Positions 1-64,000 of a stretch of 64,000 nucleotides of DNA are shown piece after piece. The number at the start of each line of letters is the position of its first letter. Within the stretch, counting starts at the first letter, position 1. The stretch is from the NCBI GenBank assembly GCA_937625935.1, contig OW569372.1, positions 124,001 through 188,000 of the forward strand, read 5' to 3'. The notes beneath the pieces are model-generated. The model did not search any database and was not told where the DNA came from. It saw only the letters and a program-made list of their open reading frames with translations. Source of the DNA: Tetramitus jugosus. Lineage: Eukaryota > Protista > Heterolobosea. The position numbers and the translations under genes are program-made.

Positions 1-1
1 C

Positions 2-259
2 GAATACTTCCATCAGTTCATTACGAATCCTCGTTTGCAACAAGAGTACTTGCATGTCATGTGGCATCAGACTCTATTGTTGTTTGTTCAGTTGTACAAG
101 AAGGATTTTTCTTCTGCACAAAAGTCAAAGATTTACAATGTGTGCAAGAAGAGAAGTCACAACTTGATTACACCTGAGATTCGAAGAGAGTTGAACAGAT
201 CGGCCTCTGCATTCTCCTCCTCGTCATCTGCACAACAAGACACCATGACTGACGAATAA
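2..259 (+). CDS. BYSL: Bystin/Enp1, C-terminal end (5' part outside window)
   Basis: Frame 2 reads LHVMWHQTLLLFVQLYKKDF...HNLITPEIRREL, the conserved bystin C-terminus; stop at 257-259. Confidence 0.8.
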   Translation, partial: EYFHQFITNPRLQQEYLHVMWHQTLLLFVQLYKKDFSSAQKSKIYNVCKKRSHNLITPEIRRELNRSASAFSSSSSAQQDTMTDE

Positions 260-534
260 AAATATCCTTCAACTTGACATCTTCCAAGTGTTATTTTTAC
301 AGCCGTAAAGACAAATTTCCTTTCCGCGGAATTGACTGTCGAACAGTTGGCGATATCCATTCAGATTCCGTAAATTCCGGGCACAATCCAGATTCCGGAT
401 TATTGAGCCGTGTACTACTACAGATTGATTTATAACTGGGCTTGGTTCAAGCCAAGGTTCATCCAACAAACAACAAGAACAGAAACAACTCAACTAACAC
501 AAGAAACAACCTAAGCAACCTACTGACTGTAAAT

Positions 535-1029
535 ATGAGCCTATTGAGATTTGGTAGAGATTCCTTCTTTGACGACTTCTTCTCTGATGATTTCGTTGGA
601 ATGAACAGAAGAATTCGTAATCTAGAGAGATCATTGATGCCTAGAGAGTCATCACTTATGACTCCAGACGTATTTAGAGCTCCAAAGGTCGACTTCAAAG
701 ACAATGGTGACAAGTACACATTGGTAGCTGAGCTCCCCGGAACCAACAAGGACGATATTAAGATTGATTTGGATGAAGACAATCATACCTTGAAGCTCAG
801 TGGAGAGAAGAAGATGGAGAGAGAAGAGGAGAACCAGGAGACCAAGTATCACTATAGAGAGATGAGCTATGGCAGATTTGAGAGAACATTCAAACTACCA
901 TCTGATGTTCACTTGGAAGATATCAAGGCTTCAATGAACAATGGTTTGTTGAGCGTTGATATCCCAAAGGTCCCTACCAAGGAACAAGAAGTGAAGCCAA
1001 GAATCAGAAACATTGGAATCACTGAGTAA
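535..1029 (+). CDS. Small heat-shock protein (Hsp20/alpha-crystallin domain)
   Basis: ATG at 535; PKVDFKDNGDKYTLVAELPG...YGRFERTFKLP...IKASMNNGLLSVDIPK. Confidence 0.95.
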   Translation: MSLLRFGRDSFFDDFFSDDFVGMNRRIRNLERSLMPRESSLMTPDVFRAPKVDFKDNGDKYTLVAELPGTNKDDIKIDLDEDNHTLKLSGEKKMEREEENQETKYHYREMSYGRFERTFKLPSDVHLEDIKASMNNGLLSVDIPKVPTKEQEVKPRIRNIGITE

Positions 1030-1118
1030 AGTGTACCAACCACAACAATACACAAATGTAAATAAACAAAGGGTGTACGGGAAACTTTCAAAAAAATCAA
1101 AACTGTAACTTTACAACA

Positions 1119-1964
1119 CTACTTTACACAACATCCTCTCCTCGTAGATTGTGCATTTACCTGGTTGTATGGATATGATACAATTTTAATTGTACTAGGA
1201 CTACAGACACTGAATGAAGTATCACCTCCATCAGTCTGTTCTGTTGCCAAGTGTTCCACAATCTCATCGTAGTTCTCCTTGCTTTTCTGGGCAATAGTTT
1301 TCATGCATTCCTCAATGTTGACATTGTCTTTGGCACTGACTTTGAAAACACCACAGAAGCCATTTCTTCTGCAAAATTCCTCATCAGGAATCTCCACCTC
1401 ACACAAATCACACTTGTTTCCCACAAGCAAGGTGGGGATGGGTCTTCCAGTTACTGGAGTTAAAACTTTTGCGTCTATATCCTTCTTCCACTCGATGCAT
1501 TCCTGTAGAGAGTCTGACCGAGTAACATCGTACACCACGATTGCGGCCAGTGCTTCTCTATAGTACGCCCGGGTCAATGATTTGAAACGCTCTTGACCTG
1601 CAATATCCCACAATTGCAACCGGATGTTCAACTTGGAGTCATATGGTAGTGTTCGTGAAAGAAAATCAGCCCCTATCTAATGAAAATTGTTAGTAACTTA
1701 GATCTGATGCACAATCTTTGAAAAGGTACAGGTATATACTTACTGTTCCTTTATACATTGGACTAAAAATATTGGACGCATATCTTCTGATTATACTCGT
1801 CTTACCTGTGTGTAAAATTGTGAGTCAACATCAGTAGGCGAAACGATTAGGATCTATAGACTGTCAATAAATAAACAAACGTATGATAACTTACCAACAC
1901 AACTCTCGCCGACTACAATCACTTTAAAGTCAAGGGTTTTTGGACTGGTCTTCTGTCTTCTCAT
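1119..1964 (-). CDS. Rab GTPase, Rab32/38/29-like; 3 exons
   Basis: Spliced N-terminus MRRQKTSPKTLDFKVIVVGESCVG|KTSIIRRY...YKGT|IGADF; WDIAGQE (Rab32-group signature), NKCD, SAK, C-terminal CCVK prenylation motif; two GTAAGT...AG introns between ~1677 and 1894. Confidence 0.88.
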
Positions 1965-2224
1965 TTTGTCCTTGCAGATCGATTATCCTGATTGATGTTG
2001 TGAGATACAAGGGTTTGGTTGGATTGCTTTGCTTTGGAGCTAGCAAAGATGATAAGCACCTTTTATTGAATCATACCCTTGGGTGCTGAGAGAGCTGGAC
2101 GATTCAACAATCCAAAAGGGTTTCTCTGTGCTTGATCCAACAAAAAACACCTGGCAAACCAAAAGTTGCCAAAACCAAAACAGCGAACCAGTAAAAATAG
2201 GTGGCGAGTGACCGTAACAAGAAT

Positions 2225-3024
2225 ATGACCAAATACCATAAATTACACTGTGTGCTCCTGAGATCCTCTCTGAACAGATCACAAGTTTTTCCTGCAACTT
2301 TTCCTTCTCTTGCAACTGGTGGTCCAAGGACCCAAGATCTTTTCTTAGCAACCAAGAGTGTTGTCATCCACAATCATCAGTGTCGCTCTTTTTCGTCGGA
2401 TCAGCAAAAACAACAAACAACAACAAAAAGCAGCACAAGAATGGGCGATAAGCAAGGAGTTACACCAGCAGCAGTATGTACATGGATTGAATTCCTCTTA
2501 TTTATCAAAAAGCTTTCAACACAAATCACACTCATTGTACTGACGACACCCAAAAAACATCTCATCACAAATAACAACAGTTGGAAGTCGATCCACATGA
2601 CACATTGTTTGCCAAGATGATCCGTGGAGAGATCAAGCCAAACATTGTTCACGAGAATGAGCACGCTCTCGTTTTTACTGATGGTATGTGTGCTTTTATT
2701 CTTTGTTTCAAAAGTCAAAATTTTTTTCAATGATTTAGCTTTAGCTTACAACAATAACAAAAACCATTAGTCAACCCAAATGCACCAACACATTTGTTGA
2801 TCATTCCAAAGAAGCTTGCTCTTGGTCAAGTTCACAATGCCAAGGAGTCAGATGCCAATGAGCTTGGTCAATTGTTATTGACTGCAGGTGAAGTAGCAAA
2901 GAAGCTTGACTTGTTGGACGGATATCGATTGGTGATCAATCAAGGATTGGATGCTCAACAATCTGTAAACTACTTGCACATTCACTTGTTGAGCGGCAGA
3001 AAGTTCTCCTGGCCACCAGGTTAA
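2225..3024 (+). CDS. Histidine triad nucleotide-binding protein (HINT), probable mitochondrial presequence; 3 exons
   Basis: Introns 2474-2580 and 2684-2770 join DTLFAKMIRGEI...VNPNAPTHLLIIPK...HIHLLSGRKFSWPPG. ATG 2225 adds a basic, Ser-rich extension; a second in-frame ATG lies at 2441. Confidence 0.88.
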
Positions 3025-3223
3025 GAAACTGAACGTACGGCTTTCAGTCAGATCAAAATCTTCCCCCGTAAATTTATGATCGTCCTGTTATTTTTAGTAT
3101 CATTTAACCGGATAATTTTCTTCCAACATGAAAATTTCCATTCTGCTGCGGAGATGGACTTGCGCAAAGCAAACACAACAACCCTGAACTCCACAACCAC
3201 CACCGAACAACAACAAAAACAAG

Positions 3224-3893
3224 ATGCTGATGCAAAAACGCCAGTCCACAATAGACGACAGTGACAATGAAAGTGGTGACGAATATGAGAATGATGATTT
3301 TGGAAGTCATCATCAAACGACCACCACCACCACCACCACACCCATCATGAATAACACGGATCACAATAACAACAATCAGGTGCATCATAGTCATCATAGT
3401 AATAATATGTTGATTGATGTAGCATCAGATGACTATGATGAGTTAATCTCCAAATCCTTACAACTTTCTTCCTTTACAATCTCTTCTACTCCTTCATCAG
3501 TTGTACTTCCGACGACTTCTCAATACATACCACATCACCATCATCATCATCATCATCAACCGGTTGTCCCTCAATTTTCATATCATCATCATCATCATCA
3601 ACAAACAGAACAACAACTGCAACCTCAACATCAACAACATCAACAACAATATGGATATTATCCATCATCATTATCATTATCATCACAAGTGGATGAGTCA
3701 TATGGTGTAACCACAAACTATGCACCTTTTGCATCAACTCATCATGATACTACTATGACTACTCCGACCTATATTAACAACATTACTCCATCATCATCAT
3801 CATCATCATCATCATTATACACCAATATTTATAATCCCATTTTGAATCATCATCATCAACTTCATCATCATCATATTAGTAATAATGAACTAG

Positions 3894-3928
<35 letters not shown>

Positions 3929-4927
3929 GAAGATGACAATAAGCCATTTATTTATCCCAATTTATCTCAATTTGTCAATGAAGAGTACCACGTGCAACAA
4001 GATGTTCAATTTTATGAGATGATGGATCGTTCGATTCTGGTCCACGCGAATCCATCTGCACCTCTCGAATATCTCATTTCTGTGGATCATACTAATGAAA
4101 CAACAACGACAACAACAACGACAACGACAACTACCACTTCAACAACAACAACGACAGTCAAGGAAGAACAAGGTGAAGAAGGTGTTACGGCCACGATATA
4201 CATGACAACAGAGGAATTTTACAAGATGAAACAACAAGAGAAACAAGGTGAGGTGGCAGAGGTGAGATTACCGGCCTATTTGTATCATACTCTGCGGCCA
4301 GATGATACACTGATTGGAATTGCGATTGGTTATGGTATCACAGAGGAGCAATTGAAGATGACAAACAACATTTTAACAGAGTTGGAATATTTTGGGAAGC
4401 CACGATTGTTGATTCCTCATCCGAATCGAATACCGGATCAATCGCTCATCAAGGAAGACACTGAATCAAAAGCAAAGTTGGCAGAGGAGAAGAAGCAAGA
4501 GTGGGCAATCAAGTTTTTTGTGCGATTGAAGGGTGTTTCGTTGGAGGAAGCTCACTATTACTTGTCGTTGCACGAATTTGATTTGCGTGGGGCGGTAACA
4601 GAGTACGATGCCGATGTCAAGTGGCAGAGAGAGTATGAGACAAGGAAGAGGTTGAAAGCGGAACGAAAGCGGTTGGAGAAGGGAGACAAATGGTCCATGC
4701 TCGACACTGGTAAGAAATTGTTGAGCTTACTCAGGTTATGTGTGCCTATTGCACAAGAAAAGACAAGCAAGTTAATACATTATAGCACCACTAGGAAGGA
4801 CGATGATCCATATGGTGATTTGGAGCTGGATGAGATTGAGGAGAATGATGACGATGTTCTCGATGGAGGAGATGTTGAACAGTACGATTCTCATTATCCT
4901 GTCATGCACGCAGTAAACTCTCCCTAG
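3224..4927 (+). CDS. LysM-domain protein with UBA-like domain and long low-complexity N-terminus
   Basis: YHTLRPDDTLIGIAIGYGITEEQLKMTNNI...LLIP (LysM), then FFVRLKGVSLEEAHYYLSLHEFDLRGAV (UBA-like); poly-Q/H/T/S tracts. Confidence 0.75.
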
Positions 4928-5055
4928 TTCTTTGCAATGTTGTTGTCACATACAATTGTGTTTGTTATACAATGACCAATCTTGGCAGTTGTTTTATATA
5001 ATAGATATGATACACTGTGGTGTCTGTTTGGAGGGGAAAGAAATTAAGAAATGAC

Positions 5056-6613
5056 TTAGTTCTTTTTGCCCTTCTTCTTGGCCTGATGAATCATGTAGTC
5101 CTTATTGATCAAATGATTGGTCTTTTCCACCAATTGCAACAAGTCTTGAATATCGTGAGAGTAGTCATTCAAGACATCATTGTCTTCACCGGTGCTCTGC
5201 TTGAACTCTATAATTCCATCAATTCTGTCAATCTTGGCAGATATTGTCTTTGATGTGACCATCTCGGAAACAAAACTCTCAGCCTTTGCCTCATCAAGAT
5301 GCAGCAGAGTGGCCAATCGACGAATATGAATATTTGTATAGAACTTGGCAATGATTCTCAAGTTGTGCTCGACGACTCTGTTGTGCAAATCTTCAATTCT
5401 TTCCTTGTGTTGACTGAACACTGGGTGTTGAGTCAAATTTTGACCGTACACTTGTTGGAACTCTGGCCAGTTGATGATTTGTGTGCTCGTGAATTGCTTG
5501 AGCAGAGATTTGAACAGTGTCATCGACTTTTCTTCCATCTTCTTCTCACTGGCAATTCTGTGCATCAAATCGTGTTGATGATTGTCAAACTTGGCCAAGA
5601 TGACATACAGTACCATGTGTTGCAATTGTTCGGTCCACAGCTTTGCATCGTCTTGAACCTTTGGTGTGGTATAAATGGCCTGATGATCCTTGCACATCTC
5701 CAAATAATCCTTCTTGTAGGAATGATAGCGCAACAACAGAGTATAGTATCGAATCTTGAGATCCTGATGATCCTTGACCAACAAGGAACGTGTCGTAATC
5801 TTTCGACTGATAATGATTGCTCTCACATAATCGTTTGCATCGAGCGTCACTCTCATTTGTTCCAATATGAAATCAATCTTCTCCTGTGCGTCCATACTGC
5901 CCACAGTTTCAATTTGAACATCTTGCAACAATCGAGCAGCCTCTGCAATCTCATTGTCCTCCTCCTTCATGGCTGATAGAATCTTGACCAATCTGGCTCT
6001 TTCGACTTCGACGTAAATCTTGCCCTCGGAGACCTTCAACAGTGCATTGATCAACTCTGTTTTGGCTTCTCTGCTTGGTGTTTGATCAATGAGAGTCATG
6101 GCTGCTTGAACCATCTTTGTAATGGCTTGCTTGGACTGTGATCGCTTCTTTGCGATCAGTGTAATGTACTCGTTCAACTCGTTCCATGCCTTATACTGTC
6201 CACATAACTTTACAATCTCAACAACGACTTTGCCTGTTGATTCAAAATCTTCTCCCTACACAATAACAAGTAATAGTACGAACGAATGAAAAAAAAAGCG
6301 AATTAGTTGATCGATCCATCAAATCATTTTAGGAGAATTGAACAAGCATTAGGGTGATTTTCGAAAATGTGCGTACCAATCGACTCTTCTTCTCCCAGAC
6401 CATCAATCCTTCGAGAGCTTCCTTGAGCTTTGATGTTCCATGTTGTTGAAGCAAATCTTGTGCTTTTTGAGCTTCACGTTGCACATCTTCACTGTAATCG
6501 ACTTCCTTTTTCTTTTGTTTGATGGTAAAAGTGCCCTTTGTAGCATCGAGAGCATTCAATTCGTTTGATTCAGCATTGGTAGCTGTCTCGGTTTTGTTTT
6601 GATCTGCGGCCAT
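5056..6613 (-). CDS. PSMD12: 26S proteasome lid subunit Rpn5/PSMD12; intron 6256-6376
   Basis: KKRSQSKQAITKMVQ, VSEGKIYVEVERARL, QIETVGSM, RVVEHNLRIIAKFYTNI, AKIDRIDGII (PCI domain). Confidence 0.95.
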
Positions 6614-6834
6614 GTTTGACTGGTGTTCTTTTGATTTTTTTTCTCGTAAGTGAGAGCTTTGTGTTTTTGCAAGTCAGCAAAGTTGCTTTGTGATCACAAT
6701 TAAAAATAGACTTGCTTATTCCATGCTCTTTTACAAAAACCAGCAAGAAAACGAACTTCAATCATCGGAAAAACTAACACAAACATTTCATCAACACTAA
6801 CACAACAACCATTGAGACACCGTGATCTTAAATA

Positions 6835-7215
6835 ATGAAACAACAAGTGTTATCAGCCTATCGTCAACTTCTCAAGGCAAGAAGCTCCGTTTTCAAAGAA
6901 GACATCAACGCATACACCAAAAGCTTGGAAGAAATTCGATCTCAATTCCGTACGAACCAGTTCGTCAGAGATCAATCAGAGATTGAACGAATGGTTCAAG
7001 ATGCAAATGATGCTGCAGTGTTTCTTCGAACATGTATCATACAGGGTAGCAAGACACAAGAGGAGGAAGAGTATCGATTGCAGATGAATGATGAACAAGT
7101 GGTGGCTCACTTGGATAAGACTGTGAACATTAATCCTATTAATGAAGAGTTTGTGAAGAGAGAAGAAAAGAGACTGAACAGACAAATTGAAAACCAAAAA
7201 TCGAAGCAACAATAA
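6835..7215 (+). CDS. LYR-motif protein, complex III assembly factor LYRM7/Mzm1-like
   Basis: VLSAYRQLLKARSSVFKED...IRSQFR...AAVFLRTCIIQG. Confidence 0.75.
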   Translation: MKQQVLSAYRQLLKARSSVFKEDINAYTKSLEEIRSQFRTNQFVRDQSEIERMVQDANDAAVFLRTCIIQGSKTQEEEEYRLQMNDEQVVAHLDKTVNINPINEEFVKREEKRLNRQIENQKSKQQ

Positions 7216-7231
7216 ATGTGACGGAGTTTCT

Positions 7232-7262
7232 CTTGCCGCCAAAAATTTGTTTTTTTGGCGCC
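7232..7262. promoter_or_regulatory. Pair of inverted E2F-like sites upstream of gamma-tubulin
   Basis: CTTGCCGCCAAAAATT (7232-7247) and TTTTTTGGCGCC (7251-7262); the first matches the MZT1 upstream element at 15/16 positions. Confidence 0.5.
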
Positions 7263-7349
7263 TTTTTCAAGAGCAAATTCTGAGGAGAAGTTACTGCACA
7301 CAGAAATTTCAACACAGCACACATAGGAAACACAAACAACGCATACAGT

Positions 7350-8825
7350 ATGCCAAGAAATATTATTACTCTCCAGGCGGGCCAATGTGGTAACCAAGGT
7401 TCGTAGCTACCAACTTTTATCTGATTGCTTGATCAAGCAGAGTAATAATAAAAACTTAACACACAATTTTTCTCTCACACACAAACAGTTGGTTCAGAAT
7501 TCTGGAAACAACTTTGCACTGAACATGGTATTGACAATGAGGGCATGCTACAAGATTTTGCCACCCAAGATGCAGGTGACAGAAAAGATGTGTTTTTTTA
7601 TCAAGCAGACGATGAGCATTACATACCTAGGAATTTACTTATTGATCTGGAACCAAGAGTCATTAACAAGATCAAGACTGGTCCATACAGTAAGCTTTAC
7701 AATCATGAAAATTATTATGTGTCTGAGAAGGGAGGTGGTGCTGGAAACAATTGGGCCAGTGGTTATAGTCAGGCCGAAGCCAATCACGAGAAATTGATGG
7801 ACATGATCGATAGAGAAGCAGATAACAGTGACAGTCTCGAGGGATTTGTCCTGTTGCACAGTATTGCTGGTGGTACGGGCTCAGGTGTCGGTTCCTATCT
7901 GTTGGAGAAGCTCAATGATCGATTCCCGAAGAAACTGATACAGACGTACTCTGTTTTTCCACACACTGATACGAGCAGTGATGTTGTCGTTCAGCCCTAT
8001 AATTCCATCTTGACACTCAAGAGATTGACGTTGAATGCTGATGCAGTGGTTGTTTTGGACAATACGGCACTGAACAGGATTGCTGTGGATCGATTGGGCA
8101 TTGCAAATCCAAACATGGAGGAAACAAATGCTCTCGTGTCTACTGTGATTGCTGCCTCGACGACCACGCTGAGATATCCAGGTTATTTGAATAATGACCT
8201 TGTTGGTCTCGTAGCATCATTGGTTCCCACGCCCAGATGCCACTTTTTGATGACAGGATACACACCATTGTCGATAGAGAACTCGAGTCATTTGAGGGTG
8301 CAAAAGACGAGCGTCCTTGATGTGATGGGAAGATTGTTACAACCAAAGAACATTATGGTCTCTTGTCCAACGAAGAGAGGCTGCTACATTTCCATTTTGA
8401 ACATTATTCAGGGTGAAGTTGACCCCACATCAGTTCACAGAAGCTTGAATCTCATCCGGAAAAAGAATCTCATTAACTTTATTCCATGGGGGCCTGCTTC
8501 CATTCAAGTCGTTCTGAGCAAGAAGTCGCCCTATGTACAATCAGCCAACAGAGTCAGTGGTCTCATGCTTGCTAATCATTCCGGAATGGGTGTGCTATTG
8601 AATCAAGTCGTCAAGAATTATGATGTCATGTACAAGCGCCGAGCCTATCTCGACAATTTCCAAAAGGAATCAGCAATGTTTTCTGACAATGCAGAGTTTG
8701 ATGATTCAAGAGAAGTGTTGGCAAATCTGGTTGATGAATACAAGGCATGCACGAAGCCAGACTATATTGATTACTTTGGCTCTGCAACAACAACGTCAAC
8801 GACAACGACAACACAAATGTTATAA
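7350..8825 (+). CDS. TUBG: Gamma-tubulin; intron 7399-7488
   Basis: [16 protein letters not shown]|[69 protein letters not shown]. Confidence 0.97.
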
Positions 8826-8994
8826 AAATGAATTCGTACCGTAAATTGTTTGTTAACTAAATTATCGCAGAAGCAACTTAATTATCAAGTCAAGCAGAGC
8901 ACAACCCAGCCCTTGACGGCAATTTTGTTCCATACAACGAGTGTTGCCGCTTTATTCTATGTATCTTGATACAACTGTGTAATACTTATTGTAG

Positions 8995-11493
8995 TTATTT
9001 CTCTTTGAGCTCTAGGACTGTCCGAAAATGGGGTAAGTCGCTCAATCGACCACGGAGTTCAAGTAATGCTTTGTCATTTGGATTGTTTTGTAGGAGAACA
9101 TTAACAATATTTGCAGCAAATGCAATATTATCGTTCTCAAGAGCAATTCTCAAACTTTCCAACATTCTTTCATTCTCAAGGATTAATTGGGTAGCAGTAT
9201 CTCTCTCCGCAACTGGTTCGTAAACATTTACTATACCAACGCACACTGTGAGTATTCTTCATCAAAGTTCTGAATGATAATATCAAATATACTTACATGG
9301 TACAGACTTCCCTTTCACACACAGACAAGACAACCATCGACACACATAACAATCAAGCACTGCATCCCTCGTGTTCGGTCCTATGACAACCTTTGTTCCA
9401 TATCGAGAATTCAACGATACTACTCTACTCGCAACATTAACGGCATCACCTAGGGCAGTGTAGTTGAATTGGGTCTTGCTTCCGACATTGCCAACAAGAC
9501 ACTCATCAGAATTGATACCTATTCGAATAGAGACAGAGAGAAATTGTTCTGGTAGATTTTCAAAGTTCTTCTGGTTTAGTTCGTCAATTTTCTCAACCAG
9601 TTGCTGTGCAGTTCGTACAGCTCGAATTTCATGGTCATCCACAAGCATAGGGGCATTAAACAAGAACATGACGCTCTCTGAAATGTACTTGTCCACGATT
9701 CCACCTTGATCGGAAACTATTTGTGACAACTCTGTAAACATAGTCTGCAAAACCTTCACCAGTACTTTCGGGTCCACATTACAATTGTCAAATGTCAAGT
9801 CAGCGAAACCAATAGTCATTCTCCGTTTCACGACTCCAAGACGAACACTAGTGCTGTTCCTCACTAGAAATTTGACAACATCCGATGGAACGAATGAAAT
9901 GAAACATCTGAGTCCATTCTTCAAGTGAATCAGAGAGATTGACATCACAGATGTCTCAAAGAGTCCTAGTGTTCGAATCTTGCGATCATTTGCTTGAAAG
10001 TTCATCTGCGAAATGCTTAATACTTCCCGAGATAATTGATACAGAGGAACAGATATAAATCCACTGAGAAGTATTGCAATGATCGCTGCAGCCACCACCA
10101 AACAACACGTTACGATGACCGATGTTCTCGTTGCTGATAAAACTGAACTCAAAATGGTTTTCTCACTGAACACATTAATGATATTCCAATTAAGACCAAA
10201 CGAATCTCTTAATGCAAACATGGTGATGATCCTCTCTATGCCACCGGTATCAGTGAAACTGAGTTCAAGAAATGTATCATTGGGTAAAACAAAGGGAAGA
10301 GGAAACTTCTTCTCCAATAGAATCGCTGTTTCACGAACGACAACATCAGTACTGTCCTTGGCGTTGAGAATTAAGGGAGTATCAGGGCTCGGCAGATTTA
10401 TCGCTGATAAGTTCCCTCGATTCGATGCAATTAAGTTCAAGTTTTGATCGACAATGAAAATTCGTGATGTATCAAAACTAGGCAACGATTTCAAATAGTT
10501 GGACAATGAAACAAGATTAAGTGTAGCTCCTAGCACTCCAACCAACTCTCCCGTGGTAAATTGAAAAACGGGCGATGCTACCGATATTGCTAAAATATGA
10601 GGTATTGTCTGTGTGACGAGAATAGGACTCCATCGAGTGTCGTTTGATTGTTTCACAGGCACATACCAGGGCCTGAGTGTAGGATAGAAACCAAACAGGG
10701 TCAAAAATGGCCTCGGAGCCACATTCAGAGTATTACTCATCCAAAAATGATTCAATTTGCCATCTCCTAGAGATCTATGAAAAATAAATTTGTCAAGGGA
10801 TGTAGAGAAGGATGTCTGAGTCGTATCATTCGAAGGAATTTCCTTTGAGAGTCCAGTAAAGGCGTTATCCTCTGTGCCGAACCAAATTGCTGATGCGACG
10901 GAGAATTCAAGTTGACTCAACATGAAGGAGAGAATGGTAAACACACTCTTTGTAGTGAGAGGATGACTCGCATTGAGACCGACCCGATCTGCCCATTGCA
11001 CTTCAGATATGAGAGATTGAACGAGGCCTCTAGCACCTACGGTGTAAGTCTTCACTGAACCGTACACGCTCAATAACAAGAGTTGTCTGTCCTGTTGGGC
11101 CAAATTGTGAACTGAAGATGTCATCATAAAATGATTGAGCAAGTACAAGGAGATCGTCATGATGATTAAGCTCGCCAGGAGCAACAAAAGAAACACCACA
11201 CTAAAGCTCCAAGTGAGTCTCAACCCACGAGTGAAAATATTGCTCCTCTTTCTTGGTCGTTGTTGTTGTTGACTACTGGAACCGCGATGCGAAAACAACT
11301 TCCTTCTCTTTCTTCTAGATTCATCAGGCGACCAAGTTTGTGTTGGAAGTGCTATACTGTTTGTCGAAAGATGGACCATTGTTTGAATGATATTGAGATA
11401 GTGTTGAAAAATCAATAGCTCATTGAGAGTGACCTTGTCGACTGCTTCTGTTGTCGTTGGTGTGAAATTGATGAAATCTCTTGAAGAGGCCAA
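8995..11493 (-). CDS. Receptor-type class III adenylate/guanylate cyclase (TM-dCache-TM-cyclase); intron 9231-9296; start uncertain (first ATG 11379)
   Basis: Two TM helices flank a dCache-like region (RPWY, GVLGA); FVPSDVV; cyclase core FADL...DKYISE...IRIGINS...GNVGS...YTALGDAVNVASR...VKGK|LNVYEP. Confidence 0.85.
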
Positions 11494-12231
11494 ACATAGA
11501 AGGTATTGATATTAATATCATGTTCTTCTTCGCCGTTGTCCATCCAAAAACCGAATCTCGTTCGGAGCACATCGATCGCTCTTTCGTTTCGGAACTCGTG
11601 ATAACTGTTATAGGATCGCGCGAATTTTCGACTCTTACAACGTAGTTTGATTTTATCCGACATATCTTTTGGCACCTCCATGTAATTTCTAGATCAAGAG
11701 TATAGTGAATCCAACTTTGGTGACTGGCATTCCATCGGATGAGAAACTTGCTGTGAACTCACGCCTTTTGTTATTTTCTGTAAGACACATTATGTCAACT
11801 CAAGTTCAGTTGCTGAACAAATGCACTGGGCTTCACCTAGTGCTTCTTACAACACTGGACACCTTGTGACCTGTTCTCCAGTCGGTGATCACATGCTGCT
11901 GTACAGTGCACCAAAGTCCCTTACCAAACAAACTCTTCATCGTTCAGCAAGATTACTTTCATTAAATTATCATCATAACTTGATGAGAAGCATTCACCTC
12001 AGCAAGCAAGAGTTGACAACTTAATGGGCCAAAGCTTTTTTTAGGCGATGCGACACGATGCACTGTTGATCAGGTAGTGGAGTTGCAGGAATACCAACAA
12101 TGGGGTCTGTCTGGAACTGAAGGAAATCACGTCACTCCTTGATACAAAAGAGCACTCTATGTGGCGTTCAATTTATCTTTTACAACAAACAACACAAAGA
12201 GTTATCTCACATTGAACAACTACACTGAAGA

Positions 12232-13293
12232 ATGTCCAGCTCTGCTACTATTAACGTCAAGATTAATCACCAAGGTCAGATCAGAAGATTGACTCTGGAG
12301 AAAGGACCAAACATGTATCATACTCTAATGGAGCAAATCTTTGCTCAGTATGACTTGGGGAAACAAGTTCATCCACTCTTCTCCCTCCAGTACTATGATG
12401 AGGATAAGGATTTGATTCCAGTTTCGTCCTACAATGAACTATTGGCTGCCATCAATGTCCAAATGGAAATCATGGGCCAGAGAGCTGTATATCTCATTTT
12501 CAAAGCACCATCCGCTGAAAATGTCGAGATCGAAAATTCTGTTGAGCAAAAGAGGGATGATACTCCTCAAGAGAATTCTTCACTTGTGCAATTGGATGCA
12601 TCTGAACTATCGACTCCTGTGTTGAGCTCTGTTGATTCTCCCTTCGAGGAGGATGTATCTTCTTCAAAGAGAAAGGGAAAGGAATTATCCAGAATCTCTA
12701 GAATGGCCTCCAAGTCCATCGTCATTAACTTCAAAGAGAATAGGTGGCCATCTCATGTCACTAACTTAATCATCGATGCGGAGAGCATGCTTGTATCCAC
12801 AAAAGCAATGAACAGGTTGACGAAGAGTGAGGAATGCACTCTTGCTGCTGGTAAGATTTTGGCAAAACTCTTTGCCCAATTCCACCACGAGATGAAAGAT
12901 CAACCGTTGCTACAAACATGTATCTTGTTCAATGACCAGAAATTGGCTTCATTGGTTGAGGAAAGTTTGAAGCAGAATTCTTCTCTCCACCATGCAAATA
13001 TTCAAGTGATCAGTGGGGGAGAAGAGCTCCTGCCAAAGGTTGTTGAAGAGTTGAAAACCAAGGGGGTCTTTCAATCTACCCTCATTGCCACGGATAACAA
13101 GAACCTTCTCAAGTCAATGAAGGATACAGAAGCTGTTTGTATTTCTTCTAAGCCAATGATTAAGTTCATGTTCTCCACAATCGACCAAGTACAAAACAGC
13201 GCTAGTTTCAATTTCTTTGCTTGGGTCAATCAAGAGTGCGCCAGACATGGTGTCTCCCCAGCCAAATGTAAGAGACATCACTGTGTGCTTTAA
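12232..13293 (+). CDS. PB1-domain protein with a C-terminal degenerate NYN/PIN-like domain
   Basis: INVKINHQGQIRRL...LQYYDEDKDLIPVSSYNELLAA (PB1, with basic Lys and OPCA acidic motif); NLIIDAESML...LIATDNKNL resembles a PIN/NYN fold (weaker). Confidence 0.65.
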   Translation: MSSSATINVKINHQGQIRRLTLEKGPNMYHTLMEQIFAQYDLGKQVHPLFSLQYYDEDKDLIPVSSYNELLAAINVQMEIMGQRAVYLIFKAPSAENVEIENSVEQKRDDTPQENSSLVQLDASELSTPVLSSVDSPFEEDVSSSKRKGKELSRISRMASKSIVINFKENRWPSHVTNLIIDAESMLVSTKAMNRLTKSEECTLAAGKILAKLFAQFHHEMKDQPLLQTCILFNDQKLASLVEESLKQNSSLHHANIQVISGGEELLPKVVEELKTKGVFQSTLIATDNKNLLKSMKDTEAVCISSKPMIKFMFSTIDQVQNSASFNFFAWVNQECARHGVSPAKCKRHHCVL

Positions 13294-13368
13294 TACTTCT
13301 AGTTAGAGTACTTGTGACTGCATTGTACACACCAACAAAGATTCATTCCAAACACCCTAAATGCCCTA

Positions 13369-13800
13369 TTTTGGTGCAATATGAAGTTGCGATCTTCGAC
13401 TCTTTATTCTAGACACCGAGTTAAATTCGGGCAGGACCAACCCATAGACACGCGCGGAAATTGGTCAATTCATGAACAACACAGCGAATAAAAAGTCGCT
13501 TCCTTCGCCCAAGTTTTGTGCTTGTTTTATTAACGCCGCGACCCAAAAACACATAAAACAGTTGTTGCAAAGAACATTCTCTAATTCTTCGCCTAGCCTC
13601 TTGTGCGGGCGGGCACTCAACTAATAGATGAACAATAGTGTCATCTTCTTCTTGCAGCTTGGGCATCTCGTGTCTTCCACACCGCCATAAAGTCCACGCA
13701 TCACCGAGAGTGTGTAATGTGCCACTCCTAACCTGGTGATAAAATCAGAGTTCTCTTCAATCGACGTAGTTTCGAACCGTACGACGTACATACTCTGTAT
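13369..13800 (-). mobile_element. Decayed 3' fragment of a non-LTR retrotransposon related to the element at 30595-35693
   Basis: Minus frame VD*REL*FYHQVRSGTLHT aligns with ORF2 VDRRLEWFHAQVRSGTLHT; frameshifted CPSC...DTIVHLLVEC CCHC knuckle; AATAAA at 13403-13408; 13375-13390 TGCAATATGAAGTTGC vs the intact element's terminus TACAACACGAGGTTGC (4 transitions). Confidence 0.8.
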
Positions 13801-14170
13801 GATCGAACGAAGTTACAGTTTCAAAGGGATGTTGTGGTGGCAGTGCTGCAGTGCTAGGTCTAACACTAAGAACAACGTGCCATCCTGCATCCTTTGCTGC
13901 AAATGCTTCCTGAGTATTGTCTGTCAAGAACAGAATGTGCTCAGGAGCAACTTGAATATCACTTGCAATCACTTTGTAGCTCTTGGCTTCGAGCTTTGAT
14001 CCAGGATGAACCGTGTCGAAATATCCACCAAACAATGGCGTCAAATCATTCGACTCATTGTGCTTTTGATTCGAATAACCAAACAACAACTTTTGAGCAA
14101 AGACACTTCCACTTGAATACACGTAAAGCGATTTTCCCGCAATGGCCAACCGGTGAAGGACATTCACGCC
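13800..14170 (-). pseudogene. 5'-truncated enolase-phosphatase E1 (ENOPH1/MtnC) fragment
   Basis: LYVYSSGSVFAQKLLFGYS...DLTPLFGGYFDT...GSKLEAKSYKVIA...ILFLTDNTQEAFAAKDAG...VRP...VTSFD; no N-terminal DIEGT HAD motif I seen upstream. Confidence 0.75.
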
Positions 14171-14568
14171 AAGACACATTTGCAAGAACACCACCTCAAA
14201 AACAGAAAAGGACTGATTAAAGAAAACAGTAAGTGGTTGGAAGCAGTACTGATTGGATGGGGTGAGTGGAGCGCCTATACTTCTTGGGCCTAGTCCCTTC
14301 GATTCGTAAATTTGCTTTCTCGTCATAGAGTTGTAACAACATAATCCCCAAAATAAATTAATGTTAATGTTAATTTTTTTTTCAGAGCAGTTAAAAGTAG
14401 AAGATTACTTGTAAGCAATGACAGTAGGTGTTTTTCAATGAAAAAGCCGTTAATCTTCTTTGGCAAGAAAGATAGGAGAGGAATGTGGTGACTGGCTCAA
14501 CCGAGTCCAAGTCATCAAGATGGGTGACGGTTGTATGGAATCTTTTCTGTGGTCAGTCCAAAACGTGG

Positions 14569-14647
14569 AAATAGCTCATTTTCAGCGATAGAGTGTCTAC
14601 GTTCCTCACCAAAGACAAATGGATGAATCTTGGTTGAAACCACCAAT
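14569..14647 (+). pseudogene. Possible relic of a second 5S rRNA gene 5' end with upstream flank
   Basis: AAATAGCTCA-N12-GAGTGTCTACGTTC repeats the -26..+10 region of the intact 5S gene with identical spacing; downstream TGGTTGAAACCACCAATC resembles 5S TGGTGGAACCACCTATTC. Confidence 0.5.
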
Positions 14648-14685
14648 CGTTAACCCCAAAAGAAGCCAAATGCTATTGCCCCAAA

Positions 14686-15127
14686 TTTTTTTTTTTTTTT
14701 TTTTTAATACAACCATTGCGGTTGCTCACTTTATTATCAATACATTTTCATCAGCCATCGCTCATTGAGCGATGGCTCTTGGTCTTCTGATTAATTCCCA
14801 ATGACGCTCGCAGAGCGTCATTGTTGTTGTTTCGCTTTTGTTGTTGTGAAGAGGTGAAGGAGAGTCGTGAGACATCTCCGTTTCACCCCATTCACATAGG
14901 TTTTAGCTTTCTTACCGGCTTCTGCTGTTTTGATCCCAATTGCTACCAGTCCGTTGGTGACATCTTCGATGGCATTTGTTTCTATGCCCATCATACCTTT
15001 CAGGAACTCTCTGCTCGTCCATCGCAAAGGACGCTTTTCCATCTTGCCGCCCTTCAGTCTCACATTATCGAACCATATGTCGATACAGCTGTTGGCTGAC
15101 ACGTCGATACAGCTGTTGGCTGACACG
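14686..15127 (-). mobile_element. 5'-truncated non-LTR retrotransposon (442 bp) inserted 49 bp upstream of the 5S rRNA gene
   Basis: A20 tail (T 14686-14705); AATAAA; two CGCTC-N3-GAGCG hairpins; ORF2 C-terminus homologous to the intact copy (IWFDNV/LWFDKV, SREFLKGMMGIE/SREYLMGMMGLE, VKRRCLTTL/VKSRCITTL); 15-bp TSD TGCTATTGCCCCAAA at 14671-14685 and 15128-15142. Confidence 0.93.
15079..15126. repeat. Perfect 24-bp tandem duplication at the 5' junction of the truncated LINE
   Basis: GTCGATACAGCTGTTGGCTGACAC at 15079-15102 and 15103-15126. Confidence 0.95.
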
Positions 15128-15176
15128 TGCTATTGCCCCAAAAATCGAGTAAATAGCTCAGGTTTGCTCTATGAGT

Positions 15177-15296
15177 GTCTACGTTCATACAATGGTGGAA
15201 CCACCTATTCCCATTTCGAATAGAGAAGTTAAGCACCATCTGGCTGAGTTAGTATTGAGATAGGAGACTACTCGAGAACCCTCAGTAGTGTAGGCT
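15177..15296 (+). rRNA. 5S ribosomal RNA
   Basis: About 120 nt; terminal helix GTCTAC/GTAGGC; CCCATTTCGAA loop C; box A AGTTAAGCACCA; box C-like GTTAGTATTGAGATAGGAGAC; T4 Pol III terminator at 15296-15299. Confidence 0.93.
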
Positions 15297-15343
15297 TTTG
15301 GTTGACAACCAACCATTTTTATGCCCACAAAAACAACAGCTCC

Positions 15344-16330
15344 ATGAATATCGAGTGTGACATTAGTTCTGTCGAAACAATTCAAAATCGAGAGTGTCAA
15401 TGGAAGGATCAATGTGAAATCACGATTGAAATCACTTCTGTCCTTTGCTGGGACGTGTGGTCAAAAATCATTGAATTTTGTGACACTCGAGAATGGCTTC
15501 AATTGAGTTACACTTGCCATGGAATTAATCAATTTAAGTACAATCGATTACTCATGTTCAACAAGAAGAGAACACTCAAGAATAGCTTGAAAGAAAAAGA
15601 GATCGAGTACTACTTTCAATCATCCCGAGGAACACTGTTCAATGTTTGTTTCAGTTGGTGTCCGAATGTGGTGGATGAGCATTTTCAGTTTTTGGAGGGC
15701 GTTCATACATTGGATATGACACTTTGCACTCAAATAACAGACAATGCATTTTTTCATTTGAGTGGTGTTCACACACTCTACATGAGTGATTGTAAGAATA
15801 TTACAGACAAATCAATTTCTTATTTAACTGGCATTCACACACTTGGGATGAACGGTTGTCGTCGCATCACAGATGATGCATTCACTCATTTGACTGGTAT
15901 TCACACACTAGATATGGGTCGCTGCACTCAAATATCAGACAATGCGTTTCCCCACTTAACTGGAATTCACAAGCTCGATGTGAGTTACTGCACTCGAATA
16001 ACAGACAGTGCTTTCAGTCATATAACCGGCATTCACACACTCAATATGAGTGGTTGCAATCAAATTACGGATAAAGCATTCCATCATTTAACTGGCATTC
16101 ATACGCTCGATATGAGTTACTGCATTGGAGTAACAGACAGTGCATTTCATCATTTGAGCGGCATTCACACACTCGAGATGAACGGTTGCCGTCAAATCAC
16201 AGACAAAGCATTTCCTTACCTAACTGGAATTTACGAACTCAATATGAGCGGTTGTCATAATATTACAGACAACGCATTCACTCATTTGACTGGTATTCAC
16301 ACACTCTCTACCACCTTTCAAATAAGATAA
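15344..16330 (+). CDS. F-box/leucine-rich-repeat protein, truncated by an internal inversion (reconstructed ORF 15344-16618)
   Basis: F-box-like LCWDVWSKIIEFCDTREWLQLSYTC, then nine 22-aa LRRs (LTGIHTLDMSxCxxITDxAFxH) from 15692; further LRRs continue on the minus strand at 16320-16494. Confidence 0.85.
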   Translation: MNIECDISSVETIQNRECQWKDQCEITIEITSVLCWDVWSKIIEFCDTREWLQLSYTCHGINQFKYNRLLMFNKKRTLKNSLKEKEIEYYFQSSRGTLFNVCFSWCPNVVDEHFQFLEGVHTLDMTLCTQITDNAFFHLSGVHTLYMSDCKNITDKSISYLTGIHTLGMNGCRRITDDAFTHLTGIHTLDMGRCTQISDNAFPHLTGIHKLDVSYCTRITDSAFSHITGIHTLNMSGCNQITDKAFHHLTGIHTLDMSYCIGVTDSAFHHLSGIHTLEMNGCRQITDKAFPYLTGIYELNMSGCHNITDNAFTHLTGIHTLSTTFQIR

Positions 16331-16502
16331 GGCCTTCTCTGTGATCGACTCCTGAGAACATCCATTCATATGAATAAAATGTATGCCAGCCAAATGAGAA
16401 AATGCACGGTTTGTGACTTGATTGCAATTACTCATATCGAGTGAATAAATTCCGGTTAAGTAAGGAAAAGCATTGTCCGTGATTTGATTACATCGAAAGG
16501 TG
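16312..16502. other. 175-bp inverted segment bounded by an 8-bp inverted repeat
   Basis: CACCTTTC (16312-16319) and GAAAGGTG (16495-16502); the enclosed minus strand encodes RCNQITDNAFPYLTGIYSLDMSNC...EKALSYL. Confidence 0.88.
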
Positions 16503-16642
16503 TTCGCAGAATTTCTTGGTTTAGTAGTGGGGACGATATCAACTTCATAAACAAGGTGATCAAGTATTGCGAGGCCAACTCGATAACTCTTGTTGGGATG
16601 AAGGGAAAGCAATCATGAGAAGAAGTTTATTGAGACTTTCGA

Positions 16643-19600
16643 TTACATAAATAATGATTCATTGACCACCAACAAAACCTTGAGCTCCTCTTTTCTATCT
16701 GGAAAATATGAGAGGAAATAAGTGAGTTGACCACGCCATTTTTGCAATATTGAGGGAATGCGAGTGTTTCTTGTTGTTGGAGACAAGTCGTCAAAAGGAC
16801 TGCCAGACAGAATGTTAGGATTTGGCTCAGTATGAACATTCTGTTCCTCTTCCTCTTCATTTAGGGCTGACAGAGTGAATATACGGTGACTGAAGAGAAC
16901 ACTGTACAACAACTTTGCCAAGTCAAAGAATGCTTGACCTGCCTTTCCCTTGAGACCATAGAACACCAACTCATCAGTCAGATACCTCAAATCAAAATAC
17001 AACAAATTAAATTGCTTCTTCTTAAACATCTTGGACACCAAACCCACTCTTTCTAACGATCGAGCAGGGCCATTACGAGAACTAGATCTCATCTGATCTT
17101 GAACTTGTTCCAAGTTTGTGTCACACAACATCTTGAACTGTCTGAGAAGCAAACTGATTCTTTCTTCCAGAGAACTGAATGCGAAGGCATTTCTAGGTCC
17201 GGGTGCTGTGAAGAATTGTCTCAGATAACCTCGAGCAAAACGAATGGACACCCACCACTTCTCTTTCATGTTCTTTCGGTTATATATTGTTAAATGCTCT
17301 TCAATGTATTTTCCTTGTTGGAACACGTCATCAGAGCTGAAAATCTTGGCAATGTTCGGACGAATGGTAATGTAATGCTTCTCATTCTCACCGATTAGAC
17401 ACTTGTTTGGGATCTCCACATTAAAGTAAATACAGAAATCGCTTCGGATTGTGTACAACAGTGGCTCATCAAAACAATTCTCGATGACAATCTGCTCCGA
17501 TTCTGGCTCAATGTCACTTGAGGTGTCTTTTGCCACAAATAAGAGATCAGTAGATGGAATGTTAATTTGAGGAGGGGAACACTTGGCTCGCAAAGTCACA
17601 ACCTCTTGATAGTCCTTCACTAACCGACATTTGATGAATAATTGTTGTTCATCAATAAAACAAGGTGTATCGCTTGTGATGGCCCCCGAGTAAGTACTAT
17701 CTTTGGTATTGTAATTTGGTTTGTACAGAATATACACCTTGGTCTTACCGTATGGATCAACACGTAGCGTATGGAAACTCTTCAATGAAGTAAGAGAAAG
17801 AGAGAAATGGAGCTCAGCAGAACTATCTGGTTGAACATTAGAGGTTAAATGGAACTCGAGTTCCACATCAGACACATTAACAATATCAATGCTTCGATGT
17901 TTCACCATATGTCCAACAAATACTTCACCGAGATCTAAAATGTTGTTCTGGTCGATTGGAGACCCATCAACCAAAACATTGAACAACTTCTTAGCAGCAG
18001 ATCTCCCACTCAGAACAACTTCCATGTTGACTCTTATTGTCTTCATATCCTCAGGGTTATTCTTGTTTTCAATGATGAGATATGTGGAATGTGTTTTGAT
18101 TGTTTCAGTCATGAAGGTCACTGTGATACTCTGAGAGTCCAAGTGATTAGACAAAGTACCTTCGCTGTTACTCAGGTGGAGCCATGATGGAGTGTCGTTC
18201 TGTCTTCCGACTTCATACACACAATACTCAACAGGCAACGGGGAGTTGTTTTGTAACGTGAGCTCCCATGTGACTAGCTCGTTCTGATTCACCTGTCCCA
18301 CATTAATCTCGAACCTATTCGTATCAGCGCCCTTGATTGGAGTACAACCTTTGACAGACAATGTTGGTGTAAATTTGCTTGCCATTGAAGCAATCGGGGA
18401 TGGAATCGCAGAGTAATCATTAACAGTTGATTCAGAACTAGATAGTTCGTTCAATCCCAAGCTGTTCAAAATTCGCAATGGAAGAACAGCAGAAGACAAC
18501 GGTGCATAAATATCATTCACCTCGACACATGTTCCCTCTGGAAGCTCATTGAGAGGAGCACCATCCTTTGATTCTAGAAACACGCTCAAAACTGCAGACA
18601 CTCCAGGCTCTAGAGATCCCTGTACAGGAACAACATTAATTTGTAGGTTGTTATCCTTGGGCGGAGAATAATCAAATCTAAAATGCAAGGGAGCAAATGG
18701 CTTGATGTTCGTTAACGTGAATGTTTGACTGAGAACACGTTTCGTCTTGTCCACATTCATTGGGTTCTTTCTCCGATCTCCATGTTTGGATTGAACAGTT
18801 AAAGCATTGGCAGGACGGAACACAAGATTTGTGGATGTAGTTGTGAATGTTCTCATCTGGCTTAAACTACCCCAAATCGCAAACACTTCTGTCTTTTGAT
18901 CTCTGGCACGAATCTTGAGCTCGCCCAGTTTGAATGTGGTTGCCGGCTGACTATCTGTTTGAACATATTTCAATAATGCTTGTGGAATGAGTGCATCTGC
19001 ACTTACAGCTGAACAACGTACTCGAACAGCTAAGCTATCGTTCAACCGAAACTGATAATCTCTGAGAGGAGCACTCGTCACATTGTTCAAAATCTCAACC
19101 TTCAAGAAAGAACGAATGATTGTTTCTGATACGAACTCGAACTTGCATTCAATTGTATCCTCTGACTGATTCGTCATGCCAAAGGCTCGATCACTATAAA
19201 CAGAGGAATTGATCGCAGGATGCTGCAAAATCGGTAATGTGATAATATGATCCTGTTCAATTCGACTAAACTTCCATGCTCGCCTGGTGAGTGTCGATGT
19301 AATATCGAGTTTTAGATGATTAGAAGGATTATTAATGTTGAGAATATCAATATGACGTCTAACATTTGATCCTGCATGACTCATGAACTTCTTGGCAACA
19401 AGTACTGACTTAACTGTAGTAGTATCTAATGGCTCAACAGTAATTGTTCCATCCTCTCTCACTCCAAGAATCTGAATGTCATCTGCAGATGCAATTGGTT
19501 TGACAACTAATGGAGAATCTGACAAGTTCTGCAAGTGGAATGTGAAGAAGTCATTCATCCAGTTATTGATAAATCCAATTTTTCCAAGGTTGATAGATGT

Positions 19601-22600
19601 GGTAGGAAGAACACCTTCTGATATGCAAATTGAGGCATTGATGTAGATGAGCTTGACGGCAATACTGGAATGCCGATTGCTTGAGATATCAGTCAGCAAC
19701 AATGTGCCTGTCATAGACACTGTTTGATTCTTCTTAAGTGCTTCTCTTTGCTTGATAGTAACAGATGGTAAGTCTTCTGTCACCAAATATACTGTCGTTT
19801 CAACAGCAGGAGGAAGCTTAAATGGAAGCGAAGTATACTTCTTTCTATCTTTGACAAACATTGCAAGATTATCCTTCGTTAAATTGTCATGCCTTTCATC
19901 AGCGTACGACTGTTGACATACAAGCGTGATGTGGAAGTCGGATTCTGCCACCAGAATCATGTCCCTACTTGTTTTGTTCTTGAGTGTAAAGGACTGCACA
20001 GCAATAATTTTGGATTTCTGTTGCAGTCCAGATTTGATGAATATCTCATCACCTACAGCCTGTCTCATTTCATTCAGCTTGTCGGATCGGTTTGGCATGG
20101 ACACCAAAGATATCTTCTCACTCGATGACTGAGAAGTGGTAGCATATATTGAATCAAGTTGAACCACATCAACACCAGAGCTAGTTTGACCCAAACTTGT
20201 CTCCAATGACTGCTTGTCATCAACGAATACTCGGACTTTAATCTCATGCAGAACTTCATGGTCATCAGAATTTACAATCCTGATGGTATCCATATGAACA
20301 CCGTAACTATGAATCTTCATAGCGAACTTAATGCTGACCTTGCTACTTCCTTCTCTCTTCTTGTCTACACTAATGGCGTCCAATCTTCCCTTTGAAATAT
20401 CGAGCTCTAAGCTATCAGAGTCATGTTGAATCTCATAATTGAGTGGCATATGCATGGTACCATTCTCCATAACGAATGATGACTCTAGTGGCTTGTCCAA
20501 CGAGCTGATACAACCAAAATCTACTTCTAATGTTGAACAATTGAGAATCATCCTTCCAACAATCGTACGGTAACGAACAGTTCTCTCATACAGCTTTTTG
20601 CTTCTGTCTTCATTGAATATCTGACAACGTAAGCCACCAACAAGCAACCTACAATGACCCTTTTGTTTGTCGTGTGCCGACAATGACGGACTAATGCAAA
20701 CATACACAACTTGGCTCTCCCCTTTGAGTAAACTACACTTCACAGCCTTTCTGGTCAACTCTTCATCTAAATAGGCATACACCTGGCTGGGTGAATTTGA
20801 CACAATATCAAAATTTAGATTTTGATCCTTGTTGTTGGATAAAGTGAATGGGAATACTTTAGCAATCTTTTTACCACCCTGTGGTAAATACGTGAAACCA
20901 AAATCGAACTCTTGTTGTTCGTTAAGCATCGATATTGATACAGGAGATGCACTCTGCGGCGTACATGCAATTAATACAGTATGGATCTTCTTTGTCCGCA
21001 GATTTTGAACACTAATGTAATGTCTCTGCGATCCCATAGAAAAAGTTTCGAAATGTACCTCAATGACACATTCACCATTCGCTGGTACTTCTCCATTATT
21101 TTGACTAAAGGATATTTTTGCTTCAGTTGATGCTGATTTGTTCATGACAACAAATCCTGCAGGTTCCAACGACTTATTGAAGATGGTAAACTTACAGTTG
21201 ACCTTAGCCTCAACATCCACCTCCTTAAGATCAATATTCAAAGGAGAGACAATGAATGATATGGTGTCCTTATCTTGAGGAACCAACGGTTTTTCTACAG
21301 CCAAGATTGGTGGTTGTATCTTTCTCTTGTGATCTGAGTGTGCCCTCTTCCTACTTGTAAGTATGTTGAGATTGAATGTAACAATCTGCTGTGAGTCAAC
21401 ATTCTTTGTTTCTGAAATGAGAATCTTGCCATTGCCACGCTCAGCAACGATATTAGCTTCGTCATTTGGATATGGCGTAACTGAAACATTCACAACTTGT
21501 GTTCCCTTTGCAGGAATAGCAAACCTAATACCACTTTCCGTTGTCTTAAAACGTTTTCTTTTTCGTTGTTCTGATTCATCTTCAGACGAAGACATGAACG
21601 TATCGTCATCCTCCTTGTCAAAATTGAGTTGCTTCTTGATCTCTTTTACTCTCTGATCGAGCTTCTCAACCTTGGAAGATTTTCCCTTTCGAACTGCAAT
21701 TTTCATCTTTTTATCAATATCTTCCAACTCAGACTCGAGCTTTTCGGTCTCTTGATTCACACTCACCGGATCTAAATCATATGCGAATTTCAAGAACCAA
21801 TTCTCAAAGGTATTATGATCTACCTTAATGTCAAACACTCTTCGTTGCTTCGTAGTGTTGGTAATAACAATTCTCTTCAGGGCTGACTCGGTATTCATGA
21901 TAACATCGGAAAAATCAATGTCATTATTCTTAATCGCAAATCGCTGATGCTTTTTGATATCTGCCTTAATGGTAATAACAGTAAGCGCCTCTGGGTCCTG
22001 TACATTCACAAACGTCAATGTTTCATGAAATTTGCCCGATAGAGAAGGCTTGAACTTAAACTTAAGCTCTCGACTACCATATCCACGCAGAACACCAACT
22101 TTGGAATCTGAGCTTACTTGCAGATCGCCTGAAGCAATCGAGCCAGTTTTTTTGACACGGTACAGCAGAGGGACCTCACTTAGATTACTGATTCCTAGCG
22201 TTTTCGTTCGCTCTTCAGAATCCAAGATAGTACCAAAATTGATATGTTTTTGAGTCAGATCCATCATTGACCGACACACCTTGGCCAATATTGTGAGTTC
22301 TCTTGGAGGAATATGTTGTTTGTCAGGCTGGTTGCTCTGTTGCTCATAGGACAAGAGATTGATATAAATTGACTCTTCAATCTTCTTCAACGTACTGGAA
22401 ACATCTGGTCTTAACACTCCTGAGGGCCTGAATAATACATAGACATCCATATCAGTTTTTGGTTCCAAATCGAGAACAGAGCACTCAACGAGATACTGCT
22501 TTGAAATCAACTTCTCCAAATTCTCCCGTGCATCCATTTCTGCCTTCACATACTCGGATTCTTTTGTCATTCTCGATTCCAGAGAGGACTCTTCACACTT

Positions 22601-24961
22601 GCTGATGCTCTGAAGGAAATAATAAAAATCAAAGGCAGGAGAATGATCGCTAGATGGCATTGGTGAAGCAGTTTGTTTCTCATCAAAAATGGATTTTCCT
22701 TCTCTCTTTGGTGATGATATTGGCCAAGAAACCGTGTATAACTTAATTTCATCCGGAGATGAATTAGAAAGTTGAAGAGAGATAGAACTTCTCGAGGTAT
22801 TCGATATTTGGAATTTTCTTAGAATAGGTTTGTTGATCACTAATGAATCAAAGTTGATTGTTTTCGCAAAGTTGTGTTGCGAAGGAGCTCTCACATCATA
22901 AAATAGTGCATGGAACATCAACATGTTCTTATCAATATTATTCGACTGTATCTCGACAATATTATCATTATTTCTATTATCCAAGTTCACAATGGTAATT
23001 TGCTTCTTATAATTTGTGTTCACACGTCTCGGTGATAGCTTAAAAGTTAAAGTAATACTCTGTTTCGGCCGAATCGTTGCCTTCTTAATACTACAAGTAA
23101 TAATTTTTGAAACGAATTCTACAGCGATGTGTGCCGGTATTTCAGACCGATTCACTACTTCAATAGAAGCACATCTCAGCGATCCAATGGATGAATCACC
23201 AAGATTGATCTTCTTTTGTCTCACTTCAACAATGGAAGAACAAACCATAGCATTGCACGTCACAGTAAAAAAGTCACTCTCCACCTTCTTTGAATCCTTT
23301 GCGCTAATGTACAACTTGAATTTTCGGTTCATTAACTTGGTGGTGAGTGCAAAGTCCTCGGCATCAATTTGTTGTGGTGTATAACACACAATCACTTGCT
23401 TCTCCTCTCCAGGTCGAATACTAATCTCCTCGATTCTCTCCTGCAACATTTTCTTCTCAGAATACTTTTCCAAGCTCTCCTCTGATGCAAGTTCAAACGT
23501 AATGGTAGAGTCGGAGGAATCTGAGCTGAAAAATAGATCCAAAACCTCATAAGACTCATTCCTAATGGTCATATTACGTCGCTTGGTCGACTCGGAGTAA
23601 CAATATCCAAAATCGATGCTCGTCACTACAGCACCGTCCTCATCCAACAACTTTAAGCCACTTTCGTGCACTTCTTGATTTGCAATTGAACACAACAGAG
23701 AAACAGCGCATATATTCGTTCCATTGTTCTTATTCTCGACATAGATTGGAATTTCCCAATCACCGACCATTAGCGGCGTAAACGTAATTGAAATACGCAT
23801 GTGAGCATACGCCGAAACCAAAATATTTTGACTAATGGACTTTCCAGTCTCATACTCTGTAAACTCCACAATACCAAACGATCCTTCCTTCATCATGAGA
23901 TTGAAGGACAAGGGTATCTCTGATCGATTCCAAACTGTAAATTCCTTGATTTGTTTCTCATTGACCAAACAGTGACCAAACTGCAACTGAGACACATCAG
24001 TCTCCAAATACGAGTAGCACACATTGGCAGAGAATTTGACTTGTTGTGTGACTGATACGGACAAGGGTGGTAACACTGAGTGTTCCATCAAGTTCCCACC
24101 TTCATTGCTCAACACATGTTGTTGTTGAGTGTTATGACTACTCGTGGTCATTGCTTCACTCAAAAAATGAATGGTACCGTGCAGAGGAATGTACGAATAG
24201 TGTTGATCGCTCTGTACAGTTCGATTGATTCCAGTCACTGCACTCGGTACAAATGAAACAACAAGTTCTCTCTCTTCATTGGCCTTGAGTAACAATGAGA
24301 TGCTTCCTGTTTGAAAATTGGATAGAATCAATGGATGTTGTTGTTGTTGTTGTTGAGTGGAAGATGTAGTGTTGTTGCTGCTTTCATTGTTTGGTGATAT
24401 TGTAGTTGTAGTTGATGATGATGATGCAGTGTTGGATGATGCTGTGACTGATGATGAAGATGACAATTTTTTCAAAAATTGAAATCGAACTGCATTTTTC
24501 AGATCAGCATTCACCTGTTGTTGTTGTTGTTGTTGAGTATTGTTTGTTGATGATGATGATTTTGTTGTTGTCGTATGATAATCATCATCATCATCATCAT
24601 CATCATTCATATCATGATGGTCTCTTTCTACAACACCACTATCATCCTTTTTTTCATCATTTTCATTGTCTTGTGAATGACTTGTTGTTCTTGGAGTAGT
24701 ACTCTCATTAATGTTGATATTGCTAATACTATTTTCAAAATAAATTTTAAGGGAGACGTCTCTCTGAAGAGCATCCATGTTTTGTATCATGATGGATTGA
24801 TGAACAAAACGATGAGCTTGAGTGTATAGTGGAACACTTGCGAATGAAATGTGATCAATTGTGGTGGTGGTCACCACATTTTGTTGTAGTTGCTGGAGTT
24901 GACTTTGTTGAGATACGGTTGAGAGCAACAATGGCTTTCGTTTAATCTGAATGAGAGACAT
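16643..24961 (-). CDS. 2772-aa protein with many tandem ASH/PapD-like Ig-fold domains
   Basis: Recurrent (I/L)xFG...x(I/V)xNxS...P...FxP units (LQFGHCLVNEKQIKEFTVWNRSEIPL; INFGTILDSEERTKTLGISNLSEVPL; INLGDSSIG); orthology not assignable by eye. Confidence 0.65.
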   Translation of the reverse strand: MSLIQIKRKPLLLSTVSQQSQLQQLQQNVVTTTTIDHISFASVPLYTQAHRFVHQSIMIQNMDALQRDVSLKIYFENSISNININESTTPRTTSHSQDNENDEKKDDSGVVERDHHDMNDDDDDDDDYHTTTTKSSSSTNNTQQQQQQQVNADLKNAVRFQFLKKLSSSSSVTASSNTASSSSTTTTISPNNESSNNTTSSTQQQQQQHPLILSNFQTGSISLLLKANEERELVVSFVPSAVTGINRTVQSDQHYSYIPLHGTIHFLSEAMTTSSHNTQQQHVLSNEGGNLMEHSVLPPLSVSVTQQVKFSANVCYSYLETDVSQLQFGHCLVNEKQIKEFTVWNRSEIPLSFNLMMKEGSFGIVEFTEYETGKSISQNILVSAYAHMRISITFTPLMVGDWEIPIYVENKNNGTNICAVSLLCSIANQEVHESGLKLLDEDGAVVTSIDFGYCYSESTKRRNMTIRNESYEVLDLFFSSDSSDSTITFELASEESLEKYSEKKMLQERIEEISIRPGEEKQVIVCYTPQQIDAEDFALTTKLMNRKFKLYISAKDSKKVESDFFTVTCNAMVCSSIVEVRQKKINLGDSSIGSLRCASIEVVNRSEIPAHIAVEFVSKIITCSIKKATIRPKQSITLTFKLSPRRVNTNYKKQITIVNLDNRNNDNIVEIQSNNIDKNMLMFHALFYDVRAPSQHNFAKTINFDSLVINKPILRKFQISNTSRSSISLQLSNSSPDEIKLYTVSWPISSPKREGKSIFDEKQTASPMPSSDHSPAFDFYYFLQSISKCEESSLESRMTKESEYVKAEMDARENLEKLISKQYLVECSVLDLEPKTDMDVYVLFRPSGVLRPDVSSTLKKIEESIYINLLSYEQQSNQPDKQHIPPRELTILAKVCRSMMDLTQKHINFGTILDSEERTKTLGISNLSEVPLLYRVKKTGSIASGDLQVSSDSKVGVLRGYGSRELKFKFKPSLSGKFHETLTFVNVQDPEALTVITIKADIKKHQRFAIKNNDIDFSDVIMNTESALKRIVITNTTKQRRVFDIKVDHNTFENWFLKFAYDLDPVSVNQETEKLESELEDIDKKMKIAVRKGKSSKVEKLDQRVKEIKKQLNFDKEDDDTFMSSSEDESEQRKRKRFKTTESGIRFAIPAKGTQVVNVSVTPYPNDEANIVAERGNGKILISETKNVDSQQIVTFNLNILTSRKRAHSDHKRKIQPPILAVEKPLVPQDKDTISFIVSPLNIDLKEVDVEAKVNCKFTIFNKSLEPAGFVVMNKSASTEAKISFSQNNGEVPANGECVIEVHFETFSMGSQRHYISVQNLRTKKIHTVLIACTPQSASPVSISMLNEQQEFDFGFTYLPQGGKKIAKVFPFTLSNNKDQNLNFDIVSNSPSQVYAYLDEELTRKAVKCSLLKGESQVVYVCISPSLSAHDKQKGHCRLLVGGLRCQIFNEDRSKKLYERTVRYRTIVGRMILNCSTLEVDFGCISSLDKPLESSFVMENGTMHMPLNYEIQHDSDSLELDISKGRLDAISVDKKREGSSKVSIKFAMKIHSYGVHMDTIRIVNSDDHEVLHEIKVRVFVDDKQSLETSLGQTSSGVDVVQLDSIYATTSQSSSEKISLVSMPNRSDKLNEMRQAVGDEIFIKSGLQQKSKIIAVQSFTLKNKTSRDMILVAESDFHITLVCQQSYADERHDNLTKDNLAMFVKDRKKYTSLPFKLPPAVETTVYLVTEDLPSVTIKQREALKKNQTVSMTGTLLLTDISSNRHSSIAVKLIYINASICISEGVLPTTSINLGKIGFINNWMNDFFTFHLQNLSDSPLVVKPIASADDIQILGVREDGTITVEPLDTTTVKSVLVAKKFMSHAGSNVRRHIDILNINNPSNHLKLDITSTLTRRAWKFSRIEQDHIITLPILQHPAINSSVYSDRAFGMTNQSEDTIECKFEFVSETIIRSFLKVEILNNVTSAPLRDYQFRLNDSLAVRVRCSAVSADALIPQALLKYVQTDSQPATTFKLGELKIRARDQKTEVFAIWGSLSQMRTFTTTSTNLVFRPANALTVQSKHGDRRKNPMNVDKTKRVLSQTFTLTNIKPFAPLHFRFDYSPPKDNNLQINVVPVQGSLEPGVSAVLSVFLESKDGAPLNELPEGTCVEVNDIYAPLSSAVLPLRILNSLGLNELSSSESTVNDYSAIPSPIASMASKFTPTLSVKGCTPIKGADTNRFEINVGQVNQNELVTWELTLQNNSPLPVEYCVYEVGRQNDTPSWLHLSNSEGTLSNHLDSQSITVTFMTETIKTHSTYLIIENKNNPEDMKTIRVNMEVVLSGRSAAKKLFNVLVDGSPIDQNNILDLGEVFVGHMVKHRSIDIVNVSDVELEFHLTSNVQPDSSAELHFSLSLTSLKSFHTLRVDPYGKTKVYILYKPNYNTKDSTYSGAITSDTPCFIDEQQLFIKCRLVKDYQEVVTLRAKCSPPQINIPSTDLLFVAKDTSSDIEPESEQIVIENCFDEPLLYTIRSDFCIYFNVEIPNKCLIGENEKHYITIRPNIAKIFSSDDVFQQGKYIEEHLTIYNRKNMKEKWWVSIRFARGYLRQFFTAPGPRNAFAFSSLEERISLLLRQFKMLCDTNLEQVQDQMRSSSRNGPARSLERVGLVSKMFKKKQFNLLYFDLRYLTDELVFYGLKGKAGQAFFDLAKLLYSVLFSHRIFTLSALNEEEEEQNVHTEPNPNILSGSPFDDLSPTTRNTRIPSILQKWRGQLTYFLSYFPDRKEELKVLLVVNESLFM

Positions 24962-25194
24962 TACTACTAATGTATAAATAGGAAGTTTTCACTTTGTGTT
25001 GTTATTGTTGTTGTTGTGGTGGTGGTGGTGGTAGTTTTTCATTCAGACAAAGTGAACTTGGTTGTTGTTTGATGCTGATTTTTTCACCTCTAGCTTTTTT
25101 GTTGTTGGATAAACTGATTCGATTGGGACTTCAAGCAGAGCCAAGAAGAAACCTTTGGAGTGATTCTCCGTTCGTCTCTCAGACAAACAACAAA

Positions 25195-25818
25195 ATGACT
25201 TCAAAGAGAAAGCTTTCGAGCAGTAGTAGTTCGTCTTCAAAGAAGGAGGAAACAAACACTGCAAATCAACAAGAAGAAGCAGCCACAAATTATGAAACTC
25301 CATTTGATCGCTTCCGAACCGCTTTTCTTCGAACAGATGCCGATTTGCATGATGTGCGGTTGCGAATCATGAAAACAGAAGCCTACCAAAACTTTCTTGC
25401 CTTGAGAGCTGCAAAACATCCCAACAAGAGTTATTGGCACAGAACATTTTTTAGGGTCATGATTGTCACTGTTCCATCGTTTCTTGCCATGTACGGTCTG
25501 ATGTGGTTCACGAAACGAGAGTACGCCCAGATCGAAAATGATCAAAAGTTGCAGCAATCGTTTGAACCGTCAGTTATTCTGAATCAGTTGAAGGAGTACG
25601 ATAAACCACCGGGTCAAAAGGTTCAGGACACGATGCACATGAGAAACGAAAGCTTTTACTCGAGTAGGGAAGCTGCACGACTAAACTTCGAAGACATGTC
25701 ACTGCACAAACAACTGGAAGAAATGAACCAAAAGTTAAGTTCACTCAAGGAAATGAAACGACAGCAACAACATGCCGCTGTGAACCAAGATAGCCAACAA
25801 CAACGACAACAAGAATAG
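25195..25818 (+). CDS. Hypothetical single-pass membrane protein
   Basis: Long ORF, likely ATG at 25195; one hydrophobic helix (VMIVTVPSFLAMYGLMWF); C-terminal coiled coil. Confidence 0.6.
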   Translation: MTSKRKLSSSSSSSSKKEETNTANQQEEAATNYETPFDRFRTAFLRTDADLHDVRLRIMKTEAYQNFLALRAAKHPNKSYWHRTFFRVMIVTVPSFLAMYGLMWFTKREYAQIENDQKLQQSFEPSVILNQLKEYDKPPGQKVQDTMHMRNESFYSSREAARLNFEDMSLHKQLEEMNQKLSSLKEMKRQQQHAAVNQDSQQQRQQE

Positions 25819-26182
25819 AAACAAGAGTATTATGCCGTTCGCAGCACAGCGGTTTCACACACACAAACGAATAGTCAGATATTGTACACACACATCTCGA
25901 AGAGAAATTCATTGTATTGTATCGATCTCTCTGTTTTATCCAAATAGGAAACACCCTCCACTGCACTGCTCTCGATACACCATCAGTGTATCTACACATT
26001 GGCTATGTTGAGAAAAATAGTAAAAATATAGAGATAAAAAATCATCCGAGTTTCGTTTTCTTCATTCTCATCAGATTCTTCACTTGTTGTCGTCGTCATC
26101 CATTGAAACATGCAACTTCTTCTTCAATTTCTTCAAAAAATGCATGCAACAACAAATTCATTAATAATTGTACGATGAAAAT

Positions 26183-26806
26183 TTACTGACGATTTTCTCT
26201 AGACACTTCCAATCCCCACTTCAAAATGCTTTCAGCTCTCTGTTGCTTGATGTCATTGAAATACTTTGGGTTCAAGCTCAAATACATATCCATTGCGATA
26301 GAGTTCATATATGGTTTGAATCTGAAGAAGTTTTCAGTTTCTTGGAACATTGTGTCGCTGTGAACAGTGTTGATCAAATCGTTATCAACAATGAATTCAC
26401 CATCAGGAATGGAAGCTTCCATGTTGAACTCCTGAGATCCAGGAAGGAGCTTAGATTCCTTAAAGTCCTTGTTCAACTGTTGTGTGTTGTTGTAAAAAGC
26501 AATACAAGAAAAGAAACGTGAGTTTTCAGGGCCACTACTGAAATTTGTTGTGAACGAAACATCGTCTCAAAATACGAGTCATGAATGATAACATACAACT
26601 CTGTTGGCGTAGGTCTTGAATTCTGGAGTAATGGTGAAGGATTGAACATCTTTCAAGTAGGAAATGATACCGGCAATGTATTCACTTTGGTTTGATTGTT
26701 GGACCAAGTGGTGACTTGCCTTGAAGTTGATATGAGCAGTGTTGTATGGATTGACAGTGTTTGCTCTAACAAACTTGGTTGCCTTTGTTGCAATTTGCTT
26801 GGACAT
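26183..26806 (-). CDS. Hypothetical protein, possibly mitochondrial; intron 26477-26596
   Basis: Two ORFs joined in frame by a GTATGT...CAG intron; basic, acid-free N-terminus. Confidence 0.6.
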
Positions 26807-26956
26807 TTTTTGTTGATGTAAGTGAGTGTTTGCTTCTGGTGTTGATTTTTGTTTGGCTCAGAAACGCGGAAAAATTTCGATAAGTTGACCGCAAAGTGAT
26901 TACAACAAAAAATGCCGCGTTCACAGAAAAAAAGGGCATGTGTGAAGTTTTGTGTT

Positions 26957-28369
26957 TTACTTTGACTTTTGTTGGTTACGTTGTTGTTCGGCTGTTAGTG
27001 CTTTCTCGTACTTCTTTGATCTGAGTTTCCATGTGGCGGTTGTGACACCGTCTTCATTGGTCACTGTTGCGTCTCTTTCGAAGCCCAAAATCTTGACGAC
27101 AGGCTCGATGGCGTCCTCTGGAATTTTCAAGTCGGTATGCAGACAATCAAATCGGATCACAAAGTTTCTCACATGAGCATACATCAGAATAATGTGCGCC
27201 AGCAATTTGTCGGTATTTTCCTTTGATTTCGCCACGTGCTTATCTCCGGCCTTTGTAGTAAACATGCTCACCAAGTGGTTGGCGATTCTCTTGTTTGGAA
27301 CGACGAGCTTAACCTTCTTGAATTCGTTATGAGAAGAGTCGTCGAGTTTACCTTGGAGTGCATCCTTCAATGCGTTGCTAGAGAAACGGGTAGGTGCATT
27401 GTACATCCAGATCAAATAACTCAGATATAGTGCTCTTCTGGTCAATTGCAAATCGATGTCGCTCTTGAAGAAATCAGCATTAAATTGCAACAATTCATGC
27501 ACAACTGTCGGAATCTTCTCCATAGCCACCTTTTTAGGTATTTTTCTGCCTTGGGTGAATGTGAGGAAATCGACATCAATGTCCACCTTGTTCAAATCTT
27601 CAATCAGAGCCTCAGACAATAATTCGTTCAGTGGGAAAATATCCTTGGCCATTGCGGCACTCTTGTTTGCAACTGGGAAGTATTCTGGATACTTTGGTCT
27701 GTATCCAACATTCTTCTTTCCAGTAGATGAGAGAGCCTTCTCCAACAGATTAGTCTTATTCAAGTTGTATCTCTCATTTGATCGGAGTGACTTCTTGGCT
27801 CTTGCATTACCAAAATCAGCAACATAGTCACTTGCTTTCATAGTCTTCTCCACATCAGAGTCATCGTCATCGTTGGTTAAGCTTTCCAACAGCTTCTGCT
27901 TCATTCTAAACACCTTTTCCAATGGTGTCACCTTGACAGTGTTTGTCTCAGGGTCATAGACACCGAGTGCGAATCGAGTTTGTACCTTTTCAATCGCAAC
28001 ACCATTCTCGTCAATATCAACTTCGGCATCTTCATCGTCTTCTTCCTCCTCATCTTTGCGATTAAATGTCCGTTGTGCAAAGAAGCACAGAGAATCTGTT
28101 TCTCCGTAGAGGAACTGAGAATTTTGATTGGTTTGCTTTTTGTAGTGCAATAATTGTAGGTCACCAGGCACATTGACACCACTTGGATAAGTGGTGAGAA
28201 GTGGTGCTTCCAACTTGTCATTACTCTTGTCTACGTTGAATGTAATTTCTGTTCCTGATGATGATGATGGTGCTTGTTTTGATTGATGATTGACTTTTTG
28301 CTTCTTTGAAGATTTGGTCGACGCATCAGATTTTTCATCCTGATGTCTCTTTTGTTTTTGATTGGCCAT
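26957..28369 (-). CDS. POLR1E: RNA polymerase I subunit RPA49/PAF53
   Basis: RFALGVYDPETNTVKV, DFGNARAKK, PVANKSAAMAKDIFPLNELL, DKLLAHIILMYAHV...LHTDLKI...ILGF...ATWKL. Confidence 0.8.
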   Translation of the reverse strand: MANQKQKRHQDEKSDASTKSSKKQKVNHQSKQAPSSSSGTEITFNVDKSNDKLEAPLLTTYPSGVNVPGDLQLLHYKKQTNQNSQFLYGETDSLCFFAQRTFNRKDEEEEDDEDAEVDIDENGVAIEKVQTRFALGVYDPETNTVKVTPLEKVFRMKQKLLESLTNDDDDSDVEKTMKASDYVADFGNARAKKSLRSNERYNLNKTNLLEKALSSTGKKNVGYRPKYPEYFPVANKSAAMAKDIFPLNELLSEALIEDLNKVDIDVDFLTFTQGRKIPKKVAMEKIPTVVHELLQFNADFFKSDIDLQLTRRALYLSYLIWMYNAPTRFSSNALKDALQGKLDDSSHNEFKKVKLVVPNKRIANHLVSMFTTKAGDKHVAKSKENTDKLLAHIILMYAHVRNFVIRFDCLHTDLKIPEDAIEPVVKILGFERDATVTNEDGVTTATWKLRSKKYEKALTAEQQRNQQKSK

Positions 28370-28666
28370 TTGTTATAAAAGATGATGAATGTGTCTGTCG
28401 CTTTCGTAGTTTAAAATGGGAGAAGGTGAAAGGAAGGAGTGAGTGTGGAGGGTAAGGTTCAGGTCGAGGTAACAATATCCTTTCTATTTCCTTTTCGGTT
28501 TTGTTTTATTGAGAGCAGGAGGTGAGCAAGCTCTTGTGTGAATTTTTTCTTGACTTCGACGTGAAAATGTTTCTTGCTTTTCACCGCCAGAGAAAATTCA
28601 GAGTTTTGGTTGAAAGTTCAACAAAGTCGGACAAAATACAAGGTGGGCGGGAAGGGTTTGCACCGT

Positions 28667-28959
28667 TCATGAGGATGGCTGGTTTTGATGTTGTTGAATG
28701 GTTTTTGCTTCACTCTTCAATTCTTTGACGCATGCAGCAAGTGATTCTGGACTGACACCAAGTTCACACAACTGAATCAAAATACTGAGACTTTCCTTGT
28801 CGAGATTTGCCCCTAAAAGCTTGTTCATTTCATAGATGGCTAGTTGACAAAACATATGATTAGTTTATTGTTCATCAAGTTTGTAATGTTTAGACAAAGG
28901 TAGTTCGTTGGTTACATACTATCCAGAGCCTCTCTGGCTGCGTTCTGTTGTTCGTTCAT
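28667..28959 (-). CDS. MZT1: Mitotic-spindle organizing protein 1 (MOZART1); intron 28840-28919
   Basis: MNEQQNAAREALD|TIYEMNKLLGANLDKESLSILIQLCELGVSPESLAACVKELK. Confidence 0.92.
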
Positions 28960-28988
28960 TTTTCTGTTCGCTCAAAAGCACGAACAAG

Positions 28989-29004
28989 AATTTTTGGCGG
29001 GAAG
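28989..29004. promoter_or_regulatory. E2F-like site about 30 bp upstream of the MZT1 start
   Basis: AATTTTTGGCGGGAAG contains the TTTGGCGGGAA E2F consensus. Confidence 0.55.
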
Positions 29005-29170
29005 TTGAGGTAGTTTCCAGTTCTGGAATTTTTGAGAGCACACCTAATGCAGTGAATGTGATTCAATACCCTCTAATCGAATTAGCATGCATGTTGTGAC
29101 AGAGCTTCTTTTTGTATCCCTCGTAAAATTTTTTGGGCACCTAGTTCTTAAACGGGAGAAATTGATATAT

Positions 29171-29266
29171 TCCCATATAGTCTAGCTGGTTAGGATATCC
29201 GGCTTTCACTTCCAAGCTGATAGCTAAAGTTCCCGGAAGACCCGGGTTCGAGTCCCGGTATGGGAG
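29171..29266 (+). tRNA. tRNA-Glu(TTC) with a 23-nt canonical intron (29209-29231)
   Basis: Acceptor stem TCCCATA/TATGGGA; anticodon stem TCCGG/CCGGA, loop CT-TTC-A^C; T arm CCGGG-TTCGAGT-CCCGG; T runs downstream. Confidence 0.93.
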
Positions 29267-29369
29267 GATCTTTTATCGTTTTTGCCAGTTCTTGGGGAAA
29301 CCCAGAATAACTTATGAAATTTGTTCTGGGGAGCTCGAGAAAGGAACATGGAAAACAAACACCAAAACA

Positions 29370-30398
29370 ATGCAACCTATTCAAGGTACTGATAAGGTCG
29401 ACATGAATCAAGAGTTGGAAGTCTCTTCGACAGAGGAGGGAGAAGTTTGGACTCAAAACATATTCGAGTTATTGTCCTGTGACTTGCAACTGTACATTTT
29501 AACATTCCTGTGCATGCAAGATTTGTATCATGTGTCATTGAGTTGTCAGCATGGTGCCTACTTGGTTCTGAGCCCGGAGAATGATGGATATCTGTGGAAA
29601 TTGGTGTTGACCAATCAAGTCGGGTTGAACAGTGATGGAGAGGCTCTCGTTGCAGTGCAAGAACGTCAAATGAAGAAAAAGGATACTGAAGAAGAGCTTT
29701 TGTCAGATTTGTCGTTGGATGTGGAAAAGTACAATGAAACTTCAAAGGTAGAAGAGTGTTTGGACAGCACGTGGAGAACTTTGGTTCGTTTGAACATGTT
29801 TCGATGGGAACCCGATTCAATGACACCAGACACTGACCTTACAATACTCAACGCTAACAAGACAATATTTTGTGAGAAACGGGAGAAGTGGAACACGATC
29901 CGAACAAACCGAAAGCTTGAAATGGGAAGGGTTCATTGTTGGGAGTACATTCTAGATGAACATGACAATGGAAGTTACAATGCCTATCGTGTGTTCGTTG
30001 GAATCCAGAGAAGTACATATGAGTTTACCAAAGCGGAGCGAGACAAGATCATTGGATTACGCAGTGAAGGTGTGAGTTACAACCTCGGTCAGCATATAGT
30101 CCACTCAGGCGATATAGCTGTTGATTCTGTCCTGAAATCGCAGAATTTTGTGTTTAGTTCAGGTGACACAATTGCAATTCAGTTTGACTTGAAGAACTTG
30201 AGTGATTCGGATACTGCGTCTATGTATCTCTTCAAGAACAATGAGTATTTTCACACCATAACAGGAATTCCAACACAAGATATTGTGTACTATCCTGCAA
30301 TATCAGTCATTTGTCGTCAGAAGGTGTCGATACGACTTAAGCAACCATTGATGCTCCACAAATTGAAATCAATGTGGAATGAAATGGTGAGTCAATAA
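29370..30398 (+). CDS. F-box and SPRY/B30.2 domain protein
   Basis: FELLSCDLQLYILTFLCMQDLYHVSLSC...LWK (F-box); GRVHCWEY...VFVGI...FSSGDTIAIQFDL...LFKNNEY...YYPAISV (SPRY). Confidence 0.88.
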   Translation: MQPIQGTDKVDMNQELEVSSTEEGEVWTQNIFELLSCDLQLYILTFLCMQDLYHVSLSCQHGAYLVLSPENDGYLWKLVLTNQVGLNSDGEALVAVQERQMKKKDTEEELLSDLSLDVEKYNETSKVEECLDSTWRTLVRLNMFRWEPDSMTPDTDLTILNANKTIFCEKREKWNTIRTNRKLEMGRVHCWEYILDEHDNGSYNAYRVFVGIQRSTYEFTKAERDKIIGLRSEGVSYNLGQHIVHSGDIAVDSVLKSQNFVFSSGDTIAIQFDLKNLSDSDTASMYLFKNNEYFHTITGIPTQDIVYYPAISVICRQKVSIRLKQPLMLHKLKSMWNEMVSQ

Positions 30399-30685
30399 AA
30401 TAACATTCTTTTCGCTAGCAGATGAATATTGACCCCATTAGAACATGTAATATCAAACAGGGCATTGTACAACTTCTGCATAACCTCTTTCGTACGTAGG
30501 GTACCACTCCTGAGACCTGGTGGTAGAATCACTATCGAGTCTAAAAGGCAGAATAGTTCCACCCAACCTCACAACGACCTCAGGCCTCGCGGCGTTTTTT
30601 TTTTTTTTTTTTTTTTTTAATACAACACGAGGTTGCTCTTTATTACTCTGTCCTACTTTCTTTTAGTTTCTCAGATCGTCCTTGT

Positions 30686-30740
30686 GACGCTCGGAGAGCG
30701 TCTCCTCTTTCCTGTTAGTAACGCTCGCAGAGCGTTACTA
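30686..30740 (-). other. Twin 3'UTR stem-loops of the retrotransposon
   Basis: TAGTAACGCTC-GCA-GAGCGTTACTA (30716-30740) and GACGCTC-GGA-GAGCGTC (30686-30702). Confidence 0.85.
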
Positions 30741-33700
30741 CTGTTTGCAGTCCTTTGATTGCTGGTAGAGTCTGTGAAGCGTTGTGATGCAGCGACTCTT
30801 CACCCAGCACACAAAACTACGGGCCTTTCGATGCGCTACTTCTTGTTTCATCCCATTTTTCATCAGCGCATCCGTCACTTGGTCGACAGCACCGTTCTCT
30901 AATCCCATCATTCCCATGAGGTACTCTCTGCTCGACTTCCTCGGCATGGGCCACATGAATCCGTTTCTGAACAGCACTTTGTCAAACCATAGGGAGATGG
31001 AGGACTCTCGATGTAATGGAAGTTTGAGCAACTTGTTGTAGACTTCCAGGACGAGTCTTCTCCTGGCATCAATTGCATACTGACACCTGACAAGGCAATG
31101 GAGGATTGTATCAGGTTCGGTGCCGCATCTCGGGCATAGATTGGGGTCGTCATCATCGTACAAATAGTTACATACCACTCTGGTGTGCAACGTACCACTA
31201 CGTACTTGAGCGTGGAACCATTCCAACCGGCGATCAACAACAAATGGATTCTTGAGAAAGTCGAACTGATTCTTATGTTCCATCGCAGCGACTTGCAACC
31301 ACCATTGCGGATTCCGACAGATGAACGCCTTACGTTCCTGGAGGAACAATTCCTTCAGATCTTCTTTTCCCCTTGCATACTTACCATTGAATCTGATGGT
31401 ATGTATGAACCCCTTTGTTTGATGCAACTCCAAATTCATGCATTCTGGCATTGCCATCACCGTGAGGGCCACCTCCTGGTAGGTTTTAGGCCCAAACCCC
31501 TTGCCAACCTCGGTTTTTAGTGACTCGAAGCTCTTGATTCTTCCCTCATGAAGTAGTTGTTGTTTCTGATACAGTCCAGCCCTACTGAGCAGTCTGAGGG
31601 ACCTAGCTGGCAAGTAATTAGATAATTTGCACCCTTCACAGCGGCTATGGGAGTCATCAGTGATGATGATTCCCTTCTCGTGCAGCCTCATTGCGCACCA
31701 TTTCATGAAAGAGTGTTTGACTTCCGTAACTCTGTGGTCCGACTGGAAGACGTTCTCCGACCGGAACGTGTAGTGTTTCTTGATGTACTCAAGAGTGTCC
31801 ATCCACAGAACGTTGGCTTCTTTATCTCTCTTCCCTCTCATCATGGATTTCACGAAAAGAGCTGTGCGAGTAGCAACTGCTTCCGAGAAGTTATCCAAAC
31901 CAATGGATCCCCACTCGGGACCGATGTATAGTAACTCCGTCGGATATCTCAACATAGCTGTTGAACCATGTTTGATAAGCCTCTTTCCAACCATATTCAC
32001 ATCATCCATCGATTTCATCGTCCATTTTGTGAATTCACATGCGTACAAAAAGATGGGGTGTACACATGCGTTCACGACACGTGCAACTTGCCTGGGACCC
32101 AGATTCAAGACTTTGAGACGTTCAATGACTCTTCTGGCTTTAACCTTTGCTTGAGCAATCTGCTGATCAGTCTTGCCTTGGAGATTGAGAAATAGTCCGA
32201 GTGCACGGAAGTGCACCTTTGGACCTTTGGCAGGCACTCTGGAGTTAGCTACCATAATGTCGTGCTCTTCAATATCGTCTCCTGGCTGTCTGACAAAGAG
32301 TTCGAGTTTGTTTGGGTGCATCTGCATCCGCAACATCTCCAATACCCCACTCATATCATTGGCAATGCGCTCTATATCTTCCTTGGATTCTGACACAATG
32401 TTGCAGTCATCAACATACGCAATGTTCCAGATCTTTTGAGAGAGCGCCTGGTATCCAATTGCTCTACGTTGTGCGAACATGAGGACTGTTTGATGTACCA
32501 ATACATATGTAGTGGGAGACAACGAGTCCCCTTGTCTCGTGCCCTTGTTGATTTTGAAGGGTCTCGAGAGTTGTCCTGCCAAAACTTGTGCCTCATTGTT
32601 CGACACCATATCAGTGACTAACTTGGCGATGTTGTCTGGGTAGCCGAAGAAATCGTAGACGGCACGTATTGCGTTATGTGGGACTGAGTCAAAAGCCTTC
32701 GAGATGTCTGTTAACAAAAGGTATAGTTGTCTCTGCCTCCTATTCGCGTCATCGACAATTCCTCTAATTATTGACAACTTTTCTCTAATATCTCTCATGC
32801 TGCGTCCACCTCCTTGTGTCTCATTAAAGACTTCGCAATTCTCTGCTGCCAACGAGACTCTCTTGTTGAGTAGTCTCGTGTAAACTTTTGACAGAGAGCT
32901 TAGCAGGCTTATCGGACGATAATTATCGAGCGTTCTGCTGTCGCCTTTTTTGTAAGCAGGGATGATGATACTTCTTTTCCACTCAACCGGGAACTTCCCG
33001 GATCTTGTGATGTTGTTAAAGAAGTGAGTGAGGGTCTCTGCTAGTTCTCTACGACAGTCGCGGTTCTCGATACGTGGGAGCTTTAACATTTCGTTCTTGA
33101 TTCCGTCTATCCCCGGTGTCTTGTTGTTTCTTAGCCATCCGAGAGCTTCATTCACTTCCTCAATTGTGATGGAAGAGAATGCTCTTTCCATCTCAATGGG
33201 CTTCTTGTTAAATTTCAACTCGGATAGATACGACATGTCCGCAATCTCTTCAGAGAAGGCCTCCTCGAAATGAGTCGCTGCACTCTCTGCAACAGCTCTA
33301 TTGTCATGGGTTATTCGTCCTGCACTCTGACACGAGTTGTACCTGACTCTTTTGGCCTTCTTTGCTGTCGATGAAGCAAAGAACAGACCCGAATTGATAT
33401 GCTCGGACGTTCTCGCTTTCCAGAGCCACTTGCGGAACTGGCGATCATGTGTCCTGCGCCTCTCAGTGTGTAAGAGTTTGTCAACCTTCATAAGTGCTGC
33501 TAACACACTGGACTTTGACTTGACCCCTTGTAAGCCATACTTGTTCAGGAGATTGTCCAACTTTGGGATGGACAATGTGCTATTCGTGATTGAATCAATC
33601 AGCACTGCCCTGTGCTGTATAAGCCGTCTGGTCCGTCTATTCTCCCTCACTCTCTTTTCCTCTTTCCTAACTTGAAAGCATTGAGCGTGTTTAATGATCG

Positions 33701-34562
33701 TGGAGGTAATGAGATCGCATTGCATATTAACATCACTAATGTCCGCGATACTGTGTTTTTTCAAATCATTTAACAGTCCTTCCGCGTATCTCGTCCACTT
33801 TGGGTCATCCTTCTTGCTTGGGAAACAATGAGTTATCAGGATGGGTCCTTGGCTCCTACTGACAGTACTCGGAACTTTCAGTTTTACCTCAATCGGTAAG
33901 TGGTCACTCCTAATACCGTTCTGAGAATAGATTCCAACACTCTGGATGTCGACTAATGTTTTCCTGTTGCACCAGACTGTGTCGAGTCTTGATGAGACAC
34001 TCTCTCGGAAGAATGTGTGAACTTTAGGCAGACCGAGTGCATCTTGGACATCAAGTAGAGCAGAAGCGTCCATTGCAGTTTCAAATAGTATGCTGTTACT
34101 ATCCAAACGGCCAGATGATCTGTCTGTTCTTTCAATTACTGTGTTATGGTCTCCCCCCATTAACACTTTGCTTTCAACGCTGATCATGTTCAATATAACG
34201 GAGAGTCTTTCGTAATGTTCCTCACTCCTCACATGTGGGCCATAATGATTGACCAGTGTGTAACTGGTTGAACCGATACTGATGCTCAGGACTTGTATTC
34301 TGTCGCTGGAGTGGGTGATTCCATAGCTGTCCACTGAAGTGACCTTGATGATTGTCGCTACATACTTACTTGGTGTGTCGCACAACAGGACACAATTGAT
34401 TCTCTCCAGCTTTCTGTTGACCTTCTCACAAAAGTGTTCATCCATTTTGCATGCTTCCTGGATCATAATCACATCAATATTCTCTGTCGTTAGAATGTTA
34501 ACGATATCATGGATCTTTCCTCTAATCCCATTGACATTGTACCACAGGATTGTCAAACTCAT
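30738..34562 (-). CDS. Retrotransposon ORF2: AP-like endonuclease, reverse transcriptase and CCHC zinc knuckle
   Basis: EN: YNVNG, IQE, GGDHN, SRLD, SDH. RT: NYRPISLL, DISKAFDSV, GTRQGDSLSP, YVDD. C-terminal CPRC...HCLVRC. Confidence 0.98.
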   Translation of the reverse strand: MSLTILWYNVNGIRGKIHDIVNILTTENIDVIMIQEACKMDEHFCEKVNRKLERINCVLLCDTPSKYVATIIKVTSVDSYGITHSSDRIQVLSISIGSTSYTLVNHYGPHVRSEEHYERLSVILNMISVESKVLMGGDHNTVIERTDRSSGRLDSNSILFETAMDASALLDVQDALGLPKVHTFFRESVSSRLDTVWCNRKTLVDIQSVGIYSQNGIRSDHLPIEVKLKVPSTVSRSQGPILITHCFPSKKDDPKWTRYAEGLLNDLKKHSIADISDVNMQCDLITSTIIKHAQCFQVRKEEKRVRENRRTRRLIQHRAVLIDSITNSTLSIPKLDNLLNKYGLQGVKSKSSVLAALMKVDKLLHTERRRTHDRQFRKWLWKARTSEHINSGLFFASSTAKKAKRVRYNSCQSAGRITHDNRAVAESAATHFEEAFSEEIADMSYLSELKFNKKPIEMERAFSSITIEEVNEALGWLRNNKTPGIDGIKNEMLKLPRIENRDCRRELAETLTHFFNNITRSGKFPVEWKRSIIIPAYKKGDSRTLDNYRPISLLSSLSKVYTRLLNKRVSLAAENCEVFNETQGGGRSMRDIREKLSIIRGIVDDANRRQRQLYLLLTDISKAFDSVPHNAIRAVYDFFGYPDNIAKLVTDMVSNNEAQVLAGQLSRPFKINKGTRQGDSLSPTTYVLVHQTVLMFAQRRAIGYQALSQKIWNIAYVDDCNIVSESKEDIERIANDMSGVLEMLRMQMHPNKLELFVRQPGDDIEEHDIMVANSRVPAKGPKVHFRALGLFLNLQGKTDQQIAQAKVKARRVIERLKVLNLGPRQVARVVNACVHPIFLYACEFTKWTMKSMDDVNMVGKRLIKHGSTAMLRYPTELLYIGPEWGSIGLDNFSEAVATRTALFVKSMMRGKRDKEANVLWMDTLEYIKKHYTFRSENVFQSDHRVTEVKHSFMKWCAMRLHEKGIIITDDSHSRCEGCKLSNYLPARSLRLLSRAGLYQKQQLLHEGRIKSFESLKTEVGKGFGPKTYQEVALTVMAMPECMNLELHQTKGFIHTIRFNGKYARGKEDLKELFLQERKAFICRNPQWWLQVAAMEHKNQFDFLKNPFVVDRRLEWFHAQVRSGTLHTRVVCNYLYDDDDPNLCPRCGTEPDTILHCLVRCQYAIDARRRLVLEVYNKLLKLPLHRESSISLWFDKVLFRNGFMWPMPRKSSREYLMGMMGLENGAVDQVTDALMKNGMKQEVAHRKARSFVCWVKSRCITTLHRLYQQSKDCKQ

Positions 34563-35677
34563 AGCTGATCGTTGTTGTCTTCATCCACCATTGTTGTTTC
34601 CATGGTTGCCATTCTAGGGTTTACCTCAACAATATCACTCATTCTACCCAATCTAGGTGGTGTCCTTCTCCTTTTCTTGATCGTGTATCTATCTAACCAG
34701 CTACCTCCTCTTTTTCCGTTGTTATTCTTAGGAGTCAAGACTTCCTTTTGTATGGTGTTTCTGACCATGCTAGTGATGAATCTTTCAGCTTCTGGGCTGA
34801 GCCCGCTCTCTGTCGTGTTACTACTGTTACTGGTTCTGTTAGGTGTTGATGGTGATGGATCATCGGTGGTATCACCACTGATATCCATTCCATTGAGCGC
34901 TTCTTGATTTGTTACCTCTTGATTTTGTTCTTCTGGGTCATTGCCCTCGATGCTCGTTACCTGGGTTGGTACATGCCTCTTTCTAAGGATTTGTACAGAC
35001 TTCTTGTTCCTTTCCATCGAAAGTTCCTTGATTTGCTTCTCTAATGCTTCAATCTTACTGCTTAGACTCTTCACCATGTCGACCAATTCATATTTGATCT
35101 TGAGCATCCTCTTTCTTGTTTTCTTGTTCGTATCTTCGGTTCTTTCTACATACTTGCTTACAGATCCATTTGGTACTTCAAGTGATTCCATCACTGCCTG
35201 TGCATATGATTTTGATTGCATGGTGACGAACGCTGTACTACCATTGATTGCCACATGCTTAACCTTATCGTTACCGATCATAGATTTGATATCGTTCTCT
35301 GTTTTGCCATTGACATTGTGGACAACAACTTTCTTGTCGTTGTCTATACCTCTCTTCACCTCGGCTCTCATATGAGGGCTACTCTCTTTGTTGAAGAGTT
35401 CAACAAAATCATACAAATTATCATCCTTTACATTGGCCCAAGCGATAAATCGTTCCTTGTCTCTTTTGATCACTTGTACTCTCATCAACCAGCCTTCATG
35501 TCTCATAGCAATCGACTTCGCAATTGTGCTTGCGGTCCTTTCTCTTTCTACACCCTTAATGACTACTTCTTTCTCGTTCATAACTCCCCGTGGCATTCTC
35601 GTCCAGACAGAGTACCCGTCCTTGGTATACTCTCTAACCTCCTGAGAGGATGGAATTGTTTGCGTTTTTTTCTGCAT
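34559..35677 (-). CDS. Retrotransposon ORF1: RRM-like domain(s), coiled coil and disordered basic tail
   Basis: KKVVVHNV...TAFVTMQSKSYAQAVMESL (RRM-like); LVDMVKSLSSKIEALEKQIKEL (coiled coil); lies inside the TSDs, upstream of ORF2. Confidence 0.88.
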   Translation of the reverse strand: MQKKTQTIPSSQEVREYTKDGYSVWTRMPRGVMNEKEVVIKGVERERTASTIAKSIAMRHEGWLMRVQVIKRDKERFIAWANVKDDNLYDFVELFNKESSPHMRAEVKRGIDNDKKVVVHNVNGKTENDIKSMIGNDKVKHVAINGSTAFVTMQSKSYAQAVMESLEVPNGSVSKYVERTEDTNKKTRKRMLKIKYELVDMVKSLSSKIEALEKQIKELSMERNKKSVQILRKRHVPTQVTSIEGNDPEEQNQEVTNQEALNGMDISGDTTDDPSPSTPNRTSNSSNTTESGLSPEAERFITSMVRNTIQKEVLTPKNNNGKRGGSWLDRYTIKKRRRTPPRLGRMSDIVEVNPRMATMETTMVDEDNNDQL

Positions 35678-35739
35678 TTTTTTTTTTTTTTTTCAGGCCT
35701 CGCGGCGTGGGTTTTGCAATGAAGAACCTTCCGATATGA

Positions 35740-35810
35740 GCATCTGTAGTGTAGGGGTATCATGCAGCGTTGCCATCGCTGCGACCCGGGTTCGAATCCC
35801 GGCAGATGCA
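35740..35810 (+). tRNA. tRNA-Gly(GCC)
   Basis: Acceptor stem GCATCTG/CAGATGC plus A; anticodon arm CAGCG-TTGCCAT-CGCTG; T arm CCGGG-TTCGAAT-CCCGG; TTTT terminator. Confidence 0.97.
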
Positions 35811-35829
35811 TTTTGCCCGCTTTTTGCAG

Positions 35830-37471
35830 TTATACCTCTTTTATTGTGTCCGTTATCACTAGTTGATACTTTGATTGTTCTTCGCTCCTCACATCAGAGA
35901 AAAACTGTAATTTCGCAAGGATTGTTGAGAGTTCGTGGTTCGAGTTGTTGACCAAGCGACGAAGGAACTGCTGGACGGATTCTCGAACTCGTTTCTCATT
36001 GTCGTTGCATCCTCTGAGAATTAAGCGAGAGATGGATGTGGTATTTTCTCTGATCATATCGAGGTTAATTCTACTCAGAGCTAAGTACGATTCTGTTCTG
36101 ATTCTTCTGTCCTTGTCCCGAGCTTTTGACATGAGCAGGTCAATGAACTTTCTGCTCACCTGATTCTGTTCAGAATAACAAGTGTTCAACAAAGCTTTGA
36201 ATCCTTGATATCTAACATGTTGATTAGGATCAAATTTGACTACTTTGAGTAATTGATCCTCAACATAAACATCGATTTGATTTGAATCATGGGTATTCAT
36301 TCTGTGAAAGTCGTAACGGAAGTAGATACTCTGTATAATTTGGATACAACATATTCTAACCTCTTGAGACTTGTCTGTGAATAGGATAGATTCCACAACA
36401 AAATCTTGCAAGATTGAACTGAGCCTTCTCGAATCATCGCTGAAAAGAAAACAGAGCATTCTCAACATTGTTGTTTTCTCTTTGGGCTCTGTCATTTCAG
36501 CCAGTAGCAACGATCTTGAAGCTTGCCAGACCAGATTCGACATTTCTTCTTGGTTCGTAATTGTCTTTTGAACTACATTGACGACAAGTCGAATCATGTT
36601 GAGAGCCCGATGATTAGTATCAGCGCAGTTGCGAGAAGATCTTCTGTTTCCTTGATTCTCATTGAACTGTTGGACAATCAACCATAACAACTTGTTCATT
36701 CTTTTGAGAAATACCACCTTGTCTCTCTGGCCAAGGAATTCCAAGATATTAGCAGCTGAAACTTGATTGTCTTCACAAGAATTAGTATACCAATCCTTAT
36801 GAAACAAAGGTCCTAAGTCCCCAGAGTACTTTACAATTGATTTGTCAATACCATCAAACGAATTCAACTGGAGACTATGGATTAACGAATCAAATGCACA
36901 ACTGATGGACTCATTACCACTCGACACTACAAGTTTCAGAAGAAACATAAGGAGATCATTCCTTTCTTGGATCGTTAGAGAAGATAGATATGACAAACTT
37001 TCACTATGTCTCCTCCATTTTGATTGATAGCTCTTCCACTTGACATCACTTAGAAAGAGATGACAATAACAGAACGAGAGGGTGGCTTGAGTGTCTTTGG
37101 AGGTCAAGGAAGCATCAACAACTACGGACGGCGAGGGCTGAGTCCACTTCTCCTGAACAAGAAGATAGCTCTTGTGAAGAATTGCCAATGAATTCATATG
37201 ATGACCATCGAGGGCATTCTCATTGTCTTGGAGGTTTTCGTCTGTAGGAGAGAATTGAGTCAAACTTTTGAACAGGAGAAGAAACTTGGATGGGAGATTT
37301 CCATCCTGATCTTCATCAAAAAAGTAAGTGTTCAAGTTTGTATCAAGCTCTTGATGGATCCTATGCCAAGAGAATACAATGAGCTGAACAAAGAATGTTT
37401 TGAAAAGAGAGTAGAAGAAAAACATACTCATTGAAATTCAAAGGGTCGAGAACCAAGACAGATAGAGTCAT
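35830..37471 (-). CDS. HEAT/ARM-repeat protein; short first exon, intron ~37362-37427
   Basis: C-terminal HEAT units (LFTDKSQEVRICC, VKFDPNQHVRYQGF, KARDKDRRIRTESY, GCNDNEKRVRESV). Confidence 0.7.
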
Positions 37472-37542
37472 ACTTTGGTGTTTGATTTTGATTTTATTGT
37501 CGAATACACAAAATTCGTGTAATTGTTCGAGAAAAAGATCGA

Positions 37543-40500
37543 CTAAAGCGAGTCTTGTTGTGCATACTGGGGCACAGCATTCTCATTGAAGGTTGGTGGA
37601 TCATCAAAGAAACCAGAATTCTCTGATACATAGGTGATATTAAAGTCGTATGCTTCCTTCATTTCCACGTCTGGATGACTTCTCATTTTCTTTTGGCTCC
37701 TCCTCACGTAAAGGAAAATCAATGCGATACCCACTAGGATAAACAAGAGTAGAACGATGCAGACAGCCACTAACGCATAGAGAACATAAAGACCTGCATA
37801 GTTTTTGGACTGAGTAGGATAGATTTCCCCAGGGTCTTGGAACAAACGAGTGGAATTATCTGTGTTGTTCACAACAACAAATGCAATATTCAGAATAGGA
37901 TATCCTAAATGTCTTGCTAAATCTCCATTGGAAGCCTTTGCACTCAACAGTGAGAGCACTCCATGTAGCGCTTCGGTTTCTGCTTGAAGTGAAGTAGAAT
38001 TGGTCTTATTGTTTGATAAAATTGGAGGTTCAATCTCGAAGTCAACGATTGTTGAGCCTCGACGTATATCCACGATACGAATCGAACTTTTTTCGATTCC
38101 CAAGACGGCTGCCATGTTCTCAACAAAGTTGTTCTCAAAGAACTTGTCCAAATCTACGTCCATTCTGATTGAAACTTGAATGATAGGAACCTGCAACAAT
38201 TCAACATAATCACCACCTCTCACAACAAAGATCAAGATTCTCTTCTTGTAATCGAAGTAGTTAGCACCATTAACATCAGATGCAACAGGGCTTGAGAGAA
38301 GCTTAGCAGCAATCAATCTTCCATTGGAATCGTAAACTCTTACTTTGGATGGATTTGTGTACTTGAGAGAGCAGACAATGGATGTCGAGGGAAGAGCACC
38401 GGGCAAGTGGAACATCATGTTAGTAGGATTGGTACCTGTGAAAGATAATTCATAACGAACTCCATTTTCGACAAGTGGCCAGAACGCAGTTAGTCTGAGA
38501 TGACTGGTGTAATCCAATTGCCATCGATGATCCTGAGGGTTGTTAAGAAAGTCTGTCAAGCCTGTATTTGTATTCACGACCTTCAAAGGGGCAACTCTTC
38601 TTGTCAACGCATCAGGATCAAGACTATACAATAGTAACTGGAGCCATTCAAGATTTTTGCATTGATAGGCATTCCAAGACGGAATAAGAGAGCATCGAGA
38701 AGGATCAACAATATTCGGGTTGTAACTGACGACTGAGGATTGCGCTCCTGTACCGGTAAGAGTCCCATCGATATCCTTAAATGCCACCTGCTTCAACCCT
38801 TCACAATCCATTGTTCCACAGTCATCTTCGTTCCTCCAAGCTGGGTTAGGATTATCGATATAGAATCTTGCATTTTGATCGACATTGATCCATGTCGTCT
38901 CTCTGAATGATTGAATTCTCACAACGTCAGGTCCCATTGGATTTGCTTTAAAAGCTTGGTCCACCATGTTATTGCAATTTCTCTTCGGTTTCGTGAAGAA
39001 GTTTGCAAAGGTGATCCTATTCCATCCGTCCTTACCAAAAAGAGAAGGATCATGAACTGGCTTCTCCCACGGTAGCATGGATTTCGTAGGAGGAATGATC
39101 TTACCATCTTCATCATGAATGGCAGTATAAGCTCCAACTCTCGAGTAACAATCAACATTTGTTGAGGGGTCATAGTTGTTGCTCTCTCCGACAAACACAG
39201 AGTCCTCAACGAGAGAGTACTGATTCTGATCTCCATACCATGCAACATTGAGAGAGCTGCCAATTCCGGTATCTAATGACACTAGATTTGAAGCTTCTAC
39301 TGATGCGTGAGTGAAGTGCAGGAAAGCGATGTGGGATGTCTTGCTAACGAGCCACTTGGAAATCTTATGACATTTTTGAGTAGTGTTAGTCATGTACACA
39401 CCGATCCAAGCACCATGAACTTCATTATCTAAAAATCTCAAATTTCTAACATCTGTATAGCAACTGTCAGCTTCAACAAGAAATCCAAAGTATTCACTAC
39501 CAACTGCGATATTGTTCTTTGCAATATTATTGCGTCCTCTCATATCAAAGGATGCAAACGGTCTCAGTTCTTTGTCAGCATATGGCAAATGCTCGGCCCA
39601 TATTGCTATATTGTTGGTCAGGGAATTCGACTCGGTATCTAAACTGCAAACAAAGGCAGACGTAATGGTTTTGAATACCACATTTCTATCAATCTGAACA
39701 AGATTAGTTGATTGAATTAGGATAGCATTATTAAAACCGTCATGGATTGAACAATTCGAAATGAGTTGATCTGAAGCATCGAAAAGTCCTTTGAACACAA
39801 TACTTGCTCGATGATTGTCAAATTGACCAGTGTTTCTAATTTCAACTCCACTAAGAGATGTGGTTCCTCTATCAATGTCGTACTGCCCAACAAATATATG
39901 AGCTCCAAATTGTTCGCTAGTGTTTGAACCCTGGATTACGATATTGCGAGAGAGCAATGCTACTATTGCTCTATTGTCCAGAGATCTTGAACCCACATTA
40001 AAGAGAGCTCCGTGGTGTCTGTATTGTAGGGCGGAGTTTAAACCTAGGACCGTGTTTCCATTTTGTGAACTGATAGATGTTATCACTCGCTTCTCGGAGT
40101 GCACGAGATTTGATGAAGAAGTACCGATTACAATTGTTTCTCCCACTTTCCAATCAACTTTTCCTTCAACTATTATTCTTAATGCCCCAGAATTGGAGGT
40201 GGAAGCTAAGCGAGAGAAGATGGATCTGGAGGGACCGAAAAGTTTGAGAGCTCCAAAGTTGGCTAGTACCTTCGGACCTAAGTCAAACTCTTCTGCTATT
40301 AGCAAAGGAAACGATTTGCTGGTTCCATGAAGTGTAATAGTAGCACGATATGTAAATGGTTGATGTTCATCTCCGATCTGCAATGTACCATTCCTTAGGT
40401 AGATTGTGTCCGCATCAAGTGTTAAGTCTTTGTTATCAAAGATTAAGGTTCCCTGAATTTCGAGATTTCTCAATTTTGGAGGACTGATATCCATGATCAC

Positions 40501-43500
40501 TATCCAACCAGGCTTGATAAGAACATCTGAATTCAACTTTGGAATTTCGCCTCTCCAAAAGAGCGGATCACTCCAGAAACCCTTGCGGTATTCATAACCA
40601 GGTCGAGGATTTTGAGGACACCCAGTTACGGGACAGCGTCTTCCATATATCGTCAACCAATTAGAACTTAGTTCATAATTAATGGATGTACCTCTGAATA
40701 TAACATCGACGGTTTTTTCTGTATCGTTGTAGAATGAGGAGCCATGTGGCGCAGTGGGGCTTAAACTTGAATTTCCAGATAGAATCGTCGATGGTTTTGT
40801 TTCCACTTCGAAATGATCTCGGAAATCTGTGTGATTGAGTCTTAAGTAAAATGTATCATTTGGTTGAATTCTGTTAACCATAAACGATACCTTCTCCCAG
40901 TCCACATACGTATCAAAATAAACTTCAAACATTTCATCCATGATGATCGGAGCAACCCAACCAGGAGTTGGATTGCTCTTGTCCATCCATGCGATGTTCG
41001 ATTGACCATATCTACTTGTAATGATAATGTCCTTTTGGCGCAGAGTATTGGTGGGTAAATAGTTGTAAACGGCCATGCGGCGAATTGCAATGGAGCTATC
41101 ACATGTAAATCCATCAAAGTGATCATTGTAAGAACAAACAGAGTGGTTGTTATGAGAATGAGCAGGTATCGTCCATCCATGCACAAAACCTGTCAGTGAT
41201 CCATCCTCATCATAATAAATTTCTTTCCGCGGGAAACCCCATCTCACCTTGAAAGGAGAGTTTAAGAACTTCAAACCAGCAAACTTTGTGGTGTATCCTC
41301 CTTGATTGAGCACGGGTGATACACCACACTTACTGCAACTGCTGAGTGCTGGTAATCGGGGAGAGATAAAGTTAATAAAGGTAACATTCCGCACAAAGAA
41401 ATTCTCTGTTCTTGGAGTTACGAGTCCTCCAGCCTCAAGGCCTTCAGAAGGGTTTGGTAGATTAGATGTTGCAATAATTACAGAGTCTTGTATGGATGCC
41501 GAGTTCACTGGTGCCTCAGGAAGAATCCATGATACTTCTAATCCGGCCCTTGAATTATCAGAAACGATAAAGTTCTTAAATGTAACATCTCCAACCAAAG
41601 TGGCAATCATACCACAGCGACCATTCTTGTATGCGGTAAATTTGGTAAACACAGCTGGAACTGTAGGATTGGAGGTCGAAACATCTTGGCAAGGAGAGAT
41701 ACGAGGAGAAAAACTCTCAAACACTCGGAGACCATAACGGCCCACACTATGAGCAGTGTTGTCGTTGAAGGTTCCCAATGGAGTGTTCTTAGGACATATA
41801 TGATCATTTCCTGCAGATGCACCAGTGGGGTGTTCGAATAAGTCGAACCAGAAGCCATAATGGCCAGAACCTGCGGCCACGTTGTGTTTGAGAATATTAT
41901 TGGGATTTGTCACCCAAAACACAGCAGGCGCGACATCACTGTTGAGAAGACTGTATGATGGAAGAGTCATGACGCCCAAGTTATTGATCAATTCGTTGTT
42001 TGTTTCTATACCATCTTCTATGAAATAGGTATGACCCTTGCAATGATAGGCCACATTGTTGTAAACTCGCAAGTAATGAACACCATGAAGGGCAACCGCG
42101 CGGTTCCAGGTGTGATGGATTGAATTATTTGTCACATAAGACTTCTTGACATTTCCGAGCATATGGAAGTGAATTGGATATCTTCCTAGTCCATGAGCCT
42201 GACCCACACGAGTAAATTCACAGTTTGAAATTCGGGCTATAGAAGAGTCTTCACCTCGAGAGTGAATCATAAAGTGGGCTCCATATTCTTGTTCTGTTGA
42301 ACCTTCATCGCCTTGGAACTTTACATTTCTAGTTAGTAGACCAACTTCTGCTCGGGTGTCAAGGAGAATCCCTTCGAGTTGCTGGATGATACCAGAATGA
42401 GAGAACTTGAAGGAAGGACTTATTTTGAATGTGTGAGCGTTAATTACTTCCACGATCATTACTTCCTCAGCCTCCAACCAGTCCAGATCTGTGGGAGCGA
42501 CTACCAATGAATCATCAACCCCCCAGTCTGTTTCCTGACTCAGTTGCACTATGTTTGTTCCAGGAGCTACTGTTTCATTTAGTTTCACCCAAGAAACCTT
42601 TGGAGCTCCGTGCATATCCACAACACCTGTCCGCAGAGCCATACATTTTGCTCCATACATTGGAATTTCCTTAGAATTCTCTCGATCACCAAATAATGTG
42701 ATTGTTGCCTTGTGTTGGAAAGGAGAATCCTCTGTACCAATTTGCAATTTTCCACCTTCAATGAAAATGTAATCTGCTTTAACTTCTAGGTCTTGTTCGT
42801 CCTCAAATATGAGAGTACCTTGTATAATCAATAGTTTTAGTTTTGGAGGTGAAATGTCCAACAAAATAGTTTGACCTGGAGGGATAACAACACTCTCTCC
42901 TTCAACTGGAGGATGAGTATTTCCCCATGTCGTGTTTGCTGACCATTTGTCAATGTAAGTGAATCGTATGTTTTCGATTTGAGCAGCTTTCCCTTTGTTC
43001 GGCACATCAATCACGATACTAGAATCTTCATTCACACTTTCTCTTTTTCCTGTGATGCAAGTGATGAGCGTGTCGGTAACACTTTCTACTGAGCACTCAA
43101 CAGTGTTGATTGTGACTCTGGTCACTTCTGTACCAAATCCAAAACCTGACAGTGACACTAAGGTGCCTCCTGCAGCTGTTCCGTTGGTGGGATAAACAGA
43201 GGCAATAACTGCTGTTCTCTCCATACTATATGTAATATTTCCCGAAGATTGTCTCTTTGTGCCATTCATTGAAATATGAACTTCACAAACCCCATCATAG
43301 TTATTAGCGATCTCAAAACCATAGAATTCCACTTCTGCAAGACTACAATAACTATCAGGACCTCCAACATATCGGAAATAGCGGAAGGCATCATCGTTCA
43401 CTATTTCAAACGTATTCCATCCGGAATCAACCAATGAGTCAATATTTTTTATCACAGTCCAAGGTCCAATAGAAGACATTGATGCTTCAAATCTTCCATT

Positions 43501-46500
43501 CACTCGTTGTCGTCCAGTCGCAATATCATTTCGAGGCAGGAATTTAACTCGAGATGGATTTGCAACAAAGCGTGTTCCAATATCGACTCCAATGGAACAG
43601 GAGCTACGGGAGGCATAGTTTGATGTGAAGAAAGACTTTTCATCTCCGTCAAAAACGTTACTGTACTTAACCATTGAGTTCTCAGGTGTTCCCATTCCAA
43701 ATACTTCTCCCCTCAGCACTATTTCATTTTTCCAATTGAATGCAATGGAGCTATTGTGATTCAACAGTCTTGGTGCCAAGCAATCAATAGACGAATAGGT
43801 GAACGATTGAACATTGCAATCAAATCCACATATTGTGATGGACGTATCTTGTGACAATCCGATTGCATTCACAATACGAACTGTATCACCTCCTGCAAAA
43901 CTAATCGGTTCATTACTTGACACTGTGCCAGCATCCAAAATAGAATTGTACGTCATGCTAACACTGCTTAAGGAATACCCCTTCCCAGCAACAAACAAAG
44001 AAAGAGAATATTGTCCAAATGGAACATCTGGAATTGCGCAAGTAATAAGGGTCTCGGTCTCTTCGAGAATCTCGCAGATGTAGGAACCAATTAGAACTTG
44101 TGTATCATTCGTAAAACCATCTCCTTCAATAGTCAAAATTGATCCCGAACTACCAGATGTTGGCCCCCAGGTAGAAATACGGGGAGTTAATTCCCACGAA
44201 TAACTCATATTACAATTTGAACATTCGGCATACACATCATTGACTGAAATTGAAATGGGATGCAGGATATCATCTGACCGTTGACCAACAATGCAAGTAA
44301 GTTCACTGTAAGTGCTAGATCGCACTACGCAATCGTGCATTCCTAATTTAACTTTGTTTCGTGCTGCATGAACGCTAAAGCCTGATCCAAAGAATGTTGT
44401 TTTAAAGCCGGCAACTGAGCCTACACTCTGGGATACACTGTCAAGAGATAGATCAAAATTGAAGAGTTGCAGGGACGAACGTACAAACATGGCCGAGCCT
44501 AACTCTTCAAATCGAATATCAATCTCATTATCAATTGAGGCTTCATGTTCAGGAATTATGCACTCGATGTGGGAAGAGTTGTGTGAATCTATATGTGAAG
44601 GTTCTCCCCCGATTGAAACATTAGGATTTTTACCGAAACCTTCTCCACCAATGATTAGCTTATCTCCAACTTGACCATTCGTACGGTCTACGAAATGAAC
44701 TATAGGGGTTTTCTCAGATGAGTATTCAAAGGTACAATTACCGGTACAGGAGGCCTTAATTAGTTTATCTCCCTGACTGTCAACAATAACAAGGTCATAT
44801 ATTTGAGAATATCCCACATATGCCGTAGTACATTTGATTGCATCATCCTCAGAATCTTCTTGAATCTCACATTCAAGATCTCCAACAAAGACAGAGATAC
44901 TCTCTTTGAACTTCAGACCTCTTCCTCGAACAGTGATGAGCGTGCCTCCTGCAATAGAGCCACTATTCGGATGGATTCGATCAATGACACAAGCAACTTC
45001 CACTTCTGGTGCTCTCATTGCTCGTCCTTTTTCTTTTACAGTGAACTGCAAAGGAAGTACCCCACTTGATGAAGCTGTAATGGCGCATCTCACCTCATTT
45101 TCGCTTGCAAACACTACTTTACACTGATCGTTTCCAAGTTTAATACTATTGCCAGACAACTCATCACTAAACTGGTCCCCATAAATAACAAGTTCTTGAT
45201 CAACACTGAACAATGATATTATCTGAGGGGAAACAGAATAAATAACAGGACTGGCACTCAGTGAATAATTAAACCAAAAAGAAGTGGACGTTCCATCTAT
45301 AGCTAATGTCACATTCAGAGTGTTCTCAATTGCTTCAACAGCTGGAGCCAAGCATTGAATTTCCTCTAATTCATATGAGATCACCTCACAATCTCTTCCA
45401 CCAAGAGTGATGTGAGTTCGTTGATGAAAGCCATACCCTGTAATTGTCATCACGGTTCCTCCAGCAAAACTACCTTGCTCGGGAGACAGAGCATACACCT
45501 CATAGTCGGCAGAAAAAACCACCACATTAGAATCTCCCTTTCCGGACACAGTCACGATAACATCATTGCTACCTCCATGAAAGTGAGTTAATTGACACAC
45601 TATTTCTGTCTCAGAGTTAATGATAATAGGGCAGTCGAATCCCCCTACGCTTACAGAGTTGTCAGACGAGTCTAAAGCAAAATTCTGCCCGTTAATAGTC
45701 ATAACAGAAACATCATTGCCTCCCACTGGGTCAATATTCAAAATACTGGGTGTGAGAGAAACTGAATAGTTAAAAGAACAATCCGAGCTGAGCATGCATG
45801 CCGACTGGATTCCGTTAGAGATAACTTGTACTTGTGGGGTGTTCTTAGGCACAACGAACATATCTCCTGGAATTGGTCCTAGTAAAATATCGTTGCTAGC
45901 TGGTCTTACTTCCCTGACACTAACTGAAGCGTCTGATCCTGTCAAATTAGATCTTGTAATCATCAAAGGCGGTGTGCCGTCATATGTATCGAATAGTACC
46001 GTCCATATATTGTTATCCAAGCCATTACCTGATTGATAAACGGTTAGCACACCAATTCCAGGAAAATTTTGCAGCAATAATTTCATTTTGGTGCTATCTG
46101 CATTGTAAGGAATAACAATGGAAGACTCTCCAAACATGACATCAAATGATCCTTGAATTGGTATTGACGCTAGTTGTACTCGAGAAACCGATGTGAGAAT
46201 CGATAGGCCACTCTTCTCTGTTAACATACTCTCATCAACGAGAAACAGTGGTCTATCCTCCAAAGAAGGACTATTAAAAGTAATGTTAAACATGATTGAA
46301 TTACCATCCTCAAACTTACTCACTGAGATACTCCCAATGTTCGCAATCTGTGAAACTAGAGTAGAAACAGCACTCGCAGGAGATGAAACATTCATATACA
46401 CAGTAGCACTCGACTTCCAAGCTAGTCTGAACGAACCTTCTTGGACATTAACAAGTCGAACAGATTGAACCTCTCGCTGAACAGAACTTTGAGTCCGCAT

Positions 46501-47971
46501 CTCTTGTACAGCTCTGATACTGTTTACTGTTCGCTGATCAGACGAATATCTAACTCCAATACTTGCATAGTCATTACCTTGTTGGTGTTTCTGTACAAGT
46601 TCGATATAATACAATTTTCCTCTCTGGAGTTGAATAGTGGCAGATTTTGCAGTGAAACTTGGTGATTGAAAGATTCTGTAAGGCGACCAATTGGTCTCAA
46701 CAATTTTTGTAGCCCCTTGAGAATCTTCGCTAGAGCTCAGCCATAACTCTGCATGACTGGAGCATGATAGATAAAATGTGTGAGAGCCAGATGATCGTGG
46801 AGCGAACAAGCTGTACATCCTGTCTCCGTACTCCTTATTGGAAGAACTTAAAGGAACTTCGAATGATCCAACAATTAATTGGGTCTCATCAGGTGAATCT
46901 GGAAAAGAGGAAAGGGCGCGCAATGTCGAAACACCCCAACCAGTTACATCTCTCCATATTTCACGAATTATTCCTCTTCCCCCTGAAGAATGAGATCCTG
47001 CATATGAGGCATTCATCGGAGTAGTTTTACATGTGATCTGGCTGGACGAGCTAGAAATAACAGTACAAGAATTTCCATCAACAAGAACAGAGTTATTCTC
47101 TCCCTTACTACTAAATCCCGATCCATCAATCACAAGTACTGAGCCACCATGAAGAGACCCTGAATTTGCTGACAATCGGCGAATTACTGGTACCGCAGCA
47201 AAGTGATATGGAGTGTTATCTGGAGAGAGAAGCCAATCCGATTGGGAAATATCAGCCTTTCCCCTTCCATTGATATTCATTGATGCATTATAGTATCCTG
47301 GTTCCAGATCTCCGAGCTTGCAAGAAACTCCTCCCCATTTGTCAGTGTATCCAAAGTAATTGTCCAGACGCCAATTCATTGGTACAGAAGACTCTTGATC
47401 GTCTCCAAGTATCGTCGAACATCTTATTCCTCCAACACTTAAACCATCGAATTGCAACGGATCATCCTCAATAAGTCTGCCTTGAAATGAGATTGCTTGA
47501 TCCGAAAGCGCTCCTGTAGGAGTCAGACCTTTGAGTACAGGTGTATCCGTAACCGTGTACGAAAAAACACACCCTCCTTGAGCGTTACATATTGCTTGCA
47601 TCTCATGATTGATCATCATTTTGATAGGTTGAACGCTATTACCACGAGTTTGAGCAGGTGGTGTGATGCATGTTATCGAATTCACTGTCGAAAAAAAGGG
47701 TAATACTTCACAGACAGCACCACCGATCCAAATCATGTTTGAACCTTGGTCATGTTTTGTGCTGAAGGAAGTACCATGTATTACTATCTTCGTACCGCCC
47801 TCAATAGAACCATGATTCGGTTCGATTCGATAAATATCTTCAACAATGTTAGTTTCGTGGGAAATATCAGATATCCACATTAAATTTTGACCTACATTGA
47901 GCCGTGGCACTCTCCTTGCCTATAAAGCACAAGAAGGCCAGAATCAAGAACACACTTTGAATAACGTTCAT
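37543..47971 (-). CDS. Fibrocystin-L/PKHD1L1-like giant type I membrane protein; intron 47838-47895
   Basis: Signal-peptide exon MNVIQSVFLILAFLCFIG; many IPT/TIG repeats, PA14, two G8 domains plus beta-helix (LGRYPIHFH, FFIEDG-like YFIEDGIE); C-terminal TM helix. Confidence 0.9.
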
Positions 47972-48205
47972 TTTCTATCAAGCTCTCCTCCCAAAGTCGT
48001 TGTTCGGAACTTTTTAAATCTCACGATGATGAATGAGTGCGAACGTTTGTTTTGTTGGTACCAAACAGATTCTCCAACAATGTCCAAAGAGAGCTGCACA
48101 GTATCTGTTGTACGGTATCTCAAATCGTAGTGAAAGTGTTCGCCCTGCTCTGCCGCGGTCGCATCTACGGAATTTTGCGCCACACCATAAACAGAAACGC
48201 GCTAT

Positions 48206-51200
48206 TTATTCACTTGCCTCGGATCTCTTCTTGGCCAGAAGAGCCCTCTTTTTTGCGAGAGCAAGCTCTTTTGGAGATAACTTGTCGCTAGACTTGAAAT
48301 GATAGCGAACTCGGGGTAGATTGAAGGGTGCAGAGCCTTGCTCGGATAAATCCATGACCATGACCTGCAAGCTGAGTACGGATTGCGTCTTGTCCAACTT
48401 CTCTTTTGTCAACTTCTCAATGAGCTTAGACACCGGTACAGTGTTTCGCTTTTCAAGTTTATCTCTCGGCATGAAGCATGTGTAGAGTACAACACCGTAG
48501 TACGTAACACTCAGGACTTGATACTGTGTACCACTACTGATCCTTTGCAACAGTTCGTGCAACGTCAAATCTGTTTTCTCGTCAATCTCAATTGTGTCCC
48601 AGATGGTGTACCGATTGGCAATCTCTTTCCTTGCTGGTGCTGGCTCACTCATCGTGATAAATGGAATAGCAATATTGAGATAGGAGCAACGAAGTTCCTC
48701 GATTGACTTTTTTTCTAATATCTTGTACAGCTCGAGTGACACCAATCCTGTGACGAGTGCTGTGGTCGTGATCATTGCCGGAATAATGTTACCCGCAATA
48801 CCCTTTGTCACCCACTTGTCCACTTCTGGAATCTTATAACTTCTGGCTCTCAGATTACTACACGACGTCATAAATTCGACATGGAAGTTCGTATCAGAGT
48901 CCTTTTCGAACTCAATGGGAACAAACTTTGGTTGATCACTTGTTGTGCACTTTGCTAAAATATTAGTTTTCAAGTGTTCTATATACTCCTCTCTCCTCTT
49001 CGCTTGACTGTCATCAGAAACGGATTCATCCTCTTTTGGTTTCTCCTCGCTCTTTTCATTTTCTCCTTTGGTCGTATCTGCAATAGGATTGGGCACATAT
49101 TGGGGTACAGTGACTTGTTGCACAATATCTTTCAAGTCAGCTAGATTTGAAGTGATTCCATAGAGATTAGAGTACAAAATAGATGCTGCCTCAATAAACA
49201 TCATGTGGGTTTCATCTTCCAGATCAAATGATATTGGTGTTGGACATCGTTTGTTTCCTGACCAGAACATGCCTCCACTTGCAGATTGTTTGTCCGCTGG
49301 ATAAGTCAAGATAATATTCTTGATTCCCCAATTGAAAAGCTCTTCAAATTTGATTCTTGCCCAAGAAACGCAATCCAAGAAAGAGAGAGGCTTATTTCTA
49401 ACCAAATAATCATACACGGTTTCCAAGGCGAGAATATTATTACCCTTTTCACCGCTCATAAATGATTGTGGATTGCTGATGAACTCATTCACAACCTCTA
49501 CATTATCATTCAATGAAGATTTAAATACACTCTTGGCCCACGTAATTGTATGCTGAATAACATTTGGGAAGAAGTGAATCGTACATTCTGGGAACACATT
49601 CTGTTCGGGATCACTCTGGCTACCATAACTCTCCGTGACATCTGGATAGATGACTTGAACATTTGCCTTGGTACCCAGAGTTCCACTTTCGAGAAGTGGC
49701 TTTCTGAAGAAGATGCACTTACTATCGACATACTTTCTCGCTTCGATATTATCTAGAGCATTGGTAACAAAGTCCAAAGAACTCCAGAATTTCTCATTGA
49801 ACACATTTTCGGTCTCAGGTCCGACTCTATCTTGTAATGCTTCGACATTTAAGTGAGCGTTCATACACCGAGCTGCTTCTGCACCGACAACACTCTTCAT
49901 TTTACCAATATGTTCTTTCCTGAACAGAAATTGTCGACTTAGATTAGAGTTTTCAATGCTGTCCAAATCTGTGACAATAAGTTTACCACGAGGACCACAA
50001 GCTGTTCCCATCAAAGCAAAATTCTTTAAAAACTCGCAACCCAACGCACCAGCTCCCACCAGGAAACTTGTTTGATTTTCGAGCTTTCTTTGATACTTTC
50101 TTCCAAACACCACGATTTGGCCATCATATCGGCAGTCCATTGGCTGGAATTCTTCTTCCGACACATCATTGTCGAACTTTGGTAGGGAAAGACATGACTC
50201 AAAATGGAACCATTGATGAATAGGTGAGAACTTTTGAGTAGTAGCCTTCTGCACTTCCTGGGCTGCCAATCCTCCGAGTACTGCAGCCATTGGATTTAAT
50301 TGTCCTCTGCTCGTATAGGATAAATTCTTGATCAGGTTGGTCTCCAAATCACTCAACTCTTCACGATTGAAATTTTGTTTCGCTATTTGGAGCATTTCCT
50401 CGGCATCCCTCTCATTTCTAGGTGCTGGTAGTCTACCATTTTTCGTATTAAAATCAGCCAACGTAATCATACAAGTGTGTAACAGTGGTGGATAGTCCAT
50501 CTTTGCATAGTCATAGAAGAAATCACAATTAGGATCCTTCAATGAATCAGAGAGAGACTTAAAATGAAGTGTTACAGGTTTTTTGACTTGGAAGTAATGA
50601 CCTCCGCTCGTGTATGCCTTGCACTTCGATGCATGAATATCATTAATAGAGAATTTGAATGGATCAACTCTCTTGATCACAAACTCTCTCTCATTCAATT
50701 CCACAGCACCTTCGATGCCTCTCAATATGACGATATCATCGTCATTCAGTCCATGAGGCTTCACATTTCCTTCATCTTTCGTATCTACTACAAGTACACC
50801 GCTGTCGTCACTCTCAATATTGACAACAACACCACTGGATGGTTGTTCTCCATCAGTGTCCAAAACTTCAAAGCTATCGCCAAAGTCTACAAAAACAGAG
50901 CCGAATAAACCTCTGGATTCAGCAGCAATAAATTTCACCCTGTTCCTTCTACAAATTTCATTCAGAGACACGAGTTGACAAATATGGTCATCTGTGAACA
51001 CAACCACTGAAAACTGCTTCAAAAATGATTCGTCCAACTCTCCTGTATACACTTGAACATCACTATATTCGTTCAACAAGCTCAAATAACGCAAACTTTG
51101 CTTTGCTCTGTTTTGTCCAATCAATTCTTGCTCCACGACGACAGCACTCGTTGCATCACCACTGCTACTACCGTTTCCATCACTTGTACCATCTTCAGGA

Positions 51201-51531
51201 GACAACAAGAGAAATTGTGATGACAAATCCATCCAAGTCACTGGCTTTGGATCATACAGGGTCAAATTCTTGGCTCCCATCAACACCAAATTCTTTGCTA
51301 CACATGATAACAACAAGCAAATCGAAAAAAAAAACATTTTTTGAAAGAGTGTGAGACACAATGGAATGAAAAAAAAACTCATCTCTTCGACTCATCATCA
51401 CACTTACCAATTTCAGCACCCAATCCACCCATGCCTACAATCAGAGTTTTACTAGCCAAAATCTTTTGCATGGCCTCTCGACCAATGGTTCTAGCTTGTC
51501 TATCATATCTGTCTCTTTCTCTGTCATCCAT
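48206..51531 (-). CDS. UBA1: Ubiquitin-activating enzyme E1 (UBA1 family); one intron near the 5' end
   Basis: RYDRQ...GMGGLGAEI|AKNL; VGAGALGCEFLKN; SNLSRQFLF; NALDN; ESGTLGTK; catalytic PECT; GNIIPAM. Confidence 0.92.
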
Positions 51532-51732
51532 CTTATTATGTAAGCTTAATTTGTGTTTTTGTTGTTTGGTTGTTTTGATGAAACCAATCATGGGTTTTTT
51601 CGTTCGAACACGAGCTTGAAGTTCCATGGCGGGAGAATGTGATGGAGAAACCTCCCAGTCTTGAAAATTCGCATCTGCGGCTAAACTGCATTGCAGCCAA
51701 AAAGCTAACAAAACAAAAAAACTACGATCATC

Positions 51733-52347
51733 ATGTCATCCTCTGATCATTTCTCAAATAACAACACCAACACTCAACAACAAGAGGAAGAAGAAGAAGA
51801 GCTCAACTATGGTCCATCCATGGGTCCATCCAGCTACTACAAAAACTTTGACGAGAGTGATCCCGCAGCCCCGCCACAAAAAATTCCATTCACAGAATTG
51901 AAAACACAGGAACAATATGCGTTTGTCAAGGGTCAATTATCCTATTTTGACATTTTGTACATGCCATACACGCCGTGTGGACCCATTTTTGATCGATTGA
52001 AACCATCGATTGAATCCAAAACGAAACAAAAGAGACGACAAGAAGAATATTATCAGACTCAATGGGATAAACAATTGGAATTGAAAGCAAAGGAAGAACA
52101 AAAACAACTTGAGTCAAAGTCTCAGACATCATCAACAATGTCCACCATGAACCAAGCACAACAAATTCAACATCAACAACAGTTAAAGTTGGAACAAAAG
52201 AGAAAACAGCAACAACAAAAGAAGCCAGAGTTGGACCCAGTGCTCGTTCAACAATTTAAAGACTGTCTCGCATTGAACAGAAAGTTCTATGAGAAGCGAG
52301 CTGAGAATTTGAACAACTTCAAGAAGAGTGTGACCTCTATTTACTAA
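51733..52347 (+). CDS. Hypothetical protein
   Basis: 204-aa ATG-initiated ORF, divergent from UBA1; no family recognised. Confidence 0.6.
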   Translation: MSSSDHFSNNNTNTQQQEEEEEELNYGPSMGPSSYYKNFDESDPAAPPQKIPFTELKTQEQYAFVKGQLSYFDILYMPYTPCGPIFDRLKPSIESKTKQKRRQEEYYQTQWDKQLELKAKEEQKQLESKSQTSSTMSTMNQAQQIQHQQQLKLEQKRKQQQQKKPELDPVLVQQFKDCLALNRKFYEKRAENLNNFKKSVTSIY

Positions 52348-52456
52348 GTGTATAAACTTGTTCAAACATTAAACTGGGAAAAAGCTTACTAAAGATTCCA
52401 TCCATTCTATATTACATCCATTTGTGATCCTTTTTGTTGGTTTGTTTGTGTAGCTC

Positions 52457-53056
52457 TCAGTGCGTATCGTACGCAGATTGAACACACGAATGAATCAATT
52501 GCATGAGCACTGGATTCTCCATCGCAGCTGCCACTCGTTCCTTATCATTAATCTGTCGATTGACACTTGCTTCCTGGTCATGTGATCCTTCTGTCAACCG
52601 TATGTCAATCTTATAATTTTGTAGCATGACATCACCAAACACTTGATGTAACCGCATCCGTATGCATAAGCTTATATCAGCCACAAGTGAACAGTGTTTC
52701 ACCGTTGGCGTGACCCATATCGTAATCACAAAAATCTCGGTTGGCGCCAACTCAATCGCGCCAAAAGTGGATTGATTGGACTCTTCCAAGTTCAAGTGCA
52801 GCACATCAATCAAATTCTCATCAATCACATTCAATTCTTCGAGTGTGTTTGGTCGTTCTGGATCTCTAATGTCTCTTATGGCATCAAATATATCAATTGC
52901 ATCCAGAGCAGGCACCACTTTCTTCATTATTGGTGTTGTTTTTGTTACTGTGTTGTTTGATGGTATTGGTGTTGGTGTGGTGATTGTTGTTATTGGTTGT
53001 TGTTGCCTGGTGCATGGATTGCATCCCTTGCATTCCCCTTCATCATCATCATTCAT
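52457..53056 (-). CDS. Cytosolic Fe-S assembly factor CIA2/MIP18 (FAM96)
   Basis: IFDAIRDIRDPERPNTLEELNV...TPTVKHCSL...GSH...VNRQINDKERVAAAMENP. Confidence 0.95.
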   Translation of the reverse strand: MNDDDEGECKGCNPCTRQQQPITTITTPTPIPSNNTVTKTTPIMKKVVPALDAIDIFDAIRDIRDPERPNTLEELNVIDENLIDVLHLNLEESNQSTFGAIELAPTEIFVITIWVTPTVKHCSLVADISLCIRMRLHQVFGDVMLQNYKIDIRLTEGSHDQEASVNRQINDKERVAAAMENPVLMQLIHSCVQSAYDTH

Positions 53057-53161
53057 TTTTAGTTGTGCTATCTTTGTTTTCTCTTGTTGATTGATCACGA
53101 CTTATTTCGCCGAAAAAAGAAAGTTGAAAATCAAAAAACCGACACAGAGAACAGAGAAAGC

Positions 53162-55519
53162 ATGACATCAAACAACAACAACAACAACAGTAATAGTGGT
53201 GATGAATTGTATGCAACAGCACCTGTACAATCCTTGAATCAACAAGAGTACACACTCATTGAGATGCCATTTCGTGTCAATAACACCAATCGTGCCATTG
53301 AAATGCTCAATGGTGTCTCTCACATTGAAAAAGTGGTCAACAATGAACAAAAATTCTTGGAAGTGAGGTTCAGAGGACCCATGAGTCATCCTGCTCACGG
53401 CGACAAACAATCCACAAATCACTTGCTGCTCAAAGTTCGAAGAAAACGAAGCAACAAGAAGGATATCAAAGTGGAAATTATGGGAAAGATTGTCAATTGT
53501 ATCGGGTTTCAGGGAATGGTCGATTTTCAATATTTGCAAGGTGAGGTGTTTGATGCGTCCAAAACTTCGCTTCAAGAAACGAATCAACCATTGTCATCGT
53601 CATCGTCGTCATCATCATATGCATCACTCTCGTCCAATACGAGCATTGGAAGTAGTATTAACGGTCAAAGTAGTGCAATGAATTCTTTGAAGAATAGTCA
53701 ATCGATTCATAGTCGATTAACGTCGAAAAATGATAATTCTACAACAGCGCTGACTGTAGCTTCATCATCATCAGCATCCTCATCTAGTGCTCAACCATCG
53801 GCATCATCTTCATCCTCTGTCAATGCATCACAAGATGCATCTTCATCTCAAACAAAGGTACAACAACAAGCTCAATCATCACAAAAACAACATGATTCAT
53901 CGACACTTGATCTCCAGTCCCAATTGTACAGCATCAATCAAGAAGAAGAGGAAGAACAGAGAAGGAAGAAGGCCAGTGCTTACCTGTATGAGGAAGATCG
54001 AACTCCGACCGAGTCATCCGAACAACAAAAATCAAACAAGCGATCCAGTAATATGCCAGTGATGGGATCGAGCACAGCACCTACGCCATCGACACAGTTC
54101 CAACAATTGACAATCGAAGAACAAAATGCGCGCATGAATCAAGACAAGATGAACAAGCAGGAGAAGCTTAATTTGACACCGCCTATTTTCTCTCGGTTCG
54201 ATCTGCCAATGGACTATGAATTCAGAGCCAATCCATTGTCTACAATGGTTACTGTGACGCGTGATGATGGAACAACCATATTTAAGCGTCAATTGAAGCA
54301 GAGTGGCGCAAAGAGGCCTCAAGTTTGTCAATTATCGTTCAGTGAGGATGTTCCCACAGGTCCAGACCCAAATCTAGGACCAGCACCATTCCAGGAAGAT
54401 GATGAGAGAGAGTCGTTGATGAGTGCTGTGCGTCAATTATTTGAAAAGAGACCAATATGGAGCAGGAGAGCGTTGCAAGCTCAATTCGAGTCAAAGAAGA
54501 TGAAATTGCACATCAAATTTGTATTGCCTCATATTGCATATTATTACAAGGACGGTCCTTGGAGGAAGCTGTGGGTCAAGTACGGAGTCGACCCTAAGAA
54601 TGATAAATCAATGGGAATTTATCAAATGTTAGATTTTAGAGTTCCTGCAGAGTTTAGAACTCAAGTATTGCAGAGAAGAAAACAAAAGGGTTTGATGTCT
54701 GAGAATGAAGAGTTTGGAGGTGTTGACTTATTGCGTAGAGCACCCAAGAGAAAACAGGCCGTTCATGAAGATTTACGGTCCATCATGTTCTCTGCTGCAT
54801 CTCAACAGAGTCAATCTACTAAACCATCCACTACCCTGGATCAATCGGAGATGCATGACGAGTCACATGTACATGACGACGAAGATGAAGAAGGAAACAA
54901 CAAATCTGTTCTAACGAACCAAGAATCATATCTCTTTACGTCTATCCCAGGTCAGAAGAGTACTGTGTATCAATTGTGTGATATTCGGTTACGAAGTGTT
55001 CTCGATATTATTCGTGTTCAGGATCCTAGGAAGCAGATTGAAGTCGATGATGCAGAACTGAATGAAGAAAAGGCTAAAATGAAGAGAAAGCACAATGAGA
55101 GATACAAGTTTGGCACGAGAATGATCAAGCTCCGAAATGCCGTATGTCACGAAAAGTATGGCTGGTACACTTTGGATGCACTGGAGCAGATTCGTTTCCT
55201 CATGAAGAAGAAGATTGAGCAGTGGATCGAAAAGGGTAATGAATACGACGACCAAGACATTGTTGGAGTTGATAGCGATGATGAAGACGAGGACGGAGGA
55301 ATAGGTGCCGATGATTTTGACTTTGAGCCAGAGGTTGGCTCAACGAGCAACTATCGATCCACACCTGCCTCACGTCGCCAAACACGACCAACACAACAAG
55401 CAACTGAAATGGATGACCCGATGAGTGACGACGAAGATGATGACGAAGAGTACGAAGAGACACTGAACGCCCCTACTGATCTCCTTCTCGAAAACAACTC
55501 AACCAGACGTCGTCCTTGA
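53162..55519 (+). CDS. GTF3C5: TFIIIC subunit tau95/Tfc1 (GTF3C5)
   Basis: IEMPFRVNNTNRAIEMLNG, FQGMVDFQY, PPIFSR, LFEKRPIWSR, AYYYKDGPWRKLWVKYGVDP, YQLCDI, GWY; acidic tail. Confidence 0.92.
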   Translation: MTSNNNNNNSNSGDELYATAPVQSLNQQEYTLIEMPFRVNNTNRAIEMLNGVSHIEKVVNNEQKFLEVRFRGPMSHPAHGDKQSTNHLLLKVRRKRSNKKDIKVEIMGKIVNCIGFQGMVDFQYLQGEVFDASKTSLQETNQPLSSSSSSSSYASLSSNTSIGSSINGQSSAMNSLKNSQSIHSRLTSKNDNSTTALTVASSSSASSSSAQPSASSSSSVNASQDASSSQTKVQQQAQSSQKQHDSSTLDLQSQLYSINQEEEEEQRRKKASAYLYEEDRTPTESSEQQKSNKRSSNMPVMGSSTAPTPSTQFQQLTIEEQNARMNQDKMNKQEKLNLTPPIFSRFDLPMDYEFRANPLSTMVTVTRDDGTTIFKRQLKQSGAKRPQVCQLSFSEDVPTGPDPNLGPAPFQEDDERESLMSAVRQLFEKRPIWSRRALQAQFESKKMKLHIKFVLPHIAYYYKDGPWRKLWVKYGVDPKNDKSMGIYQMLDFRVPAEFRTQVLQRRKQKGLMSENEEFGGVDLLRRAPKRKQAVHEDLRSIMFSAASQQSQSTKPSTTLDQSEMHDESHVHDDEDEEGNNKSVLTNQESYLFTSIPGQKSTVYQLCDIRLRSVLDIIRVQDPRKQIEVDDAELNEEKAKMKRKHNERYKFGTRMIKLRNAVCHEKYGWYTLDALEQIRFLMKKKIEQWIEKGNEYDDQDIVGVDSDDEDEDGGIGADDFDFEPEVGSTSNYRSTPASRRQTRPTQQATEMDDPMSDDEDDDEEYEETLNAPTDLLLENNSTRRRP

Positions 55520-55632
55520 AAACCTCGTTTGTTGTGAACTTCAAGCTAGCGGACTTTTTTCACACAGGATAAAAATTCACACAAAAACAACCAAAACCAA
55601 ACAAAACAACATCAAACATCAAACATTCACTC

Positions 55633-57018
55633 ATGTTCAGTTCAAACGTTCGTTCCTCTCTACTCAAACGCGCCATCACTGTGCGTCCAGCAACAACAAG
55701 AATCTCCACCATCTCCATCCAAACACTACCAGTGACCAACTTTCAATTCTACCGCACTTTTCACCAAAAACAACAACCCCTATTGCAACAACAACAATCA
55801 TCATCATCATCATCATCAACATCATCATTAGTACCACCACAACTACTGTCTCATGAAGAATACATTGCCATCTCTCTCCATGCAAAACAATTGTTTGATC
55901 ATGGTCAATTGAATGAAGTCATTCAATTTTTGAAGAAGAATGTCGATCAATTGGAACAATTGTTGTTGACAGCAAATGAAAAAGTGAATCATGATGATGA
56001 AGAGGAAACAGTGAGCTCAATCAAGGGATACCTCTCTGCCATGCACAACAATCTTGCTTTTGTCTATCAACAACAGAGACAAACTTGGCCATTGGCTGTG
56101 GAAGCCTTCAAGCGGTGTATTTCATTAACTCCCGACAACCCGGAGAATTATGAAAATTTGGGCGCCATGTTTTACGATCGGATGCAAAAACCGGATTTGG
56201 CAATTCCAATGTTTAGAAAATCATTGGAAATTGAGCCAAATCAACTGCACTGTAAGCATAGACTCGCTAGACTGTATGCAGAGAAGTTGGAAACGATTCC
56301 AATTGCAGAGAGAATGCTCAGAGAGTGCGTTGCTCAAGACAAGAGCTATTTTGCTGCTGCAGCTGATCTTTCCATGCTGCTCATGGGCAAGAAGGATGCA
56401 GACAGGAACAGGGAAGCATTGGACATTATTGATGAAGTGATTCGTGTGCAAGAAGAACAAGATGCAAACCAGTTGGGCATGGACAGGCAACAATTGATGC
56501 AACGGGAGCACGAGAGAGCCAAGATTGATGGTTATCAATTGAAGGGATACGCTCTGACAAGAATGGAAAAGTACAAGGAAGCTTGTGCACTGTATGACAA
56601 GCAGATTGAGAAATTGACAAGTGATCCTGTGCAATCACTTGCACTCAGGTCAAGATTGGCTGATTGTTATCTCAGCTACAGTATTTGCTTTGATTATATG
56701 AATAGAGCTGAAGATGCACTGCAAATGTGTGAGAAGGCACTGGAAACTGATCCAAGAAATGCAAATATTGTCTTTTCACTCGCTCGACTGTTGGAGAAGA
56801 ATGGAAGAGTGGAAGAAGCGGAGCATATTTTGGAAGAAATGTTACGGAGCGACCCAAGAAACGATGTGTTATACAGTGCTCTGTGTAATGTGTATTTGGG
56901 CAGCGGAAAGAAACAAAAGGCAGTGAAACTGTTGGGTGACGCGATCAGAAACTATCCAGAGTTGAAAGCAACAGTTGGTGAACATTTAAGAATGCTTCAG
57001 AAGTATGATTCAAGATAA
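55633..57018 (+). CDS. TPR-repeat protein, probable mitochondrial presequence
   Basis: Multiple TPRs (HNNLAFVY...AVEAFKRCISLTP; YENLGAMF...FRKSLEIEP); Arg/Ser-rich N-terminus. Confidence 0.85.
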   Translation: MFSSNVRSSLLKRAITVRPATTRISTISIQTLPVTNFQFYRTFHQKQQPLLQQQQSSSSSSSTSSLVPPQLLSHEEYIAISLHAKQLFDHGQLNEVIQFLKKNVDQLEQLLLTANEKVNHDDEEETVSSIKGYLSAMHNNLAFVYQQQRQTWPLAVEAFKRCISLTPDNPENYENLGAMFYDRMQKPDLAIPMFRKSLEIEPNQLHCKHRLARLYAEKLETIPIAERMLRECVAQDKSYFAAAADLSMLLMGKKDADRNREALDIIDEVIRVQEEQDANQLGMDRQQLMQREHERAKIDGYQLKGYALTRMEKYKEACALYDKQIEKLTSDPVQSLALRSRLADCYLSYSICFDYMNRAEDALQMCEKALETDPRNANIVFSLARLLEKNGRVEEAEHILEEMLRSDPRNDVLYSALCNVYLGSGKKQKAVKLLGDAIRNYPELKATVGEHLRMLQKYDSR

Positions 57019-57051
57019 ACAAGTATTCTGTTATTCTCTATTTGTCTGTAA

Positions 57052-58634
57052 TTAAGCCATATCTGCCACGAGTTTAATACCTGGTTGCATCAGATCTGAA
57101 CTTAAATTATCAGAAGTGATCTTTGTTTCCTTTGATCCCTTCAGAATGTATACCGCCTGGAGTGAAACTGGATCCTCCACTTCGACCTCGTTCTCAAAGT
57201 GAGTCTGAATAACAGCATGCAAATCATCAATCGAGCTCGGATTAGCAAGTACATGAATGTCTGTGAAATTACTCTCAACATCTTGTTCCAAAAATCGATA
57301 CTTGATCTCTGCGTTAACCGTTCTGTTCATTTCCTGTTCCCTCGCCAATTTCTCTGTTCTCCGTTTCTTTCTCTGTTCCTCTTCTGCCAGGGCGTCGGCA
57401 AGTGTATTTTCATCAATTGTCACAGCCCACTTCTTCTTCTTGCTTCCCGAGGACGTGGACGATGGCGTGCTGGATGTTCGTGCATTGATTCTCTTCATTG
57501 CTCTGTCAAGTGACTTTTCTGTTCGCGCCTTTTTCCTTCTCGTCACTCCCTGTGTAGTTTCATTGTCCACATCATCTTCCTCCTTGTACTCCTTGTGTGA
57601 ACACTCGCAGAAACACTTGTGACAAATGAGTGCATCTGTGCCATCATATCCTGGAAATTGTTTCCGCATTTCTTCCTTAATCTTGGCAAACGATCTCACA
57701 TTGTGATACCTTCGAATTGGATCTTGAAGACCACATGTCGCACATCCATACTTGTTGATGCGATACGTTTTTGCTGTAGAGTAACACTTTTTGCAAGCAT
57801 AACCATTCTGTCCCTTGTAATGCGAGAAACATTCTCTATAAAATGGTTCATAAAAACTGCTATTCTTTGCATTTTTCGAATCAAGAACCTCACTGCAAAT
57901 CACACACTGCATTTGACTAATGTTTAACATCCATGCTCTCACCTATATCACCATTTACAATTTTTTATGCGTGTGAGAAAATCAACAATTGAACAATTGA
58001 ACAAAAACATATCAAGACATACCTTGTGATAGCAATGAGAGCACACCAATCCCTCCTCTCCATCATAATTCTCAAACAACTCCATCAAATACTCTCTGTA
58101 ATGATTGGTTGTCGATGTATGAACTCCAAAAGCACTACAAACAACACAGACATTGCCTGCTTTACCACCTTCACTGCTACCAGTGGCAGAGTGATAACGT
58201 ATCATGCGACTCTTGAGTGCATGCTCTACATTTTTTCTCAATTCTTGCGTGACTGGTTTGTCCGTTGCGATCACATAATTTCTTTCGACTTTTGCTTTGA
58301 TTTGCTTTTTTTGACTGTAGTCGCCCTTCTTTTTTGGCGCGCTTTTTTCTCCGACTTTTTTCTTATTCCCCTCATGTTCATCATGATCTCCATCGGATGC
58401 ACCATCATCACCATTCATCTCATTCACAAGTGACACTGTAATTTGCTTAATTCTGTCCTTGTCATTCTTGAGTTGAGAGTGATGAGATGGATGCAATTCT
58501 TGAAGATGATATCGAATTTGTTTGAGTGATGGATGAGTGTCTGTTTTTGTTAGAAATGCACGAATGTCACGTGTGAGTTGTTCATCATCAATCGTCGTTG
58601 TTGTCGTTGTTGTGGTCGAGTCTTCTTCTTCCAT
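57052..58634 (-). CDS. DEK-C-like domain protein with three C4 zinc-finger-like repeats; intron 57943-58022
   Basis: DDEQLTRDIRAFL...SLKQIRYHLQE...KDRIKQI (DEK-C-like); a GTATGT...TAG intron joins two ORFs in frame; three CxxC...F..Y.G...CxxC units. Confidence 0.7.
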
Positions 58635-58821
58635 TTGTGTTGTGAAAATTGTGTTTTTTTTTGCGTGGTTTTGGGTGAAAATTCAATGATTTGATTGAAC
58701 TTGCACGATCAATTTTGGTTCTTTTTCTGTTGCGGACAACTCCGTAAACGGAACAGCTGTGATGTTCAACTTGTTGTTTTGCGCTCAACAAAAAAACAAC
58801 CATCCAATCCCGTCTGATGAC

Positions 58822-60594
58822 ATGTCGTCTCGCATAGCTCATTCTGTCAGTTTACTTCTGACTTTAATTCTTGTTGTTTTTGAGCTTGTTTCTTGTCAAT
58901 GGACTCAATCTGGTTTCGACTCTGCTCAGTCCTTCTCTTCTCCCTACAATGGCAATGATCAACAAATGACCGGCATGTGCACCATGTGGACATCTAATCC
59001 GGTGTTATATACGGGAAGTCAAGTCTCCTTTACTGTGCTTCCTTTGCTTCAAACGCTGGATCAGCGTTATCTGATTTATCAGAATGCACTGATCCACTCT
59101 CATGTGTTTCCTATCCTTAAGAGAGGAACTGTGGCGATGCAATGGGATGTGTTGAACTCTGGTTATGCTGTAGCTTACGTTCCCAAATCAGATCAGAATA
59201 CAGAAATGATCATATCTGCCATGGAGATTCACGGTGCAAACGGGGGAAATGTGGGGTATCGTTTCTCTGCATTCAAGTTCCCTACGACAATTGATCCACA
59301 TGGTAATTTTTTGGATGAGAAGTGGTCGTGTGATGATTTGACTGCGCTAGCCAATTTTAGAGTTTTATTGATGGAGCCAGCAGGATTGTTGTTGGTTGAT
59401 TGGGTTCAGGATGGTACTTCCATCGTGGCAGCCATACACTTGGACAATGGTACCATTGCTTGGAAAAGTGGATTTGCTTCTCAGTCTCGCAAGAATATGG
59501 CAGCCAGTGGAAACAAGGTTGTTGTGGCTTATGATGGCAATGTAGTCGCCATTGATTGTTTCACTGGTGCAAGCATATGGAACTTTGGTCCAGAACAACC
59601 AGTGGATCAACTGTTCACTATTGTTGAGAATCAAGCCGTTATTTCCATGCTTCAGGATAAGGTGTACTTTCTAGTGGGATTAGACATTGGATCTGGTAAC
59701 GTAGTTTGGTCACAAAAGAGCTTGTCCAGCATCGGAACCAATGGAAGGATTATTAATGTTGCTCAAGTGAAATCAATGACTGAGTCCTGTACTCTTGAAC
59801 TTCTCGTACAGAATCAAAATAGTTTGTTAACCACTTGTTTGGATTCGACAGGTAAAACGACTGGTTTGTTCTGGGCTGAGAAGAATGACAGCGACGATGT
59901 TTCTCCCGTATCTCTACTCTCTCTGGGAGCAGGAAGGCGTAATGTGATTAGCACAACAGCTTCATCAGACAACACGAATCATCAGATCTTGTTCTACAGA
60001 ACAATCGGTCAGAAGGCTGACATGTGTCGATTAAGTGATCATCGATGGGAAGTTGCCATTCAAGATTCAACAAAGATGATTTATGCAGTAGCAAGGAGCA
60101 CAGAAAACCAAGATTTCAGAGTTATCGCTTTTTCAACACAAAAGTGCTTACTCTTCCCGCAGTGCCCTCTCTTTGAACGAAGTAAGACCATTAAGAATTG
60201 GTCCATCTTTGGTGGAGTCGTTGGTGGTTTATTCCTGTGTTGCTTTAGTATTTGTTGCTTCTGCTGTTGTGTCCAGTGTGGATGCTTTGAGCATGTGAAG
60301 CGCATTGGCAGAGAATGTAGAGAATGTTGCTCGAGTTGTTGCTGCTGTGCTGACGATACCGATGAATTCGATCGCTTAATTTCCTCTAGTCGTAAGAAGA
60401 AAAGGAGTGGTCGTTGTCCTGATTGTTGTCCAACTGGTTGCAACTTGCATATTGATTGTGCGAACCTATTTGGTTGTGCGTGCTGTGCCAGATTATCAAC
60501 ACACCATAACCACAATGTAGCCGAGAGTAACGTGGGTGCAATCAATCCACAATACTCAAACGATGATAATGCCTCGGCACCTCTTTTCTTCTAG
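58822..60594 (+). CDS. Type I membrane protein with PQQ-like beta-propeller and Cys-rich cytoplasmic tail
   Basis: Signal peptide; AIHLDNGTIAW, AIDCFTGASIW, GLDIGSGNVVW repeats; TM helix followed by Cys clusters. Confidence 0.75.
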   Translation: MSSRIAHSVSLLLTLILVVFELVSCQWTQSGFDSAQSFSSPYNGNDQQMTGMCTMWTSNPVLYTGSQVSFTVLPLLQTLDQRYLIYQNALIHSHVFPILKRGTVAMQWDVLNSGYAVAYVPKSDQNTEMIISAMEIHGANGGNVGYRFSAFKFPTTIDPHGNFLDEKWSCDDLTALANFRVLLMEPAGLLLVDWVQDGTSIVAAIHLDNGTIAWKSGFASQSRKNMAASGNKVVVAYDGNVVAIDCFTGASIWNFGPEQPVDQLFTIVENQAVISMLQDKVYFLVGLDIGSGNVVWSQKSLSSIGTNGRIINVAQVKSMTESCTLELLVQNQNSLLTTCLDSTGKTTGLFWAEKNDSDDVSPVSLLSLGAGRRNVISTTASSDNTNHQILFYRTIGQKADMCRLSDHRWEVAIQDSTKMIYAVARSTENQDFRVIAFSTQKCLLFPQCPLFERSKTIKNWSIFGGVVGGLFLCCFSICCFCCCVQCGCFEHVKRIGRECRECCSSCCCCADDTDEFDRLISSSRKKKRSGRCPDCCPTGCNLHIDCANLFGCACCARLSTHHNHNVAESNVGAINPQYSNDDNASAPLFF

Positions 60595-60913
60595 CTCCCC
60601 TGTAATATTTGTCAACTAAGATCCAAACGAACAAGTGAAAGTAATGTAAAATTTGTAAAACAATGTCTGATTGCTTTAAAGCGAGTCCAACGTTCTTCTG
60701 ACCATTTACAGTCGATGGAGCCGTTGCAATCAATCAGAAATACCTATTAGACTTGATAGCATGATGCACCGACAGAAACAACATCCATCAGCGAAAGAAG
60801 CACAAATGAAACAACGAATCATTCCACCTGTGCAAACAAGTCCATTCTCGCTCCCGCCCTCACTCCCCACAATTATTCCTGAAAAACACGCAACACCAAA
60901 AAGCCAATGTGGG

Positions 60914-61372
60914 TCACGTGTGAAGTCTTTTCTCCTCCACAATTCGCGCCAAATCCAAATCTTCCTCTTTCAATGCTCCTTTTGCACCCTTCTTTCCTTG
61001 TTTCGTCAAAGTTGACTGCTGTAAGCTCATCATACGTTGTTCCCAGTCAACTTTTGACAAATTGGACTCCTTGACCAGAGACTTCAACGAACAATAGTAA
61101 CCATGGTTTTTCAGATAGCGACAAACCAAAAGTTCAACAAGCTCTGTTCGTTTCTTTTCATCACGATTGTGTGACTCACTTGTCTTCTTCTTTTGTTCTT
61201 TTTGAACTCGACCGAGTGAAGCTTTTGGCTCCTTCTTCTTTGTTTTGCTCTTCTGTTGCTCATGCTTCACCAAAGGTTCATCAGTGTTGCGTGGTATGAT
61301 CACGAGAGTGGATTTGTTCGTTTGAACTTCATCCAACAAGTTATCACAATAGAAATTGTGTTGTTTGCCCAT
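60914..61372 (-). CDS. LisH-motif protein
   Basis: LVELLVCRYLKNHGYYCSLKSLVKES; 3' end may be spliced further. Confidence 0.6.
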   Translation of the reverse strand: MGKQHNFYCDNLLDEVQTNKSTLVIIPRNTDEPLVKHEQQKSKTKKKEPKASLGRVQKEQKKKTSESHNRDEKKRTELVELLVCRYLKNHGYYCSLKSLVKESNLSKVDWEQRMMSLQQSTLTKQGKKGAKGALKEEDLDLARIVEEKRLHT

Positions 61373-61629
61373 GATTGTGAAAATTCAACTTTTTGTTTGA
61401 CTCAAAAAACTGAACCCAGAACAAACTTTGAATTTTGTTATTGGCAGGTTACCAGGCATATGTAAATGCTTATCTTATGCACGAATACTTCAATATCAAC
61501 CACACATTGAAGATTCGAGAGGTTCTAGTTGAGAAGTGGAACACTGCAAAGATAAGATCCCTTCCTGTGGAGCAAAAAATCAAGTCAAGACAAACATTTA
61601 AATTGGCCCACAACCCTTATTGGAAAATA

Positions 61630-62577
61630 ATGTTGCTGAATAAAGTCGCGGTGATTCTCTTTGCTGTTCTAGTACTACTCCATCTCGTGAGTATGACAAG
61701 CGGTTCTCTTTACAGTATCAACCACAATGATGTTGTCCAAGTGTCTCTTCTGGATCCGAAAACAACCGAAACAAAGGTACTGAGCCATGAAGTAGCTTGG
61801 GCAACCACCCATGCACAATTGTCAACAGTGGACAATAAGAAGAATCTCTATTATGTGATTGTAGCAAATACAACTGAAACTAAATTGACAAGTCTATTCG
61901 GCTTTGATTTGCAAAGTGGTAAGCAAGTGATTGATTTGGAATTGCCTGTCAAGTATAATGTAGTGCAGAGAGGCCAAACTTTGAGTATGGATCCATCTAC
62001 AGGCGATGTAATGATAACTGCACTGGAAATGACTGGAACCAATTATACACTCTTGAGAGTGACACCCACAACAGGAGAAATCAAAACGATTGCAACTTTT
62101 AAGTTAGGTTCGAGTGCAGGTGATAGTGTTGGAGCTTACAACCCATCAGAGCAAATATTTTACATGCAATTTTCGGGTGCAAACAGTTATTTCATGGGAA
62201 TTGATGTTCAAACTGGAACTGTTGTATACACTTTCAGAGATATTTACAGTATGCAAAGTATTGATTATGATCCAGTTTCTTCATCTTTGATTGGTGTTGG
62301 CTACTCCAGTGTAGTTAATCATTCGAGAATACTTGTTCGTATCTCTAATGGAAAGCCTGCTGCTTATGGAGATGTAGGAGAGTACTCCATAATAGTTAAC
62401 AAGGCAGGAGCTATTGATTTCATTCAAAGAGTCATGTACACAATGTTGGCCCGTACACCATCACCAGGAAAACCCATGCAAGTTGATCTGGTATCTATTG
62501 ATATTGACTCTGGGAAGATTGTGAATCATGTTCCGATGAAACAAGTGCAGTGCTCCATCAGTTTTGGAACAGCGTAA
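61630..62577 (+). CDS. Secreted beta-propeller-like hypothetical protein
   Basis: Signal peptide MLLNKVAVILFAVLVLLHLVSMTSG; repeated xD(L/V/I)xSG/TGxxV blades. Confidence 0.7.
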   Translation: MLLNKVAVILFAVLVLLHLVSMTSGSLYSINHNDVVQVSLLDPKTTETKVLSHEVAWATTHAQLSTVDNKKNLYYVIVANTTETKLTSLFGFDLQSGKQVIDLELPVKYNVVQRGQTLSMDPSTGDVMITALEMTGTNYTLLRVTPTTGEIKTIATFKLGSSAGDSVGAYNPSEQIFYMQFSGANSYFMGIDVQTGTVVYTFRDIYSMQSIDYDPVSSSLIGVGYSSVVNHSRILVRISNGKPAAYGDVGEYSIIVNKAGAIDFIQRVMYTMLARTPSPGKPMQVDLVSIDIDSGKIVNHVPMKQVQCSISFGTA

Positions 62578-62681
62578 GTGAATACAACTCGATTAACAAG
62601 TTATTGTATAAGTGAAAAAAGACGTAAACTTTAATTAAGTCAGGATGTATTCACATGAACAAATCCAATAGATGATCACAA

Positions 62682-64000
62682 TTATCTCCTTCTTCTCTTC
62701 TTGGTCTGTTGTTGTGTCTGCTTTCCGCCACTGCGGGTCTTTGACGCCTGTGGTACAACTTCCTTCTCCGGCATAGGTGCAATATTCTTGTAGCTTACCT
62801 TACGTGCCGGTGTCCGTCCACTGTCATCTTCATCATCCTCAAACTTCACTTGATAAGTATAGTTGTTGCTCGTAGATGGACCAGTGTGAACAGTCGCAGC
62901 ATAGAACGAGGTAGTATCAGGATACATGGCCAACACTTGATTACCCTTCTTGAATACAGTGTGCTCTGAAAAGTCCTTTGACAGAACAATGAGATGCTTT
63001 CGCGGCAATTTGTATTTTTTGGGTCCTTTGCTATCTTCTCCGACATCGACATCCTCTACAGAATATTTCTTGTGAGAGCTATTGTAACCGACAATCTTTG
63101 CTAAAATCCACAATTCTTCTTCCTCAGAGTCGGATTGACCACTGACGCGCGCAGCAACCTTGGATCCTGATGGAATTGTATCGTCCTGCCCTAGATAACT
63201 CTCCATTGTTGTAACGGCAGCACCTCCTGATGACAATGTAGCAGCAGCAGCAGAAGCTACAGTAGATCCCTTTTCACTTGTTGACTCCAATGACGATGAT
63301 GCTTGATTCTCTGATTTTACAGTTTCTTTTCGTTTCTTGGCCATTGATCCTCTCGTTGTAGAAGCATCTTCTCTGCTTTCGTCTCTTGATGTAATCGTTG
63401 TGGTTGTTGTAGCTGATGATGATGATGATGGCGCTTGCGATGATGATGATGATGTTGTTGTAGAAGGGGAGGATGATTTCTTTTTGGTGGTAGTAGTAGT
63501 AGTAGTTGCTTCAGAGTCAGACGTGTGATCTTCGTCGTCTTCCATTTGAGAAGAAGAAGCAGTAGTTGATGATGCTTCTGAAGATGGGTAAGTTGTTGCT
63601 GATGACGATGATGCAGTTGATTTAGAGTCAGACAACGATGATGATGATTCAACAACGTCCATTGTAGCTGGAGTAGGTAGATATTGGTTCGTGATACCAT
63701 TGGCTTCATCTTCTCTCTTTTCAATAATTTCTTGTAGTTTGGCAAGTGTGACCATGATGAGACTATGATCGCATGTCAGTACCGAGAGAGAGATTTACAT
63801 GAAAAAAAAAGCGCGCGAAAAAAAACAACATACTTTTGTTCCTTTTCAGTGTTTGTGAGTGCTTCTTTGTACATTTGTTTCAATTGATCATATTGTTGTT
63901 CAATAGGAATACTATCGTTATTCTTGATGTTGGGTGCAATGTTGGATGAGGACGAGTTGAGTCGATGAGACGCAGTGATCAATCTTTCGTGAGCATTGTT
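62682..64000 (-). CDS. SGF29: SAGA subunit SGF29 (tandem Tudor); 5' end outside window, intron ~63765-63832
   Basis: GSKVAARV...WILAKIV...YSVEDVD; FKKGNQVLAMYPDTTSFYAATV...YQVKFEDDE. Confidence 0.9.

Follow-up and report, generated by a model that had tools for sequence, protein, structure and literature searches.

Retrotransposons that target genes transcribed by RNA polymerase III (Pol III) are the textbook example of integration into the safe harbours of a compact genome. To our knowledge, LINEs directed to a place just upstream of Pol III genes have been described previously only in Dictyostelium slime moulds, and we found no published report of such LINE targeting in Heterolobosea. The slime mould element TRE5-A inserts upstream of tRNA genes at a distance of 47 ± 3 bp, its 5′ end pointing toward the 5′ end of the tRNA, and uses 5S genes also (PMC5391098). 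The preliminary description of the DNA considered here had drawn a comparison with TRE5-A on the basis of its distance (about 50 bp upstream) and orientation, and this comparison is accurate.

We have analyzed a stretch of 64,000 nucleotides, hereafter called the window, from the genome of Tetramitus jugosus, an amoeba of soil and groundwater that is a relative of Naegleria. The genome of this host is 26 Mb and densely packed with genes; within the window, neighboring genes are separated by a few hundred bp. The preliminary description had also considered the host heterolobosean rather than dictyostelid and had proposed to verify its identity; comparison of UBA1, which is 45–46% identical to that of Acrasis and Naegleria, agrees with this view and places T. 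jugosus among the heteroloboseans (Discoba), not the dictyostelids. The two insertions that had been reported in the window, namely an intact element beside tRNA-Gly(GCC) and a 5′-truncated relative beside a 5S rRNA gene, were reproduced at the same coordinates, each lying head-to-head with its Pol III gene and flanked by perfect target site duplications (TSDs) of 14–16 bp (table 1). The intact element ends in a poly(A) of 24 nt and the truncated copy, which has the same 3′ motif, in one of 20 nt; the 5′ oligo(A) of the intact element measures 16–17 nt. The older LINE fragment found behind the 5S-adjacent copy, in the same orientation, is probably an earlier insertion that has been displaced outward. 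No LINE homology is present upstream of the third Pol III gene of the window, tRNA-Glu(UUC).

Table 1. Position of the retrotransposon insertions and Pol III genes within the window (numbered from its first nucleotide)
Feature	Positions	Strand	Remarks
Older LINE fragment behind the 5S-adjacent copy	13583..13765	-	ORF2 residues 1109-1170, 45% identical; same orientation as the 5S-adjacent copy
Distal TSD copy of 5S-adjacent insertion	14671..14685	.	tgctattgccccaaa
5′-truncated copy, diverged lineage	14686..15127	-	ORF2 residues ~1181-1258, 42% identical
Proximal TSD copy, end 34 nt before 5S	15128..15142	.	tgctattgccccaaa
5S rRNA gene, targeted Pol III gene	15177..15296	+	5′ end of truncated copy 49 nt away
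tRNA-Glu(UUC) with intron, unoccupied	29170..29267	+	third Pol III gene of the window
Distal TSD copy, beside poly(A) end	30580..30594	.	[t]caggcctcgcggcg[t]
Intact full-length non-LTR retrotransposon, lineage A1	30595..35693	-	5099 bp including poly(A)
3′ terminal motif GCAAC-loop-GTTGTATT, directly before poly(A)	30619..30640	-	kept in all lineages
ORF2, 1274 aa, APE and RVT_1 domains	30738..34562	-	domain search
ORF1, 372 aa	34559..35677	-	no Pfam match
Gene-proximal TSD copy, end 32 nt before tRNA-Gly	35693..35707	.	[t]caggcctcgcggcg[t]
tRNA-Gly(GCC), targeted Pol III gene	35740..35810	+	element 5′ end 46 nt away

The catalytic residues of APE and RT recognizable in ORF2 assign these elements to the APE-type non-LTR retrotransposons (LINEs), and a poly(A) tail, variable 5′ truncation and sequence-variable TSDs are all present. 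ORF2 of the window element matches RVT_1 (7e-29) and also Exo_endo_phos; its APE nuclease spans residues 6–221, in which N9, E36, D138/N140, D194 and D220/H221 are present, and its RT spans residues 539–757, with the YVDD sequence at 716, followed by a C-terminal CCHC knuckle (residues 1143–1160). A domain search of ORF2 returned no RNase_H at E ≤ 0.01. The start of ORF2 overlaps the stop of ORF1 in the sequence ATGA. Comparison with Pfam gave zero matches for ORF1, in which fold analysis indicates a β-hairpin and two RRM folds (approximately residues 37–107 and 116–175), then a long helix (183–233) and a disordered basic tail; the RRMs hence precede the coiled coil, in the order opposite to that of mammalian L1. 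The machinery of the window copy is intact. The neighbors of ORF2 in the protein atlas carry APE, RVT_1 and zf-RVT together.

In the genomic DNA covered by the analysis, loci were picked solely by their similarity to the window element and not by nearness to Pol III genes. Among the loci so chosen, a LINE lies head-to-head with 29 Pol III genes, comprising 26 tRNA genes (for 15 amino acids) and three 5S genes, and the element 5′ end faces the gene in all 29 abutting cases. Where TSDs define the insertion, the distance from this end to the gene is mostly 45–49 nt (range 39–54), and the TSDs, of 14–17 bp, start mostly 29–34 nt upstream of the gene, with outliers at 27 and 37–43 nt. Since the insertions differ from one another in truncation point, TSD and tRNA type, they represent independent events. 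A cross-match of coordinates found 16 head-to-head pairs versus 2, 4 and 2 in three control configurations, and a second cross-match found 10 versus 0 and 2, in both cases among the matches listed. The association of these LINEs with Pol III genes far exceeds chance, and the fixed position and orientation upstream of tRNA and 5S genes, which the preliminary description had deduced from two insertions and wished to see examined genome-wide, is borne out across the genome. In a survey of coordinates only, among the genes and matches listed and with some gaps judged by eye, at least 12 of 53 tRNA genes and at least 12 of 47 5S genes are occupied, approximately one quarter of the 100 listed genes. 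The identical arrangement is seen in three contigs from other assemblies (L062, L063 and L064); the metagenome contigs L057–L059 end short of the 5′ flank.

Copies lying away from genes are mostly stacked behind younger copies. Some stacks carry one TSD repeatedly, as at locus L015, where an identical TSD of 15 bp follows both of two elements, and at loci L048 and L045 nested TSDs take in the 5′ terminus of the element already present. The same target site is used repeatedly, producing the stacks. About seven of some 38 sites have no Pol III gene in the flanking DNA examined with Rfam (L016, L021, L032, L040, the fragment L041, L047 and L050), and at two of these, L047 and L050, a clear TSD is absent as well.

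The elements had been considered a single family previously; the family is real, but its scale was understated, for the group consists of a few hundred copies distributed across several diverged lineages. At least four lineages can be distinguished, with ORF2 proteins 34–75% identical. Between diverged lineages with the same target, ORF2 identity is 34–49%, and several ORF2 frames of 1203–1318 aa are open among them. The target and the 3′ end motif are common to all; the motif is kept in about 200 copies, and a search for it returned 279 matches versus two for the control. Full-length copies of lineage A have an oligo(A) of 4–17 nt immediately before the ATG, while those of lineages B and C start with an A-run plus approximately 20–25 nt. 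Intact ORFs, perfect TSDs and the existence of copies that are 95–98% identical indicate recent mobility. Groundwater populations harbor copies of 98–99% identity. We found no empty allele of the intact element (joint 30594>35708) in contigs from four public runs, groundwater and soil metagenomes among them, across positions 30200–36100, a region at whose T-runs these contigs break. Other joints seen in the public runs were rejected as empty alleles, since they stem from truncated paralogs located beside different tRNA-Gly genes.

We interpret these results, with a probability of about 0.85, as the activity of related APE-type LINEs that use target-primed reverse transcription to insert at a constant position before Pol III genes, to which the initiation complex would tether them. 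The gene-sense strand is nicked first, approximately 31–33 nt upstream of the 5′ end of mature tRNA or 5S, and the second nick lies approximately 15 nt further upstream; two nicks separated in this way account for the duplication of 14–17 bp and for an element 5′ end that lies about 46 nt from the gene and faces it. Some protein component of the Pol III initiation machinery would hold the integration complex in place, and TFIIIB would be the likeliest holder because it is located upstream of tRNA and 5S genes alike. The contact may go via ORF1p, with its tandem RRM and coiled coil, or via ORF2p. The hairpin-like conserved 3′ motif probably constitutes the mark by which the RT recognizes its own RNA, and the gain for the element would be a safe harbour within a gene-dense genome.

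It is possible, but less likely, that the tether is not TFIIIB and that the complex instead recognizes TFIIIC, a subunit of Pol III itself or the nucleosome-free boundary found in front of Pol III genes that are active. The evidence measured here is one of position only, and Ty1 integrase binds AC40, Ty1 relying on Pol III subunits (PMC7459421, PMC5911963). Moreover, no LINE was found within 1.5 kb of U6 (n = 2) or 7SL (n = 4) genes, a result that is uninformative for six genes at an occupancy of approximately 25%. Against these alternatives, each cut site varies by only about 2 nt (31–33 and 46–48 nt upstream), whether the gene is of type 2 (tRNA) or of type 1 (5S), a precision that suits a fixed upstream factor better than the gene-internal TFIIIC or a chromatin window like that of 1 kb used by Ty1. 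TRE5-A, which has the identical geometry (PMC5391098), contacts TBP, Brf1 and Bdp1 of TFIIIB through its ORF1 protein (PMC5911963).

The elements might be true kin of dictyostelid TRE5, by common ancestry or horizontal transfer, and have inherited their targeting. The likeness in geometry and orientation, together with the use of 5S in both systems (PMC5391098), and the shared ORF2 layout of APE, RT and zinc knuckle would agree with such kinship, as would the APE domain, for which the best match among solved structures is the human L1 endonuclease, over its full length and with no match to TRAS1 or R1Bm, given that TRE5 is classed under L1 (PMC5911963, Table 1). Yet the RT profile ranks R2 (99 bits) over L1 (75 bits), the 5′ UTR is merely about 4–28 nt long and the nearest named relatives are only 24–35% identical. 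The 30 best hits that we looked up by name come from arthropods, fish, nematodes, algae or unnamed metagenomes and include no dictyostelid sequence, and word-index searches returned only distant or unnamed hits. TRE-like elements are reported to be missing in non-dictyostelid amoebozoans (PMC5006619). We therefore consider kinship with TRE5 unlikely. Distant relatives of about 25% identity that possess RNase H (metagenome contigs L060 and L061) have no adjoining Pol III gene, indicating that the targeting is not general among the nearest outside LINEs. Discoba is a third eukaryotic supergroup, in which TRE5-like targeting probably had an origin of its own.

It is very improbable that insertion is guided by a DNA motif that is conserved in front of Pol III genes and read by the endonuclease. 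A weak bias exists in the targets, 11 of 26 sites having G at –30 and the stretch from –29 to –1 being A/T-rich, but no position between –45 and –2 exceeds 0.58 bit in the 26 tRNA targets; the TSDs have no common sequence and the upstream regions of tRNA and 5S genes are mutually unrelated. Because the target DNA is without a conserved motif, the specificity is positional, as had been surmised from the two dissimilar TSDs of the window: the place of insertion is fixed by the distance to the gene and not by sequence. Random insertion followed by selection sparing harmless copies only, which the gene density of the genome and the short spacers of the window could suggest, is contradicted already by the data, for selection fails to account for a window of 2–3 nt or the strict orientation (16 versus 2, 4 and 2 pairs among the matches listed), for the reuse of 15-bp TSDs and for the fact that the downstream side of these genes is free of copies.

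The full-length copies of three diverged lineages have nearly no 5′ UTR and are always separated from a Pol III gene by about 46 nt, which raises the speculative idea that the neighboring tRNA promoter, bound by TBP and TFIIIB and free of nucleosomes, doubles as a divergent promoter for the element. If this were true, the Pol III gene would be landing pad and transcription unit at once, and the spacing would serve expression too. More generally, a phylogenetically remote second system with the same 46-nt head-to-head geometry provides a test of whether the conserved architecture of TFIIIB on DNA dictates this geometry, and comparison of ORF1 and ORF2 surfaces between the two systems could locate the contact. 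Several diverged and apparently intact lineages, together with dispersed 5S targets, constitute experimental material. The Tetramitus elements also represent a natural model of site-directed LINE integration, and annotators of heterolobosean genomes gain a rule for locating such repeats.

Among other known systems, sequence-specific LINEs of the Tx1 clade and R-type reside inside multicopy RNA genes, such as Mutsu in 5S, Keno in U2 and R1/R2 in 28S. They resemble the Tetramitus elements in being tied to small or ribosomal RNA genes, but recognize a DNA sequence internal to the gene, which they disrupt, whereas the Tetramitus elements leave the gene intact and accept an arbitrary target sequence. 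In a safe-harbour strategy, Ty3 and Ty1 of Saccharomyces and other fungal and dictyostelid LTR elements (Tj1, DGLT-A) likewise insert upstream of Pol III genes, with contacts to TFIIIB in the case of Ty3 and to Pol III subunits in that of Ty1 (PMC5911963). All of these use an integrase, as opposed to the target-primed reverse transcription of the Tetramitus elements, and differ from them in distance, which is 1–4 bp for Ty3 and anywhere in a 1-kb window for Ty1. In Polysphondylium pallidum (Heterostelium), Pp_NLTR-B is a non-TRE LINE that is found 39–64 bp upstream of tRNA genes and is regarded as convergent with TRE5 (PMC5006619). It is known from three copies and has RNase H after the RT, whereas the Tetramitus elements have hundreds of copies in several lineages and no RNase H detected; in place of this domain, characteristic of NLTR-A and NLTR-B, their ORF2 has the CCHC knuckle downstream of the RT.

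In TRE5 elements the 5′ UTR is long, is built of the modules A and B and functions as promoter, while the 3′ end carries a C module. Such a 5′ UTR is not found in the full-length Tetramitus copies, which have an oligo(A) or about 28 nt in place of the modular promoter region of TRE5-A (TRE5 UTRs are drawn in PMC5911963, fig. 1). TRE5-A, B and C of dictyostelids are like the Tetramitus elements in being of APE type, with ORF1 and an ORF2 containing APE, RT and a zinc knuckle. TRE5-A further shares with them the TSDs, the 5′ truncations and the clusters at tRNA genes, about 24% of which it occupies (PMC5391098, PMC5006619, PMC5911963), compared with about one quarter of the listed tRNA and 5S genes in Tetramitus. 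The two differ in their hosts, heterolobosean (Discoba) and amoebozoan, respectively, and in the 3′ terminal motif that is common to all Tetramitus lineages. They differ also in their relation to 5S genes, for the dispersed chromosomal 5S genes of Tetramitus are hit as often as its tRNA genes and at 41–49 nt, whereas TRE5-A lies 35–42 away from 5S.

The coordinates of the Pol III genes and LINE copies in the window are collected in the table below. ARAGORN and Rfam find the three Pol III genes counted in the preliminary description (5S rRNA, tRNA-Glu(UUC) and tRNA-Gly(GCC)), whose coordinates for the two LINE insertions are all correct; the distances it had claimed between gene and LINE 5' end, 46 nt for tRNA-Gly and 49 nt for 5S, were reproduced, with target-site duplications (TSDs) at both copies. 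In the complete element, ORF1 and ORF2 are joined by an ATGA overlap. At its truncated 5' junction, the copy abutting the 5S gene has 24 bp perfectly repeated in tandem (2 x 24, 15079-15126), possibly left by template switching when the second strand was joined, and an older LINE fragment (13583-13765) lies behind this copy. The tRNA-Glu(UUC) gene of the window, which has a 23-nt intron, is unoccupied; another tRNA-Glu(UUC) copy, at locus L004, has a near full-length element.

Pol III genes and LINE features in the window
Feature	Position	Strand	Remarks
Truncated LINE copy	14686-15127	-	last part of ORF2 only (42% identical) + 20-nt poly(A)
TSD of truncated copy, tgctattgccccaaa	14671-14685 and 15128-15142		
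5S rRNA	15177-15296	+	ARAGORN/Rfam
tRNA-Glu(UUC), intron-bearing	29170-29267	+	ARAGORN/Rfam
Complete LINE (lineage A1)	30595-35693	-	24-nt terminal poly(A)
ORF1, 372 aa	34559-35677	-	
ORF2, 1274 aa	30738-34562	-	RVT_1 at 7e-29 + Exo_endo_phos nuclease domain
TSD of complete LINE, [t]caggcctcgcggcg[t]	30580-30594 and 35693-35707		
3' motif in window copies	30619-30640 and 14706-14727		
tRNA-Gly(GCC)	35740-35810	+	ARAGORN/Rfam

The proposal of a LINE family inserting upstream of Pol III genes proved real and general in this genome (26.35 Mb in 56 contigs, GC ~41%; the window is C29:124001-188000). A DNA search of the assembly with the window element gave 73 matches, and we examined 30 loci with 1.5-kb flanks together with 20 further regions of 5-10 kb, the sole selection being similarity to the element. 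A LINE lies directly upstream of 29 Pol III genes, namely 26 tRNA genes for 15 amino acids and three 5S genes, and the orientation is strict, the LINE 5' end being turned toward the gene's 5' end (head-to-head) in all of them. Because truncation points vary among the copies, the insertions are independent. The LINE 5' end is mostly 45-49 nt from the gene (range 39-54 in TSD-defined copies), and the TSDs, which measure 14-17 bp where detectable, start mostly 29-34 nt before the gene's first base (mode 31-33; outliers 27 and 37-43). Such junctions bear the hallmarks of target-primed reverse transcription (TPRT) and, read in its terms, have fixed nick positions, the first on the gene-sense strand ~31-33 nt upstream and the second on the other strand ~15 nt farther out. 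Rfam detected no Pol III gene within the DNA examined at ~7 of ~38 sites, and two of these (L047 and L050) are also without a clear TSD.

A complementary gene-centred survey, made by coordinates only, covered 53 nuclear tRNA and 47 5S genes, as listed. A six-frame search with the C-terminus of ORF2 yielded 114 matches from 394 candidates; relative to the listed genes, these stood head-to-head in 10 cases, on the same strand in none and on the 3' side in two. Across contigs C1-C15, 16 sites of the 3' motif of the element had a listed gene no more than 6.5 kb away in head-to-head arrangement, versus 2, 4 and 2 in three control configurations. Two further searches, with gaps read by eye, located defined 5' ends at a distance of 40-55 nt from genes on the list, at C52:234569, C34:262204, C13:105984, C20:209704, C20:180678 and C8:45640. 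Occupancy among the listed genes is thus at least 12 of 53 for tRNA and at least 12 of 47 for 5S, about a quarter. The 5S genes of this host form neither an array nor part of an rDNA unit, being almost identical single copies, no fewer than 47 of them spread over at least 25 contigs, and since they are dispersed they are frequent targets. Contigs C54 and C56, whose tRNA genes share their coordinates (941, 12773, 14364, 14438 and 44585), look like one organelle-like molecule assembled twice.

Alignment of the 26 tRNA targets on the gene start gave at most 0.58 bit at every position from -45 to -2, with G weakly preferred at -30 and A/T-rich DNA closer to the gene. This independence from target sequence, together with the unrelated sequences of the TSDs, indicates that the specificity is positional rather than sequence-based, as had been surmised from the two window copies.

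Some copies depart from the usual arrangement. A plus-strand fragment (L033:4765-5960, with ORF1 from residue 44) starts 16 nt beyond the 3' end of a tRNA-Cys gene on the same strand, its own 5' end thus being directed at the gene's 3' end; upstream, this gene also has the usual stack. In a few places (C10:118326/118604, C4:139391/139690 and C20:343455/343621) a LINE end is separated by 165-300 bp from a Pol III gene without being head-to-head to it, and it is possible that these gaps contain an undetected tRNA gene.

Copies away from genes are mostly found behind LINEs of the same orientation, the innermost of which abuts the gene (L008, L020, L032-L034, L038, L045, L046, L048 and L049). At L015 an identical 15-bp TSD follows each of two successive elements, while at L048 and L045 TSDs formed later overlap with the previous one and extend over the initial bases of the element already present. 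The junctions within these stacks show that the same site has been used repeatedly.

The copies belong to several diverged lineages with a common target. Other A1 copies are 86-98% identical to the window copy and A2 copies ~73% in DNA; lineages B, C and others have 36-49% identity in ORF1 and 34-49% in ORF2, with open ORF2 frames of 1203-1318 aa in several of them. The window copy's ORF2 carries the catalytic residues of the APE nuclease as well as YVDD and a CPRC...H...C knuckle; RNase H is not detectable in it. ORF1 has no relative in Pfam or Atlas; from the alignment of lineages, AlphaFold places a beta-hairpin, two RRM folds and a 50-residue helix in a confidently predicted N-terminal half (pLDDT 80-92), with a disordered basic tail after it, and Foldseek matches this model to tandem-RRM proteins and to DBHS proteins of RRM-RRM-coiled-coil type.

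Full-length copies of lineage A begin with 4-17 nt of oligo(A) followed at once by the ATG, and those of lineages B and C with an A-run plus ~20-25 nt (5' ends read at window 35678-35693, L004, L024, L031, L034, L046, L048 and L049). So short a leader in every lineage leaves no room for an upstream promoter within the element. The 3' end is common to all lineages: AATAAA...GCAAC-loop-GTTGTAT(T)-poly(A), with a loop of 4-9 nt, kept even where ORF2 is only 40% identical between lineages (LINE 3' ends, L002-L050). It has 279 genome matches versus 2 for a reversed control, in ~200 distinct places. Of 25 sequences, 23-25 retain its five-pair stem, with scarcely any compensatory change, and the motif thus represents conserved sequence and possibly structure.

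Signs of recent activity are the intact ORFs, pure 24-nt tail and perfect TSD of the window copy, and the 95-98% identity of other A1 copies. A groundwater metagenome contains pieces 98.5-99% identical spanning 32519-35599, and a soil metatranscriptome has pieces of the 3' part, which may be DNA carry-over. No empty allele was seen in four public runs. Public sequencing runs place the host in groundwater and soil.

The best named relatives of host UBA1 (48206-51382) are those of Acrasis kona (46%), Naegleria lovaniensis (45%) and Willaertia magna (44%), then Percolomonas, and metagenome proteins match it at 97% and 66%. This makes the host a deep-branching heterolobosean and not a dictyostelid, in agreement with the preliminary description. 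Exhaustive HMMER searches retrieved 70,772 RT-bearing proteins, the close ones being only short fragments (37-89% identity) from metagenome contigs and P0020 from NCBI assembly GCA_037189345.1; named matches, at 24-35%, belong to arthropods, fish, nematodes and an alga, and ORF1 relatives are unnamed sequences only. Metagenome contig L057 is 95.5% identical to a lineage of the host genome. Two ENA contigs have a tRNA gene head-to-head with ORF1 of lineage B or C; these two contigs match loci C4:242008 and C9:70635 at 93-96% identity, the flank as well, and hence show the same insertions in close relatives. In a GCA_037189345.1 contig (L064), a lineage-C-like LINE 5' end (80% aa identity) lies 56 nt from a tRNA-like gene (3219-3278, Rfam 30.2 bits) without most of the D arm. 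Two full-length relatives that are more distant (~25% identity) and have RNase H showed no Pol III gene in their vicinity. When compared with solved structures, the profile of the family gives 99 bits for R2 RT and 75 bits for L1 RT; among LINE nucleases of solved structure, its nuclease matches L1-EN only. Atlas neighbours have the architecture APE + RVT_1 + zf-RVT.

Integration would be positioned by a tether to the Pol III initiation complex, for which TFIIIB is the favoured anchor, since this factor sits upstream of type 1 as well as type 2 genes and since TRE5-A offers a precedent. The adaptor would be ORF1p or the C-terminus of ORF2p, the 3' motif would serve as the recognition site of the RT, and the promoter would be internal or borrowed. 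At tRNA genes TRE5-A integrates 47+/-3 bp upstream, its 5' end strictly turned to the gene, and at 5S genes it lies 35-42 bp away; it occupies ~24% of tRNA genes, and its ORF1 protein contacts TBP, Brf1 and Bdp1 (PMC5391098, PMC5911963). Our full-text literature search found no report of Pol III-targeting LINEs in Heterolobosea or Naegleria; in a 2018 review, the Pol III-targeting elements of any kind that are listed all come from fungi and dictyostelids (PMC5911963), and Spaller et al. consider TRE targeting restricted to dictyostelids, describing also Pp_NLTR-B, an RNase H-bearing element unrelated to TRE that is found at 39-64 bp (PMC5006619). With this family, a new eukaryotic supergroup has a TRE5-like system that shows features of its own and a relation to TRE5 of either convergence or distant kinship.
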